Origin: a virus
Strand: one strand, 5' to 3'
Length of the DNA stretch: 64,000 nucleotides
Virus record (IMG/VR): IMGVR_UViG_3300025834_000005
This document shows, one piece after another, positions 1-64,000 of the stretch. Under the pieces are notes generated by a model. The model did no database searches and was not told the DNA's origin. It saw only the letters and a program-made list of their open reading frames with translations. Every line of letters begins with the position of its first letter. Within the stretch, counting starts at the first letter, position 1. The translations under genes and the position numbers were made by a program.

Positions 1-141
1 GATTTCTGATATGTTATATTTCGAATCAAAAAGAGCATACTTGAAAGCAAGAAAACTTATAAAAAAAGGTAGGCGAATCATACACTCGAAATTAGGGTAA
101 ATATTATATGATAAAATGTATAACAATTAATAATTATAAAA

Positions 142-606
142 ATGAAGAAGAAAGATTGTAATTTTGGATTAGAGTGGGATTATAAAGGTATGCTGAGCAC
201 ACCTTATCCTAATGGCAAGCAGAGTGATTGGAATCAGATATTGATGACCATCGTTAATCAAGTATCTGTTAACATTAATAAATTGTCATTTAGAGGCGGA
301 GCAACTCATATTGAAATTAACTCAAAGCTATTACCATTGCTTAAAACTATGGAGTATTATAATGATGACGAAAAAATGCTGTCGAGTTATCATGTTGTGA
401 TTAATGAGAAAACAGAAAAAGACACCATTATCATGTATAACAAGAGTTTGCTTGAGAATATTGACGCAATCCCAATTGTTAACGGTAATGAGGGCGAGAA
501 TGGTATGATCACATTTACATTTTATAAACCATCTGATTGTAGTAAAGAAGACGTGATTACGTATATGCGGAATTTGTGCGGTTACATTGACATTAAAAAT
601 TTTTAA
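142..606 (+). CDS. small protein homologous to the C-terminal third of the major capsid protein (capsid-fragment paralog)
   Basis: 154-aa ATG ORF. WDYKGMLSTPYPNGKQSDWNQILMTIVNQVSVNINKLSFRGGA aligns with MCP (6656-8302) WDYNGLRRQTTPYMGTQKDWNQTLLTKINQISAQIHKSTLRGGA. Confidence 0.6.
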   Translation: MKKKDCNFGLEWDYKGMLSTPYPNGKQSDWNQILMTIVNQVSVNINKLSFRGGATHIEINSKLLPLLKTMEYYNDDEKMLSSYHVVINEKTEKDTIIMYNKSLLENIDAIPIVNGNEGENGMITFTFYKPSDCSKEDVITYMRNLCGYIDIKNF

Positions 607-1794
607 ATGAAAAGTTATCAAAAAGTATTGAAGAAAATTCTCAAGAAAGGCGTTGAGAAAGAAAGCGGCAGAGCTAACATGCCAAATACGATTGGCTTAT
701 CGCATGCAGTGATACAAATGGATTTGCAAAAGGGCTTTCCATTGCTAACAACTAAGAAAATGCATTGGAAAGGCATTGTTCATGAATTGCTATGGTTTCT
801 CAGAGGTGAAACAAATATAAAATATCTTATCGATAATAACTGTAATATTTGGAATGCCGACGCTTATCGCTGGTATTTGAAATATGCTGAACTAAATTCG
901 CCTTCATCAACTAAAAGAAACATTTTGACTGATGGTGAAGATGGGACTGATCGAATTTTTACTATGGAAGAGTTTGTATTCGTGGTAAAAAATGTCGGCT
1001 CTAAAGGTTTACCTGTGTTTGAATATGAGTATGAAAAATATTATACCCTTGGTGATCTTGGTAAAGTTTATGGTCATCAGTGGAGAAATCAAAATGGTGT
1101 TGATCAGGTTGCTGAGGTATTGGACGGTTTGAAAAATAATCCGTATAGTCGTTATCACATTATCGATGGCTGGAATAAGGCAGATTTTAGAGAAATGGCT
1201 TTACCTCCTTGTCATTTATTGTATCAGTTTATCGTTAGACCTATTAGTACTGCGGAGAGAGTAAAAATGTATGATAATAATGGTGATATGATTCATCGTG
1301 TATTAGGTACAGCCATTTTCCCAGAGAATGTTTTGTATTTAGGCGAAAACAATTTATTCGAGGTTGAATACCCTGACCCTATTGGAATTGAGTATTCACA
1401 GGAAGATATCGATTATCTTGATGCCAAGAATATTCCTAAGTTCTATCTTGACTTGAATATGTATCAAAGATCGGTTGACACGGCACTTGGGTGTCCATAT
1501 AATATAGCATCAATGTCAATACTTCTAATGTTATTTGCAAAGGTGAACAATATGATTCCAAGTATAGCTACTTGGATTGGAGGTGATACACATTTATACG
1601 TGAATCATATAGAGACTGCTAAAGAACAGATAACAAGAGAGCCTTATCCGTTGTCAACGCTTAATATTAATAAGGAACTTAATTCTCTTGAAGATATATT
1701 AAGTTTATCTATTGATGATTTTGAATTGGTCGGTTATCAATCTCATCCAAAGATTAACTATGAGCTATTTGTGGGATTATCAAAAAAAGCATAA
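607..1794 (+). CDS. thyA: thymidylate synthase family enzyme (ThyA-like) with two large insertions
   Basis: Motifs HWKGIVHELLWFLRGETN, YGHQWR, ALPPCH (catalytic Cys) and MYQRSVDTALGCPYNIAS. 395 aa, against about 265-320 for typical ThyA. Confidence 0.85.
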   Translation: MKSYQKVLKKILKKGVEKESGRANMPNTIGLSHAVIQMDLQKGFPLLTTKKMHWKGIVHELLWFLRGETNIKYLIDNNCNIWNADAYRWYLKYAELNSPSSTKRNILTDGEDGTDRIFTMEEFVFVVKNVGSKGLPVFEYEYEKYYTLGDLGKVYGHQWRNQNGVDQVAEVLDGLKNNPYSRYHIIDGWNKADFREMALPPCHLLYQFIVRPISTAERVKMYDNNGDMIHRVLGTAIFPENVLYLGENNLFEVEYPDPIGIEYSQEDIDYLDAKNIPKFYLDLNMYQRSVDTALGCPYNIASMSILLMLFAKVNNMIPSIATWIGGDTHLYVNHIETAKEQITREPYPLSTLNINKELNSLEDILSLSIDDFELVGYQSHPKINYELFVGLSKKA

Positions 1795-1795
1795 T

Positions 1796-2035
1796 ATGAG
1801 AAAAAGACGAGACGATGTTGAGGTTGCGATAGTTAACATATTATTATCTGAATCTAAAGAAACAGTATTTAACACTGTTTGTGATGACGAGGTTCTTAGC
1901 ATGGCTATCGATTCTCTTCTTGATGATCTTTACTCTAAAAATATCGAAGTCTTTTTTAGGGACAGGAATATAGTTATAACTGAAAACGGATATTATGTTG
2001 CTGTTTATCCAAAAGACCTTATAAAGGTTGAATAA
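1796..2035 (+). CDS. hypothetical protein
   Basis: ATG 1 nt after the thyA stop. The track ORF 1712-2035 starts inside thyA; M29 is chosen as the start. Confidence 0.55.
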   Translation: MRKRRDDVEVAIVNILLSESKETVFNTVCDDEVLSMAIDSLLDDLYSKNIEVFFRDRNIVITENGYYVAVYPKDLIKVE

Positions 2036-2037
2036 AT

Positions 2038-2277
2038 ATGATTCTAAGTATAATAATATTAATATTAGCGATAATAATATTATTGCTGATATTATTATTA
2101 TCAAAAACATTAAAATCAGCTTTAATATTATCGAGTAAGGAAAAAGATTTCATTAAGTTCGCTTTTGATATCTTCATTGACTATGGCGACACATTAGGAA
2201 TTCAGTCCGAAGATCAGCGTAAGTTAATAACAGCCGAACTTGAAAAGATAAAAACAAAACTGGACAAACAACAATAG
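2038..2277 (+). CDS. small membrane protein
   Basis: N-terminal hydrophobic helix ILSIIILILAIIILLLILLL. Ends in TAG, which lies inside the loop of a terminator hairpin. Confidence 0.6.
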   Translation: MILSIIILILAIIILLLILLLSKTLKSALILSSKEKDFIKFAFDIFIDYGDTLGIQSEDQRKLITAELEKIKTKLDKQQ

Positions 2278-2292
2278 TTTGTCCAGTTTTTT
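2260..2292 (+). terminator. intrinsic terminator
   Basis: 9-bp stem ctggacaaa/tttgtccag followed by a T6 tract. Confidence 0.7.
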
Positions 2293-2316
2293 ATATTAAA
2301 TACAATCCATTTTTTA

Positions 2317-2402
2317 CTTCTATAACGGTAAAAGTTACCGCTTTACGGCTACCCACCTATGGTAATCGGGTAATATAGGTGCTATAGCGGTAATTATAGA
2401 AG
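2317..2402. other. cloverleaf-like structured element in a convergent intergenic region
   Basis: 9-bp closing stem cttctataa/ttatagaag encloses three hairpins (cggtaa-aag-ttaccg; tacccacc..gggta; atag-gtg-ctat). Three GGTAA repeats. Confidence 0.4.
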
Positions 2403-2600
2403 CATACCGTATAATTGAACTGAGTTGTTTCTAATATCGATGACACGACTCTTAACTAAGAATATATCATGTGAGTCGCCGAATAAAATATGATCGCCTA
2501 TAATAGGTACAGGAACTAAATAGGATTCATATGTATGAAACAGGCTGTGATTTACGAAATCATTATTCTCGTCGGTACTAACTATTAATGTTATTTCCAT
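2394..2600 (-). CDS. hypothetical protein
   Basis: 68-aa ORF, last gene of the tightly packed minus-strand operon 4264->2394. Confidence 0.5.
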   Translation of the reverse strand: MEITLIVSTDENNDFVNHSLFHTYESYLVPVPIIGDHILFGDSHDIFLVKSRVIDIRNNSVQLYGMLL

Positions 2601-2601
2601 A

Positions 2602-3135
2602 TTATTCGATATTTATTACATCTGATTTTACAGGTATGCATACGATTGACTTGAAATAAGGCTTGAATCCGCCAATGCTCTTATTAGTTGTGTCAGTTAC
2701 GTTGTTAGCTTTCTCAACCTCATAGAATCGACTCTTTTCGCCACTAAAGTTATACTCAATAATATCACCTCTGTTAATCTCGGCATTCTTTTCCTCTAAC
2801 TCCTTTAAATAGATTCCGAAAGTTAAATTACCTGTGTCATCACGTGTTATACCGCCGTTATCAGCACCGTAAAACACTTGTTCGCCGTCTTCGATTGTTA
2901 GCATCACATTCAACTTTATAACAGGCAGAAATTTCTTATCGGTACTCTTAGCTTGTCCGTATAAACTGTGCGACTTAGTTTCAATGATATTAATACGATG
3001 AAGATTTACATATTGAACGTTATCAGTTTTTAAAAACTGCCTACCATAGAATACATCAAGATCAAATGAGTTGTCACTCATAAATAAACCATATCTTTCG
3101 TCCTCTAAATTTATTCTATTTGCTTTCTTTCTCAT
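2602..3135 (-). CDS. hypothetical protein (late operon, possibly virion-associated)
   Basis: 177-aa ORF with 1-nt spacers to both neighbours. Confidence 0.55.
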   Translation of the reverse strand: MRKKANRINLEDERYGLFMSDNSFDLDVFYGRQFLKTDNVQYVNLHRINIIETKSHSLYGQAKSTDKKFLPVIKLNVMLTIEDGEQVFYGADNGGITRDDTGNLTFGIYLKELEEKNAEINRGDIIEYNFSGEKSRFYEVEKANNVTDTTNKSIGGFKPYFKSIVCIPVKSDVINIE

Positions 3136-3136
3136 A

Positions 3137-4264
3137 TTAAATAGCGATTATTGGGAATTGAATTGGCTGGAATCCTCTTTCCTTATTAATATTCTCTGCG
3201 ATAGTCGCTCTCTCCAACGTTAAATTAGCTTGTGACATTTTCTCTAAAGCATCCATTATGATTTTCTCAGTATCCTCTTTCAGTTTAGTTCCTTCATCAA
3301 GTAAGTGACGGTAATCCATAACAAGTGCTTTTTCAGCTACACCAAGTTCACCTGTGAAGAATCCACGAATACCACCGACAACTATTTTCACTTTAGCTAT
3401 TAATAGATTTCTTATTTGTTGTTTAGCAACGTCATTCAAATTCTCCCATTGAAGAACTTCTGTCGGAGCATCTGATGGTAATCGTACAATATCTTGGTTC
3501 TTCTTCAAGCATTTTTTACGATCTTTATCAGAAGTAAACATGGTGTCGTAATACCAATACCAAACCTTTCTACCAGCATAATGTTTACCCCATCCATAAG
3601 CAATTTCTCGTCTACCGCCTGGAATTGGGTATAAATGAAGCATCTTTTCACCTGATTCTAAGCCAGTTATACGATATGTTAAAATCGACTGTAATACTCT
3701 ACTTTTCATACTACGATCTTGTGCTGACAATAATGCAGAATATGTTGGCTGAACATACATCGACGGACGACCAAGGTATGACCACCCAGCCATGCCAGGC
3801 GTAAACGTGTTAAGTGCCATAGGATCAATCATTCCAGCGTCCACCTCTGGCGGAGTTTCCCATAAAACTTCGTTAACTTCTCGACCTGCTGGTATTATAT
3901 AATGTTGGGTGTTTTCGGCTGTTATAATATAATCCCTTTTTAATTCCCACCCAGCACCAGCTGGCGCATTCGTGCCTAACCCAACCTGTTTTGAGTACGC
4001 ATATGTGAATGATTTCATATAGTTGTTACTCTTGCTTGTGAATGCCGATACAAAGTCACTATTAACCTTATCCAAGCCCTCTAAGTTGATCCACTGCTGA
4101 TGAATCAACCATGCATTTACAAGTGATGAATAGTCTTCTATGACCATTTCAAGATATGACATCAACATATCGTCTTTTATTTCGAAAGGTCTTAAAGGGT
4201 AACCCATTTCATGTTTTACCTGAAGAAATAATTTATTTTTGTTTGTGCTTGCTATTATCGCCAT
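3137..4264 (-). CDS. putative virion structural protein
   Basis: 375-aa ORF, first gene after the phage motif at 4286-4298. No family recognised. Confidence 0.55.
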   Translation of the reverse strand: MAIIASTNKNKLFLQVKHEMGYPLRPFEIKDDMLMSYLEMVIEDYSSLVNAWLIHQQWINLEGLDKVNSDFVSAFTSKSNNYMKSFTYAYSKQVGLGTNAPAGAGWELKRDYIITAENTQHYIIPAGREVNEVLWETPPEVDAGMIDPMALNTFTPGMAGWSYLGRPSMYVQPTYSALLSAQDRSMKSRVLQSILTYRITGLESGEKMLHLYPIPGGRREIAYGWGKHYAGRKVWYWYYDTMFTSDKDRKKCLKKNQDIVRLPSDAPTEVLQWENLNDVAKQQIRNLLIAKVKIVVGGIRGFFTGELGVAEKALVMDYRHLLDEGTKLKEDTEKIIMDALEKMSQANLTLERATIAENINKERGFQPIQFPIIAI

Positions 4265-4285
4265 AATTAAGTATTTTTGTGCTTT

Positions 4286-4298
4286 TAATATAAATACT
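4286..4298 (-). promoter_or_regulatory. phage-specific upstream motif (sense AGTATTTATATTA)
   Basis: 22 nt upstream of ATG 4264. Member of the 19-copy motif family. Confidence 0.55.
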
Positions 4299-4311
4299 AA
4301 ATAATTGGAAT

Positions 4312-4782
4312 ATGTTTAAAATTGAATACAATGTAAAAATTGATGATGAGACTGGTGATCCGTATATTGATATCCCTGTCGATTATGAACAAAGACAAGA
4401 GGATAAGTTCTTCGCATTCGAAATTACGAGATATGTTTTACAGGACATCTTAAAAAAGGGTACATATAATTCAAACCCAATCCTTCTCAAAGCAATACAG
4501 GATAATTTTGATTTTATTAGCGATATTTCCGATGAATTAGGATCATTAATTGTAGACCAAATGAAAATAGCTGGCGAGATCAGCATGTCGTTTGATGTAA
4601 ATTATAATTTTAAGGTTGATACATATAATGACCTTTTATATAAAAATATGTATCATTATAAGGATAAATTATTCATGAAAGTACAAGGATTAACGGTATA
4701 CGTTAACGATACAAATGACATTTATGTTTATGACTTGGACGAGACCGATACATTAGCATGGATTAAAATAGTCGGAGCATGA
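4312..4782 (+). CDS. hypothetical protein
   Basis: 156-aa ORF whose stop overlaps the helicase start (ATGA). Confidence 0.6.
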   Translation: MFKIEYNVKIDDETGDPYIDIPVDYEQRQEDKFFAFEITRYVLQDILKKGTYNSNPILLKAIQDNFDFISDISDELGSLIVDQMKIAGEISMSFDVNYNFKVDTYNDLLYKNMYHYKDKLFMKVQGLTVYVNDTNDIYVYDLDETDTLAWIKIVGA

Positions 4783-6278
4783 AAATGATTCCAACTAAAG
4801 AACAGAAGACTATTTTTAATTTTGTTAAGAATAGACCCGAAAGTATTTTGATTGAAGCATTTGCTGGTAGTGGTAAAACAACCACAATTGTCGAAGCTGT
4901 TAAATTATTGCCAGAATCTTTAAAAATAACATTTTTGGCTTTCAATAAGCATATAAAAGAGGAACTTAGCTTAAAATTACCTGAACATGTTAAATGTTAT
5001 ACAACATATGGTCTCGGATATTCGGCGATTATGCGTAAATATAAGGACAAAATCAAATTTGACGAGTTTAAAATTGATAAACTGATTCAGAAGAAGGCTA
5101 AATCATGGGTTTTATCGGACAATATTAAAGACGAGTCCGATAAGTATCTATATTTTAATCAAATTAAGCGATTAGTTGATGCTTGTAGGCTAACTTTAAC
5201 AATGAAGCCCGAATATGTCCCATATATATCGGACAGATATGATATTGGTTTACATAAACCAGAGGATATTAAACGTGCGTTAAAAATATTAGATGCTGCA
5301 TCCACCGATAGAACCACATTCGATTATACCGACATGGTATATCTACCAGCTATCGATAATTCAATATGGATGTTTCCACAGGATGTTGTATTTGTTGATG
5401 AGGTACAGGATGTAAATCGTTGTCAGATAAAGATCATTGAGAAGATATTGAAAAAGGATAAAGTAACTGGTAAAACAATTGGTAGACTTATAGCCGTTGG
5501 CGATTACTACCAAGGTATATACGGATTTAATTATTCTGATGATAAATCCTTCCAATGGTTTAGAGATTATAAAGGAATTGAGACATTAAAACTATCATAT
5601 TCCTTTAGATGTGCTAAAAACGTCATTCTAAAGGCTAATGAGATTGTTCCAGATATTCTTGCATTGGAAACAGCACCAGATGGACTTGTTAGACAGGGTT
5701 CAGTATTAGCAGAAGCAGCAAGTGGAGATTTTGTTTTGTGTCGAACCACAGCACCTTTAATAAGGTTGTTTTTCGAATTACTTATTCAACATAAAAAAGC
5801 TGTTATCAAAGGTACTGATATTGGAATTGGTTTGGTTAACATGATCGGAGAGATAAAAACAGTTGATAAATTAATTTATCATTGGGAGACAAAACTTTTT
5901 AATATGAAAAGGGAGATATCAGCAACAGGTGTCATAAATCCTGAATTACATAGCGGATATGTTGCTTTGGAGGATAAAGTGCTTACATTAACATTTCTCG
6001 GAAGACTATCAAAAGATATTATTGATCTTAAATTAAAAATATCCATGATTTTTAGTGACGAAAATGGCGATGGTATTATTTTATCTACGGTGCATAAAGC
6101 AAAAGGTAGCGAAGCTGATAGGGTTTTTATAGTTAGACCAGATTTAATGCCTCTTCCAAATTCGAGAGGATGGCAAGCAGCCCAAGAACAGAATCTTATG
6201 TATGTTGCGTATACGAGAGCAAAAACAGAATTAATATTTGACATGGAATGGTCAGACGAAAAAATTAACGAAGAATAA
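4779..6278 (+). CDS. UvrD/PcrA-like superfamily 1 DNA helicase
   Basis: Walker A AFAGSGKTTT, Walker B VFVDEVQD, GDYYQGIYGF, LSYSFRC, STVHKAKGSEADRVFIV, YVAYTRAK. Confidence 0.85.
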   Translation: MKMIPTKEQKTIFNFVKNRPESILIEAFAGSGKTTTIVEAVKLLPESLKITFLAFNKHIKEELSLKLPEHVKCYTTYGLGYSAIMRKYKDKIKFDEFKIDKLIQKKAKSWVLSDNIKDESDKYLYFNQIKRLVDACRLTLTMKPEYVPYISDRYDIGLHKPEDIKRALKILDAASTDRTTFDYTDMVYLPAIDNSIWMFPQDVVFVDEVQDVNRCQIKIIEKILKKDKVTGKTIGRLIAVGDYYQGIYGFNYSDDKSFQWFRDYKGIETLKLSYSFRCAKNVILKANEIVPDILALETAPDGLVRQGSVLAEAASGDFVLCRTTAPLIRLFFELLIQHKKAVIKGTDIGIGLVNMIGEIKTVDKLIYHWETKLFNMKREISATGVINPELHSGYVALEDKVLTLTFLGRLSKDIIDLKLKISMIFSDENGDGIILSTVHKAKGSEADRVFIVRPDLMPLPNSRGWQAAQEQNLMYVAYTRAKTELIFDMEWSDEKINEE

Positions 6279-6293
6279 TATTAAATCAGAATT

Positions 6294-6605
6294 ATGAGAA
6301 GATATGTGAAAATTGATAATGTGGATAATTTAAGAATATCCGTTAGTTATGAGCCATTGGATAATGTTCTTATTTTTGAGGGAGAGCAGAAGTCGCCAAC
6401 GCTTATATGGGCAGTGATTACAAGGCAATCAGTTCCATATGTTCCAGAGATACTTGATAGCCTTCCACAGATATTGTATAGTGTACAGTTAAAAATGGAT
6501 GAAGTGCTTACAAATATGTTGCATATTAGCGATGTGCTTGCTCAACATAAGCTAATCGGAAGTATTGAAGAATCTGATGAGGCATTTAATCAGAAAAAAG
6601 CATAA
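6294..6605 (+). CDS. hypothetical protein
   Basis: 103-aa ORF followed by a terminator. Confidence 0.55.
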   Translation: MRRYVKIDNVDNLRISVSYEPLDNVLIFEGEQKSPTLIWAVITRQSVPYVPEILDSLPQILYSVQLKMDEVLTNMLHISDVLAQHKLIGSIEESDEAFNQKKA

Positions 6606-6634
6606 AAAAAGGTGGAATCTAATTCCACCTTTTC
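6604..6634. terminator. bidirectional intrinsic terminator
   Basis: ggtggaat-cta-attccacc hairpin flanked by A7 and T4, between convergent genes. Confidence 0.75.
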
Positions 6635-6655
6635 TATATTTAAGTCGTTAAACTC

Positions 6656-8302
6656 TTAGTTTAAATCGCCAATTCCGAATGTCTGAAGACCATCGCAGAA
6701 GATTCTACCGAAGTAACGGTTAAGAACCATTTTCTTAGCATAACGAGTGATGATACCACGTATTGGGGTAAAATCGAATGGGTTATACATGACAGGGGTC
6801 AACTGCATAGGAACATAAGGAGCATAGATATAACCAGTTTCAAGGATACTTGTTCCTTTGTGACCGATAAGGATCGTGTTTGCTGGTGCATATGGGTCAC
6901 GATACACAAGGTAACGTGAAGATAATGTACCTACTTTTTCGATACCCATGTTATACTTATCCTGTTCTGGATCAGCGTTTGACACGTGGAAATACTCTAA
7001 GTCATCCATTACGGCACTAACTTCTGGAGAAACAACAATCCAAGATGCACCACCACGAAGGGTTGATTTGTGAATCTGAGCAGAGATTTGGTTGATCTTG
7101 GTTAACAAGGTCTGATTCCAATCTTTCTGTGTTCCCATGTAAGGAGTTGTCTGACGTCTAAGACCGTTATAGTCCCAACGAGCAGTCCATGCTGCACCTC
7201 TACGAAGGTCACGAAGAATTTCTCTATCGATTTCAGCAGCCATTTGTTCTGACAATAAAGCAGTCAATTCAGCTTCGGCATCGATGTTGTGGAATGCGCT
7301 AACGTCCTGTGCAAGTTCTGGAGTCCACTGTGATCTCATTTTACGAGTCTCAACAGAAACAGTTACCTGATCAAGTACGAAAGTAACTTCAGCCATACGA
7401 GAGTCTTCTTCAAGATCGCTGTATGTTTTGTAAGTGTAAGTGAAAGATACACCTGATGTGGCAGCAGACAAAGCTTGGTAACCATCTGCACCTGGGTATG
7501 TTAAGTCAACAATAAGTTCGATACCGCCGTTTTTGTCAACGATAGCCTGACCGTATTTCTGAACCTTAACATTAAAAGGTAGGGTCATACCACTTGCAAT
7601 ACTTTCAGAGCCAAAAGCTACTGGTGCATTGAAGGCAACGTTTGAAGTGATCTTCAAACCTGCAAGGAATGATTCTGTATCCTGAGCAGCACCTTTAGGC
7701 CCGATCAATTTACCTTGCTCTGTAGCAGTGAAACCACTGAAACGAACGCTTACATATTTATCACCAGCGTTATAAGTACCAGCTGCAACGCCAGTTACGT
7801 TAGTGATTGCTCCCTTAGAATTGTCAAACAATGAAGTTCCTTCGTCACCATAAGACTGTGCATAGAATGCATCGTACAATGAGCGATCTTCAAACTGAGT
7901 TCCTGTACCATCGGTTTTGTGCTCAGCAGCATTTGTGTAAGCTCCCATAGGTGCTTTATGAACTGAGGTAGATGTTTTAGGATTGATGTAGTACAATTTA
8001 CCGATAGGTAAATTCAATGCCTGAACACTAACGATGTCGTTAGCAAGCAATTTTGCGAACACCCTACGGATAACAGGGAACGCTACAGTCTCAAACTGAC
8101 CTGATGATGCTGAATCGGTTGATTCGTTGATCATATAAGACAACTGATTCTCAAATAACTGAGCACAGTTTTCTTTTACGTGTCCGTCAAGACCCTTAAG
8201 TAGACCGATTTTTTCCCAACGGTTAGTGGTGATTTCACGTTGTTCTCTTAGCTGTTTCAAGCCAATATTTCCAACTTCATTCGATTCTGTTAAAAATCCC
8301 AT
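6656..8302 (-). CDS. major capsid protein (T4 gp23-like position)
   Basis: 548-aa ORF directly after protease and scaffold genes (gp21-gp22-gp23 order). N-terminal region carries L-x-E sites (QLFE, MINE, GQFE) before AFPVIRRVF. Confidence 0.75.
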   Translation of the reverse strand: MGFLTESNEVGNIGLKQLREQREITTNRWEKIGLLKGLDGHVKENCAQLFENQLSYMINESTDSASSGQFETVAFPVIRRVFAKLLANDIVSVQALNLPIGKLYYINPKTSTSVHKAPMGAYTNAAEHKTDGTGTQFEDRSLYDAFYAQSYGDEGTSLFDNSKGAITNVTGVAAGTYNAGDKYVSVRFSGFTATEQGKLIGPKGAAQDTESFLAGLKITSNVAFNAPVAFGSESIASGMTLPFNVKVQKYGQAIVDKNGGIELIVDLTYPGADGYQALSAATSGVSFTYTYKTYSDLEEDSRMAEVTFVLDQVTVSVETRKMRSQWTPELAQDVSAFHNIDAEAELTALLSEQMAAEIDREILRDLRRGAAWTARWDYNGLRRQTTPYMGTQKDWNQTLLTKINQISAQIHKSTLRGGASWIVVSPEVSAVMDDLEYFHVSNADPEQDKYNMGIEKVGTLSSRYLVYRDPYAPANTILIGHKGTSILETGYIYAPYVPMQLTPVMYNPFDFTPIRGIITRYAKKMVLNRYFGRIFCDGLQTFGIGDLN

Positions 8303-8345
8303 AATTTTTTTTATTATTAAATCTTATTTTTTATTTTCGCCTAAA

Positions 8346-9674
8346 TTATTTTCCACCTACATAGCTCATGTTCTTCATCAGTCTTCTCATGTGCTCATCA
8401 TTTACATAGGTTGTTTTTTCTGTCACCTCATCTAATTTTTGTTTTGAGGACGGTTGTATAGAGGCTGATACTTTCGACTCAAGACTTTCGGTAATAGGTT
8501 TCTTTCCTTTTTTCATTTCTGAAATAACGGACTTATACTTATTCTCTGATTCAGTGATGTCACTAATGTTTTTAAACTCATTAATAACGTTAATTTTTTC
8601 TTGCTGTGTTAATGCCAAATCTTCGTTTATAAGAATATTGTTAACGTGTGCAAGGTTAGTGTTGAATACAGCCATCTCTTTCAATTGGGTTCTGTATTTT
8701 CCTAAAGCTGTTTTGTATTTTTCAAGAGTTTCAGCAACTGTCTCATTCAATTTAACGGCGGCAATCAATTTCTTGGTTACTGTTTTGTTTTCATTGATAA
8801 GTCCAGCAATTTTTGCTTTAGATTCTTGCATAAATGCAGGTGACTGATCCAATTCTCCTTTGCTTAGATATTCACTATTAGGTAGATGTCTACCAACAGT
8901 ATTTCTCCTTGCAGTGTATGAAACACCGTGAGATTCTTCAATTTCATCCTCATTTACAACATCATTGTTACTGTTTAAAGCACTGTCAATTTCTTCATCA
9001 GATGGAAGTCTCATTTCATAAACTGAATCAAGATCATTATCGTCAGCAGCTGCATTGTCCGTGAATGATGTTTCTGCTCCAGCCTCTGCATCGTCGTTAC
9101 CAACTTCAGCAGTTTCTTCGCTATCAATACCCATTGCGGCAATAATACTATTTAACTTATCTCTCAATTCTTTAAGTTCATGACCGATATTCTCGTCATC
9201 AGCTTCGGCAGTTTCTTCGCCTGTGGCTTCAATACCTTCGATGCCTTGTGCACCAGCTTCTTCGCCCGTACCTTCTGCGCCTTCAATACCCGATAATTCT
9301 CTTTCAATTTCTTCCATTGTCAAAGTCATATCGCCAGCATTATCGTCAGCATATTCTGTTTGATCAAATTCTTCTTTGATTACATCCTTAACAGGAATGT
9401 CTTTACCTTTAACTTTTTTTACTTCGGTCTCTTTGGTTTTCATAACAGAATCTTTATTTTTTTTATCATCCGATTCTTCGGATTCTTTATTTTTGTCAAC
9501 ATCATCCTTATCGGATTCTTTTGCTGATTTTTTATTCTTCTTAAACTCTTCTTTAATCAATTCGCTTATTTTTGTTGGATACTCCTCAGCCAATTTATTC
9601 TTAGCATTTACACTTGCTGCTTCGAATAATTGATTGTATTCCACTAAAGCGTCTTTTAATAACTTGTTTGCCAT
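8346..9674 (-). CDS. scaffolding protein (acidic, coiled-coil)
   Basis: 442 aa, very D/E/K-rich with helical heptad-like stretches. Lies between protease and capsid genes. N-terminus has NQLFE. Confidence 0.65.
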   Translation of the reverse strand: MANKLLKDALVEYNQLFEAASVNAKNKLAEEYPTKISELIKEEFKKNKKSAKESDKDDVDKNKESEESDDKKNKDSVMKTKETEVKKVKGKDIPVKDVIKEEFDQTEYADDNAGDMTLTMEEIERELSGIEGAEGTGEEAGAQGIEGIEATGEETAEADDENIGHELKELRDKLNSIIAAMGIDSEETAEVGNDDAEAGAETSFTDNAAADDNDLDSVYEMRLPSDEEIDSALNSNNDVVNEDEIEESHGVSYTARRNTVGRHLPNSEYLSKGELDQSPAFMQESKAKIAGLINENKTVTKKLIAAVKLNETVAETLEKYKTALGKYRTQLKEMAVFNTNLAHVNNILINEDLALTQQEKINVINEFKNISDITESENKYKSVISEMKKGKKPITESLESKVSASIQPSSKQKLDEVTEKTTYVNDEHMRRLMKNMSYVGGK

Positions 9675-9705
9675 ATTAATAATGTCGAATTAATTTAATA
9701 TTTTA

Positions 9706-9718
9706 CTAATAAATACAC
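9706..9718 (-). promoter_or_regulatory. phage-specific upstream motif (sense GTGTATTTATTAG)
   Basis: 32 nt upstream of ATG 9674. Confidence 0.45.
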
Positions 9719-9760
9719 TTAGTTTGTAAAAAAGTATATAATTTTAATAAAATAATTTAT

Positions 9761-10441
9761 TTATAGTAAAAATATATCTAATGCATTTTTTAATTTATCC
9801 ACATTCTCGCTGAGTTTTTTTGTGGGTTGTTCTTCCTTTTCACTGTTTTCAGGAAATAAGAAAGCCCCAGGCGTACTCGGCGAACTAACTAAGTCAAAGC
9901 CAATTAGCTCAAAATCGTTCTGTACATAATTGTCTCCTCTAATCTCTTTTAATGTTCCAACGCCTCTTGAAGAAATACCCAGTTTAATCTTATTCATAAT
10001 GTACAATAAGATTTTATCACCTATAACTGATACAACGCCATGTCTTATGAAACCTGGACTTACGATCAATTTAAGCTTTCCGTATAGAGTATTTTCGTTA
10101 TCACCAGTGCCCCACCACATTTTTGTGATCATATGTGATATGTTCTGTAATGATATAACTGAGCTATCTGGATGGTCTGTTTCACCCATAGCCTGATTGT
10201 TGTCGACAAGCTTCTGGTATTCTATAACCTGTGGTAAAAGAACTTCTTTTGAATATATTCTACCGTTCTTATTCTTTACACCCCATTTCTGCAAGATACA
10301 AGTAACCATCACAGGTTCATTTTCTTTAAACTGAAAATTCTCTGAGATTAACTCCCTATTTAGCTCGTGAGATAAGTACCCAGAATCCTGTTCAATTAAT
10401 ATTCCGAATCCACATTCGCCTTTTTTTAATATATTGCTCAT
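9761..10441 (-). CDS. prohead protease (T4 gp21-type, S77-like)
   Basis: GETDHPDSS (catalytic His context) and GISSRGVG (Ser context). 226 aa, upstream of the scaffold gene. Confidence 0.8.
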   Translation of the reverse strand: MSNILKKGECGFGILIEQDSGYLSHELNRELISENFQFKENEPVMVTCILQKWGVKNKNGRIYSKEVLLPQVIEYQKLVDNNQAMGETDHPDSSVISLQNISHMITKMWWGTGDNENTLYGKLKLIVSPGFIRHGVVSVIGDKILLYIMNKIKLGISSRGVGTLKEIRGDNYVQNDFELIGFDLVSSPSTPGAFLFPENSEKEEQPTKKLSENVDKLKNALDIFLL

Positions 10442-10457
10442 CTAATGCGTTATTTTC

Positions 10458-10469
10458 TATATAAATAGT
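10458..10469 (-). promoter_or_regulatory. phage-specific upstream motif (sense ACTATTTATATA)
   Basis: 17 nt upstream of ATG 10441. Confidence 0.5.
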
Positions 10470-10504
10470 ATGAATAAAATTTAAAGTAGTATTTTTGTTT
10501 ATTA

Positions 10505-10519
10505 ACTATTTATTTTAAA
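10505..10519 (+). promoter_or_regulatory. phage-specific upstream motif (ACTATTTATTTTAAA)
   Basis: 9 nt upstream of ATG 10528. Confidence 0.45.
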
Positions 10520-10527
10520 TTCATATA

Positions 10528-13500
10528 ATGGCAGTCAATCTAATCGATCCAAACGCAGTAAATAACTCAAACACTATAAACGGAAGTCCTGTATATGAGG
10601 ATATGCATATTTTCGCCAAGCTAACAGCTGTTGGCAGAGATAGGACAATTATAACTATTAATGGTAATTCTGAGAGTATTGTCACTGAACACGGTAAAAC
10701 TGAGGGTGTTAATTTCTTAGGTGCTAATAGTGAATATAATTTTACCACTGATTGGTATGATGGAAGTACTGTTAATAATAATCAGGAGGCATTCGGTATT
10801 ACATCAATAAAAACAGTTATAAACTCATCATTCATTCCGCAAGTAAACATAAAATTTGTCGACGTCAGAGGATTATCATTTTTTAATAATGATGACTCTC
10901 CATATAGAATGATGTTTGATTTTCCGCCACCAATCTTTAATCTAACTATTAAGGGCTATTACGGTAAAGCCTTAACATATCAATTACATTTGGTTAAATA
11001 TACAAGTGAGTTTCAATCCGATTCAGGTAACTTTGTTATTGATGCTGATTTTGTGGCTTTAACGTATGCTCCATTATCGGACGTATTGTTACAATATACA
11101 GCGCATTTTCCTATGATGAATCCTGATGCTGTATTAACTGGCGATGTTAATAAAGAACCTATCAATACATTAGACCTTATAGTTAAGACACGTAGATTAT
11201 ATACTAAGTTGCCTGAGAAGATAAAGAATAGTGTTGAGAATATTAATTTTACAGAGGCTTCAAGAAGAATAGACATTTGTTATGAGGCTAATGAGTTTCT
11301 GTCGAACTATGTTATCGATGATGTTCTTACTGGTGTCGGCAGTCCGAAACTATATACATATAAAGAGTCCAACCCAACCTCAACGATTAAAACATTAGTA
11401 CCTATAAATAAGATCAGTAATTTTAATAGATATAGTACGGTTGATAATCATTTCCTTATCGGCTATGAAACTGGAAGCAGCGGAGGTACGACTAATTTTA
11501 ATATTCCTAATTATCAGGATTTTAAAAACAATACATATGCAATGAAAAACGCATTATTGGTTTATGGTAATAAACTCGCTAATGTTGTTGATTTATCGGG
11601 AGCATCTAAAGATATTAATTTAGTTGGTATGCCAGTTGTATTACAGGCTCAAAGTATTGAATATCCGAACACTCCTAAAGTGGTTGAGTTCGCATGTCTT
11701 GATATCACTAAAGCGTATAAACAGTTGACGAATAATTTTACTGTTAATCGTAATAAAAAGGAACTTGCAAAAACAGCTTTAAATAAATCGATTAATAATA
11801 TCGTATACAGTTTTCTTGGAATGGAACCCACTATATATAACGTATTTAAGATTATTTTAAATGACGTTGACGTGTTCTTCAATGAAATTAGAAAAACAGC
11901 CTATAACGCTCAGGGTATATATTCTGGGGCAGATGCTGTTAGTTTGATGGGTGATAATGCTGGAATAAGCAAAAGAGAGAAAAGCGGCAAGATCATATTT
12001 CCATTTCCTCAGATTATAAAAAATAACGAAAGGGCAACACCTCAAATGTATGAAGGTTCGTCAAGTATAGAATTTCCTGAACTCGATTTAATTGACAGAT
12101 ATATTTCAACCTATTTAAAGGTTACTAAGCAAATGAAAAAAATGGTTAGTAAGGAAAATTTATCAGAAGATGGAAATAATACTTGGATACCCTTCACATC
12201 TGCTGATAGTAGTTTGCCAGCTAATAGTAGTTCCGAAAATCCTTATGCATCATCATCAATAGATGTTCTATTCTCAACGCTATTAAAAAGGTACTATATA
12301 TTGTCACAGAATGTGTTGAAAAACGAAATGCTTAATGATCCTAAATATGTTGATTTATACGCTAAGTCTGAAGCTATAAATGCTTGTGATGCTATCACTG
12401 ATGCTCTTTTCACATCACAAATGCAGACAGCGTCAGATAATTATTCAGTTAATATAAATAATTTCTTTGATAAGATTTCTAAAAACGCTGAGCTTAATAG
12501 CTTGTTTACTTTAACTCAGAACTATGCTGGGTTGGACGATATTGAATTCAATGGTCATCATTTTGTAACATCACGAATGAAAGATACTGTTTATGATGGT
12601 TTTGAGATTATTGAAAGTAATGCGTCGCTTGAACCACGTAAGGAAACTGCTAACGGCGTCGATCCTATAACTCTATTTATAAAAGATGCTGAAACTCATA
12701 TATGGGAAAGAATCTGGAAAAAGAAAAGTAATACCGAATCAGGCAAATATATTTATACTGTTGATAATCTATTATTAGTTAAAGACACTAACGGAGATTC
12801 TGAGGACGAAACTAAATTTATTAAATCATCAAGTTCTGATATTGAATTCCTTACTATTGAGGATGATACCCTTAATATGAATTTGGTTGATGATTTATTA
12901 ATTAATGGAAATATTCTTTATGGCGATTCACAGATTTCGAAAAGCAAAGCCGAGTCGCTGAACATTCATACTGATTTTTATAGAACATGGTCGAATATTC
13001 TATCACTAAAGGGTGATATTATTGTTTCTAATGTTAATATAAGTGATGATGTTAAGGCTTTGATGTATTTGTCTAATTTCGGCAATACTTGTGGGATGTT
13101 TAATAAGTATCGTAATTATCTTAATGATTATGTATTTAGCAGAACCTCAATAATTGAAATGCCTAAATTTGTATCGGCATATATAGGTGCGATACTAACC
13201 ATTTCAAAAAGCCAAACGCTTATAGACGAGCTTAAGTCATTATATGCTGATCAGACAATGGCTGGAAATTTAATATTTGCTGATATACATGACTGTGTCG
13301 CTTATTTAAACACAACGTCAAAGTCTAAGTTTGAAACAAAATACACTAACTTTAAGACAAGTGATTTTGGCAAACTTAACACAGATATTATGCAAATAGT
13401 ATCAAATATTCAAACACAGAATATTGATAACACATATGACTTGAATGATGCTTATTATCGTAAAATGACTTCAGATAAAAATAAGTTTGCGTGTTTAATG

Positions 13501-15645
13501 GATCGTGAGTACTTCTTAAATTTTGATGAAATAACATTTAAAATGACAGACTTTAGCACCGATCAGCCAGCATATAAGTCTATATCATCGTTACAGAGTG
13601 GCACATCAGCACAATTTGTCAATTCATTTTTTAAAACATTTTTTATAAAAATGGCTGATATTCTTGTCTCAAGAAAAAAGGAGATTGTATCAGAGGATGC
13701 ACAATTTAAAAGCATGGCTAATGATTCGGATATTGTTAACCAAATGTATTACTCATTCAAGAATATTAACGATAAATGGATTTCGGGCTTACCAGCTAAG
13801 ATTGACGGCGGATATCCTTTTAATTTTAAAAGCGGTAAGCTTATCGATATGTTTGCATTTGTAGATAGAAATATGAGTCCTATCGGCGACACTATTATAA
13901 ACCCACAGGTTTTAGTAGACTTATTCGATAATGACGAGACTACGATATTTACAGTGTTGAGCACATTGCTATCCGTAAACGGCTTTGAGTTCTTTCCTTT
14001 ACAGAATTTTATGGTTGCAAATGATAAAACGAATTGGGAAGATTGTTTTAAAATTAGTAATACAACCATACAACCATCAAGTCCTACATATATTTGTATG
14101 TATGTAGGTGGATCGTCAAATTATTTAACCAACAATAGAAATTATGCTAATGACGGTATTGACGATATGGAAAAGGATTTCTATCCTTCAAGTAATTTAA
14201 ATTTAAATTCATATCCTAACAGTGATATGATGAATAATAATAAATCTATAAACTGGAATAATGTAAACGGATTTAAAGTTAGATTCGGCGCACAGAACCA
14301 GAGTATGTTTAAAGATATTAAGATTGATAGCAAAGAATTTCCTGAAACAAATGAGTCTTTGCAAATTTTAGCTAAACTTGCTGGGGATAATACAAAGATA
14401 GCACCAGTACCAAAAAGTCAAAGTCTTTATAACCTTTATGAAAATCGTGCCTATAAAGCAACGGTGTCTGGTTTGGGCAATGTTATGATTCAACCTACAC
14501 AGTATTTTCAGCTTGAAAATGTTCCAATGTATAATGGCGTTTATTTAATACTTGGCGTTGAGCATAATATAACTGAAAATAGTATGACAACCGAATTCAA
14601 TGGAACTAAGATATTGAAATACCCGATTCCAAGGGTAACTCAATCATCAACAGCTTTCGGATATGGCGGCGGAGACTCTGAAGAAACAGCCGTAGGTTTG
14701 GGTAAAGATAATGTTGGTGGAAATGGTACGCCTCCAGCGAATAGCAGCGATTTGCTATCAGGTGAAAAAAGTAATTATCAATCATTGTATACATTTAAAA
14801 TCGGCAATGGGTTTGTGCCTTTAATGCCCAAAGGCGAAGCATATATACGAAGCATATGTTCACAGCATGGTAACTCGTCATTTACTGGTAAGGGCAACCC
14901 TTTATATGTTGGTGATCCTCATCCTAATGTGACATGGGTTGCTAACCCCACATATACGAAAAGGACTTATGATGTCAGTGGTAATGTTGAATTATCATCA
15001 TCTGTTATAAATATGACAACTGGTAATATAGCTGACGCATTGATCTCAATGTATAATTATTACGCCAAACAATACAGTCTCGATGCTAATGTTATAGCCG
15101 CTCAACAATTTCGTGAATCGGCATATAAGCTGTGGGTTTATAATACTTATGAGGGTAATTTAAATGCTATGGGTTTACCTCAATTCTTGAGGGGAACTGT
15201 TACAGAGATGATTATTAATAATTCATATAATGTTTATCCTAAATTTACTAATGCAGAGATTGCAAAAATAACAAATGGCTTATCAAATCCTCATAATTTA
15301 TATGCTGTTGATGAGGATAAACGAGTTATTTTACAAAATGTGATGGATAATCCAGAGATCATGATAAAAGCGCAGTGTCGTTACATGAAAGCTATTTCCG
15401 AAAAATGTAATAACGTTACAGCTTCAACAATATTCTCGTATTATTTAGGGCCTGCTGTCTCTGCACCGACATATGCTGATACCACAAGAAAAGCACAATC
15501 AGTAGCTTCTGTTAATAAGGATAATATTCCTAAAGCTATTTCATATGTTGCATCGATATTCAGGGATTTGAATAAAAATTTCTTTGAACCTAATGTCTTA
15601 AAATTGAATGAGATTGCCGACGCACATCAATCCAATCAGGCATAA
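10528..15645 (+). CDS. giant virion-associated protein with C-terminal lytic transglycosylase-like domain
   Basis: 1705-aa uninterrupted ORF. SLT-like signature QQFRESAYKLW...NAMGLPQF near 15100-15190. Confidence 0.65.
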   Translation: MAVNLIDPNAVNNSNTINGSPVYEDMHIFAKLTAVGRDRTIITINGNSESIVTEHGKTEGVNFLGANSEYNFTTDWYDGSTVNNNQEAFGITSIKTVINSSFIPQVNIKFVDVRGLSFFNNDDSPYRMMFDFPPPIFNLTIKGYYGKALTYQLHLVKYTSEFQSDSGNFVIDADFVALTYAPLSDVLLQYTAHFPMMNPDAVLTGDVNKEPINTLDLIVKTRRLYTKLPEKIKNSVENINFTEASRRIDICYEANEFLSNYVIDDVLTGVGSPKLYTYKESNPTSTIKTLVPINKISNFNRYSTVDNHFLIGYETGSSGGTTNFNIPNYQDFKNNTYAMKNALLVYGNKLANVVDLSGASKDINLVGMPVVLQAQSIEYPNTPKVVEFACLDITKAYKQLTNNFTVNRNKKELAKTALNKSINNIVYSFLGMEPTIYNVFKIILNDVDVFFNEIRKTAYNAQGIYSGADAVSLMGDNAGISKREKSGKIIFPFPQIIKNNERATPQMYEGSSSIEFPELDLIDRYISTYLKVTKQMKKMVSKENLSEDGNNTWIPFTSADSSLPANSSSENPYASSSIDVLFSTLLKRYYILSQNVLKNEMLNDPKYVDLYAKSEAINACDAITDALFTSQMQTASDNYSVNINNFFDKISKNAELNSLFTLTQNYAGLDDIEFNGHHFVTSRMKDTVYDGFEIIESNASLEPRKETANGVDPITLFIKDAETHIWERIWKKKSNTESGKYIYTVDNLLLVKDTNGDSEDETKFIKSSSSDIEFLTIEDDTLNMNLVDDLLINGNILYGDSQISKSKAESLNIHTDFYRTWSNILSLKGDIIVSNVNISDDVKALMYLSNFGNTCGMFNKYRNYLNDYVFSRTSIIEMPKFVSAYIGAILTISKSQTLIDELKSLYADQTMAGNLIFADIHDCVAYLNTTSKSKFETKYTNFKTSDFGKLNTDIMQIVSNIQTQNIDNTYDLNDAYYRKMTSDKNKFACLMDREYFLNFDEITFKMTDFSTDQPAYKSISSLQSGTSAQFVNSFFKTFFIKMADILVSRKKEIVSEDAQFKSMANDSDIVNQMYYSFKNINDKWISGLPAKIDGGYPFNFKSGKLIDMFAFVDRNMSPIGDTIINPQVLVDLFDNDETTIFTVLSTLLSVNGFEFFPLQNFMVANDKTNWEDCFKISNTTIQPSSPTYICMYVGGSSNYLTNNRNYANDGIDDMEKDFYPSSNLNLNSYPNSDMMNNNKSINWNNVNGFKVRFGAQNQSMFKDIKIDSKEFPETNESLQILAKLAGDNTKIAPVPKSQSLYNLYENRAYKATVSGLGNVMIQPTQYFQLENVPMYNGVYLILGVEHNITENSMTTEFNGTKILKYPIPRVTQSSTAFGYGGGDSEETAVGLGKDNVGGNGTPPANSSDLLSGEKSNYQSLYTFKIGNGFVPLMPKGEAYIRSICSQHGNSSFTGKGNPLYVGDPHPNVTWVANPTYTKRTYDVSGNVELSSSVINMTTGNIADALISMYNYYAKQYSLDANVIAAQQFRESAYKLWVYNTYEGNLNAMGLPQFLRGTVTEMIINNSYNVYPKFTNAEIAKITNGLSNPHNLYAVDEDKRVILQNVMDNPEIMIKAQCRYMKAISEKCNNVTASTIFSYYLGPAVSAPTYADTTRKAQSVASVNKDNIPKAISYVASIFRDLNKNFFEPNVLKLNEIADAHQSNQA

Positions 15646-15676
15646 AAAAAGCCTCTGAAAATTCAGAGGCTTTTTC
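15645..15676. terminator. bidirectional intrinsic terminator
   Basis: gcctctga-aaat-tcagaggc hairpin flanked by A7 and T5. Confidence 0.8.
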
Positions 15677-15677
15677 T

Positions 15678-16436
15678 TTATAATATTCCCATTCGGAGTT
15701 CGTATAATTTCAATATATCGTCGTTAAAAGTTTCTTCTTTATATTTCATTTCATTTATTCGATTAATTGTTTTTGCAATCTTATCACTGTTCTCGTTTTC
15801 TCCAATAGATTTTAACAATAATGTGTTTTCAGCTATTAATTCATTGAATAATTCTTTCTTATCGTTACAGTTTATTACTTTTTTTATGAATTCTAATTCA
15901 GATTCGTTTAATTCAGAGTATTTTTCATTAAATTTACTCATTGCAATTTCAATCACTTCGTCACTGTATATTTCCTCTTCAATTTTGCTTTCAGTTATCT
16001 TTTCTTTTTTTATGTGATCAATAACAAAGTCAAGTGATTCATGTATTATGTTCACGTCAACATCGGTACTAATTTTTAAAGACTCTTGTATTAAATTACC
16101 TATAGATTCGAAAAGTTGTAGTCGATACTTATCAACCTTTTTTATTTCATCTTTTTTTATGAATTTTTTTAGTTTTAAATGTTCGTCATTTAATTCTTGT
16201 GTTGTATATGTTTCGAACAATTTTATGTTATTGTCAACATATCTCATTGCTTTAATGTCGTCTGATATTGTTTTATTCTCAATATTATCAAATACATTAA
16301 ATTCAAGTTGGAGCAACTCAGAGTCTTTTAATATATCATAAATCTCCGAGACCATCCCAACGCCCTCATTAAGGTTGTTTTCGATAATCTTATTTGATAT
16401 TACTAAATTAGCAATGCCGATATTAATATTATTCAT
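15678..16436 (-). CDS. acidic helical protein (possible prohead core/scaffold accessory)
   Basis: 252 aa, E/D/K/I-rich, directly downstream of the portal gene. Confidence 0.45.
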   Translation of the reverse strand: MNNINIGIANLVISNKIIENNLNEGVGMVSEIYDILKDSELLQLEFNVFDNIENKTISDDIKAMRYVDNNIKLFETYTTQELNDEHLKLKKFIKKDEIKKVDKYRLQLFESIGNLIQESLKISTDVDVNIIHESLDFVIDHIKKEKITESKIEEEIYSDEVIEIAMSKFNEKYSELNESELEFIKKVINCNDKKELFNELIAENTLLLKSIGENENSDKIAKTINRINEMKYKEETFNDDILKLYELRMGIL

Positions 16437-16454
16437 ATTTAGATATTTAATTTC

Positions 16455-16466
16455 TTAATAAATACT
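16455..16466 (-). promoter_or_regulatory. phage-specific upstream motif (sense AGTATTTATTAA)
   Basis: 19 nt upstream of ATG 16436. Confidence 0.5.
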
Positions 16467-16516
16467 TCAATTAAATCATTTGTTAAAATTATTTATCATT
16501 TATTATAACTTTGCTT

Positions 16517-18454
16517 TTATTTCCCTTCTCGCAAGTCTATATCTTTTATAAAATCGTTCACATCTCCAAGGTCACCGCTAATTAACTCATCAATCTCGTT
16601 GATCATATTGGTGGCTGTTTTGTTCGATTTATCCAATTCACTCTCAAAAATTACCTGAGCATCTGATTTTTTTACAATCTCATGTCCATAAACTAATTTT
16701 TCAAGATTTGTGTTAAATTCCGCTTCTGTCATTACTTTTCTCCTGTTAACGGATTCAGCTTCGATTGGTGGCAAGTCTGATGGCGATTGATTTGGTAATC
16801 CAGAACCTCCGAGATCAGCCATATTGATAGGTGGCATATCGCCGCCAACACCTCCACCAGCAGGTGGTGGCATTCCGCCTTCACCTCCACCATCAGGTGG
16901 TGCTGTTGTACCGCTTGCAGCAGCCATAGCTGTTGGGTCGCCATATCTCTTATCAATATCAGCGAATAATCCCGACTTCTTAATTGCGACAGGCGCATCA
17001 GCAAATTCTTGCATAATAACTTTCTCCATTTTCTGTTGTTTCAAGTCCTCAACGATTTCTCTGTCAGTCATATTAAACAACATTCTTTTTGCACCTGTAT
17101 GAGACATTGCAGCGATTCCGCCTTCTGATCTTGTAAGTTCAGTATATGTTTGAGATTTCTCTCTCATTAATTCAGATTTCTGAATATCGAGTTGTGTTGA
17201 TGGATTTGTTAATGTTAAAGTAAAATCATTAAAGTCTTCTGTACTGTAACCTAATAAGTATAAATGAATCATACCCATTTTTGTTAGCTCTTGTACCATA
17301 GCCTGTTGAATTCTATTTACCTTCTTAGCAAATCTAATATCAAATTGCGAGACGTTTTTACCACCACCGCTGGCATCTTGAAATGACAAAAATGGCTTAG
17401 GAATACCCAATCCCATGAATAAATTATCTCTCAAATATTCGATATCATGTATATCATTAAGATTAGTAGCACCTGGCAATGTTTCGATACCTGTCTGAGT
17501 ATTAGCGTTTCTAACAGGTAAAAAGTAATCTTCATCATTACCTAATATGTTAAATCGATAATCAATCTGACCATCATTAGGTGATACTTGCTGAACCTTT
17601 TTAAATTTAGTTGCTACCTTGTACATGTATTCTTCAATATCATCGTCATCGATGTTACCAACGTCTATTTTAAATACCTTTTTCTCGCCAGCACGAATAA
17701 TCCTATATGTTAGCATGGCATCCTCTGCCATTATAAGCTGTCTAAAAACTCTTCTTACTTTGTTTAGTAGCGATGATCCGTATGGAATGTATTTGTCATC
17801 GCCAAGCAATCTAAAGTGAGCTATTTCAAAGGCATTGAATTCATCACCAGTCATTCTTTCTTTGAAAAGAATGCTTGACTTACCGTTTATGATTCTTTCC
17901 GATCTTTCAATCTCAAAATTAACCATTTGCTTAATAGCTGTGATACCCTTTTTTCTTTCACCGAGCATTAATACGAAATTATCGCCGTATTTGCATGTGT
18001 TTCTTGTCCAGAAGGGTAAATTTGTGTTTACATTTAAGATATTATAGTAAAAATCCTCTAAAAGATATTTAATACGATCTTTATTCGAATAAATACTCAA
18101 CATTTTACCGTCTAAGCCTATTGTGGTGGCTTCTTCCATGAATAAGTCCAAAGCACTTGAAATAATTGGGTAGTATTCCATACCCTCATAATCCATGTAA
18201 GCAGGTAGTCTGGCAGATTCGTATTGTAATGCTTTCTGGTAATTCCTATCAGTTGTTTTTGTGAATTTATTTATAAGGCTTCTTTTCTGTTCAAGTTCAA
18301 GTCCTTTTCTATGAACCTCTTCAGGCGAATTACCTTTAATAATTACCTTATTATTTTTTACCTCATTATCAATGCCACCTGTTGTAGTTCCGAAGCCATC
18401 GAAATTAAATATTCCGTTTAGCTTTTGATATACTGTTCCTTTATCTTTATCCAT
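16517..18454 (-). CDS. portal protein (T4 gp20-like position)
   Basis: 645-aa ORF immediately downstream of the terminase on the same strand. Contains a G/P-rich low-complexity insert (TAPPDGGGEGGMPPPAGGGVGGDMPP). Confidence 0.7.
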   Translation of the reverse strand: MDKDKGTVYQKLNGIFNFDGFGTTTGGIDNEVKNNKVIIKGNSPEEVHRKGLELEQKRSLINKFTKTTDRNYQKALQYESARLPAYMDYEGMEYYPIISSALDLFMEEATTIGLDGKMLSIYSNKDRIKYLLEDFYYNILNVNTNLPFWTRNTCKYGDNFVLMLGERKKGITAIKQMVNFEIERSERIINGKSSILFKERMTGDEFNAFEIAHFRLLGDDKYIPYGSSLLNKVRRVFRQLIMAEDAMLTYRIIRAGEKKVFKIDVGNIDDDDIEEYMYKVATKFKKVQQVSPNDGQIDYRFNILGNDEDYFLPVRNANTQTGIETLPGATNLNDIHDIEYLRDNLFMGLGIPKPFLSFQDASGGGKNVSQFDIRFAKKVNRIQQAMVQELTKMGMIHLYLLGYSTEDFNDFTLTLTNPSTQLDIQKSELMREKSQTYTELTRSEGGIAAMSHTGAKRMLFNMTDREIVEDLKQQKMEKVIMQEFADAPVAIKKSGLFADIDKRYGDPTAMAAASGTTAPPDGGGEGGMPPPAGGGVGGDMPPINMADLGGSGLPNQSPSDLPPIEAESVNRRKVMTEAEFNTNLEKLVYGHEIVKKSDAQVIFESELDKSNKTATNMINEIDELISGDLGDVNDFIKDIDLREGK

Positions 18455-18475
18455 TTTATAAAATATTATAATTTT

Positions 18476-18486
18476 CTATAAATACT
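18476..18486 (-). promoter_or_regulatory. phage-specific upstream motif (sense AGTATTTATAG)
   Basis: 22 nt upstream of ATG 18454. Confidence 0.5.
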
Positions 18487-18509
18487 ATTTTTTTCTGCAA
18501 AAGTTCTAT

Positions 18510-18522
18510 AATATAAATAGTA
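18510..18522 (-). promoter_or_regulatory. second motif copy upstream of the portal gene (sense TACTATTTATATT)
   Basis: 56 nt upstream of ATG 18454, just after the terL stop. Confidence 0.4.
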
Positions 18523-18529
18523 TTTCGTT

Positions 18530-19822
18530 TTATTTTTGCCTCATACCACTAAATAACCATGAATTTGCGATATAAGGATTCAATGGTGAAGAGCTATTCG
18601 GCGAAATTTTTGGCACAGGCTTTTCACCCCTTTTCTCACCTATGGCTTTTATATCATTTGCTGATAATATGGATTTAAGCATACTTTCAGTTGTGCTGTT
18701 AGATTGTTTAAATCTTGCCATATCGAAATTAATAACAAATAAGCCAATGGCTAATCCCATAATAGAATCATCATGGAATGACCTCTTATGGTCAGCAACA
18801 CGATTACCAGCAACTGTTACGAATGTCTTCAACTCTGTTAATAATCTCAATGATCTTATAATAATATCTTCTAAATGTATTGATCTCTGTAACTCTAATA
18901 CCACTGATGCTCTGTTGTTTCCAATGAAAAAACCTGGAATTAAGTCAACATAAGATACTGCACCGTCAGACATTGTTTTCTGACCTTTTTTGATATAGCC
19001 AGCTAAACGATCTCTCGATGGTTTATGTGATACTTCAGCATAATGAACATTATCATAACCGATTTCAAGAAGTTTCTCAACAGCTTGTACACCGTATCCA
19101 CCAGTGATATCCACAACAGCATAAGCATTATTATAGGCTTTGCCATATTGATACACAATTTCAGCTAAACCTTGAGGTACAATCTTACCATAATATTCAG
19201 CGACTTGTTCTATTTTGAATTTTTTTAGCTTAACCTCTTTCTCTCTACCGTTCTTTACAATTATCTTTTTTTCTATATACTCCTTGCGTTTGAGGATGTT
19301 AACGGTTGAATTATCTTCTCCGTGACCTGGTGATGCATCGACAGCTATAACATATTGTTCTTCTGGAATAGGGTCTTCGAATATCCACATATTCTTATCC
19401 ACATATTCTTGACGGATAGGCGTTCTGATTTCATTATCTTGGATTCTTTTTAGATATTCTTCATCAATAAAGTTATCTCCTGATCCTAAAAATGAACAGT
19501 TATGATTTGAAAAGCCATTTGCAAAATAATCACAGTCCTTTGAATCTATTATATCAAAGAAATCGCAACCATCGATAATTTCAACAGATTTAACAAAATA
19601 ATCGCCATCTATAGTTGATACGTATGAAATATTTGGAACCAATGATTTAACATACATGTTTTTTCCATTGGCTAAAAATATATGATCGTCGCTCACCGTG
19701 ATCGTCATCTCATTTTCCAACGTGACTTTATACCCTATGTTTTTATGAGACTTACTAATCCCAGCGAAATCAACGAAGTCACCAGATGAGTTTAATATTT
19801 CATATTCTAAATTTATCAGCAT
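18530..19822 (-). CDS. terL: terminase large subunit, C-terminal fragment: intein C-part (aa 1-108) fused to the nuclease domain
   Basis: Intein block B TVSDDHIF and blocks F/G DFFDIIDSKDCDYFANGFSNHN followed by +1 Cys. Then RNaseH-like terminase nuclease motifs VIAVDASPGHGED and SFHDD. Confidence 0.8.
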   Translation of the reverse strand: MLINLEYEILNSSGDFVDFAGISKSHKNIGYKVTLENEMTITVSDDHIFLANGKNMYVKSLVPNISYVSTIDGDYFVKSVEIIDGCDFFDIIDSKDCDYFANGFSNHNCSFLGSGDNFIDEEYLKRIQDNEIRTPIRQEYVDKNMWIFEDPIPEEQYVIAVDASPGHGEDNSTVNILKRKEYIEKKIIVKNGREKEVKLKKFKIEQVAEYYGKIVPQGLAEIVYQYGKAYNNAYAVVDITGGYGVQAVEKLLEIGYDNVHYAEVSHKPSRDRLAGYIKKGQKTMSDGAVSYVDLIPGFFIGNNRASVVLELQRSIHLEDIIIRSLRLLTELKTFVTVAGNRVADHKRSFHDDSIMGLAIGLFVINFDMARFKQSNSTTESMLKSILSANDIKAIGEKRGEKPVPKISPNSSSPLNPYIANSWLFSGMRQK

Positions 19823-21105
19823 TTTATAAAGTTAATACATTCGTTGATTATCTCAACTGGTTTTTTATTTCTATTATATTCATCTGACGTTACTATCATT
19901 ATTTCATAGCCCATATCCTTCAATATGTCATATCTAATTTTATCCTTTTTTGAGTTATGCCAATAGTTTCCATTATATTCTATGATCTTGTTTTTGTGCT
20001 TAAAATCCAACATCATAATAATATTCTCATGATTATAAATTTCAGGAATTCTAAGTACGTATTCCTTATTTAAATCGTGAAAATATGTATCGTCTTTATT
20101 GTCCATCAAGTTATAAACGTTAAAAAAAAGTTCTTGAGATATTTTACTAAATCTGTTTGCTTTTAATAGCGACAGGGTTTCCATTTTATTGTTAACATAG
20201 TTTTTATATTTTTCTTCGCCGCTATTTCCATATTTTTTTTCAAACCATTTCAAACTATTAGTGCTATTCTCATGTACATTAGCCTTTCTATTTTTATGAT
20301 ATTGTTCCCAATCAGTACCATAAGTCGATTTAAACCATTCAGTGGATGGGTATTTTGGTTCGCATTTGGCGCAAATTATATTAAACACGCCATTAACGAA
20401 TTTCCAATGCTTTAGGTTTTTATGAATATCGCAATATGTATTAATTTTATTAACTAAAATATATAGCCTATGTGAAAACTTATTTAAGTTTTTATTAAGA
20501 TTATCCATGTGTGACGTGTGATAATAAAGACTTGCAAAGAGTTTAGTATCAGCTGCTATTAATTTTCTGTTTCCAGATTTTCCGAGATACTTGTAATAAT
20601 CATTTTGTAATAATTCAATAGTTTCATCCTTGGTATAGAATTCTTTAATAATATTTATTTTATTTGCTGTTAATTCCCATGATTTTTTTGCTGAGTTTTT
20701 TGCCTTCTCAATAAAATCGCCAGATATTCTATCATATACTAATATTTTACCATCCTTCGTTATTTTATCTATTTCGCCATTATATTTTTTTAGATATAAT
20801 AATTTAGGATATAATGATCTATTCATTGAGCATGTTTGTATTTCCTTTGTATGAATATCGATATCCTTTAGGAGATTCGGGAAATCTTTATTAAACATTC
20901 GGCTTCCACCCTGAATTTTATATTTTTCAATATATATAGTAATTATTTTATTAATTAATTTTTTTCGCATCTGATCATTTAGATATAAATACGTAGACGA
21001 ATTGTTTTGTTCTTTTAATTTATCATATAAATCCTCAATTCTAATTTTTTCGATTATGCCTGTTTGTTTATTTCTTATTGTTAGCAAAGCCTCGCCAAAA
21101 ACGCA
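19499..21105 (-). mobile_element. intein in terL carrying a PD-(D/E)xK-like nuclease domain, interrupted by a stop/start overlap (split-intein architecture)
   Basis: Starts at Cys366 (CVFGEALLTIRNKQTGIIEKIRIEDLYDKL). About 400-aa insert ending LDFKHKNKIIEYNGNYWH. ORF junction ATGCTGA at 19816-19822. Ends HN|C at 19499/19498. Confidence 0.75.
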
Positions 21106-22200
21106 TAGGATTTCCTGTGCGATTTTTTTCATATCGCCGTTGGCATCACGAACCTGTTCTTCGAACCAAGGTGATGAGGCTTCCCAGCCATCATCCATCA
21201 TTTTTATTCTCTGAGCATCTTCCCAACCCTCATCAACTATCTTAATTTCGGTGTCTTTCCCTTTATTTTTAAGCCATACGAGTCCTTTATTGTATCTTGG
21301 GTCGTTATACCACCACAACTCAATAGCACAGAAGTTATTCTTACCTTCCTTTCGTCTTGCACCTTCGAAATTCTTATAAAAAACAGGGTCTAATCCTGAT
21401 GGGGTGCTAACCATAATAGCTCTACCCCCTGTACTTAATGCAGGCTTTGCAGCTGTCCAAAACTTATCTGATTTTTCAGTCCAAGCAGTTTCATCCCAGA
21501 ATAATAACGTTGGCGTAGTACCACGAAGTCCACTCTTTGCTGAGAATGCACCCAAGGCTGAATTATTATCATAACGTTTTAATTTCTGAGTATCTTTATA
21601 ACTTTTATCAGTCCCAGCACCTTTACCTGTTTTTGGCTTAAGCCAATCAGGACAGCCCTCAATAAATTCTACAACATCATTCATCAACTCATCACGAGCT
21701 GTTTCAAGTTTATCTGCGACAATGGCAGCGGTTCTGTTACTATTAAACATAACATACCATGCGATATACGCACACGTAGCCGTTGAAATACCAGCCTGTC
21801 TATATTTATTAGCAATGTTAAATCTCTCATCGAGATATGATTGTATTAATCTTTTTTGGAATACGAATAATTTAAATGGCACAATTCGTCCAGCCACACC
21901 CTGCGTCTGGTCAAATATTGTTAAATAAGTTTCGATAAAATACATTGGACTTGATACACATCTGATAATCTCACATTCCTGTTCAGACATGTTTAATTCA
22001 CTTGCTTTTTTTATCGATCCATTTGCAGTGATTATAATGGGTTCTACTTTTCCAGAAGATTTACGTAAGTCTTTAGCCAGCTTTCTCTGTTCCTCTTTCT
22101 TTTGTAAGTCGGAAGCACTGAATGCTGCTACTGCTGGTATATGTTCGGGGAATTGATTGTCATCAATTTCTGACGAATCTTCTGATTTTTTTACTGCCAT
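19816..22200 (-). CDS. terL: terminase large subunit, N-terminal fragment: ATPase domain + short intein N-part + nuclease-like domain
   Basis: ATPase motifs YRQAGISTA (Walker A-like), LLFWDETAW (Walker B), MVSTPSG. Intein block A begins at aa 366. Confidence 0.8.
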   Translation of the reverse strand: MAVKKSEDSSEIDDNQFPEHIPAVAAFSASDLQKKEEQRKLAKDLRKSSGKVEPIIITANGSIKKASELNMSEQECEIIRCVSSPMYFIETYLTIFDQTQGVAGRIVPFKLFVFQKRLIQSYLDERFNIANKYRQAGISTATCAYIAWYVMFNSNRTAAIVADKLETARDELMNDVVEFIEGCPDWLKPKTGKGAGTDKSYKDTQKLKRYDNNSALGAFSAKSGLRGTTPTLLFWDETAWTEKSDKFWTAAKPALSTGGRAIMVSTPSGLDPVFYKNFEGARRKEGKNNFCAIELWWYNDPRYNKGLVWLKNKGKDTEIKIVDEGWEDAQRIKMMDDGWEASSPWFEEQVRDANGDMKKIAQEILCVFGEALLTIRNKQTGIIEKIRIEDLYDKLKEQNNSSTYLYLNDQMRKKLINKIITIYIEKYKIQGGSRMFNKDFPNLLKDIDIHTKEIQTCSMNRSLYPKLLYLKKYNGEIDKITKDGKILVYDRISGDFIEKAKNSAKKSWELTANKINIIKEFYTKDETIELLQNDYYKYLGKSGNRKLIAADTKLFASLYYHTSHMDNLNKNLNKFSHRLYILVNKINTYCDIHKNLKHWKFVNGVFNIICAKCEPKYPSTEWFKSTYGTDWEQYHKNRKANVHENSTNSLKWFEKKYGNSGEEKYKNYVNNKMETLSLLKANRFSKISQELFFNVYNLMDNKDDTYFHDLNKEYVLRIPEIYNHENIIMMLDFKHKNKIIEYNGNYWHNSKKDKIRYDILKDMGYEIMIVTSDEYNRNKKPVEIINECINFIKC

Positions 22201-22210
22201 GTTTTAAATA

Positions 22211-22687
22211 TTAAAATCTAATAGATGATACCTCGATAAACTCATCATTTTTTAGTATTATCTTTCGTCTGCTAAATATCTCTTTAACTCTCTCCAATGT
22301 CATTCCATAATGAAATACAAGTAGAGGCTTATCTTCCGAAGCTTCGATAAGTTTTTCGAATTGCTCATAGCCGTTATCGCTTTCTCTCTCAGTTTCATAT
22401 GCTAATGCATGTATAGTGTGAACACCATGCATGTATTCACGTGTCACGTCATCATGCAGACAAAATAAATCAAATGATGATGTTTTTAAACTTATGATAG
22501 CACCGATATATTCCTCTGCTGGTGGTATAGCGTTTCCATATGCTGGAATTAAATCCCAACACCATTCCTTAACCTCTATATTCGTAGGATCGTTTGAAAA
22601 GATAAATTCAAAAAGACCATCGCCCTTTGAATTATAACCTATTTTTAAAACATATATTAACTGCAAACCTTCTTCATCGTATTCCAT
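22211..22687 (-). CDS. hypothetical protein
   Basis: 158-aa ORF upstream of terL in the same operon. Confidence 0.6.
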   Translation of the reverse strand: MEYDEEGLQLIYVLKIGYNSKGDGLFEFIFSNDPTNIEVKEWCWDLIPAYGNAIPPAEEYIGAIISLKTSSFDLFCLHDDVTREYMHGVHTIHALAYETERESDNGYEQFEKLIEASEDKPLLVFHYGMTLERVKEIFSRRKIILKNDEFIEVSSIRF

Positions 22688-22698
22688 AACATTACTTT

Positions 22699-22712
22699 TA
22701 TATTAAATAGTG
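22699..22712 (-). promoter_or_regulatory. phage-specific upstream motif (sense CACTATTTAATATA)
   Basis: 12 nt upstream of ATG 22687. Confidence 0.45.
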
Positions 22713-22742
22713 TCTAATTTGTTTTTTACAATTTTTTATAAA

Positions 22743-22775
22743 AAACAAATGCCTCTATATAAGAGGCATTTGTTT
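22743..22775 (-). terminator. intrinsic terminator
   Basis: aaacaaatgcctc-tatataa-gaggcatttgttt hairpin downstream of the 861-aa ORF. Confidence 0.75.
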
Positions 22776-22793
22776 TATTTTCAATAATATTAA

Positions 22794-25379
22794 TTACTTT
22801 TTGTTCAATTTGATGAATTCAGCATACTGTTTATTAATAACAGCATCCAATCTTTTCATTTGCGGCGATTTAGCACTTTCGCTTAATCTTGCTTTCTTTT
22901 TTCCAGTCACTTCAAGTAAATGGTTTTGAACATATGTTTTGAAAACATCTTCAACTGTTTCATTTACTTTAGCTTTCTTTTTAGCTTTACCTTCGTTCAT
23001 CGTAACGTTTACTGTTTTTGACTGTGCGTCAACATTAACATTAACGCCAGCACCTGTGCTTACAGTTGCTAACGGCGACGGTGAAACTGCTCCGAGTGAT
23101 TGTGTGTCAGTTGCGAACATACTTTCAGGTTCGGTTTCGTTGGTATCGCCAACAGTATCGATATCAGGCTCGGTACTATCTTCCTTTCCAAGATCAATAT
23201 CTTCAATATTTTCAAGATCGTCATCAGCCTCATTAATACCATCTGATGCACCTGCAACAACATATGTTGCATCATTTCCGTATACATGATTAACACCAGC
23301 ATTCATCTTTTTGGCATATGCATCAGCTTCTTCTTTAGTATCGAAACCTTGTTTAAGTGTTCCTTTATCGTCTTTCTTATATTTATCCTTTTTAAAGTTT
23401 ACTTTGAATGGAAGATCATCCTCTTCTTTAATTAAAGTGTTACCACCCTCAAGTTCACCCTCATTTTGAGCATTAAACTTGCTTAGGTTTGTTTCGCCAT
23501 TAGGTACTCTTAATTGATTGCTTAATGTGTGCAATACAGAAGCATAGTTTACAGGTTTTCCACCGTTTTTAACGGTTGCAGCGTTCAATGCATCGATCTT
23601 TGCTTTCAACTCCTGAGCAATTTTAGCTACAGCACCGACAGCTGAATTCTGATTGCTATTTCTATAATCCTTTTCAACACTCTTATAAGCGTCTTTAGCA
23701 CCATTCGCTACAGCGTTAGCTGCATTACCTACGCCAGTTGCCACATTGTTAGCAGCACCAGCAACAGCATTACCCACACCCTTAGCGGCATTACCCACAC
23801 CAGTTGCTACATTGTTAGCAGCACCAGCAACAGCGTTACCCACACCCTTGGCAGCACCAGCAACAGCACCAGCACCTTTTCCAGCTAATTTACCAACACC
23901 TCTACCAACAGCACCAGCAAGATTCCCCCAGTTTAATTCATTAATCTTCAACTGTTTGTCTTCGTCTGTTGATTCGCTTAGTTTCATGATCTCTGGTTTA
24001 AGAACCTCATTAACATAAGTTTCGTGACCATAATCGTTTACTAATGATTCGTTTACGTCGTCATTGGTGTATAATGAAACTGTTTCAGCGTCGCCGTTAT
24101 TTTTTCCGTCTTTATGTGCGTTAGCATAACCAGAAATAAGACTTCCCATTTCATCGTCGCCACATTCCATAATGCTTTCTTTTGTGTAACCTCTTGATTC
24201 TGCGTATTGAACAAATCCACCGCACTCATTACAAGTCTCTGCGTTTTCATTCATTCTCATTACCTGATTCAATGGTATATTATATCCGTTTGGATCAATA
24301 ACTGGTTCTGATTCGCCAGTTTCTTCATTTGGGACATATTCAATTTCAAGCCAGTCAGATGTTTTTGGATCATCTGAACCAAATGCATCACGTACTTTTG
24401 CTGAATCTCCTGAACTATCTATCATAATCTCATATCCGCCACTATTTGATACAGTATACGACCCGTTTGGTGTGAATTCCTCGTCGCCGAATCCAGCTGT
24501 TTCATCAACTTCGTCTGGCATGCTATTTTCAAGGTCTTGTTCGCCACCAGTATTTGTTTTTAATATTTTGTTTGCAATCTCTTTTCTATCTTCAACCTCA
24601 ATTTCAGGTAGTTTGTCTTTAAAAGATGCTACAAGTGAAGCTAAATATGATTTGGTTTGTTCAGGAGTCATTTCAGCTTTTCTGATGGTGTTTGTTAACT
24701 TGCCAATTGATTTCTCAATCGCCTTATTAATGTCATCGCCCTCAGCACCTTCTTCGCCACCCATATCGGCAGGCATTTCTTCACCGCTCATATCAGCAGG
24801 CATCTCATCACCCATTTCTCCACCAGCACCCATATCGCCAGCACCGTCGCTCATATCAGCACCCATACCTGTTTCTGCTCCCATTTCGTCGCCAGCACCC
24901 ATGTTACCGCCATCATTAGCAGTAATTTCTGGTGATGCTTTTTCAGCGGCTGTTGCTGCTTCAAGATTATCTAAAGAATCTTCAGATTTTTCAATTTCAT
25001 CACCAGCAATATCTTCATTTAGAACCATTTTGCTAACATTACCGTTAACTTTGATCCCAGATGCTCTATTCATATCGGTAATCATGAAATTTCTCTGTTT
25101 TTCAGATTCAGCAAGCGTTGAAAATTGGAATGATGTGATATTCTCAAGTCCACCAATGTATGTAAAATCTGATGCGTCTGGATTTAATTTTGTACCACCT
25201 CTTTTTATGTAATAGTTATGGTTTTCCTTAATAATACCAAAGGCGATCCCTTCATTATTTCTCTTAATGTCTACCAAAGTACCGATATTTCTATCGTTGA
25301 TTTTAGCTTTAAAATCCTTTATTTCAGATAATTCTTGAAGTCTGTTGTAGAACGCTTCTTTAGATGTATTTTTTTTCAT
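22794..25379 (-). CDS. large low-complexity protein (acidic Met/Gly/Asp repeats, Gly/Ala/Val/Asn repeats, Lys-rich tail)
   Basis: 861-aa ORF. Antisense ORFs in the track are low-complexity shadows. N-terminus NRLQELSEI resembles the RLFE leader family. Confidence 0.65.
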   Translation of the reverse strand: MKKNTSKEAFYNRLQELSEIKDFKAKINDRNIGTLVDIKRNNEGIAFGIIKENHNYYIKRGGTKLNPDASDFTYIGGLENITSFQFSTLAESEKQRNFMITDMNRASGIKVNGNVSKMVLNEDIAGDEIEKSEDSLDNLEAATAAEKASPEITANDGGNMGAGDEMGAETGMGADMSDGAGDMGAGGEMGDEMPADMSGEEMPADMGGEEGAEGDDINKAIEKSIGKLTNTIRKAEMTPEQTKSYLASLVASFKDKLPEIEVEDRKEIANKILKTNTGGEQDLENSMPDEVDETAGFGDEEFTPNGSYTVSNSGGYEIMIDSSGDSAKVRDAFGSDDPKTSDWLEIEYVPNEETGESEPVIDPNGYNIPLNQVMRMNENAETCNECGGFVQYAESRGYTKESIMECGDDEMGSLISGYANAHKDGKNNGDAETVSLYTNDDVNESLVNDYGHETYVNEVLKPEIMKLSESTDEDKQLKINELNWGNLAGAVGRGVGKLAGKGAGAVAGAAKGVGNAVAGAANNVATGVGNAAKGVGNAVAGAANNVATGVGNAANAVANGAKDAYKSVEKDYRNSNQNSAVGAVAKIAQELKAKIDALNAATVKNGGKPVNYASVLHTLSNQLRVPNGETNLSKFNAQNEGELEGGNTLIKEEDDLPFKVNFKKDKYKKDDKGTLKQGFDTKEEADAYAKKMNAGVNHVYGNDATYVVAGASDGINEADDDLENIEDIDLGKEDSTEPDIDTVGDTNETEPESMFATDTQSLGAVSPSPLATVSTGAGVNVNVDAQSKTVNVTMNEGKAKKKAKVNETVEDVFKTYVQNHLLEVTGKKKARLSESAKSPQMKRLDAVINKQYAEFIKLNKK
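23722..23853 (-). repeat. tandem 2 x 66-nt in-frame repeat
   Basis: Near-identical copies at 23722-23787 and 23788-23853, encoding KGVGNAVAGAANNVATGVGNAA units. Confidence 0.8.
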
Positions 25380-25419
25380 TGTAAAATTTTTATCTTTTTA
25401 TTTCTTATTTACTAAGTTT

Positions 25420-25431
25420 TATATAAATAGT
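25420..25431 (-). promoter_or_regulatory. phage-specific upstream motif (sense ACTATTTATATA)
   Basis: 41 nt upstream of ATG 25379. Confidence 0.45.
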
Positions 25432-25473
25432 TTATTTTTTAGTAAAATAAACAATATCTTATTTTTTATTACT

Positions 25474-26241
25474 TTACTGATCTAAAGTCAGTTCATCGTC
25501 AAGTCTCTTATTTTTCTCTTCTATCAATTTTCTTAAATAGCCATTATTTCGTAAAATCTTGAAGACCAGATTTTCTACAGAGTACTCACCGTTAGCATCC
25601 AAGCCTGCTTTTCTATATTTTTTTAGTTTATTTAGGAATTTAGTATAAGATTTGTAGAAGTGATTATTATCCTTTATTGTGCCAAGTTCATCGATTGCAT
25701 CCATTATTTCATTTGCCTTTGTCATAATGGCACTCGTATCAATGTTTACAATTTTTTTTATTGGTTTTGCAAGCCACTCGTTTTTAATTAAAGAGTATAT
25801 ACCAGTCGATCTATGAGACTCTTTAGAATCTTGAACATATGTCTCAACATCATACCCTTTTACGGTTATCTCATGCTTATTAGACCATAAGTCCTTTTTT
25901 AATTTAAAGTAGTCATTTACGAACTCTTCGTTGTCAGATACCTGATCATAATCAAGTATGATATGTATGTCAATATCAGATGTTTCATTATAGTTATAAT
26001 TAGCCATGCTACCAGTTAATACAATATCATGATACTTCAAATTCTCAATATCGCAAAACTCTAAAAAACGTTTTACATTTAAAAGTAGTTGTTTTCTAAT
26101 CTCTGGCTTTAGATTATTTGATTCATCCCATATGGCTGGGTTTAGAACATCTTTCATTTTTAAAGCAGTTGCATCAACCTCTTCAGGCTGTAATACTTCT
26201 TTAATTAGCTTTGTGACATTACCTTTATTAATATGATTCAT
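25474..26241 (-). CDS. Pol-beta-superfamily nucleotidyltransferase-fold protein
   Basis: LTGSMANYNYNETSDIDIHII matches hG[GS]-x(9-13)-DhDh. A third acidic residue is possible in YDVETYV. Confidence 0.6.
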   Translation of the reverse strand: MNHINKGNVTKLIKEVLQPEEVDATALKMKDVLNPAIWDESNNLKPEIRKQLLLNVKRFLEFCDIENLKYHDIVLTGSMANYNYNETSDIDIHIILDYDQVSDNEEFVNDYFKLKKDLWSNKHEITVKGYDVETYVQDSKESHRSTGIYSLIKNEWLAKPIKKIVNIDTSAIMTKANEIMDAIDELGTIKDNNHFYKSYTKFLNKLKKYRKAGLDANGEYSVENLVFKILRNNGYLRKLIEEKNKRLDDELTLDQ

Positions 26242-26283
26242 TTCTGATTATTTATTGTTTCGAATATTCAACGTAATTTTTTT

Positions 26284-26296
26284 ATTATAAATACAG
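26284..26296 (-). promoter_or_regulatory. phage-specific upstream motif (sense CTGTATTTATAAT)
   Basis: 43 nt upstream of ATG 26241. Confidence 0.45.
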
Positions 26297-26315
26297 TCCT
26301 ATAATATATTAAATC

Positions 26316-26326
26316 AGTATTTATAT
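26316..26326 (+). promoter_or_regulatory. phage-specific upstream motif (AGTATTTATAT)
   Basis: 23 nt upstream of ATG 26349. Heads the first fibre operon. Confidence 0.55.
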
Positions 26327-26348
26327 ATTAAAAACATTTAAACCATAA

Positions 26349-28046
26349 ATGAGTATAAATAAAGAGTTAATAAACAGTCTGGCGGTTAATATCGATATTA
26401 GCGATAATAAATCGTGGAATCTTGGCAATGAGTACATTGTCAAAAGTATTAATGGAATTAATTCCGTAAAGGTTAATGAATTAACTTTGCCAGATTTTGG
26501 TTTAACTGGTATTGATAATGGTAGAGTGCCTCATATTGGCGATGGCTATTATATTAATCCTTCCGATAATAAATTAATTCTAAAAAGAGTTGGCTATTAT
26601 TCGGTGTCTGGTGACACCATTAATTATGATGGCTATGAGGTGAATCCTGTTACAGGCACAACTGTGGGAAATTATCTTAGTCTTGTCGATGGATATTTTC
26701 AAGGATTCTTCAAATTAAATGGCTATGATTATGAATTATTACCTGCTCGTTATAATAATGGTATAACAATTGAAACTTTAATCGAAATATTGCCTGAAAG
26801 TGCTGGCATATTCTATTCGATGGGTCTTAGATCAGAAGATAAATATTCTCAAGCATATTACGGTGAAACATATATTGTAAGCGGAACAACCATAGCATAT
26901 AACGGAAACTTATCAGGCACAACATATACTTTAACAGGTGTTACAACATCAATGGGTCATTACCTTGCTGGGTATGACAAATTAGATGCAACGTATTCTA
27001 ACTTTAGACAGCCAGAAGATTCAAAGGTTGTTATTGATCTTGACATTTTACAGGTTGAAAACATTAAAAACAATATCATTGCTTTTGAGATCACAAGTGA
27101 TAAAAGAGTTGGCTGTAAATATGTTAATTCGGATGGGAATTTAATTCAGATTTGTTCACCAAATACCATAACCAGAACAGGCTGGACATTAATAGATATT
27201 GTGTTCACTCCTGATAATCTTATTGCTAATTACGATCCTGATAAAGCTCAATGCTATAAGCAGAGAAAAGGCACATTAAGCATTTATCTTAACGGCGGTT
27301 TATTCTGGTCAATAACTAATTTTGATGAATTTTATTTTAGGGGTATAAAAAACGATGATGAAAAACAACTTGGTATACCTTATAATATAAGCTGGGGTGG
27401 CGGAACATTTGGGTTGAAACATTCATTGCATTATACAGACTTCGATAAGACTTCGTTAACTCTTGATCCTTCTAAATATGATCAGTTTATGGAGCATAAC
27501 TTCGATAGTTCATATATTGGTAATATTCAGATTCTTAGAGTGTATGATAAAGCACTTGTGAATGATGAGGTTCGAAAAAATGCATTACTTTTAGCGTTAT
27601 CCAATGAGTTCTACGGAATGCCTATGTTGAGAGGCGGCAGATTAATAAACAGATTAAGTCAGAATATTGCTGTGTATCAAATAAATGCTGGGTCTGATAT
27701 CAGAAAATCTATAAAATATAGAAATACCGACGGTACATATAAAAACTTGTTTGGTATGCTTGACATAAAAGTAGTTATAAAGAGTAGAAGCAATCCATCA
27801 GTCGAAATTGTTAAGTATAAAAAGATGGCAGAAACTGGATGGATTTCATTAATTTATGTTAATGATTATCTGTATGACTTTATTGTTCCTAATGATATAA
27901 CTGCATTATATCCTAATGAGGTGCTATTCGCCGAGATTAAATTCCAATGGACTGATTTATCAGATATCGATGGCGTTTATGATAAGATATTTATAACGAA
28001 TATTATTAATACTGGCTTGGTTGATAATTCAGTAAAAAATTATTAA
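26349..28046 (+). CDS. putative tail/baseplate-associated structural protein (possible ConA/LamG-like fold)
   Basis: 565-aa ORF, first in the fibre operon. GTLSIYLNGGLFW resembles a LamG core strand. Weak assignment. Confidence 0.45.
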   Translation: MSINKELINSLAVNIDISDNKSWNLGNEYIVKSINGINSVKVNELTLPDFGLTGIDNGRVPHIGDGYYINPSDNKLILKRVGYYSVSGDTINYDGYEVNPVTGTTVGNYLSLVDGYFQGFFKLNGYDYELLPARYNNGITIETLIEILPESAGIFYSMGLRSEDKYSQAYYGETYIVSGTTIAYNGNLSGTTYTLTGVTTSMGHYLAGYDKLDATYSNFRQPEDSKVVIDLDILQVENIKNNIIAFEITSDKRVGCKYVNSDGNLIQICSPNTITRTGWTLIDIVFTPDNLIANYDPDKAQCYKQRKGTLSIYLNGGLFWSITNFDEFYFRGIKNDDEKQLGIPYNISWGGGTFGLKHSLHYTDFDKTSLTLDPSKYDQFMEHNFDSSYIGNIQILRVYDKALVNDEVRKNALLLALSNEFYGMPMLRGGRLINRLSQNIAVYQINAGSDIRKSIKYRNTDGTYKNLFGMLDIKVVIKSRSNPSVEIVKYKKMAETGWISLIYVNDYLYDFIVPNDITALYPNEVLFAEIKFQWTDLSDIDGVYDKIFITNIINTGLVDNSVKNY

Positions 28047-28050
28047 TATA

Positions 28051-30588
28051 ATGGATAAAAACATTCTTGAATTTAGTGAATCAACAAATCAGTCGAATAA
28101 TAAAGTTACAGTTATTGAACTGGTGGATGTCTCAAAACCATCCAATGGTTTATCTGATAATGCTGGCGATATATTAATAATATCTGATAATTTAAATCCA
28201 TCTACAATATTAACTGATCCATCAAAAGCATTATCTATAAACTACACGCCCGTAAATGGTATGGTATCGATAAACGTTCAGGATGCTATTGATGAGTCGC
28301 AATCATATAACTTGCAATTAATTAGTGAATTTACAGAACATGCTGATGATGTCGCTATACATTACCCAATGTCTGGTATTACCATAACAGAATCACAGAT
28401 AACTGGTTTGCTCGATAATTTAGATTCTAAATCAGATACTGGACACACTCATAATTATGACACAATAAATAATGTGCCAAATCTAACGGTTTATCAGTCT
28501 ATTAGCGGCTTTACGGAACATGTTGATGATATTAATATACATTATCATCAGTCAGGCATTACAATCACGGAATCCCAAGTAACTAATTTGATTGATGATT
28601 TAAATTCTAAGTCAGATACAGGACATACGCATAATTATGACATAATAACCAATATTCCTGATTTATCGGTTTATCAATCAGTTAGTGGCTTTACGGAGCA
28701 TGTCGATGATGTTAGTATACATTATCCTCAGTCTGGCATCACAATTACAGAGTCACAGGTGACTGGCTTGCTTAATAAATATAGTTTATCTGGACATACT
28801 CATGATCAATATTTGATATCATCCGATTTAAATGAATATGCGACCATTGTAGAAACTGAAAGTCTTATCAATGGTGCTGTTTCTGGTTTAACATCTTCAT
28901 GGACTGAGATAACTGATAAACCCTCATGGCTTTCAGGTGATACTATGGGTGAATTTCAAACGAGTCATACGCATAATTATGATAATTTAGATAATCTGCC
29001 TAATTTATTTGATGGTAATTATATCTCATTGTCTGGTACGCCAGATTTAGCTGTTTACCAATCCGTTAGTGGATTTACAGAGCATGTTGATGATATGGAT
29101 ATACACTTTACGCAGTCGGGTATTACTATTAATGAAAATCAGATTCTTAATTTAGTCGGCGATTTAGCTAATAAGGAAAACATCGGCATAGCTGCTCAAT
29201 TAATATCCGATCTAAAAAATGGCGTTATTAGTGATGGTGACACGTTGAAAAAATTATATAATTTAATCGTATCATCGTATAGCGAAGTTACCGTTGAAAC
29301 ATTAGCATTGCGTGATGCATATAATGTGACAAAACTACCTACAGCCGTATTTGTTCTTGATGATGGTGACGCTAAATGGGCATTATATAAAGCGATTACA
29401 ACAGGAACTACGGCAACATATGTGAAACTATCAGACCCTGATCTTTTAAACGCTGTGATGACGGCAACACAGATACAAGCAGCTTATGAAAGTAATACCG
29501 ATGTGAATCGATTCTCAGATGTTATAAAAGCCAAATTAGACTCAATAACCGCTATATTTACATCGGCATTGAAAACAGCTTATGATACTGCAAGTGATTG
29601 GATTGTAACCAACGGTGTAAACATATTAAATCATATTAGTATTATAGCTGGTAATCCTCATGGGACAACAAAATCTGATATTGGGTTAGGCAGCGTTGAT
29701 GATACATCCGACATGGGTAAACCCGTTAGCACCGCACAATCAACCGCAATTAACTCAAAACAAGATGCATTGCCAGACCAAACGGAAAATGTTGTTAAAT
29801 ATTTATCGAATAATGGAACGATATTAAGTTGGGAAATTGTAGAAGCTGGTGGTACTCCAACTGCATCGGTTACGCCATTTACATCGCAATTAAGTGTTAC
29901 AGTATCACATAACTTCGAAACATACCCAATGGTTGAGGTAATTGACTCTAATGGTGTTGTTTTAATACCAATGTCAATTATACATAATAATATTTCACCA
30001 TTGTTATGTACTGCCGTAACAATTACCTTTAGTGCTGCTGTAAGCGGATTTATAATATTAACATATGGAGCAATAAAAGGTAGTAAAGGTGATAAAGGAG
30101 ACACTGGTGCTGGGATGACTTTATTTGCTGGTGGTACTACAGGTCAAGCTTTAATTAAGGGAAGTATTGAAGACTATGTTTATGCTTGGGGTAATGCATT
30201 GGCTGGCCCTCTTACTGGTGATGTAACAACAACAGGATCAGGTGTTTCAACAACATTAAGCGATTCGGTTGTTTCTTACTCTAAGCTGTCGCAAAACTTA
30301 GTAAGTAGCTTAAGTAGTAATACTGGAATATATAACTTTTCAGCAAATGGGATCATAAATGCAACGTTGTCGGCTACCACAGCAATTACTTTTAATAATT
30401 TACAATTGAATAAAAGCATAAAAATGAAATTAACTATTTCTAACGGTGCTGTTATAACATTTCCAGCATATTGTATAAAAATGTCTGGAAGTCAGACGTT
30501 AGGCGATGGAATATTTTATTTATATTTTGATTGTTGGAATGTTGCAAACGGTACTGAATTAGTTATTTATAGTATAATGAAACAATAA
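28051..30588 (+). CDS. tail fibre protein with 60-aa HxH-containing repeats and a short collagen-like GxY run
   Basis: Repeats SGFTEHVDDxxIHYxQSGITITESQVTxL..SKSDTGHTHNYD. GSKGDKGDTGAG segment. Confidence 0.7.
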   Translation: MDKNILEFSESTNQSNNKVTVIELVDVSKPSNGLSDNAGDILIISDNLNPSTILTDPSKALSINYTPVNGMVSINVQDAIDESQSYNLQLISEFTEHADDVAIHYPMSGITITESQITGLLDNLDSKSDTGHTHNYDTINNVPNLTVYQSISGFTEHVDDINIHYHQSGITITESQVTNLIDDLNSKSDTGHTHNYDIITNIPDLSVYQSVSGFTEHVDDVSIHYPQSGITITESQVTGLLNKYSLSGHTHDQYLISSDLNEYATIVETESLINGAVSGLTSSWTEITDKPSWLSGDTMGEFQTSHTHNYDNLDNLPNLFDGNYISLSGTPDLAVYQSVSGFTEHVDDMDIHFTQSGITINENQILNLVGDLANKENIGIAAQLISDLKNGVISDGDTLKKLYNLIVSSYSEVTVETLALRDAYNVTKLPTAVFVLDDGDAKWALYKAITTGTTATYVKLSDPDLLNAVMTATQIQAAYESNTDVNRFSDVIKAKLDSITAIFTSALKTAYDTASDWIVTNGVNILNHISIIAGNPHGTTKSDIGLGSVDDTSDMGKPVSTAQSTAINSKQDALPDQTENVVKYLSNNGTILSWEIVEAGGTPTASVTPFTSQLSVTVSHNFETYPMVEVIDSNGVVLIPMSIIHNNISPLLCTAVTITFSAAVSGFIILTYGAIKGSKGDKGDTGAGMTLFAGGTTGQALIKGSIEDYVYAWGNALAGPLTGDVTTTGSGVSTTLSDSVVSYSKLSQNLVSSLSSNTGIYNFSANGIINATLSATTAITFNNLQLNKSIKMKLTISNGAVITFPAYCIKMSGSQTLGDGIFYLYFDCWNVANGTELVIYSIMKQ
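28321..28812 (+). repeat. tandem 180-nt (60-aa) repeats, about 2.7 copies, plus a diverged copy near 29059-29170
   Basis: Units start at 28321, 28501 and 28681. Directly visible in both nucleotide and protein sequence. Confidence 0.8.
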
Positions 30589-30589
30589 T

Positions 30590-31441
30590 ATGATACCAAG
30601 TATAGGAATACCGATGATGTTAGTGGGTGGATCGTTTGAGGCTACTTTTAGTTCGCCAGCATTGGCAACTTATTATAGAAATACTAACGCTCTTCAAGCT
30701 AATGCATATGGTAATACATTAGCTGAATTCACAGCATTCTATGTTGGAACTACTTTAGAATCAATGCTTGCCGCTGGTACTATGAAAATACCTTTAAACG
30801 GTTATCAATGGTTTTTAGTACCTGAAACAGGTAATTATAAAATTGAAGCTCAGGGCGGTATTGGTGGTTATACAAATGTTTCAGGAAGAACTGGTTGTAA
30901 TTTAAAAGCAACATTTTCATTAGCTAAAAATGACATTTTATGGATTGCATGTGGTCGTGCAGGTTCAACTGGCAATGAATTAGCAAATGATAGATGTTCA
31001 GCTGGTGGTGGTGGTGCTACTGTTGTTGCTTATACGCCATCAGATACATCAATATCTAAAGTATCTATAGGTAGCATTACTCGATGCCTTATAATGGCTG
31101 CTGGTGGATTAGGAGCAAAAGAAAATATTCGAAATGGTGGTTTAAGACCAGCAGTATCACGTTCAGCTATTCCTTTAGACGGTACTCAATTTGGCTTTAA
31201 TGCTTTTAAATTGAATACAGTTAATGGTGTAGCTGGAGGTTATGGTGGTTATTATGGTTGTGGTGGTTTTATGGGTGGTAGCGCAACAGACGATAGCGAG
31301 GGCGGTGCTGGTGGTTATAATAATATGTGGGTAATCAACCCAAATAGTTTTGTAGACCCTTCAGGAACTAATATAACGAGAATAGATGAGGGTAATTTAA
31401 TATGGCCAGCTTCTGGATATGTAAAAATAACAAAAATATAA
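30590..31441 (+). CDS. glycine-rich fibre-associated protein
   Basis: AGGGGATVVAY, AAGGLGAKE, GVAGGYGGYYGCGGFMGG, EGGAGGYNN. Confidence 0.5.
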   Translation: MIPSIGIPMMLVGGSFEATFSSPALATYYRNTNALQANAYGNTLAEFTAFYVGTTLESMLAAGTMKIPLNGYQWFLVPETGNYKIEAQGGIGGYTNVSGRTGCNLKATFSLAKNDILWIACGRAGSTGNELANDRCSAGGGGATVVAYTPSDTSISKVSIGSITRCLIMAAGGLGAKENIRNGGLRPAVSRSAIPLDGTQFGFNAFKLNTVNGVAGGYGGYYGCGGFMGGSATDDSEGGAGGYNNMWVINPNSFVDPSGTNITRIDEGNLIWPASGYVKITKI

Positions 31442-31453
31442 AAATAGAAATTA

Positions 31454-31747
31454 ATGAAAATAGACAAACCAACAATTAATGATTTTACTAATGCACCGCA
31501 TACACATTCAGATGCAATAAATGGTGGACTAATTATTGATAATAATGTCGAGATAAATATTGATTTTACTGTTGTAACTCCATTAGTATATAACGTACCG
31601 AAAGCGATGATGCTTACTTCTCAAATAAGCGAGGGTTCAGCTGCTACATTAAGTACGCCATTAAATACAAATATGCCTAAATATAGAAAACTGATAATAA
31701 CACCAACTCAGATCGGATTGGTGACATTAATTGGACATTTAAATTAA
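31454..31747 (+). CDS. hypothetical small fibre-operon protein
   Basis: 97-aa ORF. APHTHSDAINGG echoes the HTH motif of the fibre repeats. Confidence 0.5.
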   Translation: MKIDKPTINDFTNAPHTHSDAINGGLIIDNNVEINIDFTVVTPLVYNVPKAMMLTSQISEGSAATLSTPLNTNMPKYRKLIITPTQIGLVTLIGHLN

Positions 31748-31754
31748 AAATAGT

Positions 31755-33509
31755 ATGAGAGAATATATACAAGTAAATCCCGTTGGTGGCGGCTCAACAC
31801 CTGTACTTCCTTGGGTTGAGCCTTCAGATTGGATAGATATTTCTGTGGTTGGAAATAATGAAATAAATTTATTAGTTACAAACAGTGCTTTAATTGCTTT
31901 TATTACTAAAGTGAATACAGGTACAGGAACGTTTTCAGTTGATTGGGGTGATGGTATTATCGAAGATAATTTGGTGGGTGATGGTACAACAGTATTTCAA
32001 CATCAACATTTAACTGGCGGAACATCTTGCAGCTTGGGCTATAATACTTGGAAGATCAGAATTTTTAATGCTTCTGGGAATATAACTATTTGGAAAATCG
32101 GAAAACCTAATAATGATTACGTAACATCATCACCTGTATTATCGGTAAATATTGGCGCATCATATATTACTAATTATGCTTCTACTTTTAGCATGAATAG
32201 TGTGTATTGTTATAGATTAAATAAATGTGTAATTTCATCATTTATAGCATGTGGCGATTGTAATATGATGTTTTTATATTGTAACTCATTAAAATCGGTG
32301 CAACTACCATCATCTTGGGGTGGCGTAAGTAATACAAATCAAATGTTTGTGAATTGTTATTCTTTAGAATCAATTAATATACCAGCAACTTGGGGCACTG
32401 GTATTACTAATACGAGTCAAATGTTTCAGGGCTGTACGTCATTAACTACTTTAACATTGCCAGCAACATGGGGAAATAACATATCCAACGTATCAAGTAT
32501 GTTTATAAATTGTTATTCGCTAAGTTCAATTACATTACCAACATCTTGGAATAACATATCCAACGTATCAAGTATGTTTCAGGGCTGTGGTTCGTTACAA
32601 TCGATTACATTACCATCATCTTGGGGCGGTATATATAATATAGCTCAAATGTTTGTTAGTTGTACTTCCCTAAAAAGTGTTAACTTACCAGCAGTATGGG
32701 GAGTTAGCATAACTTCAACTACAAGTTTGTTTAGTGGATGCGGTTCATTAAAAAATATAATCTTACCAACATCTTGGGGTAGTGTTAGCAATATTGTAAC
32801 TATGTTTTACGGCTGTACAGCATTACAGTCTGTTACATTTCCAACATCTTGGGGCAGTGTTAGCAATATTGCAACTATGTTTTATAATTGCACTTCATTG
32901 ATTACAATTACGTTTCCAACATCTTGGGGTGATATAACAAATGCGTCATCTGTGTTCCAGAACTGTACAGCATTACAGTCAGTTACATTACCAGCAACAT
33001 GGGGTAATGTAAATAATACTTCAAGCATGCTTTACGGATGTGCCTCATTAGCTTCTGTAGATTTAAGTAGCGGTACTAATAATATTACTAATTTTAGTTA
33101 TATGTTTTATAATTGTCCTACATTAAAATCCATAACGAACCTAAATACTCTTGGAAGCCTTATATCAACAGTAAATGGTGCTGGATTCCTTGGCTATTGC
33201 GCGTTATATAATTCACCAATTGTTATAACATCATTGCTTTCAAGTATTTCATTTTGCGGAAGTTATAATGGAAAAACAAAGATAACATCAATCAGACTTA
33301 CAAATGCAGCATCCACATTTACAGGTAGTGCGCCACATGTTGATGTTTCATATAATGAACTTTCGCAAGCAGCACTTGTAACATTATTTGGTGATCTACC
33401 TACACTTGTTGGAAAAACCATAAATATAACTCAGTGTACTGGTGCTGCCGCATTAACAGCAGGTGAAAGAGCAATTGCAACTGGAAAGGGTTGGACTATA
33501 ACTGGTTAA
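31755..33509 (+). CDS. BspA/DUF285-like 26-residue leucine-rich-repeat surface protein
   Basis: About 10 tandem units of C-x-SL-x-S-[IV]-x-LP-x-[ST]-WG-x-[IV]-x-N-x-x-x-MF. Confidence 0.7.
   Translation: MREYIQVNPVGGGSTPVLPWVEPSDWIDISVVGNNEINLLVTNSALIAFITKVNTGTGTFSVDWGDGIIEDNLVGDGTTVFQHQHLTGGTSCSLGYNTWKIRIFNASGNITIWKIGKPNNDYVTSSPVLSVNIGASYITNYASTFSMNSVYCYRLNKCVISSFIACGDCNMMFLYCNSLKSVQLPSSWGGVSNTNQMFVNCYSLESINIPATWGTGITNTSQMFQGCTSLTTLTLPATWGNNISNVSSMFINCYSLSSITLPTSWNNISNVSSMFQGCGSLQSITLPSSWGGIYNIAQMFVSCTSLKSVNLPAVWGVSITSTTSLFSGCGSLKNIILPTSWGSVSNIVTMFYGCTALQSVTFPTSWGSVSNIATMFYNCTSLITITFPTSWGDITNASSVFQNCTALQSVTLPATWGNVNNTSSMLYGCASLASVDLSSGTNNITNFSYMFYNCPTLKSITNLNTLGSLISTVNGAGFLGYCALYNSPIVITSLLSSISFCGSYNGKTKITSIRLTNAASTFTGSAPHVDVSYNELSQAALVTLFGDLPTLVGKTINITQCTGAAALTAGERAIATGKGWTITG
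32280..33140 (+). repeat. array of about 78-nt coding repeats (26-aa LRR units)
   Basis: Includes an exact 27-nt duplicate aacatatccaacgtatcaagtatgttt (near 32475 and 32553). Confidence 0.7.
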
Positions 33510-33570
33510 TTTGACAAGTAATTTATTATATCGATAATAATGGCATTGCTATGTCTGATTGTTATATACT

Positions 33571-33583
33571 TAGTATTTATATA
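33571..33583 (+). promoter_or_regulatory. phage-specific upstream motif (TAGTATTTATATA)
   Basis: 14 nt upstream of ATG 33597. Heads the second fibre operon. Confidence 0.55.
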
Positions 33584-33596
33584 AAACAAATTATTA

Positions 33597-34691
33597 ATGA
33601 AAGCAGTAATTATAAAAGACGGCGTTACAACTGGCAGAGAATTCGCCAAAACTATTAATGATAATTTCGCAGAAAATACAGGCAAGATCGTAACATTAGA
33701 AAGCACTGCGAATGCTTTAACAGCAGCTGTTGAGGACGTATTACTTGAAAATGCAGCAATTGCTACAGGTATAACAGAATTACATCTTGTTGACGTTGAT
33801 TTACAAAATCAAATTACTTCTGGCTTTACTGAGTTACATCAGGCTAATATTGATCTCGGAATACGCATAGATGATATAGTTGTCGGAAGTGGTGGAACTT
33901 CAACAACCACATATACCAATTTAACTCCAACACCATCAGCTTTAGGTGGATGGGTTGCTGGTAGTACATTTTCAGGCGTGACAACACAGCAAATGTTTGA
34001 TGGTTTATTTTATCCATATCAAACACCGACATTGGGAAGTTTTGCTATTACAGGTCAAGTTGGGTTAGTTGAGGTTGGCACTAATTTATCAGGATCAAAA
34101 ACATTTACATGGTCGAAAACTAACAACTCGAATATTAAACCTAATATAGGCTTAATTAGAGATACTGGCGATAATTCTGTTGTTGAATCAGGAATCAATG
34201 TTTTTGGTCTTGCAAGTAAGATTAGTACATTAACAATAAATAATTCATCGCCGATTACAAAAACATATAGACTTGAGTCTGAAAATACTAACAATCAAAC
34301 AATTCTAAGTAGTTCATTTTCATTTAGGTCTATTTTTCCAGTATTTTCTGGATTTGTTACACAGGTTGGCAGACCATTATCATCAGCATTGAATATTGTT
34401 AATTCTAATAAGAGGATTGTACTTAGTAACGGTGATACAGTGTTTACAATTAATTCTGCCGCCACCGATTATAGTTGGGTAGCGATTCCTCAAACAGGAA
34501 ATACTCAGTATACAAACTGGTTTATTACTGCTCTTAATAGCGGTAGCATTGGGGGATCAAGCAACTTGTTTGATACAGGCGAAAGTATTTTATTAACATC
34601 AGCAACAGGGCTATGGACAAACATCCCTTATTGGATATACATTACAAATTATCGCACACCAATAGCATCAATAACTTTAAAACGATCATAA
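33597..34691 (+). CDS. fibre-like protein
   Basis: 364-aa ORF. N-terminal helical/coiled segment, then a Ser/Thr/Asn/Gly-rich beta-type region. Confidence 0.5.
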   Translation: MKAVIIKDGVTTGREFAKTINDNFAENTGKIVTLESTANALTAAVEDVLLENAAIATGITELHLVDVDLQNQITSGFTELHQANIDLGIRIDDIVVGSGGTSTTTYTNLTPTPSALGGWVAGSTFSGVTTQQMFDGLFYPYQTPTLGSFAITGQVGLVEVGTNLSGSKTFTWSKTNNSNIKPNIGLIRDTGDNSVVESGINVFGLASKISTLTINNSSPITKTYRLESENTNNQTILSSSFSFRSIFPVFSGFVTQVGRPLSSALNIVNSNKRIVLSNGDTVFTINSAATDYSWVAIPQTGNTQYTNWFITALNSGSIGGSSNLFDTGESILLTSATGLWTNIPYWIYITNYRTPIASITLKRS

Positions 34692-34692
34692 A

Positions 34693-36630
34693 ATGGCAAT
34701 ACAATTAAGTGATAATATAAGCATAAACGCAGCCAAACCAGATGGTGCAAGATATTTTAATAGAGCTAACAGACCTTACGAAAGTGTTCAACAGGTTTTA
34801 AGTGAACTTGCTCAATCTGTCTTACATGAAGGACTTACAGTCAATGTAATGGGAATCGAATATTGGTTTCCAGATGGTATTAATATAGAGGTTAAATCAT
34901 CAGGAACAGGTAGTGTAGGCGTTACAGACGTTACATATAATGAGTTGATTACTATGATTGACGACGGCGGATTGGTGACAGGTGCTCAATATCGTATAAC
35001 CGATTATAAGACAATTCATAATATGCTTGATTATGCTGATTTAAGCGTATTACTTGACTATGATAATTCTGTGCCAGCTCCTACTAATATAGTTGTTACG
35101 CCAAATGCTGTTGGGGCAAACCCTGTAACATATTATTGCGTTGCTTTCGGCTTATTTGATGTACGCTATAAATTGAATGATACGTATGTTTCACTATTTT
35201 CAGAAGAATTTACATATACCGAAGGCGATGACACAACGTCAACCATGATTAGTTATGATTTTGGCTATATTGATAATGTTGACCTTATCAATATTGTAAT
35301 ATTAAGGGGAATTGAATCTGGCGTGTATACGTCTTATTTGGATGGCATAAGTAAATATGAACCGCTGCCATATGATATGTACAGCCAATTTTCTATTGGC
35401 AATACATCAGATTATTATAATTATAGCGGCTACCCTATAAACGTTGTTAACACAGGTGATCCAGAAGCTTTAATTGTGACAGCTAATGATTCAAATTCAA
35501 TAGACAAGTTGGCACGATCAGAAACATATCCACAGGATATTATTTATTATGATTGGAATCCAGATAAATGGAAATTAGACTCAGCTTTTTCAAACTATAG
35601 TGATTTTAACAATAGTAATGCTGATAGCTTAACTATTGTTGATGGATTTAAAGGCGTAATTTATTTTAGACATGATACATATAATGATAATTATATGGGT
35701 TACGATTTTAGAAATGTTAAATATCGTAGATGGGAGATCATGGAAATGCCTTGGGAGGCTACAAATGTATATAACAAGGGTGTATATGTTACGTATAATA
35801 ATATTTTATATATTTCTATCTCTGAAAGTAATTTAGGCTTCACCCCTCAATTTAACAATCTTAAATGGGGTGGTGTATTAACTTTAACTGATAAATTTTT
35901 TGTAGCTGAGATGAATTATAGTAATGGTAAATTCCAAGCTGGATCGGCATATGTAGACGTCAAGACGTTTGATTTAGACCCAACATTAGGCAATACCGCA
36001 ACATATGAAAAATCATGCTTATCAAATCATTTTTCATCTTATAGAGATGATACTGATAAATGGAATTCTGTTGGAAGCATACTTACTAATAATGTGTTCT
36101 TTTTAAATACTGAACCTCAGATTTATATGAATGCTTATGGTTATAGCTTTGCTAATAACACATGTTTTGGTGCTTTTAATGATTCTAATGTGGGCGATAA
36201 TTGTCAGTTCAACCTATTTATTGGTGGTTTCAGTTTTAATAATGCTTTAACTAAATTTTATAATAATGTAGTGAAAAATATGGATTCCTGTGATATTGCT
36301 ACTAACTTTAATTATAATTTTATTGACAACAATGTTAGTAGCAATACTTTTAAAAATAACGTACAGAATAGTATATTCAATAATGGTTTTTACGGAAATA
36401 CTGTAAACAATAGCGTTAATGGCGTTGTTGTTAGTAGCTATGCATCAAAGTGCGTATTTGACGATGGGGTATCTAATATTAACTTAAACTCGAATACTGA
36501 AGTGTCTGATATGATCAGATACTCAAATTATAATCATAGAATATTTATAGGTAATGGTAACTCTGTTTTCATCGAATGGTTCGACGAATTCTATGATAAA
36601 AATATTTTACAAATTCAGAAAAATAATTAA
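34693..36630 (+). CDS. receptor-binding/fibre protein sharing its N-terminal module with the 39679 gene
   Basis: MAIQLSDNISINAAKPDGARYFNRANRPYESVQQVLSE...GIEYWFPDGINIE is paralogous to the N-terminus of the 39679 gene. Confidence 0.6.
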   Translation: MAIQLSDNISINAAKPDGARYFNRANRPYESVQQVLSELAQSVLHEGLTVNVMGIEYWFPDGINIEVKSSGTGSVGVTDVTYNELITMIDDGGLVTGAQYRITDYKTIHNMLDYADLSVLLDYDNSVPAPTNIVVTPNAVGANPVTYYCVAFGLFDVRYKLNDTYVSLFSEEFTYTEGDDTTSTMISYDFGYIDNVDLINIVILRGIESGVYTSYLDGISKYEPLPYDMYSQFSIGNTSDYYNYSGYPINVVNTGDPEALIVTANDSNSIDKLARSETYPQDIIYYDWNPDKWKLDSAFSNYSDFNNSNADSLTIVDGFKGVIYFRHDTYNDNYMGYDFRNVKYRRWEIMEMPWEATNVYNKGVYVTYNNILYISISESNLGFTPQFNNLKWGGVLTLTDKFFVAEMNYSNGKFQAGSAYVDVKTFDLDPTLGNTATYEKSCLSNHFSSYRDDTDKWNSVGSILTNNVFFLNTEPQIYMNAYGYSFANNTCFGAFNDSNVGDNCQFNLFIGGFSFNNALTKFYNNVVKNMDSCDIATNFNYNFIDNNVSSNTFKNNVQNSIFNNGFYGNTVNNSVNGVVVSSYASKCVFDDGVSNINLNSNTEVSDMIRYSNYNHRIFIGNGNSVFIEWFDEFYDKNILQIQKNN

Positions 36631-36650
36631 TAAAAATATAAAAATATATT

Positions 36651-38363
36651 ATGGAAGCAACAACCACAACAACTTTAACACCAGCATTAGAATTAATATT
36701 TTTTAGCTTAGCAGATGCGGATACTTTAATTGGCGGATCATCATCCGATGTTAGTCTTTGGAATGCATTTTTTCAATTGCCAGATAATGGCAATCCCTTT
36801 ACATCTGTAACTACTGAATTCAATACGGTTAAATTAAGTGGCGGCTCAAGCATAAATATAGCACCTAATTTATTTGCGAATAGCACTGTATTATCATCAG
36901 TAAACGATTATGCTAACAGTGTAAAAATTATACGTAGCGGCGCATTTTTTAATGCTGATATATTGACTGAAATTAATTTACCTGCTGTTATCAGTATTGA
37001 CAATCAAGCATTTCAGGATTGTCAATACTTGAATGCTGTGATTATGCCTTCTGTAGCATCTATCAGTAATCAGTGTTTTATGAACTGTATAAATTTAGGC
37101 TATACCGATATTAAATCTGTTACATCTATTGGCGATTATGCTTTTTATGGTTGTACATCTTTGGGTAATATTAACATACCTGTTTGCACCTCTATTGGTA
37201 GTAGCACAGGCAATAATAATGTATTTACAGGTATAAATAGTCGTAATATTACTATAACAATTCCCTCATCATTGATGATAATAAATAACGGTAATCCTGA
37301 TGGGGATATTGTTGAATTACAAGCTCATAATTATGTTGGCGTGATTCAGATTTATCCAGCATTGGAGTTAACATTTGATGAGTTAAGTAATGCTGATTTA
37401 CTAATAGTAGGATCGTCATCAGATATATCTGTATGGAACGCATTCTTTGATTTGCCTAATTACGGCACGCCATTCACATCTGTTGCTGTTGATGGCAATA
37501 TAGTAAAATTATCTGGTTCATCGGATATTACTTTAAGGAATAATATTTTTTATTCAAACACGTCGATACTTTCAGTTGATGATAAGTCTAATTGCATTAC
37601 AACAGCTGGAGGTGATTGTTTTAATAGTTGTACAGCAGTAACAAGCTTCAGCTTACCAGCCTTAACAACTGCTGGATATAGCTGTTTTCAGAGTTGCACA
37701 GCAGCAACAAGCTTCAGCTTACCAGCCTTAACAACAGCTGGTGATGGCTGTTTTAATGGTTGCACAGCAACAAGTTTTAGTTTACCTGCTTTAACAACAG
37801 CTGGGTATAATTGTTTTTATAACTGTGTAGCAACAAGCTTTAGTTTACCAGCCTTAACAACAGCTGGTGATTTTTGTTTTAATAGTTGCACAGCTGCAAC
37901 AAGCTTTGATCTTAGCTCTTGTACTAATTTAGGCTCAACTGTCACAGATAATGAGATATTTGCTGGAATATCTGGTAATACTATTAGTTTAACAATACCA
38001 TCAGCCTTAATGACTATTAATGGTGGAAGTCCAGACGGTGATATTATTTATTTACAGTCTAATAACACTGTAACATTAAATTTAATACTCCTGATGGCGT
38101 TACAGAAGAAGATTCAGCCTAAAATATTTTTTAATCGTGATCCATCTGTCAATGATAATATGATTGCTGGTTTCTCAATTGGTCAGATTTGGCGTAACAC
38201 ATCAGCCAATAAAGAGTTTTTACATAGAACTGATGGTGAATGGATACCCTTAAGCTTTATTGTTAATAATTCATTTAATGGAATTCATGTTATAACGCAA
38301 GTAGACTTTGACGCATTGGTGACAATTGGTGAGAGTACAGTATATATAATAAAGAATACATAA
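36651..38363 (+). CDS. BspA-type leucine-rich-repeat (LRR_5-like) protein with internal duplication
   Basis: AF..C..L..I.[IL]P..V..I units. The N-terminal half is duplicated near aa 235. Five near-identical TTAG.xCFxxC(T/V)A(x)TSFSLPAL cassettes. Confidence 0.65.
   Translation: MEATTTTTLTPALELIFFSLADADTLIGGSSSDVSLWNAFFQLPDNGNPFTSVTTEFNTVKLSGGSSINIAPNLFANSTVLSSVNDYANSVKIIRSGAFFNADILTEINLPAVISIDNQAFQDCQYLNAVIMPSVASISNQCFMNCINLGYTDIKSVTSIGDYAFYGCTSLGNINIPVCTSIGSSTGNNNVFTGINSRNITITIPSSLMIINNGNPDGDIVELQAHNYVGVIQIYPALELTFDELSNADLLIVGSSSDISVWNAFFDLPNYGTPFTSVAVDGNIVKLSGSSDITLRNNIFYSNTSILSVDDKSNCITTAGGDCFNSCTAVTSFSLPALTTAGYSCFQSCTAATSFSLPALTTAGDGCFNGCTATSFSLPALTTAGYNCFYNCVATSFSLPALTTAGDFCFNSCTAATSFDLSSCTNLGSTVTDNEIFAGISGNTISLTIPSALMTINGGSPDGDIIYLQSNNTVTLNLILLMALQKKIQPKIFFNRDPSVNDNMIAGFSIGQIWRNTSANKEFLHRTDGEWIPLSFIVNNSFNGIHVITQVDFDALVTIGESTVYIIKNT
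37599..37922 (+). repeat. five tandem 63-66-nt cassettes
   Basis: Repeated agcttcagcttaccagccttaacaac(a/t)gctgg blocks. Confidence 0.8.
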
Positions 38364-38382
38364 GCTTCTTAATAAAAAAAAT

Positions 38383-39480
38383 ATGTCTATAACAACATTT
38401 ATATCAACTTGGAATACTGTAAACATTAGTGCTGGGTCATCAGCAAATAATCAGATTATGCTTCCTCTCGCAAATGGTGGACATAATTTCATTGTCGATT
38501 GGGGTGACGGCAATACAGATACTATAACAGGCACTACGTCGCCAGAAAGAATACACACATATGCTTCAAGTGGAGTTTATACCATTCAAATTGACGGATT
38601 GATCAATGGTTGGAGTTTTAATAATATAGGCGATAAACTTAAACTATTAGATATTGTACAGTGGGGTGATTTACATATCGGAAATGGTGGATATTATTTC
38701 TGGGGTTGCTCAAATATGACGTGTTCAGCTACGGATAATTTGTATTTAGCTGAAACTAATTCAATGTTGTATATGTTCTACGGCTGTATTAATTTTAGTG
38801 GTAATCTTAGCGGATGGAATGTTAGCACCATATATAACATGAACGGTGCTTTCTATGCATGCGCTTTATTTAATAGTGATATTAGCGGATGGAACGTCTC
38901 AAATGTTGCTGACATGTATCAAACATTTTATGGATGCTCATCATTTAATAATAATATTAGCGGATGGATGTTCACGAGTCTATTAAATCTTCATAGCACA
39001 TTTGGTTGGTGCACATCCTTTAATCAGCCTATAGGTGCATGGGATGTTAGCCAAATGGTTGATATGTCAAATGCTTTTTATAATTGCAGCTCTTTTGATC
39101 AAGATTTAAGTGCATGGGATGTGTCAAGCGTTGCTGATATGACAGGCGTATTTCAAGGTTGCGGAATCTCTTCTGTTAATTATGATAAATTACTTGAATC
39201 GTGGGCATTATTATCTGTACAATCAAATGTCGTATTTGATGTCGCACCTTCTAAGTTCACATTCTCGGCTTTGGCATCGAGAGAAGTATTAAGATCATCA
39301 CCTAATAATTGGAGCATTACAGACGGCGGTATGATTGGCGATATTCCAACTACGTCAATTGGTAATCCTATTGGAGCATTCTTTGGCGTTGATAAGATAA
39401 TTTCAGTATATTTTAACGGCGATAAGATATATGATTGGAGTGGTAATGCCACTACAACCACGACAACTATAGCACCATAA
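38383..39480 (+). CDS. DUF285/BspA-like 26-residue-repeat protein
   Basis: LSGWNVSTIYNMNGAFYAC..FNSDISGWNVSNVADMYQTFYGC..FNNNISGW...IGAWDVSQMVDMSNAFYNC..FDQDLSAWDVSSVADMTGVFQGC. Confidence 0.75.
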   Translation: MSITTFISTWNTVNISAGSSANNQIMLPLANGGHNFIVDWGDGNTDTITGTTSPERIHTYASSGVYTIQIDGLINGWSFNNIGDKLKLLDIVQWGDLHIGNGGYYFWGCSNMTCSATDNLYLAETNSMLYMFYGCINFSGNLSGWNVSTIYNMNGAFYACALFNSDISGWNVSNVADMYQTFYGCSSFNNNISGWMFTSLLNLHSTFGWCTSFNQPIGAWDVSQMVDMSNAFYNCSSFDQDLSAWDVSSVADMTGVFQGCGISSVNYDKLLESWALLSVQSNVVFDVAPSKFTFSALASREVLRSSPNNWSITDGGMIGDIPTTSIGNPIGAFFGVDKIISVYFNGDKIYDWSGNATTTTTTIAP

Positions 39481-39620
39481 GTAATTCCTGATGGAAATTA
39501 GAATGTATGATTATCATTAAAATCAATCAAAGCAATTGATGTGATATCAAAAAGGATTATTATTTGACTTAAGTCGTATTGTAATAATGCTTATAAATAT
39601 CGAGATATTGTAATAATATT

Positions 39621-39631
39621 AGTATTTATAT
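39621..39631 (+). promoter_or_regulatory. phage-specific upstream motif (AGTATTTATAT)
   Basis: 48 nt upstream of ATG 39679. Heads the third fibre operon. Confidence 0.5.
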
Positions 39632-39678
39632 TTAAAACTAATAATGAAAGCATTATCAACATCTAAAAATATAAAAAA

Positions 39679-42297
39679 ATGGCTATTGAATTAAATGATA
39701 ATATTAAAATATTAGCACCTAAACCCGATAGTTCACGATATTGGAATCTTGCCAACACGCCATATACTGATACGGTACAAGTATTGTCAGAAATACCTAT
39801 AGGATTACGATTTATCGGAATGCTTGTGAATGTTAATGGTACTGAATACTGGTTTAGAGACGGTATTAATCTCGAATTATATAATAAACCTTTAACTGGT
39901 CTGGATATGGTAGCGGCACTTCAAGCACTGCCATTAGCCGATAAATTAACAGCAAATGATATAACATATAATGCTGTATTATTGAAGACATTTCTGGATA
40001 ATTTAACAGGATCTAATCTTGGTGTACTTGAGATAGAAACGACGTATAATGGTAATTTTTTTAATGGAATGCGTGTAGCATTTTATGATAATACTGATAC
40101 GTTGATAAAAATTGTCGAAACTTTAACAGGATCTACACTGACGACGCTTCCCATTGGCGTTTACACTGCTGTATTACTGCCTCCTACAGGATATATTACA
40201 GATATGGTTACGATCACTGATGCTAATAATTCTGACAACGCTTCCACCGTAACAACAATTAGCGGAATAACTATTAATAGTAGCATTAAATGCACTATTA
40301 ATATTGTATTAGTTCCCGAAGCAATCCCTGTGCTCAATTATATGTTAATTAATAATGGCGATTTATTTTCATCAATTTCATTATTATCAATAACACCAAA
40401 TTCAGTTGGTGTTATTGATCAGTATATGCTTTCAGAGAGTTCAACATTTGCTGGCGCATTGTGGATTAACTATACAGGGGTTATAAATTATAATAAGGAC
40501 TATATTTCAGATATAACAGTAGTCCTTTATTTGAAATTAAGGAATTCTAAGGGCGTTAGTAATAGTGCAAGTGATAGTATAACCATGACAAATGGCTTCC
40601 ATCGTAGCGACGTGAGTGATACGTATAACTTATTAGGTGACGCTATTAACGCTGTTATTGCCGATTATAATGGTAATTTAACTCAAGATGTGATGATTAC
40701 TTGCGTTGGTATGACTATAAATACCAGAAATACTGGATCATATTTAATAGACGTAAATGCTCTAAATAAAAATTCAGATTATGTATTGATTATTGACGGG
40801 ACAAATAGACTAACACTGGACTGCGCAAGTCTTGGGGGAATACGAATAAAAGATAGTAAAAATATTCTAATTAATGATATAAATTTTATTAATGTGGGTT
40901 CGCAATTAACTGAAGCAGCACCTGAAGAACTTGCAGCTGTTTTTTCACAAGGAACTCCATTGAAACCCTGCAATAATATTGTTATAAAATCTTGCCATGT
41001 TGATTGTAGAGAGACTTACAACGGAATTACAAAGGACGGCAGTTATGGTTTTATCGCTAAAAATACTACGAATTTTAGCACTTTTGAAAATAATATCATA
41101 AATGCGGCTGCTGTGTTGATAAAATGTTCATTTGTTAATAATCTCAATGTCATAAAAAATATTTTTAGAGGTACACAAGTTATCGGTATTGTTAGCCAGC
41201 CTACATTAGTATTAAATACTAACGGTAAACGTGTATATATTTCTGATAATGACTTCAATGGCGATACATTTGACACTGGACTCATTATTGATGCCAGATA
41301 TGTGACAATAATTAGAAATAAATTCCACAGCCTCAATGGTGAATCAATTAGAATGATCAACACAACAAGAGGCGTTAGTCTTGATATAAGCTCCAATTCA
41401 TTTTATAACAACTTGTTAGTAGCTCCATATCCTTGGGTAAAATATACTATAATCCTTAATAATTATTTTGAAACAGTGAGATTTGTATCAAACACTTGTG
41501 AAATGAGAGGTGTAAATTATAGTGGAACTGGTGAATCTTTGATTAGAGGATATAATTGTACGATTAATAAATTAATATTTTCAAACAACATTATTTATAT
41601 TAATTGTCCAGATCCACGATACGCTAATAATACAAGCGGTGGTAATATATTGAATTTTAGTGATATTGTTACATTGGAGTCAAATAATAATATCTATTTA
41701 GACATATCTGCTGACAACAACACTTTAAATACGCCCATTATAACAACAGACACAACATCGACAACAGTGTTGAGATTCATGAACAAGATAAGTGATCTTA
41801 ATGCATTAGGCTATGAAATAGATTCAAGGGTTATACCAATTAATTCCGATTTATTTGTGAGTAAATTGGGTTATGATTACAAGCTAACAATCAATGGAAG
41901 CGTACTTGCCGTAAAATTGTCAGGCGATGTTAATGTTATTGATAATAATTATAAATTAACTGGCTCAACTGTTAATTCTGGCGCATTTGGTTATAATTAT
42001 AACGCTATTTCTGAGACGGATTTATCGACGGATTATATTGCCACTGATCTTGATACCGATACTGTTTATACGATAAATGACGTTATAAACGTATTGTCAA
42101 CACAAGAGCTTTTGTTTGAAACACTTAACAAGAATAGAACCGCTGTGCTTTCATGGAAAATAATAGATAGTTCTAATCAGCATATTGTAAATTCGTTATT
42201 AGGATTATCTGGGTTTGTATCTGTATTTTCAAATTTAAACCCTGATGGCACTTATTTATCAGATGCTTCATATAATATTGAAATAAATTTAATTTAA
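39679..42297 (+). CDS. tailspike-like protein with right-handed beta-helix repeats (putative depolymerase)
   Basis: Shared N-terminal module (MAIELNDNIKILAPKPDSSRYWNLANTPY...). PbH1-like repeats: NNIINAAAVLIKCSFVNN, IKNIFRG, ISDNDFNG, IRNKFHS, SSNSFYNN. Confidence 0.6.
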   Translation: MAIELNDNIKILAPKPDSSRYWNLANTPYTDTVQVLSEIPIGLRFIGMLVNVNGTEYWFRDGINLELYNKPLTGLDMVAALQALPLADKLTANDITYNAVLLKTFLDNLTGSNLGVLEIETTYNGNFFNGMRVAFYDNTDTLIKIVETLTGSTLTTLPIGVYTAVLLPPTGYITDMVTITDANNSDNASTVTTISGITINSSIKCTINIVLVPEAIPVLNYMLINNGDLFSSISLLSITPNSVGVIDQYMLSESSTFAGALWINYTGVINYNKDYISDITVVLYLKLRNSKGVSNSASDSITMTNGFHRSDVSDTYNLLGDAINAVIADYNGNLTQDVMITCVGMTINTRNTGSYLIDVNALNKNSDYVLIIDGTNRLTLDCASLGGIRIKDSKNILINDINFINVGSQLTEAAPEELAAVFSQGTPLKPCNNIVIKSCHVDCRETYNGITKDGSYGFIAKNTTNFSTFENNIINAAAVLIKCSFVNNLNVIKNIFRGTQVIGIVSQPTLVLNTNGKRVYISDNDFNGDTFDTGLIIDARYVTIIRNKFHSLNGESIRMINTTRGVSLDISSNSFYNNLLVAPYPWVKYTIILNNYFETVRFVSNTCEMRGVNYSGTGESLIRGYNCTINKLIFSNNIIYINCPDPRYANNTSGGNILNFSDIVTLESNNNIYLDISADNNTLNTPIITTDTTSTTVLRFMNKISDLNALGYEIDSRVIPINSDLFVSKLGYDYKLTINGSVLAVKLSGDVNVIDNNYKLTGSTVNSGAFGYNYNAISETDLSTDYIATDLDTDTVYTINDVINVLSTQELLFETLNKNRTAVLSWKIIDSSNQHIVNSLLGLSGFVSVFSNLNPDGTYLSDASYNIEINLI

Positions 42298-42306
42298 AAA
42301 TACGCT

Positions 42307-45084
42307 ATGACAATTTATAATAATAAAATATTAGTTAGCCAACGTAGGACTCAGTCAAAATTCATTATTGACAACTATTTTCCTGTTATTAATAGTGATG
42401 TTAATTTAATAAGCGAATCAATTGAGGCTGATAATAGCGTGTGGTCATTAAATGACGGTGTTACTCCCGTATCTATATCAGGGGTAACAGGAACAACATT
42501 AACCCCAAGAATTGCAGCACCTCTTATGCAATCGTTGCAAACCGTAAATCGTGTTGGCAATAATGTTTATACAAAATTTGTGTACCCTATATATGCTCCA
42601 ACAAGGGTATATTCAGACATTGTTGTTGATAAGGAAATTATTAGAATCGGCGAATCTGTTACAATCAGTGCTGTTGATTTTAACACTGTGAGTGGATCAA
42701 CTCCGAGTTATTTATTTAGAGTGTATGACAGTAATAGTAATGCTCTGGTAAAGATATTAACAAATAAAATTAATACCACAACTTTTTCAACATTAGGAGC
42801 TTATGATATTGTGTTGGAGATCACAACAAATGGATCGATAGTTAAACAAACTATTCGAAAGTTGCTGACTGTTACGCCCTCATTATCTAATATAGGGGAC
42901 GCTATAATATGTGAATTAGTTCCAGTTACTCAATTGGTTACTAAACAAGATTTTGGTGATAGTAATATTTCTGCTGGTTCGACTATTATTATAAGACTTC
43001 CAGTGTTACCACCCGAAGGTTCGATGTATAGATTATCATTGAATAATTTACAGGGGACTGCGTTAAACCCAATTGTGATTACATTCGATTCGAATACACA
43101 AATTGAGTTTAATTTTAATAGCTATTATGGATTTTTGATGTATAATTGTCAACATGTTATTTTTGATGGCAGAGGCTATAATAATTTAAAATATGGGATA
43201 CATATAACCAAATATGAGTCAACAGATATTGCTATAACTGGTTTTGGTGTAGGTTATTTATGTAGCGATATACAAATATTCGGTGTTGAAATATCAAAAG
43301 CAAGTTTTGCTGGCTTATTAGCAAAAACAGACCCCAACCCAAATGATCCTACAACATGGAGGGAAAATTATTCGTTTAACAATTTTTCATTGCATCATAA
43401 TTATTTCCATGACACCAGCTCAGAGGGCAATTATATTGGATATTTTAGTCCTGAAACACATACAGCCTTGAATAGTACTGGTGGAACTGTGACATATAGA
43501 GCACATGAAATGCGTTCGGCAAAAATTTATAGAAACACTTATTTAAGAACAGGCTGGGACAGTATTCAATTAAATAATGGAACAACAAATTGTGAAATAT
43601 GCTATAATGACATAACAGATGCCTCAATTTATCCTGAAGCTGATCAGGCAAGCTTTATGTCATTATCTATGGACGGATCTATACATCATAATACAATGGC
43701 AAACTCAGGAGGCGTTGGTATCCAATTTGGTTCATTTACTGGTATTGATATTTATAATAATACTATGACAGGCGTTGCCACAGGGTATAGCGGATTGTTA
43801 TTGCTTAGTTCCATAAATGTTCCTGAACAATATGGAACTAACGGTACTAATTCAGGCACAACTATAAATGTTTATAATAACACTATTTTATGCTCTGGTA
43901 CATTTTTTAATGCTCAGAATGTTGTACAATTTAGTAGCGTGTACGTAAAGAATAATTTATTAAAATATGAAGGTTCTTTATTTAGCGGACAAGATACAGT
44001 AACCGAAGCTAATTGGATTGCAAATGCTGAATCTAATTTTAGAATTACTGACGACGGCTCAGCATATCAATTAGCCAATATAGATGATAATGATTTACAG
44101 ATATCATCAAATTCAAATTTAATTGATACAGGTGTAAATTTTGGATCAAACGATGATATAAGAGGCTTTGAGAAATGGAATGTGCCTACAAAGCATATAG
44201 GTGCGTTTTCAGGTTATAGAAGACTGAGTCAATCCATTCTAACATTAACAAATTTTAATTTAAATAGTAGCGGCATAACGACCAGTAATAGACTTGTAAC
44301 AGTATCGTATGCATCAATAGGCTCTCCCACTCAGTATATGATAGGCGAAGACCCTTCATTAATTGGTTCGTCATGGATTGATATCACAGGTGGAACTATC
44401 ACCTACACGCTTACAGAACCAGACGGTTTAAAAACAGTGTATTTTAAATTGAAAAATGCTTCTGACGCTGTTAGTAGTATATTGAGTTATTCGATAAATC
44501 TAAATAGACAAAAGCGAATACTGGTTGACATAGGATCGTCAAATGCATCATATCAAACAGGCACAATGGGTAATCCTCAGACAACTGATAATGTTTGGAA
44601 TAATTTATATTCGGCTGCAAATGCAACACCTGTGGCAACAGGCAATACAGTATCGCCATTGGTTGACGTAAGCGGCGCAGCGACATCATTTTCAATGGTA
44701 GTTTCCACCTCTTTCAGTGATTGGGAGGCAAACGGTGGTGCTGATAATCCTTTGGCTATATATCCGTATACAGCATATAAGGATTCATTCATTGCTAATT
44801 TTGGCACTGTCGGCGAGCTTACGCTATTGAATTTAAACCCAGCTAATTTATATACTGTTAAATGTTTTGGGGCAAGAGGATTTACCAGTAATAGAACTAT
44901 TTACACTATTGACGGAGTATCACAGCCATTATTAACACAAAATAATATTAGTAGTGTTGTTACTTTTAGCGGAGTATCTCCAGATATTAATAATAACATT
45001 ATTATAAGAGTCGGAGGAACTGCTGGTTATCCTGATACAAATGGCTATATCTCAGTCTTAGACATATATGAGCAGATCGTATGA
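42307..45084 (+). CDS. second beta-helix protein (putative polysaccharide lyase/hydrolase tailspike)
   Basis: HHNYFHDTSSEGNYIGY, IYRNTYLRTGWDSIQLNN, CYNDI, IHHNTMANSGGVGIQFG, IYNNTM, VYNNTI. Confidence 0.6.
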   Translation: MTIYNNKILVSQRRTQSKFIIDNYFPVINSDVNLISESIEADNSVWSLNDGVTPVSISGVTGTTLTPRIAAPLMQSLQTVNRVGNNVYTKFVYPIYAPTRVYSDIVVDKEIIRIGESVTISAVDFNTVSGSTPSYLFRVYDSNSNALVKILTNKINTTTFSTLGAYDIVLEITTNGSIVKQTIRKLLTVTPSLSNIGDAIICELVPVTQLVTKQDFGDSNISAGSTIIIRLPVLPPEGSMYRLSLNNLQGTALNPIVITFDSNTQIEFNFNSYYGFLMYNCQHVIFDGRGYNNLKYGIHITKYESTDIAITGFGVGYLCSDIQIFGVEISKASFAGLLAKTDPNPNDPTTWRENYSFNNFSLHHNYFHDTSSEGNYIGYFSPETHTALNSTGGTVTYRAHEMRSAKIYRNTYLRTGWDSIQLNNGTTNCEICYNDITDASIYPEADQASFMSLSMDGSIHHNTMANSGGVGIQFGSFTGIDIYNNTMTGVATGYSGLLLLSSINVPEQYGTNGTNSGTTINVYNNTILCSGTFFNAQNVVQFSSVYVKNNLLKYEGSLFSGQDTVTEANWIANAESNFRITDDGSAYQLANIDDNDLQISSNSNLIDTGVNFGSNDDIRGFEKWNVPTKHIGAFSGYRRLSQSILTLTNFNLNSSGITTSNRLVTVSYASIGSPTQYMIGEDPSLIGSSWIDITGGTITYTLTEPDGLKTVYFKLKNASDAVSSILSYSINLNRQKRILVDIGSSNASYQTGTMGNPQTTDNVWNNLYSAANATPVATGNTVSPLVDVSGAATSFSMVVSTSFSDWEANGGADNPLAIYPYTAYKDSFIANFGTVGELTLLNLNPANLYTVKCFGARGFTSNRTIYTIDGVSQPLLTQNNISSVVTFSGVSPDINNNIIIRVGGTAGYPDTNGYISVLDIYEQIV

Positions 45085-45137
45085 TAAGGGTAGATATTGA
45101 CGAAATCTATTTATGACTATCGCTAATTAATAATCGC

Positions 45138-45148
45138 CGTATTTATAG
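45138..45148 (+). promoter_or_regulatory. phage-specific upstream motif (CGTATTTATAG)
   Basis: 13 nt upstream of ATG 45161. Confidence 0.45.
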
Positions 45149-45160
45149 AAAATATTGATC

Positions 45161-45376
45161 ATGAGTGTACTTGAAGAGATTTATACAGGATGGAAAAACT
45201 TCGTATTTGAAAACGAAGCAGTTGAGGAAATAGCAAAAAAACGAATCATCATATGTGTTGATTGTGAATTCTTTACAGTTTTAAAAACATGCACGAAATG
45301 TGGGTGCTATATGCCGTTTAAAACAAGAAGTCCTTTATCATCATGCGCATTACCCGAACCTTTAAAAAAATGGTAA
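45161..45376 (+). CDS. small Cys-rich (zinc-ribbon-like) protein
   Basis: CVDC...CTKCGC...C pattern. ATG at 45161 is preferred over the TTG track start. Confidence 0.55.
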   Translation: MSVLEEIYTGWKNFVFENEAVEEIAKKRIIICVDCEFFTVLKTCTKCGCYMPFKTRSPLSSCALPEPLKKW

Positions 45377-45981
45377 TGATAGACAATAGACAACGATTAT
45401 TCGAAATAATGGAAAGGGTTAATCCCGAATTCATTAATGAGGCTGGCGTTATCGGCAATGCTTTTAGATCAGCTAATAATGCTGTGTTTGGTGCTGCTGA
45501 TAAAGCCGCAGCAGCTACAGTCGATAAAGCAAAAGCAGCGATCTCAAATAAATTGGGCGATAACTTCCAATTAAGAACATATGGCGATTTAAATAAAGCC
45601 ATCAATGTTATAACAGGCGTAAAAAAGGGCGAATTAGTTGGAGCTGAGTTGTCAAATGTGGGTGTTGACTTTCTATTAGGCTTATTACCAGGACTTAGTG
45701 CAGCGAAATCAGCAATGGATGTATATTCGGCAATGTTTAAAGCACCTGATGATAAAAAAACAAATACATGGCTTGATAAGCTAAATGTTGACGATGATTT
45801 ATCGGCTATTGTTGATGATACTGTTGAAACAGGCTTTATGACTGAATTATCACAGCTTATAGCTAATGAGCCTCCAACAAAACCTCTTGAGCCTAATTTC
45901 GATATCAATGCAAAGATGGTTGATTTTTTATCACGAAAATATAATAAAAGAACTGTTGCAGGTGTTCCGCCGAAAGTTTAA
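45376..45981 (+). CDS. RLFE-leader family protein A
   Basis: TAATG overlap with the upstream stop. N-terminus MIDNRQRLFEIMERVNPEF. The opposite-strand ORF 45318-45908 is judged a shadow. Confidence 0.6.
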   Translation: MIDNRQRLFEIMERVNPEFINEAGVIGNAFRSANNAVFGAADKAAAATVDKAKAAISNKLGDNFQLRTYGDLNKAINVITGVKKGELVGAELSNVGVDFLLGLLPGLSAAKSAMDVYSAMFKAPDDKKTNTWLDKLNVDDDLSAIVDDTVETGFMTELSQLIANEPPTKPLEPNFDINAKMVDFLSRKYNKRTVAGVPPKV

Positions 45982-45982
45982 T

Positions 45983-46006
45983 TGCTCAGTTATTTAAACT
46001 GAGCAA
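45983..46006. terminator. hairpin between convergent genes (weak T-tract)
   Basis: ttgctcagt-atttaa-actgagcaa, 9-bp stem. Confidence 0.45.
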
Positions 46007-46541
46007 TATTATCGGCAACCATATCGTATAGATACTGTTTTGCAAAAATTCCTTTAATCTTTGGCGATGCTTTACTTAAAGCAACAAAAGCAATTTCTTC
46101 TCCGCCTTTTGTATAAAGAGTAACATCAATATCGCTCCACTCAACATGGCTTATAAGTGATGTTGCGTCATCAGGAACGTCATAATCTCCACTGCGAACA
46201 GTATTGGTATCCATTTGACATGGAACATTGATACCACTCATGTATAATTGAAACGTAATAGGCTCTTTAGCTGGGTCAAATGCATAAACAATATCGCTAA
46301 TATATTCAAGGTCAAAATTACAACTATCGTTATCTTCCATTTCTTTAATATTCGAGTCAATAACATTCTCCTTAATCTTACTCCTATTCGAGATAGAATC
46401 AATTATAAACTGTTTTTGGAAGTCCTCGCTACCAAGTAACTGCGCTCTTTCGTCCTCTCCAACTTGCTTATCGTTATTAAGATAGTCAAATTCTGATATC
46501 ACTTCATTTATGGCTTTAATAATTCTCTTATCAATATTCAT
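45990..46541 (-). CDS. hypothetical acidic protein
   Basis: 183-aa ORF with the phage motif upstream. Confidence 0.6.
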   Translation of the reverse strand: MNIDKRIIKAINEVISEFDYLNNDKQVGEDERAQLLGSEDFQKQFIIDSISNRSKIKENVIDSNIKEMEDNDSCNFDLEYISDIVYAFDPAKEPITFQLYMSGINVPCQMDTNTVRSGDYDVPDDATSLISHVEWSDIDVTLYTKGGEEIAFVALSKASPKIKGIFAKQYLYDMVADNIAQFK

Positions 46542-46551
46542 ATCAATATTT

Positions 46552-46564
46552 TAATATAAATACG
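46552..46564 (-). promoter_or_regulatory. phage-specific upstream motif (sense CGTATTTATATTA)
   Basis: 11 nt upstream of ATG 46541. Confidence 0.5.
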
Positions 46565-46589
46565 AGGGAAATAAATATTGTTAAAACAC

Positions 46590-46620
46590 TTGCATGTTAA
46601 TATTATATTGCATATATTTG
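46590..46620 (+). promoter_or_regulatory. Bacteroidota sigma-A-type promoter
   Basis: cTTGca-N20-TAtaTTTG, upstream of the DUF2158-like ORF. Confidence 0.6.
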
Positions 46621-46639
46621 CAGTCTAAAATATAATAAT

Positions 46640-46804
46640 ATGAGCGAGTTAAAATGTGGCGACGTAGTCGAATTAAAATCTGGAAGTCCTAAAATGACAT
46701 TAGGTATATATGACGAGGATGAGGATAGTTGGTATTGCCAATGGTTTAGAGAATCCGATCTTAATGAGGGCGATTTTTATGCTGATCAACTTAAATTGGT
46801 TTAA
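46640..46804 (+). CDS. DUF2158 (YodC)-like small protein
   Basis: 54 aa, below the track cutoff. MSELKCGDVVELKSGSPKMTLGIY...WYCQWF matches the GDVVxLKSGGPxMTV...C.WF pattern. Confidence 0.65.
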   Translation: MSELKCGDVVELKSGSPKMTLGIYDEDEDSWYCQWFRESDLNEGDFYADQLKLV

Positions 46805-46849
46805 AATAACGAATAATTAAACTTTTTTTAAAAAAATTACTATTTATAG

Positions 46850-46879
46850 TTGCAGGTTACAAAATAATGATTACTTTTG
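46850..46879 (+). promoter_or_regulatory. Bacteroidota sigma-A-type promoter of leader unit 1
   Basis: ACTATTTATAgTTGca-N19-TActTTTG. Conserved with units 2 and 3. Confidence 0.65.
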
Positions 46880-46907
46880 TACCGAAATAAAAAAATAATT
46901 AGAAACA

Positions 46908-46979
46908 ATGAGAACAATTTTTAACATAGTACCGCAACATCAACCACAACAATTGAAATCTTTTCAATCGAATGGCTGA
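46908..46979 (+). CDS. leader peptide 1 (MRTIFNIVPQHQPQQLKSFQSNG)
   Basis: Conserved context AGAAAcaATGAGA. The run Pro-Gln-His-Gln-Pro-Gln-Gln matches the downstream tRNA-Pro/His/Gln genes. Confidence 0.6.
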   Translation: MRTIFNIVPQHQPQQLKSFQSNG

Positions 46980-47008
46980 ACTATGTAAAAAATAAGCATA
47001 CATAATGA

Positions 47009-47042
47009 TCCCCTTTAATTGAAAGATTAAAGGGGATTTTTT
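47009..47042 (+). terminator. intrinsic terminator (attenuator 1)
   Basis: 11-bp stem tcccctttaat/attaaagggga plus T6. Lies 30 nt after the leader stop and 3 nt before the first tRNA-like gene. Confidence 0.8.
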
Positions 47043-47044
47043 AT

Positions 47045-47131
47045 ATAGGCGTAGACCTGTAGTTGGTAGCAGTCCTGATTTGGGATCAGGCGTAGTAAAA
47101 TACCTCGTGAGTTCGAGCCTCACCGCTTATA
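47045..47131 (+). tRNA. atypical tRNA-like gene, anticodon UGG (Pro codons), with Leu-like D-arm and 16-nt variable region
   Basis: Acceptor ataggcg/cgcttat. Anticodon arm cctga-tttggga-tcagg. T-arm gtgag-ttcgagc-ctcac. No nucleotide left for position 26. Confidence 0.5.
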
Positions 47132-47142
47132 CAAATTTTTAA

Positions 47143-47667
47143 ATGATTTATATGGAAAAAATTAATAATATTATGATTGTCGCTGTTAATAAAGGATATT
47201 ACGCCAATGAAAATGGTGATATATTCTCAGTGAAGAAAAAGTTAATATTAGGAAAGTCAAAAAATGGTTATCTTCGTTTTTCGATTAGATGCAATGGATA
47301 TAGAGAGGTTGTCTTCGTTCACAAATTTGTAGCATATTTAAAGTATGGCGACAAGATGTTTGAAGATAATATTGAGGTTAGGCATTTTAATGGCGATTCA
47401 TCAGATAATTCATTTGAAAATATATTACTTGGGACACACTCAGATAATATGCAAGATATTTCAAAAATAGTGCGGATAACAAAAGCCTTAATAGCATCAA
47501 AAAAAGTAAGGGCTTTTGATGACGACACTGTTAATGAAATATTAAATGATAGAAAATTTGGAATGACATATAAAGACCTTTGCGCTAAATATGATACGAG
47601 TAAGTCAACGTTGAGTTACTTTTTCAATCATGCATATTATAGTGGTCTCAGAGAATTGAAAGAGTGA
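47143..47667 (+). CDS. HNH homing endonuclease
   Basis: VRHFNGDSSDNSFENILLGTHSDN (HNH_3-type) plus C-terminal helix-turn-helix. Inserted between tRNA genes. Confidence 0.8.
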   Translation: MIYMEKINNIMIVAVNKGYYANENGDIFSVKKKLILGKSKNGYLRFSIRCNGYREVVFVHKFVAYLKYGDKMFEDNIEVRHFNGDSSDNSFENILLGTHSDNMQDISKIVRITKALIASKKVRAFDDDTVNEILNDRKFGMTYKDLCAKYDTSKSTLSYFFNHAYYSGLRELKE

Positions 47668-47673
47668 ATATAC

Positions 47674-47747
47674 AGGGTAGTTATGCAGAGACTATACAAC
47701 GCAAGTTTGGAACTTGCGGTTCGTGGGTTTGAATCCCACCTACCCTA
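47674..47747 (+). tRNA. atypical tRNA-like gene, anticodon UGG, degenerate D-arm (no GG) and T-loop tttgaat (no C56)
   Basis: Acceptor agggtag/ctaccct. Anticodon arm gcaag-tttggaa-cttgc. T-arm gtggg-tttgaat-cccac. Confidence 0.45.
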
Positions 47748-47768
47748 CAAATTATTAGTTTGTAATAT

Positions 47769-47841
47769 AGAGTAGTATATCAATTGGCAGATTACCGCAT
47801 TTGGGATGCGGAGGTTCTGGGTTCGAGTCCCAGTTACTCTA
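47769..47841 (+). tRNA. tRNA-Pro (UGG)
   Basis: Acceptor agagtag/ttactct. Loop tttggga. T-arm ctggg-ttcgagt-cccag. D-loop has GG. Confidence 0.75.
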
Positions 47842-47882
47842 CTGATTATCAATTAGTTGATAGTTATTAAATGGTGTTTGTA

Positions 47883-47957
47883 GCTTAAATGGATAAAGCG
47901 CATGCCTGTGAAGCATGTACATGCGAGATCGTACCTCGTCTAACACCCTAATTTTAA
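47883..47957 (+). tRNA. tRNA-His (GUG) with G-1:C73
   Basis: Extra 5' G pairs with C73. Loop ctgtgaa. T-loop atcgtac (A54/U58 swapped). Confidence 0.75.
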
Positions 47958-47967
47958 ATTAAAGATC

Positions 47968-48732
47968 ATGTATTACGTTGTACAGAAGAATGTTTTTAGA
48001 GAAGAAAATTACGATAATTTGATTATCGCTTTGAATCGGTTAGAGTTGCCTTATGAAATCGTTGATGTGCTACCATTCGTAGACACCTTCGAATTCAAGA
48101 CAACCAGAAAGGATGTATTTCCTTTTGGTGCTGTGAAAATGTCGAGAATTGCCAAAGAATTGGACTGGAATCCAGGCTCTCAATTGTGTGACAATCATGA
48201 TTATAACGTATATAGTAAGTATTATAAGGAGAACTTACTTAATTACGATTCAAAGATCATTAAATTCGGTGATGACTTCTTTCAAACAGAAAGGTTCTTT
48301 GCAAGACCAACATTAGATACGAAAGTGTTTACAGGTAAAGTATTCGACATGGGCGAGTGGATTGAATTCAGAGATAATTCCTTTGCCAATGGACATAGCA
48401 CTTTACTGAACGCCGATACAGAAATTCAGATTTCTTCTGTTAAGAACATTCAGAACGAAATAAGATTCTGGATTGTGAAGGGCGAAATCGCCACAGCAAG
48501 TCAGTATTCTCTGGGTGGAAGATTCTGTGTGAATGCAAACGTTGATCAATCGGCATATGACTTTGTAAACAGAATGATAAAGATATTCGAATTAAACGAC
48601 ACCTTTATCATGGATGCATGCCTTGTTAATGGCGAATACAAAATAGTTGAATGCGGTTGCACTAATAGTGCTGGCTTCTACAGAGCAGACATGCAAAAAC
48701 TGCTTATGAAATTGGAAGACGCTTTCAATTAA
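47968..48732 (+). CDS. ATP-grasp-like protein (tentative)
   Basis: 254 aa. FARPTLDTKVFTGKVF, EIRFWIVKGEI, ECGCTNSAGFY resemble phage R2K-type ATP-grasp proteins. From memory only. Confidence 0.45.
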   Translation: MYYVVQKNVFREENYDNLIIALNRLELPYEIVDVLPFVDTFEFKTTRKDVFPFGAVKMSRIAKELDWNPGSQLCDNHDYNVYSKYYKENLLNYDSKIIKFGDDFFQTERFFARPTLDTKVFTGKVFDMGEWIEFRDNSFANGHSTLLNADTEIQISSVKNIQNEIRFWIVKGEIATASQYSLGGRFCVNANVDQSAYDFVNRMIKIFELNDTFIMDACLVNGEYKIVECGCTNSAGFYRADMQKLLMKLEDAFN

Positions 48733-48739
48733 TATAAAT

Positions 48740-48812
48740 TGTTTCGTGGTGTAATTGGTAACACGTCTGACTCTGAATCAGTTGAGTGCAGGTTCGATCC
48801 CTGCCGAAACAA
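48740..48812 (+). tRNA. tRNA-Gln (CUG)
   Basis: U1-A72 acceptor tgtttcg/cgaaaca. Loop ctctgaa. T-arm gcagg-ttcgatc-cctgc. Confidence 0.75.
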
Positions 48813-48823
48813 CTAAACTATAT

Positions 48824-48895
48824 TGCCCTGTTATGTAATGGTTAGCATACGACACTTTGAATGTCGGAGTCATGGTTCGAGTCCATGCAGGGCAA
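48824..48895 (+). tRNA. tRNA-Gln (UUG)
   Basis: Acceptor tgccctg/cagggca. Loop ctttgaa. T-arm catgg-ttcgagt-ccatg. Confidence 0.8.
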
Positions 48896-48904
48896 CATTT
48901 TCAC

Positions 48905-48935
48905 TTGCATGTTATTTAAAAAATAACTACTTTTG
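48905..48935 (+). promoter_or_regulatory. Bacteroidota sigma-A-type promoter
   Basis: cTTGca-N20-TActTTTG. Confidence 0.6.
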
Positions 48936-48948
48936 CATAAAAAATTTT

Positions 48949-49152
48949 ATGAACTCAGAAAAATTATTGCTACAGATTAAGAAAGATTTAACACCGTTAG
49001 ATATTGGGAAGATAATTGTATTACCATGCAAGGGAGACCCAAGGGTACTACAAAATGAAGTATCGTTTGCAATAATGGGAGAGAATGAAGGCATTATTCA
49101 ATATATTGTAACTGTTGAGAAACTTAATAACAAAACCAATGGGAAACTATAA
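48949..49152 (+). CDS. hypothetical protein
   Basis: The ATG at M43 of track ORF 48823-49152 is chosen because the 5' part overlaps tRNA-Gln. Confidence 0.5.
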   Translation: MNSEKLLLQIKKDLTPLDIGKIIVLPCKGDPRVLQNEVSFAIMGENEGIIQYIVTVEKLNNKTNGKL

Positions 49153-49540
49153 CCTATTCCTTGATGATTTTAGATCGCCAGAGGACGCTTTCTATTACAT
49201 GCGCAATAGCGATTATTTGAAACTTGAATGGGTAATCGTTCGAAGTTATAATGAGTTTGTGAGCTATATCGAGAAGAATGGTATGCCAGCTACGATTAGC
49301 TTCGACCATGATCTTGCCGATATTCATTATGAACAACAAACAAATATCAACTATGATAATGCTGACGATGATGAGAAGACTGGATATCATTGCGCTAAAT
49401 GGCTTATCGATTACACAATGGATAACGATGTTGAATTACCAGCATATATGTTGATACATTCAATGAATACAGTTGGTAGCCGAAACATTAAATCATTGTT
49501 TGAAAACTACAAGCATTTTGTAAAAAAAGGAGCATCATAA
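49139..49540 (+). CDS. receiver-like domain protein (possibly the cyclic-phosphate-processing REC family)
   Basis: NLFLDDFRSP...ISFDHDLA...TGYHCAKWL...HSMNTVGSRNI pattern. Recalled from memory, unverified. Confidence 0.45.
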   Translation: MGNYNLFLDDFRSPEDAFYYMRNSDYLKLEWVIVRSYNEFVSYIEKNGMPATISFDHDLADIHYEQQTNINYDNADDDEKTGYHCAKWLIDYTMDNDVELPAYMLIHSMNTVGSRNIKSLFENYKHFVKKGAS

Positions 49541-49556
49541 TGATACTCCTTTTTTG
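49522..49556 (+). terminator. intrinsic terminator
   Basis: aaggag.atca-taa-tgat.ctcctt hairpin plus T6. Confidence 0.65.
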
Positions 49557-49563
49557 TTTATAT

Positions 49564-49577
49564 TAGTATTTATTATA
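49564..49577 (+). promoter_or_regulatory. phage-specific upstream motif (TAGTATTTATTATA)
   Basis: 12 nt upstream of ATG 49589. Confidence 0.5.
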
Positions 49578-49588
49578 AATTTGATATT

Positions 49589-50587
49589 ATGAGTGATAAG
49601 TATAGCAAAAATAGGCTCTTCGAAATGATGGGCAGGGTGGATAATAATTTCAATGAGGAGTCAACAGCCTCTGATGGTGGCTATCATAGTAAGCATGTAA
49701 ATAATCCACAATCAGCTGGAAAAGAAATACAGAATTGGCTAAATGGCATAGGTCAGGAAAAAACAACGCAAATATATTATAGAATGGCTGACGAATTTAG
49801 AGACATAGTAATTGATGACTCTGATCTATCATATATGCGTTCAGAATCGCCTGATGATTTGGATTATGGCTTTGTTGAAGCATTGGCATGTTATAAGCAT
49901 GACTATAATGAGGATAGTCCTTATATGTACTTCGTTAATTTCTTACTAAGCACTAAATATAGATTCAATCCAAAAACCACATTTAGTTATCGTGCAGAAG
50001 ACTTGGATGAGAAAGGTAAAGCTATTTATAATACTCTTTCAAATGGTGATGACCATTATGGTGAATTGTATGAAGATTTGCTTTATGATCAGGCTGAACA
50101 AGATGATAACAATAATGACCGCAACGGTTATGATGAAAGCGTTAAAAAAAGACTCTCAACTATTTTTGAAATTAAAAACATCGAAGCTCAGAGAAATGGT
50201 AAGAAGAAAGTTTTAAACGAAACTAAGCTTTTTGGCATGATTAATAAACTTGAAAGTAAACGCAAGCTCAATGAATGGGGTGATGAAAATGACTCTGATT
50301 ACGAGAATGATTCAAGTAATTATAGTGAACAAGGTGATTATGATGATCACGAGGGCAGTAGCAGCAATTATGGCGCAAATGACCGTGAAGCCGACAATAC
50401 AGATCATATGGATGAGGAATTATCAACAGAAGACCCTCATTTTCAAATAGGGTCTTTGAGACAGAAACTTAACTCTCATTTAGATCAGGTTCAAAGACTG
50501 TTCACTTATCTGGATGAAAAACCTTCAATAGAAGCTGTTAAGGGGTTTGTAGGAAGCGTTCTAAATGGTTGGGAAAAAGAAAAATAA
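49589..50587 (+). CDS. RLFE-leader family protein B (very acidic)
   Basis: N-terminus MSDKYSKNRLFEMMGRVDNNF. 332 aa, D/E/N-rich. Confidence 0.65.
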   Translation: MSDKYSKNRLFEMMGRVDNNFNEESTASDGGYHSKHVNNPQSAGKEIQNWLNGIGQEKTTQIYYRMADEFRDIVIDDSDLSYMRSESPDDLDYGFVEALACYKHDYNEDSPYMYFVNFLLSTKYRFNPKTTFSYRAEDLDEKGKAIYNTLSNGDDHYGELYEDLLYDQAEQDDNNNDRNGYDESVKKRLSTIFEIKNIEAQRNGKKKVLNETKLFGMINKLESKRKLNEWGDENDSDYENDSSNYSEQGDYDDHEGSSSNYGANDREADNTDHMDEELSTEDPHFQIGSLRQKLNSHLDQVQRLFTYLDEKPSIEAVKGFVGSVLNGWEKEK

Positions 50588-50626
50588 AAATATTTTAAAC
50601 TTTTTTGAATTATTTACTATTTATAT

Positions 50627-50656
50627 TTGCAGGTAATAAAAAAAGCATTACCTTTG
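50627..50656 (+). promoter_or_regulatory. Bacteroidota sigma-A-type promoter of leader unit 2
   Basis: ACTATTTATAtTTGca-N19-TAccTTTG. Confidence 0.65.
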
Positions 50657-50709
50657 TACCGAAATTAATATTTACTTCCTTTAGGGAATCAAAAAAAAGA
50701 ATAGAAACG

Positions 50710-50844
50710 ATGAGAAATTTACTTAACATGGCACATTACATAGTCAATTCTAATGGGAATCAAAAGAACATGGAATTATTGGCAGTGGAACAGGTCAACC
50801 TCCTATTATGGGCGGATGAGGATACATTGTGCAATGCTGGTTAA
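50710..50844 (+). CDS. leader peptide 2 (MRNLLNMAHYIVNSNGNQKNMELLAVEQVNLLLWADEDTLCNAG)
   Basis: Conserved AGAAAcgATGAGA context. 21 of 44 codons are Leu/Glu/Ala/Val/Trp/Asp, the identities of the downstream tRNA array. Confidence 0.6.
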   Translation: MRNLLNMAHYIVNSNGNQKNMELLAVEQVNLLLWADEDTLCNAG

Positions 50845-50869
50845 GTAGAGTTTAATAATAATATTAAAT

Positions 50870-50902
50870 AAAACCTCCAGCATACGTGTTGGAGGTTTTT
50901 TG
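50870..50902 (+). terminator. intrinsic terminator (attenuator 2)
   Basis: aacctcca/tggaggtt stem plus T7. 44 nt before tRNA-Asp. Confidence 0.8.
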
Positions 50903-50945
50903 TTTATATGCGTTTTTTGACATGTTGGAATTGAAATTAAAAATT

Positions 50946-51017
50946 GGTGCTGTTGTCCAGTGGTAGGATGACTCGTTGTCTGCGAGAGGGTCGTGGGTTC
51001 GAATCCCATCAGCACCG
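50946..51017 (+). tRNA. tRNA-Asp (GUC), unusual U37
   Basis: Acceptor ggtgctg/cagcacc, G73. Loop ttgtctg. T-arm gtggg-ttcgaat-cccat. Confidence 0.65.
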
Positions 51018-51081
51018 CAAAACGTTTATCGGAAGGTAAACGCAGCAGAGTTTAATAGTAACGTTTTAAAATAACTCTGAT

Positions 51082-51153
51082 AGTTCCGTAGTTTATATTG
51101 GTGTGAATCCACGCAGGGTCGTGGGGTTGCTGGTTCAAATCCAGTCGGGACTG
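51082..51153 (+). tRNA. tRNA-like gene of undetermined identity (6-nt anticodon loop as folded)
   Basis: Acceptor agttccg/cgggact. D-loop has TTGGT. T-arm gctgg-ttcaaat-ccagt. The central arm ccacg-cagggt-cgtgg does not give a canonical loop. Confidence 0.35.
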
Positions 51154-51211
51154 CTTTAGCATTATGAGAGTACTTACCCTTAAGGTATGCCAACCTAAAT
51201 TGCTTTTTTAT

Positions 51212-51286
51212 ACTATCATAGGGGAGTTGGTCGTCCCTGCAAGCCTGTCACGCTTGAGATCACGGGTTCGAATCCCGTTGGTAGTG
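51212..51286 (+). tRNA. tRNA-Asp (GUC)
   Basis: Acceptor actatca/tggtagt, G73. Loop ctgtcac. T-arm acggg-ttcgaat-cccgt. Confidence 0.7.
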
Positions 51287-51318
51287 CGAGTTTCATAAAC
51301 GATATGAAACATTTAGAT

Positions 51319-51393
51319 GCCGCTGTTGACAAATTGGAATAAGTCACCACCCTTTCAAGGTGGATATTGCGAGTTCGAACCTCGTCGGCGGTA
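51319..51393 (+). tRNA. tRNA-Glu (UUC)
   Basis: Acceptor gccgctg/cggcggt. Loop ctttcaa. T-arm gcgag-ttcgaac-ctcgt. Confidence 0.7.
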
Positions 51394-51402
51394 CAAATTT
51401 AT

Positions 51403-51483
51403 GGCTTAGTGGTGGAACGGTATACACAGTAGTTTCAAAAGCTACCGCCACACGGCATGAGAGTTCAAATCTCTCCTGAGTCA
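51403..51483 (+). tRNA. tRNA-Leu (CAA), long variable arm
   Basis: Loop ttcaaaa. Variable arm gcc-acac-ggc. T-arm gagag-ttcaaat-ctctc. Confidence 0.75.
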
Positions 51484-51488
51484 CATAT

Positions 51489-51564
51489 GCTTCTTTCGCT
51501 TAGTTGGTTTTAAAGCGTCTGTTTTACACACAGAAGACCGATGGTTCGAATCCATCAAGAAGTA
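51489..51564 (+). tRNA. tRNA-Val (UAC)
   Basis: Acceptor gcttctt/aagaagt. Loop tttacac. T-arm gatgg-ttcgaat-ccatc. Confidence 0.75.
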
Positions 51565-51573
51565 CAATTACAA

Positions 51574-51660
51574 GGCCTCGTGATGAAATTGGCAGTACAT
51601 AGCAGACTTAAAATCTGCTGCTCTGAGAAGGGCGTGTGGGTTCGAAGCCCATCGAGGTCA
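51574..51660 (+). tRNA. tRNA-Leu (UAA), long variable arm
   Basis: Loop cttaaaa. 17-nt variable region. T-arm gtggg-ttcgaag-cccat. Confidence 0.75.
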
Positions 51661-51670
51661 CAAATTATAT

Positions 51671-51743
51671 GGATCGGTAGACCAACGGTAGAGTCAGTAG
51701 CCTTAGAAACTATTCAGTGAGGGTTCGAATCCCTCTCGATCTA
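51671..51743 (+). tRNA. tRNA with anticodon UAG (Leu codons), Leu-like D-arm but only a 5-nt variable loop
   Basis: D-arm gac-caacggtaga-gtc. Loop cttagaa with a C-A mismatch at the closing pair. T-arm gaggg-ttcgaat-ccctc. Confidence 0.55.
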
Positions 51744-51754
51744 CAATATTTAAT

Positions 51755-51843
51755 GGGGAATTGGTGGAATTTGGTAGACACGCTTGTCTAAGAAGCAAGT
51801 GCGAAATAATAGTAGCGTGTGAGTTCGAGTCTCACATTCCTCA
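51755..51843 (+). tRNA. tRNA-Leu (AAG, A34), long variable arm
   Basis: Loop ctaagaa. 19-nt variable region. T-arm gtgag-ttcgagt-ctcac. Confidence 0.65.
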
Positions 51844-51931
51844 CGCAATCAATGGGAACGCATGTGCTAAGCAGATGGGAATCAGACAGGGAGCATGCCA
51901 AGAATCTTGTACAGGGTTGGAGATTCATTTA
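51844..51931 (+). ncRNA. unassigned structured spacer inside the tRNA array (two hairpins)
   Basis: gcatg(t)..catgc stem (51860-51898) and gaatct-N13-agattc stem (51902-51926). No cloverleaf could be folded. Confidence 0.3.
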
Positions 51932-51932
51932 T

Positions 51933-52006
51933 GGGGTCGTAGCTTAATTGGCTAAAGCACTTGATTTGCACTCAAGAGAGTGAGGGTTCGATGCCCTTCG
52001 ACTCCA
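51933..52006 (+). tRNA. tRNA-Ala (UGC) with G3:U70
   Basis: Acceptor ggggtcg/cgactcc gives G3-U70. Loop tttgcac. T-arm gaggg-ttcgatg-ccctt. Confidence 0.8.
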
Positions 52007-52034
52007 CTGATAATCAGGAGATTATCTATTTCAC

Positions 52035-52107
52035 ACGCATGTACCAGAGCGGCTAATGGCACAGCTTCCAACCCTGATGTTCGTGGGTTCGAGTCCTACC
52101 ATGCGTG
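52035..52107 (+). tRNA. tRNA-Trp (CCA), weak anticodon stem
   Basis: A1-U72 and G73, as in bacterial tRNA-Trp. Loop ttccaac. T-arm gtggg-ttcgagt-cctac. Only 3 Watson-Crick pairs in the anticodon stem. Confidence 0.55.
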
Positions 52108-52111
52108 CCTT

Positions 52112-52156
52112 AAGAATAAATGTTGCAAATTTTTGTAACATTTATTCTTTTTTTTC
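52112..52156 (+). terminator. strong intrinsic terminator ending the tRNA array
   Basis: 13-bp stem aagaataaatgtt/aacatttattctt plus T8. Confidence 0.85.
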
Positions 52157-52176
52157 GTATAATTAAGAAAAACAAT

Positions 52177-52422
52177 ATGCGTGATCATAGGGAAATAATA
52201 AATGAATGCTGTGCTGATGTTAATTGCGAAGGTATAATTGAGATCGCTGAATCAGCAATAGGAAAAGCATTAAAAGAATATAATGATGAAATTGTTGAAA
52301 CGCTTCAGAATGCCTCAAATCTTTACACTGTTATTGACGGCAATTACGTTATCCAGAAAATGGATTTAGATCACATAATTGCAGACTTGGAATACAATAC
52401 TAAATTTAAATTATATGAATGA
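52177..52422 (+). CDS. hypothetical protein
   Basis: ATG (M20 of the track ORF) chosen because the 5' part lies inside the terminator. Confidence 0.5.
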   Translation: MRDHREIINECCADVNCEGIIEIAESAIGKALKEYNDEIVETLQNASNLYTVIDGNYVIQKMDLDHIIADLEYNTKFKLYE

Positions 52423-52588
52423 ACTTTTTAGTTTCCTAAACCAACAAAATGTCGATAGATTGATCGGCTATAGTTTTGTTTTCTTGGTGTCATTATATCT
52501 TATCACTGAATGTGTATCGGTTATTTTCAGATCAGCGTTTGCCGCTATTAGGCGTTCAAGAGTGGAAAAACCAAAAACAGAAAAATAA
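52415..52588 (+). CDS. small membrane protein
   Basis: ATGAATGA overlap with the upstream stop. Hydrophobic helix LIGYSFVFLVSLYLI. Confidence 0.5.
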   Translation: MNELFSFLNQQNVDRLIGYSFVFLVSLYLITECVSVIFRSAFAAIRRSRVEKPKTEK

Positions 52589-52591
52589 TAT

Positions 52592-53527
52592 TTATAAAGA
52601 AAATCCTTTTGATGATGACTTAGTGCCATTTAATACATGATAAATCGATGTTTCGTCTAATTTATGATCTTTACAAAATAGTTTTACACTGGCAAAAGTA
52701 TATTGTAAGTTATCACGATAAAGTATATATTCTTTTCCATGATCTATTTCTATGCGATTTCTCAACTCTGATAGTGAAAAATTTTGTTTATTGAAAGCAG
52801 TCCAACCATTAAGAAACGTCATTTTTAATGTTCTTAAATATAGAGGCATCATCATTTTAGCGTTTAATTTATGTGATTTACAAAATTCAGTGAAATTAAT
52901 TACCCTGTGAAATTTATTATCAGTTAAATTGTAAAAAATATAATTATACCATTTTTTACATAAAGAATATTTTATCTTAACATCTGCATAGTATTTGTCA
53001 TTATTTATAATCGTACTAATTGTTGGCGAGGACAGATTATAATATTTAGAAATTTCACGATAATTTAATCCGTTGTTATATTTATCAAAAATACTAATTA
53101 TATTTAAATCGGTTAAATTTTGCTTGGAATCTGATATTGCTTTTTTATGGCTATCCCTCATTTTTCCTGAATTAACAATACCTGCTAATGGCGTCGAGTT
53201 ATATCCGTTGTTATATGATTCATATTTATCTATATAATATTGTTCCCTAATCTGCGAATTATTTTTTGTTATTTCTTCAAATAGTATGAATTCCCATTTA
53301 CTAAAATCGCATTCGTATTTATTAAATGAGCGTTGTAATTTTTCGGAATGGTGCGAATTAGTCCTTAAATTGTAAATATGTCTCGCAATTCTTATATACA
53401 CGCCAAGTTTATTTATTGTCGATCCTATGTAATATTTGTTAGTAATCATATTTCTAATTCCATAAACATATGGCTTATTTTTATTATCAGCAGTAATACA
53501 TTCAATATTTATATTTCGTATGTTCAT
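52592..53527 (-). CDS. GIY-YIG homing endonuclease
   Basis: VYGIRNMITNKYYIGST (GIY-x10-YIG), R..H, REQYYIDKY, NGYN. C-terminal helix-turn-helix YREISKYYNLSSPTIS. Confidence 0.8.
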   Translation of the reverse strand: MNIRNINIECITADNKNKPYVYGIRNMITNKYYIGSTINKLGVYIRIARHIYNLRTNSHHSEKLQRSFNKYECDFSKWEFILFEEITKNNSQIREQYYIDKYESYNNGYNSTPLAGIVNSGKMRDSHKKAISDSKQNLTDLNIISIFDKYNNGLNYREISKYYNLSSPTISTIINNDKYYADVKIKYSLCKKWYNYIFYNLTDNKFHRVINFTEFCKSHKLNAKMMMPLYLRTLKMTFLNGWTAFNKQNFSLSELRNRIEIDHGKEYILYRDNLQYTFASVKLFCKDHKLDETSIYHVLNGTKSSSKGFSL

Positions 53528-53538
53528 AATTAATCTTT

Positions 53539-53550
53539 AATATAAATACG
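53539..53550 (-). promoter_or_regulatory. phage-specific upstream motif (sense CGTATTTATATT)
   Basis: 12 nt upstream of ATG 53527. Confidence 0.5.
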
Positions 53551-53590
53551 TATAAAATTTCTAAAAATAAAGACTATTGAAAAATAATGT

Positions 53591-53621
53591 TTGTAAATGC
53601 AAAAAAAAATACATATCTTTG
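53591..53621 (+). promoter_or_regulatory. Bacteroidota sigma-A-type promoter
   Basis: gTTGta-N20-TAtcTTTG. Confidence 0.55.
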
Positions 53622-53646
53622 CATTCAAATAAAAAAAATATGACTT

Positions 53647-54333
53647 ATGCTTATATTGAGTAACGGCAAGAAAGATTATTATGATGGTGTTGTTCAAACG
53701 ACAGGTATTGATAAAACAATCGTTTATAACAGGCATCAAAATGATATCGAAAACTCGTTTAAGGATTACAAAAACCTACCAAAGGATTTGATTAAACTTG
53801 TTGAAGGTATCACAGCTTTCAATATCGATCTTAAGAAAACCACAATCGAATTTCAGGGGATATATGTGATTGCTTTTTGTGGCAAAATGCATGTATTATG
53901 GCATCTATTAAATAAAACATCATTCAACGATGTTAATCCTGAATCAATCTTCACATATAATTTAAATGATGTGAAGGGTATTGTTAAAACCATTGCATGG
54001 CATCAACAGGGAGACGTTACAGAGGCTTATAAAGCCATTACTAATTACGACCCTATGAGTCTTCATCGTTTACATAATACGCCTGTATTCGCCATTAATA
54101 CGTCATTCGGAAGATATGGCGGACGTGACTCAAACTTTATTATAAATCCTATATTGAAACCCTACAGATTTTATAAGGTTTTCAATTCCTTCGCAGCTTT
54201 ACAGGAAATTCAGATGTTTATCTCTGGTGTATTAGGCACAAATGAAAATAGTATCATTGAATTAAGTGATCAATCAAAAATAGCAAAACATGGATTCGAC
54301 AAAAACTCCTTTAGAAAAGAAAAAAGAACCTGA
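53647..54333 (+). CDS. hypothetical protein
   Basis: 228-aa ORF downstream of a host-type promoter. Confidence 0.6.
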   Translation: MLILSNGKKDYYDGVVQTTGIDKTIVYNRHQNDIENSFKDYKNLPKDLIKLVEGITAFNIDLKKTTIEFQGIYVIAFCGKMHVLWHLLNKTSFNDVNPESIFTYNLNDVKGIVKTIAWHQQGDVTEAYKAITNYDPMSLHRLHNTPVFAINTSFGRYGGRDSNFIINPILKPYRFYKVFNSFAALQEIQMFISGVLGTNENSIIELSDQSKIAKHGFDKNSFRKEKRT

Positions 54334-54390
54334 TAATTGCTGCGGTAAGACCGCTAATGCGATTGAACAGAGAAAGAATAATAAAGCAAT

Positions 54391-54421
54391 AAAAAAGGGA
54401 AGCTAAGTGCCTCCCTTTTTT
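54391..54421. terminator. bidirectional intrinsic terminator
   Basis: A6-gggaag-ctaagtg-cctccc-T5 between convergent genes. Confidence 0.6.
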
Positions 54422-55355
54422 AGTATTTTGCGAACATTTTAAAATCGTTCTTGGTTAACGCTGAATCCACAGTGTCAACATTACCTCTTATTTTCTCGTA
54501 AAGTTTCTTAGCTAATTTAGCATTATAAATTAAAAGATTCACCATTTGAGGATTAAACTCATATTTTTCGATATTTTTCAAATATTCATCGTCATTGGGA
54601 CTGTACATGAATGTTAAAGCTAAATTTCTATCTTGTGAAAAGAATGAAAAAGCGAAAATATCACCATTGCCAACACCTCTCATTTCAACCTTAACGAATT
54701 TGAATTTGGTTGGTTGACTTTCGCCATTCGATCTATCAACAACCAACAAGGGTAATTCAGGTTTATTCATGAATTTACCAAACATATTATCGAGAACATC
54801 TTGTCTTATTTTTCTTGTTCTTGAATCAGGTCTATCGGTTTTAAATGCTTTTGAACCCATTTCAGCACCGATCTCATTAATCTTAGCACTATCGACAGCA
54901 TTGATGCCATCGTGTGAGCTATTACCAATAGTATCGTCCTCTGTACCATCGCTGAGGTTAGCTTCATCCATTTCTGAATCAGTGTTAAAGAAATTTTCTC
55001 TCTTATCTACGAAATCGCCCCATGAGGTTACTAAAAATTGTCTCTCCTTTGTATCGTAAACAATTGTTTTCTCATATGTATCGCCCATATTTATATACAA
55101 GCCGATAGCGTCTCTCCAATAATTATCAACAGATTCGTTTTCATCAGTTATTGTTTCAACGCCATAACCCTCTAAATACTTGTTAGCATTGTCCATAGCA
55201 TCTTCAACAGAATTTTGTGATAGATGTTCTCCGTTAAGTTTCTCAGCATATCTCTCAATAACATTGCTTTCGTCATCGATTTCATTCACGCTTCCGAAAT
55301 GTTGATCAATTCTTCCCATTACCTCAAATAACCTTTGTTTACTATTTTTTTTCAT
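54420..55355 (-). CDS. RLFE-leader family protein C (acidic)
   Basis: N-terminus MKKNSKQRLFEVMGRIDQHF. Confidence 0.65.
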   Translation of the reverse strand: MKKNSKQRLFEVMGRIDQHFGSVNEIDDESNVIERYAEKLNGEHLSQNSVEDAMDNANKYLEGYGVETITDENESVDNYWRDAIGLYINMGDTYEKTIVYDTKERQFLVTSWGDFVDKRENFFNTDSEMDEANLSDGTEDDTIGNSSHDGINAVDSAKINEIGAEMGSKAFKTDRPDSRTRKIRQDVLDNMFGKFMNKPELPLLVVDRSNGESQPTKFKFVKVEMRGVGNGDIFAFSFFSQDRNLALTFMYSPNDDEYLKNIEKYEFNPQMVNLLIYNAKLAKKLYEKIRGNVDTVDSALTKNDFKMFAKY

Positions 55356-55365
55356 GTTGATATTT

Positions 55366-55797
55366 TTAATTAAAACTTACTGTGCATGTATTATTTTTAA
55401 AATCGAATTGAAGATCAGTAGCGTATAAAGTACCACCGTTTGTTAGATTGGCTTCACCAATTATGAATCTCCATTTATATTCGTCTATGTTCTTTTCGGT
55501 ATTCGATATTAATTCATCTGTGTTCTTGTCTCTGAGTTCAAGACTAAATGTTCCTTCCAATCCTATGATAACTATTTTCATATACCCGATACCTTGTTCA
55601 TCAGGATTAAACCCAATACCCCAATTAATAACGATATTGCTGTCATTAATGTCTGATTCATATTCAGATGATATGTTGTCATAGTTGAAAAAATGAGATT
55701 GCTCAATAACGGATTTGAATGTGAACTGACCATTAGCGTATACGTAATTTTCGCTTATTAGCCTGATTTCATCGTTGATAATCTTATTAATATTCAT
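55366..55797 (-). CDS. hypothetical protein
   Basis: Start moved to M14 (MNINK...) because the phage motif lies inside the first 13 track codons. Confidence 0.5.
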   Translation of the reverse strand: MNINKIINDEIRLISENYVYANGQFTFKSVIEQSHFFNYDNISSEYESDINDSNIVINWGIGFNPDEQGIGYMKIVIIGLEGTFSLELRDKNTDELISNTEKNIDEYKWRFIIGEANLTNGGTLYATDLQFDFKNNTCTVSFN

Positions 55798-55811
55798 ATT
55801 GTCAATATTTT

Positions 55812-55824
55812 TATAATAAATACT
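55812..55824 (-). promoter_or_regulatory. phage-specific upstream motif (sense AGTATTTATTATA)
   Basis: 15 nt upstream of ATG 55797. Confidence 0.5.
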
Positions 55825-55854
55825 TATTTTTTTCAAATTATTTACTATTTATAC

Positions 55855-55885
55855 TTGCACATGTGATTTATTTGAATTACTTTTG
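55855..55885 (+). promoter_or_regulatory. Bacteroidota sigma-A-type promoter of leader unit 3
   Basis: ACTATTTATAcTTGca-N20-TActTTTG. Confidence 0.65.
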
Positions 55886-55913
55886 TGCCAGTTAAAATAA
55901 TTAAAAAATAGAA

Positions 55914-55991
55914 ATGATGAATGCAACACTTAAATACGGAAAGACTACTAAATCTTATAAAAAATATAAGATGAAGAAGGACTGTGTGTAA
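55914..55991 (+). CDS. leader peptide 3 (MMNATLKYGKTTKSYKKYKMKKDCV)
   Basis: Conserved AGAAAtgATGA context. 8 Lys (AAA and AAG) and 3 Tyr (TAC and TAT) codons precede the Lys/Tyr tRNA array. Confidence 0.6.
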   Translation: MMNATLKYGKTTKSYKKYKMKKDCV

Positions 55992-56013
55992 GTGAACTAT
56001 ATATAATATATTC

Positions 56014-56048
56014 AAAAACCCAGTCTTAATTTAAGTCTGGGTTTTTTT
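56014..56048 (+). terminator. intrinsic terminator (attenuator 3)
   Basis: cccagtctt-aattt-aagtctggg plus T7. 15 nt before the first tRNA. Confidence 0.8.
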
Positions 56049-56062
56049 ATGTTAAAAAATTC

Positions 56063-56134
56063 GCTCCTATAGCTTAATGGTAAAGCCTTCGACCTTTAAT
56101 CGAATGACCCCTGAATCAGTATCAGGTGGGAGCA
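56063..56134 (+). tRNA. tRNA-Lys (UUU)-like variant with C33 and a non-canonical T-loop
   Basis: Acceptor gctccta/tgggagc. Loop cctttaa. T-arm cctga-atcagta-tcagg. Confidence 0.55.
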
Positions 56135-56150
56135 CAGAGTATAATAAGTC

Positions 56151-56221
56151 GCTTCTATAGCTCAATGGTAGAGCTTGTAACTTTTAATTATAAGACCTCG
56201 GTTCGATTCCGAGTAGGAGCA
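56151..56221 (+). tRNA. tRNA-Lys (UUU)
   Basis: Acceptor gcttcta/taggagc. Loop cttttaa. T-arm ctcgg-ttcgatt-ccgag. Confidence 0.8.
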
Positions 56222-56230
56222 CAAAATATT

Positions 56231-56304
56231 GCCTTCGTAGCTTAAATGGATAAAGCTACGCCCTCTTAAGGCGAGGACTGTGGGATCGTACCCCACCGAG
56301 GGCA
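56231..56304 (+). tRNA. tRNA-Lys (CUU)
   Basis: Acceptor gccttcg/cgagggc. Loop ctcttaa. T-arm gtggg-atcgtac-cccac. Confidence 0.75.
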
Positions 56305-56379
56305 CTAACTGAAACACGAATCCAAGTTTCTGTCAACTCATTCGCTTAGAGTGAGAAGAGTTTAGAGGATTCATATATT

Positions 56380-56473
56380 GGGAGTCTAACGGCAGCAGAC
56401 TGTAAATCTGCCCTGCTTTAAAAAATTGTCGTACTGGAATAGCAGTAGAAAGGTTCGAATCCTTTGGCTCTCA
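56380..56473 (+). tRNA. aberrant tRNA-Tyr (GUA)-like gene: no room for a normal D-arm and a 37-nt variable region
   Basis: Acceptor gggagtc/ggctctc. Anticodon arm gcaga-ctgtaaa-tctgc. T-arm aaagg-ttcgaat-ccttt. Only 8 nt between acceptor and anticodon stem. Confidence 0.4.
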
Positions 56474-56484
56474 CAAATAAATAA

Positions 56485-56566
56485 GGGTAAGATGGTAAAT
56501 TGATTAAATCAGAGGCTTGTAACACCTTCGTCATCGACTATGTAGGTTTGATTCCTACCTTACCCA
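56485..56566 (+). tRNA. tRNA-Tyr (GUA), long variable arm
   Basis: Perfect acceptor gggtaag/cttaccc. Loop ttgtaac. Variable cgtcatcgactat. T-arm gtagg-tttgatt-cctac. Confidence 0.7.
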
Positions 56567-57221
56567 CAATGATCGCAGTAATTATATTTAAGAATTTCTG
56601 CGATGTCTGTTCTTTGAAATATTTTTGGGTTGATGTATCGATGATACAAAATTCGATTCCATGTTCAATACATGCTTGAAATTTACGATCATCGTTATTT
56701 TGAATTTTAACCAGTTTATCTTGACCGTAGATTGGCTCGTAATGAAATATTCCATTTAGCTCGAAAGCAAGTTTTAATGACGGAATATAAATATCAAGTT
56801 CTGAATTAATAGCTTCTTTACGATTGAAATGAATTTCAAGACAAGGATAAAGCTTTGTAAGTTCTATTTCAAGATATACTTCAAGTTTTGATCGTCTATT
56901 GCCAGTCGTCTTATGTTTATTATTATAAGTGGCTGCACATGACTTACAACAGAAGTTATTAACATTATCTTTCACTGATGAAAATTTCTTTAAAAAGGAT
57001 ATTCCACAATTATTGCATTTTACGTTTATCTTTGTAATCTGTGATAGTGCCATGCATTTTCTTGAGCAAAAATCAATACTGTTAGTCGTGTTACCTTTCA
57101 AATAGTACTTAATTAGTTTCTTTTCAACAAAAAAGGTATTTTCACATGTTAAGCATTTGCATGGCAATTTGTCAGTGCCCTTAGCTTGGTCGTATTCAAT
57201 ATCAATGTATAATGGATTCAT
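56538..57221 (-). CDS. zinc-finger + PD-(D/E)xK (Vsr/DUF559-like) homing endonuclease
   Basis: Two CxxC...FCSxxC modules, then ELDIYIPSLKLAFELNGIFHY, paralogous to LDFKHKNKIIEYNGNYWH in the terL intein. The TAG stop and last 29 nt are antisense to tRNA-Tyr. Confidence 0.7.
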   Translation of the reverse strand: MNPLYIDIEYDQAKGTDKLPCKCLTCENTFFVEKKLIKYYLKGNTTNSIDFCSRKCMALSQITKINVKCNNCGISFLKKFSSVKDNVNNFCCKSCAATYNNKHKTTGNRRSKLEVYLEIELTKLYPCLEIHFNRKEAINSELDIYIPSLKLAFELNGIFHYEPIYGQDKLVKIQNNDDRKFQACIEHGIEFCIIDTSTQKYFKEQTSQKFLNIITAIIVGKVGIKPT

Positions 57222-57229
57222 ATTCTTTT

Positions 57230-57241
57230 ATTATAAATACT
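57230..57241 (-). promoter_or_regulatory. phage-specific upstream motif (sense AGTATTTATAAT)
   Basis: 9 nt upstream of ATG 57221. Confidence 0.5.
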
Positions 57242-57316
57242 ATCAATTTTGAAATTCGAAACACCATACGCCCACAAATATTTTATTAATAGAAATTACT
57301 TTAAAATTAATTAGTT

Positions 57317-57556
57317 ATGGAAACATTAGTAGAGATCATCAAAGGAAATCGTGCAATTATGTCGCACGTATGTAATGGTAAGGCTTATTTTACCATCGAG
57401 ACAATGAATAACAAGTATCAACTTGAAATGGATACCACTGATCGTGATTGGAAGACAACTCATATGCAAACTGAGTATGCTGCAATTACTTTGATGCGTT
57501 GGATTCGAAGAGGTTTAGACGAAAAGGACGGTACATTTATATCACTATATGAGTAA
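57317..57556 (+). CDS. hypothetical protein
   Basis: 79-aa ORF followed by a terminator. Confidence 0.55.
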   Translation: METLVEIIKGNRAIMSHVCNGKAYFTIETMNNKYQLEMDTTDRDWKTTHMQTEYAAITLMRWIRRGLDEKDGTFISLYE

Positions 57557-57582
57557 CTTATAATCAGCTTGGAAACAAAAGT

Positions 57583-57612
57583 GCGATTGAAGAAATTTAA
57601 TCGCCATTTTTT
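57583..57612 (+). terminator. intrinsic terminator
   Basis: gcgatt-N10-aatcgc hairpin, then caT6. Confidence 0.55.
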
Positions 57613-57651
57613 GTAACCTTTTCACTTTCTCAACGTATAAGAATGAAAATT

Positions 57652-57726
57652 GGCTCATTATATTAGCGGTCAGATGGCGGAATTCTAAACTCCGAGACGT
57701 GGGTTCGAGTCCCACACGAGCCACCA
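57652..57726 (+). tRNA. suppressor-type tRNA, anticodon CUA (reads UAG), with genomically encoded CCA
   Basis: Acceptor ggctcat/acgagcc (one A-C mismatch), A73, then cca. D-loop agcggtca. Anticodon arm cggaa-ttctaaa-ctccg. T-arm gtggg-ttcgagt-cccac. Confidence 0.6.
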
Positions 57727-57744
57727 AAATTTATAAATAAGTAA

Positions 57745-58032
57745 ATGAATAAAATAATTGCGGAAGATTTATATTCTGAAAGTCCTGATAAATTTAAGGT
57801 GTTTAGAGAATGGGGTGCTGTTAATGCGTCAGTTACAAAATTTTTGTATAACGCAACACCTAAGACATTTATATTTCTTTTTGGTGAAGATGAAGGAATG
57901 AGACTTTGGGGACATTTTTGTAATGACTGCAATAGAAAAGATTTTACGTTATTTAAGACGTATTTATCGTCAACACAATTTAATGATCTGCTTGTGAATA
58001 TCCATTACAATGAATTAATATTCTGCTTATGA
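57745..58032 (+). CDS. hypothetical protein
   Basis: 95-aa ATG ORF. Confidence 0.55.
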   Translation: MNKIIAEDLYSESPDKFKVFREWGAVNASVTKFLYNATPKTFIFLFGEDEGMRLWGHFCNDCNRKDFTLFKTYLSSTQFNDLLVNIHYNELIFCL

Positions 58033-58074
58033 AATGAATATTTATAAATCAATAAAAGAATTTAAAAAAAAGAC

Positions 58075-58105
58075 TTGCATAATTGAATTATTTAGTTTAT
58101 TTTTG
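58075..58105 (+). promoter_or_regulatory. Bacteroidota sigma-A-type promoter
   Basis: cTTGca-N20-TAttTTTG, 35 nt before ATG 58140. Confidence 0.6.
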
Positions 58106-58139
58106 CAGAGTTAAGTATTTAATATAAAAACGTAGTATT

Positions 58140-58472
58140 ATGAAGAAGTAGATTAAGTTAGTAACGATCACCAGAAAAGACCTGAAAGCAGGTTACCAGT
58201 TATGCCAAACCTCACATTCTGTGGCCGAGTTTGCATACACTTATCCAGATCATTTCAATGATTGGATGCGAGATTCCAAATATCTCATTTCATTGTCTGT
58301 CGATAATGAAGACCACCTCAAAACCCTTTTTGACAAATTAAAGACCAATGGTGCTACTATTGTGGCATTCACTGAACCTGATATTAACGATCAGCTGACA
58401 TCGATATGTTATTACGGCACACCTGAGTTGAGAAAATTAACTGACCATTTGGATTTAGCATTAAAAAATTAA
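58140..58472 (+). CDS. PTH2-family peptidyl-tRNA hydrolase-like protein with an in-frame TAG at codon 4 (58149-58151)
   Basis: Reads MKK-TAG-IKLVTITRKDLKAGYQLCQTSHSVAEFAY...W...ISLSV..E..L..L...LKTNGA....FTEP....TSICYYG......LTDHLDL. This matches the PTH2 pattern LVVRxDLKMGKGKxAAQCSHAA. The track ORF starts only at GTG 58221 and would lose that conserved N-terminus. Confidence 0.55.
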
Positions 58473-58523
58473 CGTTATGAGAAAGATATAGATACGCCCT
58501 CCATAACGTCATGGGAAACCATG

Positions 58524-58542
58524 AATTTGCGATTCGCAAATT
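58524..58542. promoter_or_regulatory. perfect 9-1-9 palindrome AATTTGCGA-T-TCGCAAATT
   Basis: Read directly from the sequence. Intergenic, between the PTH2-like gene and gene 58620. Confidence 0.4.
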
Positions 58543-58619
58543 GCAAATCAACCGCAGAGGTTATTCAGAATGATTAATGCGTATTAATTAAAAATGTTAA
58601 AATTTAAATAAAAAATATC

Positions 58620-59063
58620 ATGGAAACAGTAGTAAATAGTTTGAAAATTGTATCAAAAGATACTAAAGATTTAGTAAATGGCATCGTTAACGTAATTGAG
58701 GTGATTAATAATAAGATCAAAACAACTGATTGGCAGAAATCGGCTTCATTGGAAGCATACGTCAATCCAAAGTTATCTTCATTGGTTAATGATTTGGGGA
58801 CATGTGACAGAAAAAGATTGAAAAGAATGTTAAACAGATGTATGTCTAAACCTTCTATCAGAAACATTAATTCGGTTATTCATTTTCTATCAAAAACAGT
58901 GTATAACAATCTAATCCCTACGTCTTATGTACGTGTATCAGCGAAAGAAGCAAGTATCATTGCTTTACGTAAGAAGTATGTGGAATCTCGTAAAGCTACA
59001 ATAGCTATATACGATGAGTATAAGAGTGTTAAGGGTGATTATTATAAAACTAAATCAATTTAA
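58620..59063 (+). CDS. hypothetical protein
   Basis: 147-aa ATG ORF. Confidence 0.6.
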   Translation: METVVNSLKIVSKDTKDLVNGIVNVIEVINNKIKTTDWQKSASLEAYVNPKLSSLVNDLGTCDRKRLKRMLNRCMSKPSIRNINSVIHFLSKTVYNNLIPTSYVRVSAKEASIIALRKKYVESRKATIAIYDEYKSVKGDYYKTKSI

Positions 59064-59098
59064 TTGTAAAATAAAGTTGAATTTATTTAAAAAAATCA

Positions 59099-59129
59099 TT
59101 GCCTAATAAAAATAGAACAGGTATATTTG
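59099..59129 (+). promoter_or_regulatory. Bacteroidota sigma-A-type promoter (nrdJ)
   Basis: aTTGcc-N20-TAtaTTTG. The -7 element sits in the loop of terminator hairpin 59111-59156. Confidence 0.6.
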
Positions 59130-59156
59130 CAGAATGTATCGGTTCTATTTTTTTTG
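59111..59156 (+). terminator. terminator hairpin overlapping the nrdJ promoter
   Basis: 8-bp stem aatagaac/gttctatt with a 23-nt loop, then T8. Confidence 0.5.
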
Positions 59157-59216
59157 TGCTAAAAACATGGAAAAATTTATAAATCGATCCTATTTATAAA
59201 AGCAAAAATTAAGTAT

Positions 59217-61766
59217 ATGACAAAAGAAAATGATTTGAAACCTATCTCGCCAGAGATTATAAAGGCAGCATCACTATCGTATTTTAAAGGCGATGCATTA
59301 GCGGCAGAAGTTTGGATGAATAAGTATTGCCTGAAAGATGAGAATAATTTTTACGAGTTATCTCCAGATGCGATGCACCACCGAATTGCCAGAGAGATCG
59401 CAAGGATTGAAAATAATTACCCAAATCCTGTATCGGAAGAAGCGATATACGATTCATTAAAGAATTTTATTAGGATTGTACCACAGGGAGGGCCTATGAG
59501 TGGCATTGGAAATAATCTACAAATCGTATCATTAAGCAATTGCTTTGTGATCGGAGATAAGGGTGTATCTGATTCATATGGCGGAATTTTGAAAATTGAT
59601 CAGGAGCAAATTCAGCTAATGAAACGACGTGGTGGAGTTGGACACGATTTATCGCACATCAGACCAACAGGTTCGCCAGTGAAAAACAGTGCATTAACAT
59701 CAACAGGCATTGTTCCGTTTATGACACGTTTTAGCAACTCAACAAAAGAAGTTGCACAAGATGGTAGACGTGGTGCTTTAATGCTCTCAATAGCTATTAA
59801 ACACCCAGATTCAGAGGCATTTATTGATGCCAAATTAGAAAAGGGTGAAATATCTGGAGCTAATATATCTGTTAAATTGGATGACGAGTTTATGAAAAGT
59901 CGCTATCTACCTAATGGCGAATTCGTTCAGCAGTACCCAATTAACAGTGAAAATCCTACTGTTACGAAGACTATTAACTCTAATAAACTGTGGGATAAGA
60001 TCATTCATAATGCTTGGAAATCAGCAGAACCTGGAATTCTGTTCTGGGATACCATTATAAAAGAATCTATTCCAGATTGCTATAAGGATTTTGGTTTCAA
60101 AACAGTATCGACTAATCCATGCGGTGAGATACCTCTCTGTCCTTATGATAGTTGCAGGCTTTTAGCTTTAAATCTATTTGGCTATGTTATCAATCCTTTC
60201 ATGCCAAATGCATCATTCGATTGGAAATTATTCAAGTCTGACGTTCGTTTAGGTATGAGATATATGGATGATATTATTGATCTTGAAATTGAAAAGATTG
60301 ATTCAATATTGTTGAAGATCGAAAATGATCCAGAAGATGCGTTTATCAAAATGTATGAAAAGAATCTTTGGGAGCAGATAAAAGCAATGACGATCAAAGG
60401 TAGACGTACTGGCTTAGGCATCACAGCAGAGGGTGATATGCTTGCTTCTTTAGGCTTACGTTATGGAACTGATCTTGCTAATGACTTCGCAGAAGAAGTT
60501 CAAAAAACGCTTAAATTAGAGGCTTATAGGGCATCTGTTGAAATGGCTAAAGAACGTGGTGCATTTCCTATTTATGACGCTAAGCTTGAAGAAAATAACC
60601 CTTTCATTGTAAGAATTAAAGAAGAAGATCCAGAGTTGTATGCCGATATGTTGAAATATGGTCGTAGGAATATTGCCGCATTAACAATCGCACCAACAGG
60701 AACAGTGAGTTTAATGACACAGACAACATCAGGTATTGAACCTTGTTTTATGCCAGTTTATATGCGTCGTAGAAAAATTAATCCACAGGAAAAAAATGTT
60801 CGTATTGACTTTACAGACTCAGAAGGTATTTGCTGGACAGAGTACCCAATCTTTCATCATAAATTTGAACTATGGTTAAAAATAAATGGCTACGATGTTG
60901 AAGCTGTTAAGCTTATGAAACCGTCAGAGGTTGAGGAGATTACAAAATTAAGTCCTTATTATCTCGCCACAGCTAATGATGTTGATTGGGTGAAAAAAGT
61001 TGAAATGCAGGGTAGATTACAAAAACATGTTGATCATAGTATTTCTGTAACGGTTAATCTTAAAGCTGACGCAACAGAAGAACTTGTCTCCAAAGTATAT
61101 GAAACTGGATGGAAAACAGGCTGCAAAGGTATTACAGTTTATCGTGATGGATGTCGTGATGGCGTTTTGGTTAGCGCAACCGATAAAAAGGAAAATGATA
61201 AGATCAAAGCATTCCATGATACACAAGCACCTAAGCGTCCAAAACGTTTAAAGGGTGATATTATTAGGTTCAATAATAATAGCGAAAAATGGATTGGTGT
61301 TGTAGGCTTAATCGATGGCAGACCTTACGAATTGTTTACAGGTAAACTTCAAAACGGATTAGCTTCGATTCCTGTTTATGTTAAAGACTGTGTGATTATA
61401 AAAATGAAATTAGCCGATGGGACATCACGGTATGATGTTGAATACACCGATAATGTAGGTGTTGCTCATATTGTTGAAGGCTTATCATATAAATTCCTTC
61501 CCGAATACTGGAATTATGCTAAGCTTGTTTCAGGTATTTTACGTCATGGAATGCCACTTATTTATGTTAAAGAATTGGTTGAGTCATTAAATCTTAATGA
61601 TGACAATTTGAATACATGGAAGAATGGCGTTGTCCGTATCATCAAAAGATATATTCCAAATGGTATAAAGGGTAAAGGTGTTTGTGATGTTTGCGGCGGA
61701 GACCGACTTGAATACGTCGAAGGATGCCTCACTTGTAAAGATTGCGGAAATAGTAAATGTTCGTAA
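59217..61766 (+). CDS. nrdJ: class II (adenosylcobalamin-dependent) ribonucleotide reductase
   Basis: STNPCGEIPLCPYDSCRLLALNL active-site loop. 849 aa. C-terminal CxxC...CxxC zinc ribbon (CDVCGG...CLTCKDCG). Confidence 0.8.
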   Translation: MTKENDLKPISPEIIKAASLSYFKGDALAAEVWMNKYCLKDENNFYELSPDAMHHRIAREIARIENNYPNPVSEEAIYDSLKNFIRIVPQGGPMSGIGNNLQIVSLSNCFVIGDKGVSDSYGGILKIDQEQIQLMKRRGGVGHDLSHIRPTGSPVKNSALTSTGIVPFMTRFSNSTKEVAQDGRRGALMLSIAIKHPDSEAFIDAKLEKGEISGANISVKLDDEFMKSRYLPNGEFVQQYPINSENPTVTKTINSNKLWDKIIHNAWKSAEPGILFWDTIIKESIPDCYKDFGFKTVSTNPCGEIPLCPYDSCRLLALNLFGYVINPFMPNASFDWKLFKSDVRLGMRYMDDIIDLEIEKIDSILLKIENDPEDAFIKMYEKNLWEQIKAMTIKGRRTGLGITAEGDMLASLGLRYGTDLANDFAEEVQKTLKLEAYRASVEMAKERGAFPIYDAKLEENNPFIVRIKEEDPELYADMLKYGRRNIAALTIAPTGTVSLMTQTTSGIEPCFMPVYMRRRKINPQEKNVRIDFTDSEGICWTEYPIFHHKFELWLKINGYDVEAVKLMKPSEVEEITKLSPYYLATANDVDWVKKVEMQGRLQKHVDHSISVTVNLKADATEELVSKVYETGWKTGCKGITVYRDGCRDGVLVSATDKKENDKIKAFHDTQAPKRPKRLKGDIIRFNNNSEKWIGVVGLIDGRPYELFTGKLQNGLASIPVYVKDCVIIKMKLADGTSRYDVEYTDNVGVAHIVEGLSYKFLPEYWNYAKLVSGILRHGMPLIYVKELVESLNLNDDNLNTWKNGVVRIIKRYIPNGIKGKGVCDVCGGDRLEYVEGCLTCKDCGNSKCS

Positions 61767-61784
61767 AAAAAGTTAAAAAAATCC

Positions 61785-61815
61785 TTGCTGATTTAAAAAT
61801 AAATAATTAAATTTG
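61785..61815 (+). promoter_or_regulatory. Bacteroidota sigma-A-type promoter
   Basis: cTTGct-N20-TAaaTTTG. Followed by a 5'-UTR hairpin gggtcta-N11-tagaccc. Confidence 0.6.
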
Positions 61816-61873
61816 CAGAGAATATTAACAAGGGTCTATCGTTAATTCGGTAGACCCATATTAAAAAAAGTAT

Positions 61874-62095
61874 ATGGCATTTAAACACATAACCGAAAAA
61901 GAACAATTAAAACTACAATCCTTTGAGGGACAGCAAGCAAAGATTATTGGAAATCATGTGCATAGTGGTGACATCGTGCAATGCTTGAAATTAGTAATGA
62001 CAGCTGTTGGCTATGGCTTACGTGTGGAAAATACAAAGGGCGATATCTATTATATCTTCAAGCCCAAACAACTGGAAAAATTAATTGTAAAATAA
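61874..62095 (+). CDS. hypothetical protein
   Basis: 73-aa ATG ORF. Confidence 0.55.
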   Translation: MAFKHITEKEQLKLQSFEGQQAKIIGNHVHSGDIVQCLKLVMTAVGYGLRVENTKGDIYYIFKPKQLEKLIVK

Positions 62096-62121
62096 ATAAG
62101 TAAAGTAAATAAATTGTAATT

Positions 62122-64000
62122 ATGTTAAGAACTGTAAAGATTTCGGATGGGTTTTATTTAAACGCCCAAAAAGTGGAAAAAGAACAAGTATTTGTTCAGA
62201 CGAATTCAACAAATCATATTTTTGTTGTTGACGTATCAGGCTCAATGAGTTATGAACTACCATTGATCAGGAAGCAACTAAAGAATAAACTGTCAACGGT
62301 AATGCGTGATGGCGATACTATCTCAATTATCTGGTTTTCGGGTGACAGAGAGAGTGGGATTCTTAAGGAAGAGGTCGAGGTTAAATCATTAAAGACATTA
62401 TCAGAATTAAATGATGCTGTTGATAAATGGTTGCAGCCTGTATGCTTGACAGCTTTCCGTAAGCCGTTAATTCTTGCCAAGGAATTGGTTGAGAGAGTTA
62501 AGAAAAATCGACCAAACACAGCATTCTCACTAATCTTCCTAACGGACGGTTATAACAATGACTGTAGCTGGAGTAGTGTTGTGGATGCATTGAATGATCT
62601 TACTGATGATATTTCATCATCGACATTTGTTGAGTACGGTTATTATGCTGACACTAAAAGGATTCAGGAAATGGCTGCTATTTTAGGCGGCGAGAAAATT
62701 AACACATCAGACTTTGATGAATTCGAACCGATCTTCGATAAGAAAATTTCAACAGGCGGTGGTACAACTAAGAAAATCAGCGTAACAATCGATTCGAAAA
62801 ATGCTTTATATGGGTTGGTTTATAGCTGCGATCAAGATGGCTCAATTATTCTGTATAATATCGTTGACGGAAAAGTATCTGTTAATGAATCTGTTAACAA
62901 TATTTATTTCTTCTCAGATGTTGCTAACACATCAGTTGCTCTAACTGGCGATGACGTTGACACTGCATTATATGTTGCTATTTACGTATTGTCGGATAAT
63001 CTACAGTACGACGAAGCTGAAAAATTGTTTATGATTCTTGGTGACTCTTATTACTATAAAGAGTTGATGGCTGCTTACGGTAAACAGAAGTTGAATAACT
63101 TCAAGATATCTATGAAAGCATGTATCACTGACAATAGATTTAGGTTTCCAAATGGCAAATCATCGATAAAAGCTGTTGATGACAATGCTTATTGTGTCAT
63201 GAATCTTATTTCAGACCTTGGAAAAATTGATAACTGCCTACTATTCACAGGACATAAAGATTTTGTTTATAACAGAATCGGTGCAAAACGAGTGGCGGTT
63301 GGTAGTACTCTTACAGAGGGCGAAAAGGAAAAATTGGCTAATGCTAAGAATGTTGCTGAAATGATTGAGATTAGTAAAGACCTTGAGAAAAACAAAGTCG
63401 ATCTTACATTCACCACAACAGACCCAAACGCTGGAAGTCCTTTAACCAATCTTGTTTGGAACGAAGAAAGAGCTAATTTATCCATCTTAGTGAAATATGA
63501 TGGTAACGTATCACTCCCAAAAAATGAGTTCGGAATTGAGAGCGTAGCAAGCTTTAAATACAATACATATACCGTTATTAAAGATGGTATCTTGAATGTG
63601 AAAAACTTGCCAGTTTCTTATTCTAAGGAACTTGAGACATTGTTAATTGCTAATGGCGTATCGTATTACAATGATTATTTTGAGGACGATTTCATTGACC
63701 CGATCAACCCAAAAAATTCTGTTGTTCATTACGAGCCTCAGTTCATTGTAATTGATCTCGCATCGCTTCCAATAGTAAACAGAGGAATGGTAAAAACTAT
63801 TTCAGCTAATGAGTTATCAAGGCTTGAATGGGAATTAACCAAACTTCAAGGTACAAAGAAGGTTGTTGACTATTACAGAGGACTCTTGTTTCCAAAAACA
63901 AGTAAATCATTCGCCGACATGGTTAGCCCTGAATGTGCTGAATGGCTTAAAACTATTGGAATCACTGATTACAATGGCTTTGCTCCTAAAAGCATGGCAA
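62122..64000 (+). CDS. von Willebrand factor A (vWA) domain protein, 3'-truncated by the window edge
   Basis: Open frame from ATG 62122 to the window end, absent from the track because it has no stop. MIDAS motif FVVDVSGSM, then IFLTDGYNN. Confidence 0.7.
   Translation, partial: MLRTVKISDGFYLNAQKVEKEQVFVQTNSTNHIFVVDVSGSMSYELPLIRKQLKNKLSTVMRDGDTISIIWFSGDRESGILKEEVEVKSLKTLSELNDAVDKWLQPVCLTAFRKPLILAKELVERVKKNRPNTAFSLIFLTDGYNNDCSWSSVVDALNDLTDDISSSTFVEYGYYADTKRIQEMAAILGGEKINTSDFDEFEPIFDKKISTGGGTTKKISVTIDSKNALYGLVYSCDQDGSIILYNIVDGKVSVNESVNNIYFFSDVANTSVALTGDDVDTALYVAIYVLSDNLQYDEAEKLFMILGDSYYYKELMAAYGKQKLNNFKISMKACITDNRFRFPNGKSSIKAVDDNAYCVMNLISDLGKIDNCLLFTGHKDFVYNRIGAKRVAVGSTLTEGEKEKLANAKNVAEMIEISKDLEKNKVDLTFTTTDPNAGSPLTNLVWNEERANLSILVKYDGNVSLPKNEFGIESVASFKYNTYTVIKDGILNVKNLPVSYSKELETLLIANGVSYYNDYFEDDFIDPINPKNSVVHYEPQFIVIDLASLPIVNRGMVKTISANELSRLEWELTKLQGTKKVVDYYRGLLFPKTSKSFADMVSPECAEWLKTIGITDYNGFAPKSMA

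Follow-up and report, generated by a model that had tools for sequence, protein, structure and literature searches.

A phage terminase gene fractured within an atypically split intein, with a predicted homing endonuclease in frame with the N-intein

How does a phage obtain its large terminase subunit (TerL) when the two halves of the gene lie in separate open reading frames, and the first of these reads on, through part of an intein, into a nuclease? The question is raised by the terL locus in a 64,000-nt stretch of DNA (the window) from the ~328-kb genome of a phage with T4-type packaging genes, in which terL is held as a 'fractured gene'. The locus adjoins a T4-type portal gene, a conserved position that is shared by relatives with an intact terL. 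The minus strand, a detail left unstated in the original prediction, carries both terL pieces: ORF1 (22200..19816, 794 aa) and ORF2 (19822..18530, 430 aa).

ORF1 opens with the TerL ATPase domain as N-extein (21106..22200, residues 1-365, ending ...KKIAQEIL), which matches Pfam Terminase_6N (E=5.6e-10) and the PHROG terminase large subunit (E=1e-31), has T4 gp17 as its closest PDB relative, and is 74% identical to residues 12-361 of an intact TerL, P0027. The TerL nuclease domain forms the C-extein at the end of ORF2 (18533..19498, residues 109-430, beginning C109 SFLGSGDNF, with the stop at 18530-18532); it is 73% identical to P0027 residues 359-680 and has a dN/dS of 0.09-0.15. Uninterrupted homologues such as P0027 read ...KIAQELL|CSFLGSGDNF, which pins down where the insertion lies and where the two splice junctions fall.

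Between the exteins lie the two parts of an intein. The N-intein (IntN; 21001..21105, ORF1 residues 366-400, 35 aa) reads C366 VFGEALLTIRNKQTGIIEKIRIEDLYDKLKEQNN and is laid out as strand, strand and helix, then break, with the helix DLYDKL standing before the break; its first residue, Cys366, directly abuts the end of the N-extein, as expected of a class-1 nucleophile. The C-intein (IntC; 19499..19822, ORF2 residues 1-108) runs MLINLEYEILNSSG...VSDDH...FANGFSNHN, in which ITVSDDHIF holds block B (S44-D-D-H47) and ...FSNHN108 the terminal H107-N108, followed by the +1 cysteine of C109SFLGS. Cys1, S/T-x-x-H, HN and Cys+1 are invariant across 13 fused and free inteins, S44, H47, H107 and N108 included. 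Pfam intein models gave no match to the ORFs; an intein profile matches the PDB entries of CatC (6DSL_B, E=1.6e-14), gp41-1 (6QAZ, E=5e-11) and VidaL (6VGV, E=7e-4), and IntC begins where CatC does (profile positions 34-146 aligned to CatC 8-115). IntN, also aligned in intein profile A2, has CatN (6DSL_A) as its best PDB match, which it resembles in sequence (...GIIQKISMEDLYQRL against ...GIIEKIRIEDLYDKL). AF2 places strands at E372-376 and E383-387 and a helix at H388-396 of IntN with low pLDDT (40-53), and its model of ORF1 is modular, with pLDDT of 40-53 for IntN and linker and 86-95 for the nuclease. On these sequence grounds, the intein is a member of the AceL-TerL/GOS-TerL/Cat family of atypically split inteins.

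The two ORFs meet in the 7-nt overlap ATGCTGA (19816..19822), where the ORF1 stop (TGA, 19816-19818) runs into the ORF2 start (ATG, 19822..19820), ORF2 being in the -1 frame. The ORF1 frame reads AAA TGC TGA TAA across this junction and therefore ends in two consecutive stops. Upstream of it, no stop codon occurs for 429 codons from Cys1: IntN, linker and nuclease form one reading frame, which continues from ...KKIAQEIL|C366 through ...LDFKHKNKIIEYNGNYWH... to FIKC794. The sequence features listed in the original prediction are all borne out by these results. It had claimed that terL is split by an intein, and both terminase halves are real; that the break comes an atypical 30 or so residues after Cys1, and it falls after about 35, at the same point as in Cat; that the intein resembles AceL-TerL, which alignment to Cat supports for both fragments; and that the ATGCTGA overlap, block B and the C-terminal HN|C are present, as they are.

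The homing endonuclease module occupies ORF1 residues 411-794 (19819..20970, 384 aa), and about 40 free-standing homologues of 383-401 aa begin at the equivalent of its Met411. Its EDxHD, or Vsr-like, catalytic domain lies at the C-terminus (19819..20148, residues 685-794). A profile of 39 homologues matches 3R3P, the catalytic domain of I-Bth0305I (E=1.3e-5), and a Foldseek comparison of the AF2 nuclease model (pLDDT 89.8) ranks this structure first (prob 1.00, TM 0.64 over the target), in keeping with the Vsr-like nuclease originally proposed; matches to Pfam DUF559 and MTES_1575 are below threshold. Candidate active-site residues, assigned to EDxHD from the 3R3P profile alignment and PMC3239194, are E690, D732, E741, H748 and D753, of which three (D732, E741 and H748) are invariant; conservation of D753 reaches at least 90%, and E690 lies within a conserved ISQELF motif. 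The N-terminal ~275 aa, for which no PDB or Pfam relative was detected, consist largely of helices plus a small beta unit and carry a conserved Cys-x3-His ... Cys-x2-Cys pattern. The module has a dN/dS of 0.10-0.16 in fused pairs. We infer that the nuclease is a Vsr-like (EDxHD) homing endonuclease, predicted to be active. Two of the loci, L004 and L015, have 89-93% nucleotide identity precisely over the nuclease cassette and 69-81% in the flanks, a recombination signal; the cassette is a mobile unit, still moving between phage terL alleles, for which homing is the predicted route.

IntN and the nuclease are joined by a linker of ten codons, SSTYLYLNDQ (20971..21000), which is open and in frame and was formerly the 5' leader of the endonuclease gene. 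In relatives the corresponding DNA, 2-41 nt ahead of the endonuclease ATG, either contains the stop codon(s) of IntN or is in a different frame. Its conservation is at the nucleotide level and not as protein: residues beyond YLY are highly variable and many linker codons are one step short of a stop, while every fused linker seen retains the Met411 ATG and relatives' linkers conserve a promoter-like 9-mer, GTATTTATA, which lies here at 20984..20992, 13 nt upstream of that ATG. Twelve copies of this 9-mer occur in the window against 2.4 expected (5-fold), a count reached in 0 of 100 shuffles. Ten of the 11 other copies are intergenic, 10-48 nt upstream of a same-strand ATG (before the portal gene, for example), and the linker copy is the sole intragenic one without the ATG of a separate long ORF downstream; from its position, a promoter role is suggested. 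As for a hairpin upstream of the nuclease start, the local fold found is weak (-7.6 kcal/mol over 101 nt, with no shuffle baseline). Since ORF1 retains the promoter-like motif and ATG of the free-standing form, the fusion represents one of the allelic states of a classical fractured gene, and the nuclease is likely also made as a product by itself. The nuclease had been described as embedded and in frame with the N-fragment; it is indeed in the ORF1 frame, with no stop between Cys1 and the end of ORF1, but it is not simply embedded, as it keeps a promoter-like motif and a start codon of its own.

The identical pair of 794-aa and 430-aa proteins is present on 15 contigs, which come from different samples and assemblers; among the matches listed, 12 more protein clusters have this architecture, with a full-length identity of 59-69%. 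Fused loci fall into two clades, both with a bootstrap support of 100/100, and the fused state may have arisen once or twice (monophyly in 22/100 replicates). Both clades are deep, with synonymous differences within a clade of up to ~0.6-0.7, and uniformly open and in frame, with linkers of 10 and 12 codons that differ by a multiple of three. Other states among relatives are an empty site, a healed mini-intein, a free-standing nuclease (present in sister lineages) and a decayed nuclease, and other phages have the mirror fusion, in which the nuclease is joined to the C-intein; no doubly fused relative was present among the 120 + 150 matches listed or the six long proteins read. Values of dN/dS of 0.04-0.2 for exteins, IntN, nuclease and IntC in five close pairs (four fused, one free) signify purifying selection on every segment, by which measure all parts are functional. 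The in-frame fusion of an N-intein to a nuclease appears to be undescribed in the literature.

We consider it probable that this terL was broken by an EDxHD nuclease cassette within a class-1 intein split at the S2 site, and that the ORF1 fusion and the ORF2 product are trans-spliced to TerL. The cassette lies past the first helix of the intein and splits terL into two ORFs. Because the stop that usually ends IntN is missing in this lineage, ORF1 would yield a 794-aa TerL(ATPase)-IntN-linker-endonuclease protein, and ORF2 (IntC-TerL nuclease, 430 aa) would initiate at the ATG that overlaps the ORF1 stop. The 35-aa IntN, flexible alone, would dock onto IntC to complete the Hint fold, and protein trans-splicing would then produce a 687-aa TerL, a released IntN-endonuclease of 429 aa and an IntC of 108 aa. 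Since the promoter-like motif and Met411 ATG are retained inside ORF1, a free 384-aa enzyme can be made, probably giving the endonuclease a second expression route by internal initiation; transcripts starting at the internal motif would carry ORF2 too.

An error of sequencing or assembly, with an indel in the linker or where ORF1 meets ORF2, would reduce all this to a single ORF whose large intein splices in cis in the ordinary way. The overlap is merely 7 nt with a one-frame difference, and the contiguous mini-intein of one relative, L087, is a 1-nt indel at the junction away from the split form. However, the 15 identical contigs, the two stops in succession and a stop and restart kept in more than 20 distinct loci, whose nucleases are only 34-65% identical to that of the window, make such an error, raised with the original prediction for positions 19816-19822, extremely improbable. 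That prediction had also offered a frameshift followed by cis-splicing. A programmed -1 frameshift before the ORF1 stop would give a single TerL-N-IntN-endonuclease-IntC-TerL-C precursor, in effect a maxi-intein with its nuclease at a non-canonical site, and would suit the -1 frame of ORF2 and the ATG-N-TAA/TGA junction common to close relatives; mirror fusions and healed mini-inteins indicate that an in-frame junction is viable here. We regard it as very unlikely, given that the -1 frame is open for just four codons before the ATG (TAA CTT TAT AAA ATG), that the junction, read directly, has no X XXY YYZ heptamer, that no separate downstream hairpin appears when the 101-nt junction segment is folded (MFE, no shuffle baseline), and that ORF2 always opens with its own ATG where CatC begins. 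Moreover, relatives' stop/start overlaps occur in either frame offset, +1 in a distant clade, and measure 4, 10, 11, 14 or 25 nt as well as 7, so no shift site is conserved. It is highly improbable, too, that an intact terL elsewhere in the genome does the packaging while the present copy decays as a pseudogene. The window represents 64 kb of ~328 kb, and some relatives (L032, L039) have truncated nucleases, but no second terL was found within the window, the splicing residues are all intact, each segment is under purifying selection, and the place beside the portal gene is kept as it is with intact terL.

A different alternative bears on significance and not on anatomy, as translation of ORF1 would still yield the fusion protein. 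The in-frame state may be a neutral accident, with functional nuclease made only from the internal promoter and ATG, and with the tail of TerL-N-IntN tolerated as roleless or mildly impairing to splicing. Fused and free forms can differ by as little as one motif substitution (TATTTATAA vs TATTTATAT) plus linker length, the internal ATG and motif are conserved in all fused forms, and the linker residues after YLY vary strongly; on the other hand, both deep clades have stayed uniformly open and in frame despite many near-stop linker codons. We give this account a substantial chance, somewhat short of even. We think it possible, if rather doubtful, that the IntN-endonuclease and mirror endonuclease-IntC fusions are instead selectable, functional steps from a free-standing EDxHD nuclease to an in-frame intein domain at the S2 site, with the fused nuclease made together with TerL and freed by trans-splicing, and the S2-split intein assembling with both ends of IntN capped.

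Among known systems, the locus stands close to AceL-TerL, GOS-TerL and their consensus, Cat (PDB 6DSL), whose host is likewise a phage large terminase and whose intein is of class 1, with Cys1 and Cys+1. AceL-TerL and GOS-TerL share with it the break at the S2 position, after the first helix, which leaves blocks B, F and G to an IntC of ~104-108 aa. The intein represents a distant branch, given its low sequence identity to Cat. In natural atypically split inteins of the literature, IntN tails are free and 15-37 aa long (PMC13014065), and the known AceL-TerL and GOS-TerL members have a short, free IntN of 25-37 aa ending at a stop, whereas here IntN runs 394 residues on into a folded nuclease; distant relatives with an IntN of 30-41 aa do show the short, stop-ended form. 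According to a review (PMC11766414), inteins of this type assemble by a route in which the N-extein is threaded through IntC. Because known IntN are free and threading has been proposed, an IntN capped by a 365-aa domain and a 394-aa tail might assemble poorly; were the S2-split intein to assemble with both IntN ends capped by large folded domains, any threading model would be ruled out.

Like I-Bth0305I, the EDxHD prototype, the nuclease is built of two parts, a long non-catalytic region at the N-terminus and, at the C-terminus, a Vsr-like catalytic domain with its E...D...x...H...D residues. In I-Bth0305I, whose gene lies in a group I intron of recA, the N-terminal region is ~165 aa with NUMOD/HTH motifs (PMC3239194), against ~275 aa here. 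The fractured genes of Dassa et al. 2009, which include a 'Terminase' locus broken at an unusual point, combine as here a host gene, a split intein and a Vsr-like nuclease gene on the same strand, with a phage promoter-like element just upstream of the nuclease start and a nuclease 3' end that overlaps the start of IntC by 6-69 bp, 7 nt in our case (PMC2677866). In those genes, a hairpin and a late-promoter element stand ahead of the nuclease start, and a stop and a 27-51-nt non-coding spacer precede a free-standing nuclease (PMC2677866). This locus lacks the stop, and translation runs in frame through its spacer.

Bifunctional maxi-inteins carry an in-frame LAGLIDADG or HNH domain, usually between blocks B and F. 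The present fusion is like them in that the spliced-out nuclease would stay on intein sequence and nuclease and host gene are translationally coupled; it differs in the nuclease family, in an insertion at the S2 site, after block A and the first helix, and in being in frame at the 5' end only, with a stop and restart at the 3' junction. Actinobacteriophage non-canonical inteins harbor out-of-frame or antisense nuclease genes (Gosselin et al., bioRxiv 10.1101/2025.01.02.630785) and, as here, are read as free-standing nuclease genes part-way into an intein, with TerL among the hosts. Those inteins, however, are contiguous and their nuclease is in another frame or strand, while the present locus has a split intein, with the nuclease in the IntN frame. 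Set among these systems, the fusion looks like a half-way stage in nucleases becoming built into inteins.

The large terminase gene (terL) of the window is divided between two overlapping minus-strand open reading frames, ORF1 (22200..19816, 794 aa) and ORF2 (19822..18530, 430 aa). ORF1 opens with the TerL ATPase domain (residues 1-365, 21106-22200), which matches Pfam Terminase_6N as well as a PHROG large-terminase family and ends KKIAQEIL, and it then runs through an N-intein (IntN), CVFGEALLTIRNKQTGIIEKIRIEDLYDKLKEQNN (residues 366-400, 21001-21105), a linker, SSTYLYLNDQ (residues 401-410, 20971-21000), and an endonuclease module from Met411 (residues 411-794, 19819-20970), all on the minus strand. 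ORF2 supplies the C-intein (IntC; residues 1-108, MLINLEYEIL...VSDDH...FSNHN) and, from Cys109, the TerL nuclease domain (CSFLGSGDNF...). Both splice junctions are fixed because intact homologues (~683 aa), such as the intein-less TerL P0027, read ...KIAQELL|CSFLGSGDNF at this site. The window TerL pieces share 74% and 73% identity with the corresponding halves of P0027, the nearest solved structural relative of the window TerL is T4 gp17, and a T4-type portal is the next gene beside terL. No second terL is present in the 64-kb window of this ~328-kb genome. Two genes upstream, at a position conserved in relatives, lies an 861-aa ORF (22794-25379, minus strand) with long acidic stretches rich in Gly, Met, Asp and Glu and a repeated GVGNAVAGAANNVATGVGNAA segment, for which no Pfam match was found on the identical contig. 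The gap between it and a 158-aa ORF upstream of terL contains a perfect 15-bp palindromic hairpin (22742-22776; AAAACAAATGCCTCT ATATA AGAGGCATTTGTTTT) followed by a T-rich tract, which looks like a terminator.

The two-ORF layout is not peculiar to one assembly. An identical 794-aa protein with the 430-aa ORF behind it occurs on 15 contigs (11 of them 0.2-1 Mb long), among them an ENA contig of 328 kb and, from a different run, a Logan contig of 51 kb, and the ORF1 architecture recurs in 12 further 90%-identity clusters that are 59-69% identical at full length. A sequencing error at the ORF1/ORF2 junction is rejected by these identical proteins and by conservation of the junction across relatives. 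In mRNA sense the junction reads ...TTT ATA AAA TGC TGA TAA: ORF1 is closed by a double stop, and the final A of AAA joins the TG of TGC to make the ORF2 ATG. This gives exactly the ATGCTGA stop/start overlap that had been noted, with ORF2 in the -1 frame relative to ORF1. The original prediction left room for a frameshift here, which would yield a single precursor. We consider such a programmed event unlikely: the -1 frame is open for just four codons ahead of the ORF2 ATG, none of which harbors a slippery heptamer, ORF1 ends in the double stop, and neither overlap length nor frame offset is constant among relatives. The nuclease stop overlaps the C-intein ATG by 4 nt (ATGA), 7 nt (ATGTTAA or ATGCTGA), 10, 11, 14 or 25 nt, and the C-intein frame is -1 in the close clade and +1 in the distant clade. 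Judged from these sequences, the 3' junction marks a real boundary between genes rather than a frameshift site, and overlaps of 6-69 bp at the C-intein start are a described feature of fractured genes, in which a split intein breaks a host gene with a nuclease gene between the halves (Dassa et al. 2009, PMC2677866). We found no Rfam match at E<=1 across 18000-22800 that would indicate a Group I intron or other RNA element carrying the nuclease, and no blastn match of the terL region among 50,697 deposited phage genomes. In genome annotations, terL genes of this kind take the form of pairs of 'terminase N-terminal domain' and 'hypothetical' ORFs, and are easily misread as frameshifted pseudogenes.

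Pfam does not detect the intein, and a profile built from relatives was required. Our profile, built on 13 inteins reconstituted from their N- and C-pieces, matches the C-fragment of Cat, the consensus of the atypically split AceL-TerL and GOS-TerL inteins (CatC; 6DSL_B, E=1.6e-14), in an alignment that starts at the first residues of both C-fragments; it also matches the gp41-1 intein (E=5e-11) and VidaL (E=7e-4). The best PDB match of the N-piece is CatN (GIIQKISMEDLYQRL vs GIIEKIRIEDLYDKL), with an E-value of 0.084 that is limited by length. The suspected likeness to AceL-TerL is borne out. The S2 break, after helix 1, has been assigned to AceL-TerL and GOS-TerL (PMC13014065), and the profile and CatN alignments place the window break at this same position, in agreement with the atypical break soon after Cys1 that the original prediction proposed; the N-intein is 35 aa long. 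Cys1 (C366), the block-B Ser and His, the terminal His-Asn and Cys+1 (C109 of ORF2) are invariant in fused and free forms. Dassa et al. (PMC2677866) noted one 'Terminase' locus whose fracture lies at an unusual point and leaves a long C-part, missing only motif N1. In four related TerL proteins (P0007, 1272 aa; P0015; P0168; P0176), a second, canonical LAGLIDADG intein of ~480 aa occupies the ATPase domain, with junctions ...MVS|CVTKD...HNQ..HQ|TPSGLD; these proteins have it alongside the split intein or mini-intein at the window's insertion site, and the window TerL does not contain it.

The endonuclease module is Vsr-like, as had been proposed, although this too emerges only with a profile from relatives: Pfam sees it below threshold, and the single sequence has no match in the PDB. 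A profile of 39 homologues matches the catalytic domain of I-Bth0305I (3R3P, E=1.3e-5), which is also the best Foldseek match (prob 1.00, TM 0.64 over target) of an AF2 model with pLDDT 89.8. Residues D732, E741 and H748 are invariant, D753 is nearly so, and E690 lies within a conserved ISQELF motif; this set fits the EDxHD signature described for the I-Bth0305I family (PMC3239194). The N-terminal ~275 residues of the nuclease have no recognisable relative and carry a conserved Cys-x3-His ... Cys-x2-Cys pattern.

The nuclease is in frame with the N-fragment in the window, as first noted, and in some relatives. Among 80 related viral loci, we classified every locus with an N-intein and a near-complete nuclease: N-intein and nuclease share a frame with no stop between them for the window and 17 loci (9 distinct sequences, the window included), a stop interrupts the shared frame in 7, and the frames differ in 16. 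In the neighbour-joining nuclease tree, fused loci form two clades with 100/100 bootstrap each; 22/100 replicates recover the fused loci together as a single clade, and 39/100 join clade 2 to the free pair L011/L013. Roughly 40 clusters of free-standing homologues (383-401 aa) start exactly at the residue aligned with Met411. In distant terL lineages, the N-intein stops after 30-32 aa and is usually followed by a 33-41 nt spacer and the nuclease ATG, which is the classical arrangement; in closer lineages it stops after 36-41 aa (mostly 40-41), usually 2-25 nt ahead of that ATG. Fused and free forms alike conserve the nucleotide sequence of the DNA between N-intein and ATG (TCTTGTGAGTATTTATA...). 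Little more than TATTTATAA vs TATTTATAT and linker length separates the two states. Linker residues past YLY are highly variable (LNDQ, EKGF, KSRY, KNKQ, RNTIL and others). Because the linker is open in every member of both fused clades, and its two lengths (10 and 12 codons) are a multiple of three nucleotides apart, these alignments suggest, without proving, that selection keeps it in frame.

The core of this conserved DNA is a 9-mer, GTATTTATA, that occurs 12 times in the window vs 2.4 expected, a count reached in 0/100 shuffles. Copies lie on the minus strand at 4289-4297, 18477-18485, 20984-20992, 26286-26294, 40716-40724, 46555-46563, 53541-53549 and 57232-57240, and on the plus strand at 26317-26325, 33573-33581, 39622-39630 and 45139-45147, in a context of roughly aGTATTTATAtwAAA. 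Outside terL, 10 of 11 copies are intergenic and 10-48 nt upstream of a same-strand ATG, that of the portal gene included. By its position, GTATTTATA is a good candidate for a promoter element of the phage, and probably is one. Its sequence equals the T4 late-promoter core TATAAATA in reverse complement, yet it runs in the direction of the genes. The terL copy (20992..20984) is 13 nt upstream of the Met411 ATG, an ATG present in all fused linkers seen, and is the sole intragenic copy with no separate long-ORF ATG just downstream. A sigma-70 promoter scan remained at chance level (24 sites vs 26 expected), and the coding strand has no terminator-like site between IntN and nuclease. A free 384-aa nuclease may still be made from an internal transcript, which would also carry ORF2. 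The IntN-nuclease fusion is one allelic state, in which the nuclease retains its own ATG and candidate promoter. The start codons inspected (e.g. 18454, 19822, 20970, 22200) have A/T-rich leaders (window G+C 33.7%) with no Shine-Dalgarno-like purine run, suggesting a host with SD-independent initiation.

An intact intein and an essential enzyme are each encoded as two complementary halves, one in ORF1 and the other in ORF2. An AF2 model of ORF1 gives pLDDT 40-53 for the N-intein vs 86-95 for the nuclease; the ATPase domain is of low confidence because its alignment is shallow. We envisage that the 35-aa N-intein, between two folded modules, would dock onto the C-intein, and that trans-splicing would then give a 687-aa TerL and release IntN-endonuclease and IntC. 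According to a review (PMC11766414), the N-extein threads through IntC when inteins of this type assemble. Such threading is implausible for the window intein because both ends of IntN are capped. If splicing is confirmed, IntC must fold around IntN instead.

All parts of the locus are under selection, judging by dN/dS of 0.04-0.2 for exteins, N-intein, nuclease and C-intein (from five pairs of close relatives, four of them fused and one free). The element also appears mobile. Loci L004 and L015 share 89-93% nucleotide identity exactly from linker to nuclease stop, between terL flanks of 69-81%; in L001/L003 and L011/L013, identity is raised over N-intein, nuclease and C-intein and lower in the terL flanks; and the extein and nuclease trees disagree. 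Such locally raised identity is what recent homing or gene conversion would be expected to leave behind, and it suggests that the element was recently passed laterally among phages. Contiguous mini-inteins at the same site, P0020 (833 aa; L087 1501-4002) and P0025 (858 aa; L088 1501-4077), have as the loop between intein halves the last 12-17 nuclease codons, in frame. L087 reads NN|LIVDESFSFLTFS|INIDYEIL and aligns over 83 nt to the nuclease 3' end and C-intein start of L010, a 1-nt indel healing the overlap; these mini-inteins look like fractures healed by nuclease deletion, not ancestors. The distant phages L055-L057 carry the mirror fusion (L055 2387-5444), a 336-aa TerL-N-IntN ORF with a stop followed by a 689-aa ORF in which a Vsr-like nuclease continues in frame into IntC and TerL-C with no stop and no Met, and P0244 (678 aa) is a second, independent case. 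In L032 (= P0014) and L039, premature stops shorten the nuclease ORF while intein halves and exteins are intact, which we read as the decaying-nuclease stage of the homing cycle. No doubly fused form was seen among the 120 + 150 matches listed or the six long proteins inspected.

The origin of nuclease-containing inteins is usually argued from end states. The terL family offers a natural series at one insertion site, from empty site and free-standing nuclease in a split intein through 5'-only fusion (the window) and 3'-only fusion to decayed nuclease and healed contiguous mini-inteins, and makes the stepwise model of Dassa et al. 2009 directly testable. If the window intein splices, it would mean that large C-terminal extensions on IntN are tolerated, which matters for protein engineering, and it would constrain how atypical inteins assemble.

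Much of this locus has precedent. AceL-TerL, GOS-TerL and Cat are TerL inteins split at the same break, fractured genes share the same kind of broken host gene and the start/stop overlap at the C-intein, and Vsr-like homing endonucleases are a known class; a 2025 survey (bioRxiv 10.1101/2025.01.02.630785) lists just two sources of Vsr-like nucleases in inteins, the Dassa et al. split-intein loci and an antisense form that it newly reports. What we did not find in the searchable literature, with GOS-TerL and Cat compared via reviews, is a natural split intein in which translation continues in frame from the N-fragment into a nuclease, and it is this fusion that appears new. Published natural atypical N-fragments are 15-37 aa (PMC13014065) and free, unlike the window IntN, whose 35 aa bear a 394-residue C-terminal tail of linker and 384-aa nuclease.

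Follow-up and report, generated by a model that had tools for sequence, protein, structure and literature searches.

The 64,000-nucleotide stretch of giant-phage DNA analysed here (the window; IMG/VR record IMGVR_UViG_3300025834_000005) carries three tRNA arrays, and immediately 5' of each lies one unit made up of a promoter, a short ORF (23, 44 and 25 codons) and a strong intrinsic terminator. Why should tRNA genes be preceded by a terminator and a short ORF? An initial annotation, made from the sequence alone, had proposed that the units are attenuators that sample tRNA supply, with the leader-peptide attenuation of bacterial trp, his and leu as the known systems. We consider it likely (probability about 0.75) that each unit indeed controls a phage tRNA operon as a ribosome-mediated transcription attenuator of the leader-peptide kind, a reading without experimental evidence. 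It is based on the anatomy of the units, the correspondence between leader codons and tRNAs, the evolutionary tracking of that correspondence and the class-specific antiterminators of relatives, all of which are shown below.

Anatomy of the units

The initial annotation described three paralogous units with the same layout of promoter, start context, ORF and terminator, and with the ORF lengths given above; both claims held. The features are as follows.

Unit 1 (Pro/His/Gln)
46839..46879, + strand, promoter (extended -33 motif ACTATTTATAGTTGCA, 46839-46854; -7 box TACTTTTG, 46872-46879)
46908..46979, + strand, leader ORF 1, MRTIFNIVPQHQPQQLKSFQSNG and stop, 23 aa (called from ORF and enrichment)
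47007..47044, + strand, intrinsic terminator 1, the attenuator (hairpin 47007-47038, -18.0 kcal/mol, and T-tract)
47051..48896, + strand, tRNA array 1 (ARAGORN, Rfam)
47051-47132, + strand, tRNA Pro(UGG), weak call
47143-47667, + strand, HNH ORF
47674-47748, + strand, tRNA Pro(UGG)
47769-47842, + strand, tRNA Pro(UGG)
47874-47948, + strand, tRNA His(GUG)
47968-48732, + strand, R2K ATP-grasp ORF
48740-48813, + strand, tRNA Gln(CUG)
48824-48896, + strand, tRNA Gln(UUG)

Unit 2 (Asp/Glu/Leu/Val/Ala, Trp-homologous)
50616..50656, + strand, promoter (16-mer, 50616-50631; -7 box TACCTTTG, 50649-50656)
50710..50844, + strand, leader ORF 2, MRNLLNMAHYIVNSNGNQKNMELLAVEQVNLLLWADEDTLCNAG and stop, 44 aa
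50870..50905, + strand, intrinsic terminator 2, the attenuator (hairpin 50870-50899, -16.4 kcal/mol, and T-run)
50912..50923, + strand, boxA-like motif GTTTTTTGACAT, between terminator 2 and the first tRNA
50946..52155, + strand, tRNA array 2 (Asp, aberrant tRNA-like, Asp, Glu, Leu(CAA), Val, Leu(UAA), Leu(UAG), Leu(AAG), Ala, Trp-homologous)
51082-51154, + strand, aberrant tRNA-like gene
52035-52109, + strand, Trp-homologous gene (Gly(UCC) by ARAGORN; anticodon stem distorted)
52112-52149, + strand, operon-end terminator of array 2

Unit 3 (Lys/Tyr)
55844..55885, + strand, promoter (16-mer, 55844-55859; -7 box TACTTTTG, 55878-55885)
55914..55991, + strand, leader ORF 3, MMNATLKYGKTTKSYKKYKMKKDCV and stop, 25 aa
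56014..56052, + strand, intrinsic terminator 3, the attenuator (hairpin 56014-56046, about -15 kcal/mol, and T-tract)
56063..56567, + strand, tRNA array 3 (ARAGORN, Rfam, manual)
56063-56134, + strand, tRNA Lys(UUU), Rfam 53.5 bits
56151-56222, + strand, tRNA Lys(UUU)
56231-56305, + strand, tRNA Lys(CUU)
56381-56473, + strand, Tyr(GUA)-like gene, manual inspection and folding only
56486-56567, + strand, tRNA Tyr(GUA), weak call

The exact 16-mer ACTATTTATAnTTGCA is confined in the window to 46839, 50616 and 55844 (allowing up to two mismatches raises the count to 6, against an expectation of 0.7), and a TAnnTTTG -7 box lies 17-18 nt past the TTGCA of each copy (46872, 50649, 55878). The layout of the unit 1 promoter appears to be of the Bacteroidota sigma-A type, as inferred from the sequence pattern. 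In a scan for TTG-N-TAnnTTTG, a pattern on which the Bacteroidota promoter prediction rests entirely, the unit promoters were the sole recognisable ones of this type 5' of the three arrays, and no TAnnTTTG promoter was detected in the window between terminators and tRNAs (gaps of 12-46 nt) or within the arrays. Alignment showed the start context TAGAAAnnATGA to be common to the three units. A T-run follows 3' of each hairpin, and the first tRNA starts 12, 46 and 16 nt beyond the hairpin end in units 1, 2 and 3, respectively. In the close relative L497 the units are much better conserved than the flanking DNA: terminator 1 is identical, the stem of terminator 2 differs by two mutually compensating changes, T>C / A>G, and the stretch from ATG to first tRNA of unit 3 is 100% identical whereas the adjoining protein is only 76% identical.

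The tRNA identities, taken from ARAGORN and Rfam, were largely confirmed, with several calls weak or aberrant. Those annotated for array 1 (Pro(UGG), His(GUG), Gln(CUG, UUG)) held, one of the three Pro genes being weak. For array 2 the two Asp, Glu, four Leu, Val and Ala held and Trp did so in part, as ARAGORN reports Gly(UCC), yet the gene is a clear homologue of the tRNA-Trp(CCA) of relatives. The three Lys and two Tyr of array 3 largely held, with both Tyr genes supported only as listed. Many related arrays have the consensus GTTCTTTGACAT 10-15 nt 5' of their first tRNA; solely from its resemblance to rrn boxA we tentatively take this element, and GTTTTTTGACAT of unit 2, to be boxA-like.

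Leader composition and downstream tRNAs

That the leaders mirror the tRNAs behind them held for units 1 and 3 and was marginal for unit 2 as a whole leader, all three being compared with the composition of the phage's own proteome. Leader 1 has Pro, His or Gln at 8/22 residues (p=8e-5), with the sensor run P-Q-H-Q-P-Q-Q at codons 9-15 (46932-46952), and leader 3 has Lys or Tyr at 11/24 (p=2e-5), with these sensor codons within codons 7-22 (55932-55979). Leader 2 has 21-22 matching residues out of 43 (p=0.02-0.06), a weak enrichment because the window carries a 39-nt in-frame insertion (13 codons) that is absent from L497, where the leader MRNLLNIELLAVDQVNLLLWADEDRLCHAG matches at 19 of 29 residues (p=3e-4). 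Its C-terminal 24 residues, a split chosen post hoc, match at 17 (p=1e-4), and codons 22-38 (50773-50823) make up the sensor part. Assigning each leader to its own array gives 41 matches, against 5-23 for the other five permutations.

The correspondence is by no means restricted to the window. Viral and metagenome contigs, together with two published huge-phage genomes, yielded at least 15 sequence-distinct leader classes, and among 11 independent classes leader composition tracks the downstream tRNA set (158 matches versus 94±12; p≤1e-5, 100,000 permutations). Every tRNA amino-acid type of the own array is present in 13 of 17 leaders, the chance of such coverage being 0.0003 for L366a, which shares its phage with a complementary second leader, L366b, and 0.0014 for L202a. 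The leader LLQQLQLLQL sits 5' of three Gln and four Leu tRNAs, another matches 15 tRNA identities with 32 of its 33 residues, and in the 735-kb phage LR756501.1 a leader beginning TPAPAVAFRRGTGTGTGT precedes Arg/Pro/Ala/Thr/Val/Gly tRNAs. At the place syntenic to unit 3, the distant relative L499 has a different leader that is also Lys/Tyr-rich and is preceded by CGTATTTATACTTGCA, similar to the extended -33 motif of the window. Thus the correspondence recurs in many independent classes and follows changes in the arrays. Some leaders were picked among nested or alternative ORFs by an MKN...-like start, which leaves mild researcher freedom in these statistics.

Leader 1 (in L497, MRTIFNIVPQHQPQPLKYLQSNG) has its homologues in the PQH leaders, a class represented in the alignment by 18 distinct sequences. 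Across 12 distinct PQH leaders sensor codons 9, 11, 12 and 13 show synonymous variation only, the antiterminator codons GAA TGG GGA do not change at any nucleotide and the spacer codons vary freely. Leader length differences are all in frame, and together with this codon pattern they are taken as evidence that the leaders are translated.

Antiterminators

The initial annotation had noted a 7-nt complement of the terminator near each leader stop. In the window these are present but weak on their own: the pairings of units 1 and 3 are marginal and that of unit 2 is at chance level.

46957..46976, + strand, candidate antiterminator of unit 1, AATCTTTTCAATCGAATGGC, pairing with one bulge with the upper 5' arm and apex CCCCTTTAATTGAAAGAT of the terminator
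50833..50841, + strand, antiterminator candidate in unit 2, ATGCTGG at the end of the leader ORF just ahead of the stop, able to pair with CCAGCAT in the 5' arm and loop of the terminator
55977..55988, + strand, antiterminator candidate in unit 3, AAGGACTGTGTG, able to pair with AACCCAGTCTTA in the 5' arm of the terminator

An antiterminator in unit 1 is possible, on weak evidence. Its duplex (-8.9 kcal/mol, shuffle p≈0.014) is supported (p≈0.01-0.05) only when the terminator apex is counted in; against the 5' arm alone there is no complementarity (-2.3 kcal/mol, p=0.8). The ancestral antiterminator GAATGGGG has decayed here to GAATGGCT. The candidate segment AATCTTTTCAATCGAATGGC also forms a local hairpin TTGAAA/TTTCAA, which by analogy would resemble a region 1:2 pairing; in L497 it shows a compensatory change to TTGAAG/CTTCAA with the apex complementarity retained. 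The unit 2 duplex (-9.4 to -11.2 kcal/mol) is no better than shuffles (p 0.2-0.3); the candidate is kept in L497 and sits, counted from the stop codon, where the shorter relative leaders of its class have their strong antiterminator AGTCGGGT/ACCCGACT. The unit 3 duplex reaches -10.1 kcal/mol (p 0.02-0.04).

In most leader classes of relatives, 7-10 nt towards the 3' end of the ORF, mostly within its last ~10 codons, are exactly complementary to the 5' arm of the terminator that follows. At least seven different sequence solutions occur, each fitting its own terminator, with cognate duplexes of -13 to -16 kcal/mol against a non-cognate average of about -6, and shuffle p mostly ≤0.01; in class L202a the complementarity is no better than chance. 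It is this comparative evidence that carries most weight, and it strongly supports the core of the attenuator idea.

When truncated transcripts are folded, the terminator 5' arm is freed when the ribosome moves from the sensor codons to the ORF end, its pairing falling from 0.57 to 0.29 in unit 1, 0.45 to 0.27 in unit 2 and 0.66 to 0.31 in unit 3 (shuffle fractions 0.025, 0.05 and 0/40). At equilibrium the terminator keeps a probability of ≥0.9 at almost every ribosome position, so that any switch must be kinetic.

Proposed mechanism

In the model transcription would begin at a host-type Bacteroidota -33/-7 promoter, and a ribosome would immediately start to translate the A-rich 5' end of the RNA. 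Once past a short N-terminal ramp, it would decode the sensor codons, in which essentially each amino-acid identity of the downstream tRNAs is represented at least once. With all sampled aminoacyl-tRNAs ample, it would reach the last codons or the stop and mask the complement of the terminator 5' arm; the hairpin would then form and RNA polymerase would halt ahead of the tRNA genes. Should any single sampled tRNA be scarce, whether because phage demand is high, the host pool is mismatched or a host nuclease has cleaved it, the ribosome would stall upstream and leave the segment naked to pair with the emerging 5' arm, and the polymerase would enter the array, in some units past a boxA-like element. 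The outcome would be negative feedback that supplies each tRNA group on demand. Leader translation, stalling, kinetic competition and polarity are all inferred, without experimental evidence for translation, termination or codon-dependent read-through. The window units fit the model moderately (units 1 and 3) or weakly (unit 2).

The suggested link to host anticodon-nuclease defences remains speculation, its sole support being neighbouring RNA-repair-type genes. Extra tRNA would bring no relief from stalling caused by amino-acid starvation, a case that counts against the model.

If the model is true, phage tRNAs are produced in response to a shortage at the ribosome and not otherwise. The design is widespread among relatives and apparently undescribed before: as the initial annotation had supposed, no earlier description of such a circuit was found in the full-text literature searched, and searching the huge-phage paper by term turned up none.

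Alternative explanations

The leaders might sense decoding with an output other than hairpin competition, or with reversed polarity. A stalled ribosome could, for instance, uncouple from RNA polymerase and leave Rho or the intrinsic terminator free to act, in which case tRNA transcription would fall under scarcity, or the leader could govern RNA stability or processing instead of termination. The constant preference for the terminator at equilibrium, the weak antiterminators of the window and the boxA-like elements 3' of many terminators speak for this, boxA elements being known to counteract or modulate Rho (PMC12360218). We nevertheless hold it to be unlikely, since it leaves unexplained the class-specific 5'-arm complements at the ORF 3' end that classical polarity predicts, the stops lie 19-46 nt upstream of the hairpins, out of reach for a terminating ribosome to block the terminator directly, and positive feedback, in which scarcity brings less tRNA, makes hardly any biological sense. 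Less probable still is that ORF and terminator are a small gene in their own right, for a micropeptide or a small RNA, with the arrays served by unrecognised promoters or constitutive leak and the match coincidental or unrelated. In its favour, 5 of 42 family units (L125, L202b, L288, L364, L366b) have a promoter-like TAnnTTTG 3' of the terminator and none 5' of the leader, so that read-through is not the sole input there; 4 of 338 off-frame short ORFs in the window are as Pro/His/Gln-rich at similar p, and the promoters are predicted by pattern only. Against it stand the permutation result over independent classes, the nearly full coverage of tRNA identities, the purely synonymous variation of sensor codons, leader content that shifts along with array content, and the motif-free gaps of the window.

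Finally, the leader RNA might bind tRNAs directly by codon-anticodon pairing and control the terminator untranslated, like a T-box but with many specifiers. The leader codons do fit the downstream anticodons, and a terminator/antiterminator pair exists. This possibility is all but eliminated: an Rfam search returned no T-box or other riboswitch match even at E≤1, start codon, frame and the placing of the stop with respect to the antiterminator are conserved, indels stay in frame and variation is synonymous, and up to 15 different specifiers in 33 codons are implausible for a structured tRNA-binding RNA.

Leader units of the window and their predicted promoters

The window, with a G+C content of ~33%, belongs to a large phage genome: it encodes a T4-like major capsid protein, a portal protein and a ribonucleotide reductase, and a 328-kb metagenome contig (ERZ27245488 k141_1156773) carries a region identical to its own; contigs of its relatives measure ~225 kb (e.g. 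Ga0311365_10000023 of JGI 3300029989). The nearest cultured relatives of the capsid protein are those of Flavobacterium phage immuto and of a Microcystis phage, and searches of the GenBank phages (megablast and tblastn, with the region and with a large neighbouring protein) gave no close relative. From 46.8 to 56.6 kb the + strand carries three tRNA arrays, and each of them is preceded by a unit of the same layout (U1, U2 and U3; alignment A1), consisting of a promoter, a short leader ORF and an intrinsic terminator. The anatomy proposed in the initial annotation, three similar leader-peptide units in front of tRNA genes, was thus confirmed.

Leader ORFs, terminators and tRNA arrays of the window (hairpin energies -15 to -18 kcal/mol)
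46908-46979, +, leader ORF of U1, 23 codons
47007-47038, +, terminator hairpin with T-run of U1
array 1, +, Pro(UGG) x3, His(GUG), Gln(CUG) and Gln(UUG), interspersed with an HNH ORF and an R2K ATP-grasp ORF
50710-50844, +, leader ORF of U2, 44 codons
50870-50899, +, terminator hairpin with T-run of U2
array 2, +, Asp x2, Glu, Leu(CAA, UAA, UAG, AAG), Val and Ala, plus an aberrant tRNA-like gene; the final gene lies at 52035-52109
55914-55991, +, leader ORF of U3, 25 codons
56014-56046, +, terminator hairpin with T-run of U3
array 3, +, three Lys genes and two that resemble Tyr(GUA), of which one is weak and the other was recognized by inspection and folding only

The tRNA identities listed in the initial annotation essentially held, with a caveat on the tRNA-Trp of array 2: the gene at 52035-52109 is called Gly(UCC) by ARAGORN, yet its homologue in relatives is tRNA-Trp(CCA); its anticodon stem is distorted. 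The first Pro(UGG) gene of array 1 (47051-47132) scores only 25 bits.

The distance from hairpin to first tRNA is 12, 46 and 16 nt in U1, U2 and U3, respectively. The units share the start context TAGAAAnnATGA and an exact 16-mer, ACTATTTATAnTTGCA, that is found in the window at 46839, 50616 and 55844 only, and in all three a -7 box TAnnTTTG follows 17-18 nt 3' of TTGCA. These elements match the pattern of Bacteroidota sigma-A promoters (-33 TTTG/TTG, ~19 nt before -7 TAnnTTTG) at 46850, 50627 and 55855; the same pattern is found at six other gene starts between 44 and 60 kb of the window, and in all cases the assignment rests on the pattern match only. On the + strand of the region TTG-N-TAnnTTTG sites occur only before protein genes and the three leaders, and a scan of the window detected no TAnnTTTG box in the gaps between terminator and tRNA or within the arrays. 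The window therefore fulfils one requirement for a ribosome-mediated attenuator, an intrinsic terminator between leader and regulated genes, with no intervening promoter. A sigma-70-type candidate at 50917-50944 was rejected as a consensus match inside a boxA-like region; sigma-70-type consensus matches occur in the region at chance level (88 found versus 82 expected).

Within this phage the extended -33 region TATTTATAnTTGCA (46839-46854, 50616-50631, 55844-55859) is confined to the promoters of the tRNA leaders, the other TTGCA promoters being without it; it is found again in a distant relative, at the Lys/Tyr leader of contig L499 (reverse strand, ~2885-2900). It might conceivably serve as the site of a dedicated regulator or as an UP-like element. 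Viral contigs scanned with the 16-mer promoter motif gave chance single matches only.

Leader classes in related phages

Relatives were retrieved via the ATP-grasp ORF of array 1, a DNA pattern of the leader start, a boxA-like motif that is independent of the leaders, GenBank huge-phage records, the promoter pattern in metagenomes and the neighbours of unit 3. They contain many units of identical architecture with differing leaders. The class homologous to the U1 leader (PQH class), MKNLVNI(V/Q)PQPQQHPQ..EWGNYA, was found before Pro/His/Gln tRNAs at ~35 loci; other leaders are listed below.

Leaders of related phages and the tRNA genes that they precede
MKKLLDILVAVLMVDVLLWAAEEDDLCEVG and variants: before Asp/Glu/Val/Leu/Ala/Trp tRNAs
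MKNSVNILLQQLQLLQLRSCGRFCIM: before Gln x3 and Leu x4
MKNLINITCQSRFQVVFFVQQVQK...: before Gln/Phe/Arg tRNAs
MKTFGKHMINFKQSQIVISCNRNWYPSMSYGSPKCFIS: before 14 tRNA identities; 34/37 residues match
MKNTLKHMVNCLPSNQWSFSYITRNQSRVFSLMS: before 15 tRNA identities; 32/33 residues match; no D, E, A or G
MKNLHILLIGGDLAEATFKRRV, next leader of the phage carrying MKNTLKHMVNCLPSNQWSFSYITRNQSRVFSLMS: before Leu/Phe/Met/Ile/Gly/Ala/Asp/Glu
...TPAPAVAFRRGTGTGTGTCVPAGCG..., published 735-kb phage LR756501.1: before Arg/Pro/Ala/Thr/Val/Gly tRNAs
MKAISVHIIHIWEHLLEEVNINIM, LR756500.1: before His/Glu/Val/Trp/Leu
MTTVMTYKQYYYKKLSYEAGYCMSTKY, distant relative, at the site syntenic to unit 3: before tRNAs for Lys and Tyr

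A -7 box is present 27-60 nt upstream of the leader ATG in 36 of 42 family units, again as a pattern match. In five of the 42 no -7 box precedes the leader, and one is located between the terminator and the boxA-like motif instead. The leaders of these five units appear to end a preceding array. Their composition still matches the array downstream (e.g. leader b of contig L366), so that read-through would in these units come on top of a promoter of their own.

The PQH leader was not detected in GenBank phages by blastn or tblastn, and the only GenBank phages with units of this kind are unannotated huge-phage MAGs, which carry other leader sequences. The cultured phage immuto has only 4 tRNAs and no leader unit, and no leader/terminator unit was found in the one crAss-like Bacteroides phage that was examined (23 tRNAs). 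Genome contigs scanned with the leader start pattern yielded one true match (L485) and no host homologue; apparent host peptides of the form 'MKNxVNIL...' were rejected as an off-frame artefact within a conserved host protein-coding gene, which we take to be probably recF.

Leader composition reflects the identity of the downstream tRNAs

The initial annotation had claimed that the codons of each leader mirror the tRNA genes behind it. Taking the amino-acid composition of 20 long window ORFs as background, P/H/Q account for 8/22 residues of leader 1 against 1.6 expected (p=8e-5) and K/Y for 11/24 residues of leader 3 against 2.6 expected (p=2e-5). For leader 2, 21-22/43 residues belong to the array set (p=0.02-0.06); its C-terminal 24 residues match at 17/24 (p=1e-4), a split that was made post hoc. 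The cognate pairing of window leaders and arrays gives 41 matches, the five other assignments 5-23. Off-frame short ORFs of the window can also be P/H/Q-rich, with 4/338 reaching a similar p, and the window on its own therefore permits a suggestion of a match and no more.

The relatives provide the stronger evidence. Over 11 independent leader classes cognate pairing gave 158 matches versus 94±12 for permuted pairings (maximum 149; 100,000 permutations; p<=1e-5). Every tRNA identity of the array is represented in the leader in 13/17 leaders, the chance of such full coverage being 0.0003-0.05 for the larger tRNA sets, and the residues that remain unmatched concentrate in the conserved N-terminus and the C-terminal tail. 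The leaders are enriched in codons for the amino acids of their arrays, and this second property of an attenuator is likewise present.

The closer relative L497/L498 (contigs of ~225 kb; adjacent protein 76% identical) has all three units in the same order. U3 is 100% identical to that of L497 from ATG to first tRNA. U1 has the same terminator and differs by a synonymous CAA>CAG change, a Q>P replacement of one sensed amino acid by another, and two mutually compensatory changes that preserve a leader-internal hairpin (TTGAAA/TTTCAA to TTGAAG/CTTCAA). In U2 a 39-nt in-frame insertion, flanked by AACATGG/AACATAG repeats, is present in the window and absent from the relative; its codons, for AHYIVNSNGNQKN, do not match the array, and it accounts for the diluted enrichment of this leader in the window, the L497 counterpart matching at 19/29 residues (p=3e-4). 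The U2 terminator stem of L497 shows a compensatory T>C/A>G change. Comparison of window 50657-50772 with L497 ~6190-6262 (reverse strand) also revealed a 23-nt insertion in the 5' UTR of the window.

Antiterminators, folding and evidence for translation

In most classes of relatives the 3' part of the leader ORF contains an exact 7-10 nt complement of the 5' arm of its own terminator, i.e. a candidate antiterminator. The pairs are class-specific: GAATGGGG/CCCCATTC, AGTCGGGT/ACCCGACT, CAAGAGGC/GCCTCTTG, TTGGGACT/AGTCCCAA, CCTTGGG/CCCAAGG, GGAGGGG/CCCCTCT and GGCCGATTCT. Duplex energies amount to -13 to -16 kcal/mol for the cognate pairs versus a mean of ~-6 for non-cognate ones, with shuffle p mostly <=0.01; units U1 and U2 of contig L122 are among the strong cases. 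The antiterminators mostly lie 8-21 nt before the stop codon or span it, a position where they would be covered by a terminating ribosome.

The window's own antiterminators are weak. Alignment with the PQH class shows that in U1 the ancestral GAATGGGG has decayed to GAATGGCT and that the terminator arm has changed, and the pairing that takes its place, between AATCTTTTCAAT... and the apex of the terminator, is no more than marginal (-8.9 kcal/mol, p~0.014). The ATGCTGG/CCAGCAT pairing of U2 has an energy at chance level (p 0.2-0.3); the position of ATGCTGG relative to the stop is that of the strong antiterminator in most of U2's relatives. In U3 the pairing is likewise marginal (p 0.02-0.04).

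That the leaders are translated is likely from their coding-type conservation, which is indirect evidence without ribosome data. Among 12 distinct PQH leaders of 24 codons the sensor codons, i.e. those matching the downstream tRNAs (CCN, CAR), differ only synonymously; the antiterminator codons GAA TGG GGA are invariant, third positions included, and the neighbouring spacer codons vary freely. Moreover, the length variants of the leaders are all in frame.

When PQH and DELVAW leaders are folded naked, the antiterminator is paired to the region of the sensor codons, and RNAalifold returned a small hairpin formed from the stop-codon region and supported by compensatory changes. Equilibrium folding with ribosome masks revealed no switch, the terminator always being favoured, and folding of truncated transcripts, before the 3' arm exists, was adopted in its place. 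Family-wide, a ribosome footprint placed on the sensor codons then leaves the terminator 5' arm mostly paired upstream, and a footprint on the last codons or the stop releases it. For the window the pairing of the 5' arm falls from 0.57 to 0.29 in U1, from 0.45 to 0.27 in U2 and from 0.66 to 0.31 in U3. These differences were reached by 2.5%, 5% and 0% of shuffles, respectively (40 trials); the switch is modest but exceeds that of shuffled sequences.

The PQH units (e.g. L121 8895-8990; columns 63-75 and 142-153 of A2, the alignment of PQH leaders) show two further complementarities, one between the start-codon region ATGAAAAATTTAG and CTTAAATTTTTC at and after the stop and one between the codons for NYA (AACTATGCT) and those for NIV (AACATAGTT). 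By means of these pairings a full-length leader without ribosomes can fold back and occlude its own start codon. It is conceivable that translation is thereby limited to the first co-transcriptional ribosome; this must remain tentative, since the 5' strand was part of the search pattern and covariation can lend no support.

Relation to known regulatory systems

The classical leader-peptide attenuators of enterobacteria control biosynthesis operons (trp, his, leu, thr, ilvGMEDA and pheA). The phage units have in common with them a short, probably translated leader enriched in regulatory codons and an intrinsic terminator ahead of the genes under control. A further parallel, clear in relatives but weak in the window, is a candidate alternative pairing by which the 5' arm of the terminator would be sequestered and which a terminating ribosome would mask. 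The sensor-antiterminator pairing of the PQH-class relatives resembles the 1:2 pairing of the trp leader, and multivalent sensing is a feature of the ilv and thr leaders as well. In contrast to the classical systems, the regulated genes encode tRNAs rather than biosynthetic enzymes, so that what is sensed would be the operon's own product. In addition, a phage leader samples up to 15 identities, usually with one to a few codons each and not with long runs, and the units are phage-encoded, with Bacteroidota-type promoters and no Shine-Dalgarno sequence. Membership of the classical Trp/His/Leu/Thr leader families was rejected on account of the downstream tRNA genes and the absence of a matching family: no Rfam leader family matched at E<=1, except for a chance PyrG_leader match (31 bits versus a gathering score of 65).

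Other systems share part of these features. In E. coli the pheST operon, encoding an aminoacyl-tRNA synthetase, is controlled by attenuation via the pheM leader; it is similar in being a leader-peptide attenuator of a component of the translation apparatus that responds to the supply of charged tRNA, but it is a host element and controls the synthetase for one amino acid, not tRNAs. T-boxes (RF00230) also sense the status of specific tRNAs and switch between terminator and antiterminator before translation-related genes. However, they have a conserved fold and bind uncharged tRNA directly, without translation, whereas the phage leader ORF is kept as a coding sequence; a T-box reading was rejected as no RF00230 match was obtained at the gathering threshold or at E<=1. 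Readings of the units as sRNAs or as genes for micropeptides were rejected in view of the permutation result, the near-complete coverage of tRNA identities, the purely synonymous variation of the sensor codons, the joint change of leader and array content, and the lack of a promoter motif in the gaps of the window. The GTTCTTTGACAT-like motif just before the first tRNA in U2 and in many related arrays is reminiscent of rrn-type boxA, which together with NusB-NusE mediates processive antitermination of untranslated RNA operons (PMC12360218). The clustering of tRNA genes interspersed with homing-endonuclease ORFs is shared with T4-like, T5-like and crAss-like phages; to our knowledge no attenuator has been described for the tRNA clusters of T4 or T5.

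A proposed feedback on tRNA supply

We consider it likely (probability ~0.75) that the units act by classical ribosome-mediated attenuation with tRNA genes as targets, an inference made from sequence alone. A ribosome stalling on a codon whose tRNA is scarce would leave the antiterminator free, and the array would be transcribed. The initial annotation had put forward this interpretation, and comparative genomics supports it; its weakest points are the antiterminators of the window and the absence of experimental data. The full-text literature searched contained nothing relevant on leader peptides or attenuators before phage or bacterial tRNA genes, and the huge-phage paper whose genomes carry such units mentions neither 'leader' nor 'attenuat'. 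The proposed mechanism is a known one, but the units fall outside the curated leader and T-box families, have tRNA genes as targets and lack a prior description that we could find.

A bolder reading, towards which we lean by a narrow margin, is that jumbo/T4-like Bacteroidota phages run sets of translation-coupled sensors for an autoregulated, group-wise homeostasis of tRNAs. Each tRNA operon would then stay silent until a shortage of one of its own tRNA species stalls the ribosomes of the infected cell, and by the same logic the set would serve as an alarm that answers depletion of host tRNAs, or attack by anticodon nucleases, with replacement tRNAs.

The regulation by phages of their own tRNA genes is essentially unknown, and phage tRNAs have been discussed as compensation for codon usage and as a countermeasure to host tRNA degradation and anticodon nucleases. 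If correct, the proposed circuit would provide a direct feedback mechanism and make the debate on the role of phage tRNAs testable: the leaders would show, group by group, which tRNAs matter to the phage, and induction is predicted upon depletion of exactly the tRNA species that the leader samples. It would extend leader-peptide attenuation from the supply of metabolites to that of the decoding molecules themselves, as the first case in which tRNA genes are controlled and an extreme case of multivalency, with up to 15 tRNA species monitored by one leader of 33 codons. It would also constitute evidence of ribosome-coupled attenuation in Bacteroidota, which lack Shine-Dalgarno-led initiation, offer synthetic biology compact programmable parts (codon-specific sensors of tRNA availability), and provide a new rule by which the many unannotated short ORFs of huge phages could be annotated, those of the published genomes LR756500.1 and LR756501.1 among them.

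Further features of the tRNA regions

The boxA-like motif, GTT(C/T)TTTGACAT, is present in U2 as GTTTTTTGACAT (50912-50923) and in many relatives, and is absent from window units 1 and 3. The name derives from its resemblance to rrn boxA, the NusB/NusE site, which we take as the basis without binding data. In many tRNA arrays of phages the form (G)GTTCTTTGACAT(A/G)T precedes the first tRNA by 10-15 nt; some of these arrays have it directly after a TAnnTTTG promoter and without a leader.

Sites of the boxA-like motif in related contigs
L122: ~14706, ~9040
L202: 10883, 11186, 11661
further contigs: L251, L278, L288, L308, L320, L364, L366

At L202 11100-11430 a promoter-like TAGATTTG is followed by a mini-ORF (MKDGGTGLMM*), a G-rich hairpin, the boxA-like motif and finally an unidentified, structured-looking RNA of ~230 nt that is not a tRNA.

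Three tRNA genes of the window are non-canonical: the tRNA-like gene at 51082-51154, the Trp-homologous gene at 52035-52109 and Lys(UUU) at 56063-56134. One of the three has a 6-nt anticodon loop; the Trp-homologous gene has a mispaired anticodon stem and the loop CUUCCAA; the Lys(UUU) gene has C33 and a non-canonical T-loop, was missed by ARAGORN and scores 53.5 bits in Rfam. Whether altered anticodon loops help to evade anticodon nucleases is a matter of speculation. An exact 30-mer of the window tRNA-Lys gave no matches.

The tRNA region contains genes of the RNA-damage/repair type and homing endonucleases (47968-48732, 49115-49540, 47143-47667 and, on the - strand, 52592-53527). The position of the R2K-clade ATP-grasp protein inside array 1 is kept in relatives and in huge phages, and the region further encodes a cyclic-phosphate-processing receiver domain (cREC_REC), an HNH and a GIY-YIG endonuclease. 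In L499 a T4-type RNA ligase and a DNA ligase adjoin the Lys/Tyr unit. For the ORF at 56538-57221 (-), the 3' end of which overlaps the last Tyr tRNA by ~30 nt, Bacteroidota MAGs and phages contain 4649 homologues (E<=1e-10) with ~60% identity; one source names a homologue a very-short-patch-repair endonuclease. At this site L497 has a different ORF and, behind its Tyr genes, a tRNA-Ala, a difference that points to a mobile insertion in the window. As a member of a huge family of mobile-like genes this ORF was useless for synteny, and the protein encoded at 54420-55355 gave no useful synteny either.

A suppressor tRNA with anticodon CUA ('Pyl' in ARAGORN) is encoded at 57652-57726, preceded by a small ORF and a modest hairpin (57583-57604) and without a leader unit in the window. 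It is kept in L497, and the related contig L489 also carries one. Neither in the window nor in L489 is tRNA(CUA) preceded by a leader that contains an in-frame TAG; the tRNA could hint at reassignment or suppression of TAG in part of the phage genes. Finally, relatives encode a tmRNA beside their tRNA arrays (L122 20044-20394, L123 17518-17873), perhaps another sign that these phages manage the stalling of ribosomes.

Follow-up and report, generated by a model that had tools for sequence, protein, structure and literature searches.

Leader-peptide attenuators control amino-acid biosynthetic operons, as represented by trpL, hisL, leuL and pheL and by the multivalent leaders thrL and ilvL. Two further cases lie outside amino-acid biosynthesis: the pheM leader attenuates pheST, an aminoacyl-tRNA synthetase operon and thus a component of the translation apparatus, and the proline-codon leaders mgtP and mgtL belong to Salmonella mgtCBR and mgtA, mgtP sensing the decoding of proline codons. 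The tRNA-Phe genes of E. coli possibly have attenuator-like leaders. T-box riboswitches need no ribosome: they recognize uncharged tRNA directly, by a single specifier codon together with the T-box sequence. The control of phage tRNA gene expression is, to our knowledge, largely obscure. The usual view of phage tRNA genes is that they passively assist codon usage or serve as decoys for defences that cleave tRNA (for example, PMC11555353).

The window, that is, the whole 64,000-nt stretch of viral DNA analysed here, contains three identically built units, and in each of them the leader reflects the tRNAs encoded behind it. Judged from its sequence, Unit 1 is probably a ribosome-mediated (leader-peptide) transcription attenuator placed before a phage tRNA operon. 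This reading is supported by the architecture of the unit, by the agreement of the leader with its tRNA set, by the complementarity between leader and terminator, and by the lack of a second promoter of the unit type inside the unit. With the attenuators of amino-acid operons it shares a short leader ORF in which regulatory codons abound and an intrinsic terminator that separates this ORF from the structural genes. In the folding model there is also a candidate antiterminator, mutually exclusive with the terminator, and the outcome would be set by the position of the ribosome. In contrast to those operons, the phage units would control tRNA genes and no biosynthetic enzymes, the downstream genes being those of tRNAs, of an HNH endonuclease and of an ATP-grasp protein, and the operon product would act directly on the sensor, which is the decoding step. 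The phage leaders also hold up to 6–9 different amino acids, mirroring a whole tRNA array; in this they recall ilvGMEDA (Ile/Leu/Val) and thr (Thr/Ile). They differ further in being phage-borne, in occurring in several copies per genome and in having a common N-terminus. As with pheM and mgtP/mgtL, leader-peptide attenuation would here operate beyond amino-acid biosynthesis; those leaders control protein-coding genes, whereas the phage units would control genes for the very tRNAs by which the regulatory codons are read. The T-box likewise attenuates transcription to report the state of a single tRNA species, its targets being genes of tRNA charging or amino-acid supply, whereas the phage element is an ORF. 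The units are best read as a known mechanism, leader-peptide attenuation, that is new in its use on tRNA operons: leader-peptide control of tRNA genes was not found in the full-text literature or in Rfam, although papers beyond the literature searched are possible.

All features described here lie on the plus strand. The Unit 1 promoter (46837–46879) comprises TTACTATTTATAGTTGCA (46837–46854), with a −33 TTG at 46850–46852, and the −7 element TACTTTTG (46872–46879). The combination TTG ... TAnnTTTG at proper spacing, which we take to be the Bacteroidota housekeeping promoter consensus (−33 TTTG/TTG, −7 TAnnTTTG), also precedes Units 2 and 3; the 18-mer TTACTATTTATAGTTGCA has three exact copies in the window, one 5′ of each unit, and the upstream regions of the three units can be aligned with each other. 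The leader ORF (46908–46979; 23 codons, MRTIFNIVPQHQPQQLKSFQSNG; stop TGA at 46977–46979) starts approximately 23 nt 3′ of the inferred transcription start and encodes the peptide MRTIFNIV-PQHQPQQ-…, the N-terminal motif M(K/R)N(L)xNI being conserved among leaders. Its regulatory codons, CCG CAA CAT CAA CCA CAA CAA (46932–46952, in frame), specify only Pro, Gln and His, and they form the C/A-rich island that had been recognized earlier (48% G+C and 90% C+A over 21 nt, in a window of 33.7% G+C). The background frequency of Pro, Gln and His together is 0.07, giving p ~8 × 10^-9 for seven such codons in a row. Residues matching the downstream tRNA identities number 8 of 22 (1.5 expected, p = 7 × 10^-5), and all eight matching codons can be decoded by anticodons of the operon. 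Homologous ORFs are retained at 20 or more loci, and leaders homologous to that of Unit 1 occur in the related contigs L069, L034, L035, L040, L041 and L044; these arrange P, Q and H in differing orders and retain the P/Q/H set, including in L069, the closest relative, in which Q15 is replaced by P.

Directly 3′ of the terminator lies a degenerate tRNA-Pro(UGG)-like gene (47051–47132), the L069 counterpart of which is called normally. It is followed by an HNH homing-type endonuclease gene (47143–47667; PHROG 59; Pfam HNH_3, 7 × 10^-9), which is an insertion relative to L069, a contig without it. Next come tRNA-Pro(UGG) at 47674–47748, a second tRNA-Pro(UGG) at 47769–47842 and tRNA-His(GUG) at 47874–47948, the latter two confirmed by Rfam, which gives no call for 47674–47748 or for the degenerate gene. 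An ATP-grasp protein gene of the R2K clade (47968–48732; Pfam R2K_3 at 2 × 10^-15; phrog_7313) precedes tRNA-Gln(CUG) at 48740–48813 and tRNA-Gln(UUG) at 48824–48896, where Unit 1 ends. The operon content proposed originally is thereby borne out for the HNH and ATP-grasp genes, tRNA-His and the two tRNA-Gln genes, whereas the third UGG tRNA-like gene is called by ARAGORN at a relaxed threshold only. The ATP-grasp gene is kept within this tRNA operon in all relatives; its comparison with solved structures gave no informative match. A scan for TAnnTTTG from the terminator to the last tRNA revealed no unit-type promoter inside Unit 1, the next promoter-like site being a −7 element at 48928–48935, after the unit. 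Since, in addition, the first tRNA directly follows the T run in both Unit 1 and L069, expression of the tRNAs would need read-through.

Units 2 and 3 carry other tRNA sets and would be controlled in the same way. Unit 2 (50614–52149) consists of a promoter, a leader (50710–50844; MRNLLNMAHYIVNSNGNQKNMELLAVEQVNLLLWADEDTLCNAG), a terminator (50870–50899), eleven tRNA genes (50946–52109; Asp, Glu, Leu ×4, Val, Ala, one Trp-like and one odd) and a final terminator (52112–52149); four Leu anticodons stand alongside four kinds of Leu codon in its leader. In Unit 3 (55842–56567), a promoter, a leader (55914–55991; MMNATLKYGKTTKSYKKYKMKKDCV) and a terminator (56015–56045) precede three tRNA-Lys genes (at 56063, 56151 and 56231) of a Lys/Tyr/Thr set, and two degenerate tRNA-like genes have GUA and UGU/GUA anticodon loops.

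The correspondence between leaders and tRNAs was assessed over 23 units, comprising the three of the window and 20 from related huge-phage contigs, with one further unit, from the 735-kb genome LR756501, being additional to this sample. Candidate leaders were chosen by structure and N-terminal motif, and composition played no part. The leader LLQQLQLLQL of L037 lies ahead of Gln and Leu tRNAs, QQQQQQQ of L068 ahead of five Gln tRNAs, STTITSSSTT of L045 ahead of Ile/Thr tRNAs, FDFAAFAFFAEEDD of L059 ahead of Phe/Glu/Asp/Ala tRNAs, and TPAPAVAFRRGTGTGTGT of LR756501 ahead of Arg/Thr/Val/Ala/Gly/Pro tRNAs. Across the 23 units matching residues are in excess by 162.7, compared with 15.1 ± 17.9 when the tRNA sets are permuted among the leaders, a value reached in none of 20,000 permutations. 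At the codon level 243 of 285 codons are decodable (226 expected), and because this excess over codon usage is modest the match is claimed at the level of amino acids. With the leaders of approximately 20 further units, from related huge phages, changing along with the tRNA set, the original prediction of a translated Pro/His/Gln leader and a terminator gating a matching tRNA operon is strongly supported. The match of leader codons to tRNAs across this huge-phage clade suggests that each tRNA set is made only when its scarcity causes ribosomes to stall.

A second regularity links the end of the leader to the terminator. The gap between stop codon and terminator is 17–40 nt in all units, and the duplexes that leaders form with the 5′ arm of their own terminator have a mean energy of −10.6 kcal/mol, compared with −7.0 kcal/mol for the arms of other units (0 of 20,000 permutations as low); the partner within the leader usually falls in the final 30 nt of the ORF. 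Such matches occur in families with unrelated terminators (GAATGGGG with CCCCATTC; GTCGGG with CCCGAC; ATGCTGG with CCAGCAT; GGGTGTGGGT with ACCCACACCC). In a footprint model that assumes a ribosome extending from −15 to +13 around the A site and equilibrium folding, mean sequestering of the 5′ arm is −3.0 kcal/mol with no ribosome, −7.0 kcal/mol for a stall at the regulatory codons and −2.5 kcal/mol with a ribosome at the stop codon (stalled lower than stop, p = 1.3 × 10^-5), and own arms are sequestered better than foreign ones (−6.96 versus −3.78 kcal/mol, p = 6.6 × 10^-6). In the three units of the window considered by themselves, however, the antiterminator is weak. For Unit 2 the own and foreign values are equal (−1.2 and −1.2 kcal/mol). 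For Unit 3 they are −0.3 and −2.0 kcal/mol at the chosen stall site, and sequestering amounts to −7 to −8 kcal/mol with stalls at codons 4–13.

The intrinsic terminator of Unit 1 (47007–47044; GATCCCCTTTAATT-GAAA-GATTAAAGGGGATT, then a T run), which makes up regions 3 and 4, begins 27 nt 3′ of the leader stop codon. Its hairpin (47007–47038) has 14 pairs, the loop GAAA and an energy of −18.5 kcal/mol. The L069 terminator is identical, covariation within the Pro/Gln/His family is seen at four pairs, and the terminator is the sole consensus structure returned by RNAalifold for seven Pro/Gln/His leaders. The minimum free energy of 46900–47045 is −34.3 kcal/mol (z = −6.1), with the ribosome-free leader structure (46917–46993) contributing a sub-structure of −15.2 kcal/mol in which an outer stem (46917–46930:46980–46993) surrounds an inner 1:2 hairpin (46952–46958:46962–46968). 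Covariation support for the outer stem was not found in an alignment judged by eye, because its CATA:TATG core hardly varies.

The scheme of four regions proposed for this leader stands in part. ATTGAAA at 46952–46958 (region 1) and again at 47018–47024 (region 3) and TTTCAAT at 46962–46968 (region 2) are located as proposed, and region 2 is indeed close to the stop codon, at a distance of eight bases rather than the nine given. The 1:2 hairpin by itself is weak (−2.6 kcal/mol) but is preserved in L069 by one compensatory change (A-U to G-C); the region-2 change involved loses one 2:3 pair. The 7-mer 2:3 pairing contacts only the loop of the terminator and the three bases at the end of its 5′ arm. 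According to the folding model, it is credible only within a longer imperfect duplex, 46961–46975:47011–47025, which has 13 pairs, two 1×1 mismatches and an energy of −8.4 kcal/mol, and in which the 5′ strand of the candidate antiterminator is TTTTCAATCGAATGG (46961–46975). This duplex takes in remnants of the GAATGG:CC..TTC antiterminator known from relatives. In folds of 46900–47045 the terminator always wins at equilibrium, as is the case for classical attenuators, so that the decision would have to be kinetic.

These remnants bear on a different account, in which Unit 1 would be an eroded attenuator copy with a decayed antiterminator, its terminator either leaking at a fixed low rate or blocking the operon regardless of leader translation. 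Three of the eight pairs of the ancestral antiterminator are lost in the window and in L069; a frame change relative to L034 has shifted the stop codon; the first tRNA-Pro is degenerate and the HNH gene is an insertion; and the arm of Unit 1 is sequestered no better than foreign arms are (−5.3 versus a mean of −4.4 kcal/mol). In a duplex test with the terminator 5′ arm alone, Unit 1 was the worst unit (−2.3 kcal/mol), a result that was altered by inclusion of the loop. The ancestral register is paired in 87.5% of cells in the Pro/Gln/His family, compared with 21–62% for a slid partner; it shows a single compensatory pair, and the shuffle control was not exceeded. We nevertheless consider erosion improbable, since the replacement pairing (TTTCAAT:ATTGAAA with GAA:UUU and GG:CC) is rarer than chance: a 7-mer, its reverse complement and the 7-mer again, the final copy falling within the loop or 5′ arm of the terminator, arose in 15 of 5,000 dinucleotide shuffles of the upstream part (85 of 5,000 when the whole region was shuffled), and the antiterminator ΔΔG of −5.65 compares with −2.6 ± 1.3 for shuffles (p ~0.03). 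The stall-position profile of the footprint model also peaks on the regulatory codons, at P9–Q14, in Unit 1 and again in L069, with 2:3 pairing in Unit 1 favoured by 3.8–5.6 kcal/mol when the footprint is on codons 9–14 and by about 1–2 kcal/mol when the ribosome is elsewhere. Maintenance of the 1:2 hairpin by compensatory change and confinement of the regulatory codons to P/Q/H, with the L069 substitution included, speak against decay as well.

In the attenuation reading, which presumes translation of the leader, its coupling to transcription and a given direction and size of response, host RNA polymerase would initiate at the Bacteroidota-type promoter and transcribe the 23-codon leader, and a ribosome would translate it as the polymerase nears the strong intrinsic terminator. 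If codons 9–15 are decoded fast, the ribosome would reach the stop codon and cover region 2, and the terminator would form before the tRNA genes. If usable tRNA-Pro, tRNA-His or tRNA-Gln is scarce, the ribosome would stall and cover region 1, freeing region 2 to pair with the terminator 5′ arm and loop; read-through would then yield three tRNA-Pro, tRNA-His and two tRNA-Gln, together with the co-transcribed HNH and ATP-grasp genes. As the operon product would relieve the stall, this would constitute negative-feedback control of supply for exactly those tRNAs.

The signal in such a circuit would be tRNA supply, lowered for example by defence nucleases that deplete host tRNAs or by a mismatch in codon usage, rather than amino-acid supply. 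The same attenuator could in principle respond to tRNA charging and adjust the making of tRNAs to how well the cell is nourished, given that missing and uncharged tRNA are indistinguishable to a stalled ribosome, as established for trp and his attenuation. This is quite unlikely: extra tRNA gives no relief from amino-acid starvation, and feedback on amino-acid supply would therefore be futile. Moreover, the leaders follow the tRNA gene content of each operon down to isoacceptor families, as seen for Leu in Unit 2, and phage tRNAs have a known role against defences that degrade tRNA (PMC11555353).

There is very little likelihood that the short ORF is just a small gene which the terminator brings to an end, or that its translation acts on something other than termination, such as the stability or processing of a precursor, with the tRNAs started separately. 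Intrinsic terminators commonly end small genes, phage-specific promoter types inside the unit are possible, and the conserved M(K/R)N(L)xNI could hint at a peptide function; yet this account leaves unexplained why, in 23 units, the leaders vary in composition with their tRNA sets, why leader ends are complementary to their own terminator arm and why the distance from stop codon to terminator is fixed. It also has to accommodate a Unit 1 without an internal unit-type promoter and a tRNA that begins at the T run, where there is no space for a promoter. T-box-like sensing independent of the ribosome, with leader triplets pairing to tRNA anticodons and stabilizing the antiterminator, would accord with the complementarity of these triplets to the operon anticodons but is exceedingly improbable, because the leaders match neither the T-box (no match to the Rfam model over 46500–58000 at E ≤ 0.1) nor any other Rfam family, the triplets share one frame between a conserved ATG and a stop codon at a fixed distance from the terminator, and each leader has up to 20 different triplets, unlike a single specifier.

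For the huge phages of Bacteroidota in general, we lean towards a codon-resolved, demand-driven supply of tRNAs, in which every tRNA operon is gated by a composite leader peptide that samples, one codon at a time, the tRNAs of that operon. Transcription of a set would then await a shortage of at least one of its tRNAs, and the leader would evolve jointly with its tRNA set, the two forming a module. If this holds, leader-peptide attenuation extends to the genes of the translation adaptor itself, and the leaders are natural sensors of decoding capacity, each monitoring as many as nine amino acids simultaneously. It would also explain how a huge phage might carry tRNA genes by the dozen and yet not express them constitutively, and it predicts induction of a tRNA set by stalling at the codons that the set reads. 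The leaders could help to annotate which tRNAs share a transcription unit in uncultured phage genomes, and could act as compact, programmable sensors of tRNA availability.

The phage is known solely from metagenomes. Megablast of 16 kb of the window against a cultured-phage collection found nothing related, and Rfam has no family for the 237-nt RNA of L040. An exact-match scan of viral contigs with the promoter 18-mer returned 32 loci, all attributable to chance, with the unit architecture absent from each. Using tblastn, the ATP-grasp protein matched cultured jumbo phages of Brevundimonas, Rhizobium and Caulobacter; in Kabachok, the one inspected, the gene lies outside any tRNA cluster, and this phage therefore provides no model system. 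No TTCTTTGA-type motif occurs 3′ of the Unit 1 terminator, and the only copy in Unit 2 is degenerate. The motif GTTCTTTGA(A/C)A, which we take to resemble rrn boxA (processive antitermination with NusB/NusE), follows the attenuator terminator in 12 of the 23 units, all in relatives, and also in LR756501.

The window contains exactly three copies (at 46837, 50614 and 55842) of the 18-mer TTACTATTTATANTTGCA, each with a TAnnTTTG element 3′ of it, a combination that we take to be a Bacteroidota-type promoter. Each promoter is followed, in order, by a short open reading frame (ORF), a terminator and an array of tRNA genes. The coordinates of the original prediction for Unit 1, the first of these, are all correct on checking against the sequence. 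The leader ORF (46908–46979, stop codon 46977–46979) encodes MRTIFNIVPQHQPQQLKSFQSNG, and its codons 9–15, CCG CAA CAT CAA CCA CAA CAA (46932–46952), form the expected C/A-rich island in AT-rich DNA, being 90% C+A in a window of 33.7% G+C. The probability of seven successive Pro, Gln or His codons is approximately 8 × 10−9, with these residues making up 7% of those in the window's long ORFs. Two copies of ATTGAAA (46952–46958 and 47018–47024) flank the complement TTTCAAT (46962–46968), a layout found in 15 of 5,000 shuffles in which the terminator was kept. The terminator, a 14-pair hairpin (47007–47038, −18.5 kcal/mol) followed by a T run, is a textbook intrinsic terminator.

The genes predicted behind the terminator were found, with one of the three UGG tRNA-like genes degenerate. 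They comprise this tRNA-Pro-like gene (47051–47132, detected by ARAGORN at a relaxed setting only), an HNH endonuclease gene (47143–47667, Pfam HNH_3), two copies of tRNA-Pro(UGG) (47674–47748 and 47769–47842), tRNA-His(GUG) (47874–47948), an R2K-clade ATP-grasp gene (47968–48732, Pfam R2K_3), tRNA-Gln(CUG) (48740–48813) and tRNA-Gln(UUG) (48824–48896). A motif scan detected no promoter of the unit type from the Unit 1 terminator to the last tRNA-Gln gene, the next having its −7 element at 48928, and the first tRNA-like gene starts directly 3′ of the T run, which argues that the tRNA genes are reached by read-through. Compared with L069, the closest relative (a 237.6-kb contig with an ATP-grasp protein 95% identical), in which the three tRNA-Pro genes adjoin each other, the HNH gene is an insertion. 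The tRNA-Pro copy beside it differs from its L069 counterpart by a few substitutions plus an insertion of 2 nt, and lies below standard detection thresholds.

No close match to the window was found among deposited phage genomes, and relatives were gathered with the operon's ATP-grasp protein as query. This search returned 36 loci in viral contigs and 68 in metagenome contigs (contigs of up to 675 kb), and tblastn also matched the uncultured phage LR756501 (735,411 bp). Units were selected on structure only, as a short ORF whose end lies within 70 nt of a downstream terminator that tRNA genes closely follow, or alternatively on a common N-terminal motif and a T run; leader composition was not used. 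The same design was returned repeatedly, and the leader tracks the tRNA content in each case. Among the related huge-phage loci, MKNSVNILLQQLQLLQL… precedes three Gln and four Leu tRNA genes (L037), …TQQQQQQQT… five Gln (L068), …SISTTITSSSTTAW… Ile, Thr and Thr (L045), …LLLSCLLLVV… Cys, three Val and five Leu (L052), …FDFAAFAFFAEEDD… Phe, three Glu, three Asp and Ala (L059), …NISQSFSMNPSHFNGISINVQSP… Gln, Pro, Phe, Asn, Val, Ile, Ser and His (L065), and …TPAPAVAFRRGTGTGTGTCVPAGCG… four Arg, three Thr, two Val, two Ala, three Gly and Pro (LR756501). Across 23 units, leader residues that match operon tRNA identities are in excess by 162.7, compared with 15.1 ± 17.9 when tRNA sets were permuted among leaders (0 of 20,000 as high).

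In the window, the Unit 2 leader MRNLLNMAHYIVNSNGNQKNMELLAVEQVNLLLWADEDTLCNAG precedes tRNA genes for Asp, Asp, Glu, Leu (CAA, UAA, UAG, AAG), Val and Ala, and a gene called Gly(UCC) by ARAGORN (52035–52109). In L069, L034 and L040 the same operon closes with a tRNA-Trp(CCA) gene, and the window gene aligns with these. Its loop, CTTCCAAC, may therefore be read as CCA, which would match the lone Trp codon in the leader of Unit 2. Behind the Unit 3 leader MMNATLKYGKTTKSYKKYKMKKDCV are three genes for tRNA-Lys, together with a pair of degenerate tRNA-like genes whose loops read GUA and UGU/GUA.

In all units, 17–40 nt (mostly 22–31 nt) separate the stop codon from the terminator, and the 3′ part of the leader is complementary to the 5′ arm of its own terminator. 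The pairing is GAATGGGG with CCCCATTC in L034, L035, L040 and L041; GAACGGGG with CCCTGTTC, including one compensatory pair, in L044; GTCGGG with CCCGAC in Unit 2 of L034, L035, L040 and L044; ATGCTGG with CCAGCAT in Unit 2 of the window and L069; and GGGTGTGGGT with ACCCACACCC in LR756501. Mean duplex energy is −10.6 kcal/mol with the own arm versus −7.0 kcal/mol with the arms of other units (0 of 20,000 permutations). The ribosome was modelled as an unpaired stretch (A site −15 to +13) on RNA folded only as far as the terminator loop, with the 3′ arm not yet made. The mean free-energy gain from sequestering the 5′ arm was −3.0 kcal/mol with no ribosome, −7.0 kcal/mol with the ribosome stalled at regulatory codons and −2.5 kcal/mol with the ribosome at the stop codon (stalled lower than stop, p = 1.3 × 10−5). 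With foreign terminator arms swapped in, the stalled value of −6.96 weakened to −3.78 (p = 6.6 × 10−6). As predicted by this footprint model, these would be the three states of classical attenuation.

The best-supported reading, which we consider probable, is ribosome-mediated attenuation that senses decoding at the codons for which the operon itself supplies the tRNAs. Rapid decoding of the leader would lead to termination; stalling would favour the antiterminator, giving read-through and more of the sensed tRNAs, and the circuit would be one of negative feedback. Here we infer that the leader is translated and that its translation is coupled to transcription, as well as which way the response runs and what the signal is. 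Phage tRNAs counter tRNA-degrading defences such as PtuAB (tRNA-Tyr) and PrrC (tRNA-Lys) (PMC11555353); negative feedback would fit this use, and Unit 3 holds Lys and Tyr-like tRNA genes.

In the ribosome-free fold of Unit 1, an outer stem (46917–46930 with 46980–46993) encloses the hairpin formed by the first ATTGAAA (region 1) and TTTCAAT (region 2), and the terminator is separate. The original prediction proposed that region 2 pairs instead with the second ATTGAAA, in the terminator 5′ arm and loop (region 3). This 7-mer alone reaches only the terminator apex; the best alternative is a longer candidate duplex of 46961–46975 (UUUUCAAUCGAAUGG) with 47011–47025 (CCCUUUAAUUGAAAG), with 13 pairs, two 1×1 mismatches and −8.4 kcal/mol. 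It contains GAA:UUU and GG:CC, which are remnants of the relatives' GAATGGGG:CCCCATTC antiterminator, five of whose eight pairs are retained in the window and L069. Sequestering is −3.8 to −5.6 kcal/mol with A-site codons P9–Q14 and approximately −1 to −2 kcal/mol elsewhere, and the L069 profile is the same. L069 has CTTGAAG as region 1 and CTTCAAT as region 2, such that the A–U pair 46958–46962 becomes G–C and their hairpin is preserved; region 3 is unchanged, and one pair between regions 2 and 3 is therefore lost. Sequestering in Unit 1 is no better than with foreign arms (−5.3 versus a mean of −4.4), its alternative pairing reaches only p ≈ 0.03 in a shuffle test, and sequestering is also weak at most stall sites of Units 2 and 3. 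Given these weak values, the window copies are the least convincing of their family, which is itself well supported; that Unit 1 is an eroded attenuator copy is possible but unlikely.

An attenuator of the proposed kind would act in the manner of the leaders of trp, his, leu, thr and ilv and of pheM of pheST, but falls outside the class of amino-acid operon attenuators, since tRNA genes are its targets here. Amino-acid supply as the signal is quite improbable. At the codon level, operon anticodons read 243 of 285 matching codons versus 226 expected from codon usage, a small excess. A 5′ UTR ATAGAAAYRATG and the N-terminus M(K/R)N(L)xNI are common to the leaders of the window (46897–46931, 50699–50733 and 55903–55937), L034–L068 and LR756501, and are kept even between phages with ATP-grasp proteins only approximately 46–50% identical. 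This common start may serve initiation, an outer RNA stem or the nascent peptide. That the short ORF is an unrelated small gene is very improbable. The element has no Rfam match to a T-box and is thus not one, and T-box-like pairing of the leader with a tRNA is scarcely credible. A full-text literature search found no account of leader-peptide control of tRNA genes, phage or cellular; attenuation itself is known, and tRNA genes as its target would represent a new variant.

In 12 of the 23 units, the motif GTTCTTTGA(A/C)A lies 3–20 nt 3′ of the attenuator terminator (for example, L034:14709–14720, L044:8762–8773 and L065:18108–18119), and it is also present in LR756501 (L139, minus strand, 52–41); the background of TTCTTTGA is 54 copies per 949 kb. 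The motif is absent from Unit 1 of the window, and a degenerate form is present at 50913–50928. It presumably resembles rrn boxA antitermination sites, and by this analogy polymerase that has passed the attenuator may be subject to processive antitermination along the tRNA array. Two relatives (L040:8689–8925 and L044:~8770–9005) have a structured RNA of approximately 237 nt between the terminator of the attenuator and the first tRNA-Pro gene. Its ends form a tRNA-like acceptor stem and T arm (MFE −78 kcal/mol, z = −3.8). No Rfam family matches this RNA, and the window lacks it. Relatives also carry tmRNA genes a few kb 3′ of the tRNA operons (L034:20044–20394 and L035:17518–17873).

Between Units 1 and 2, 49115–49540 encodes a protein matching Pfam cREC_REC (3 × 10−22), a cyclic-phosphate processing receiver domain, with a family name that points to cyclic phosphate end processing; this is consistent with tRNA damage and repair being a theme near the tRNA operons. 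The Unit 2 leader has 14 additional codons (50728–50769, MAHYIVNSNGNQKN) relative to that of L069 (MRNLLNI-ELLAV…), which do not match the operon tRNAs, and an internal ATG at codon 21 could yield a shorter leader. Between the two tRNA-Asp genes of Unit 2 is a tRNA-like gene (51082–51154; Rfam tRNA, 33 bits) with a 6-nt anticodon loop and the ARAGORN anticodon 'gg'; at the equivalent position, L035 has an odd tRNA with a four-base anticodon, 'gatt'. A tRNA with anticodon CUA (57652–57726; amber-suppressor type, ARAGORN 'Pyl') has its own upstream hairpin without a leader peptide, and hints at stop-codon recoding somewhere in the phage lineage.
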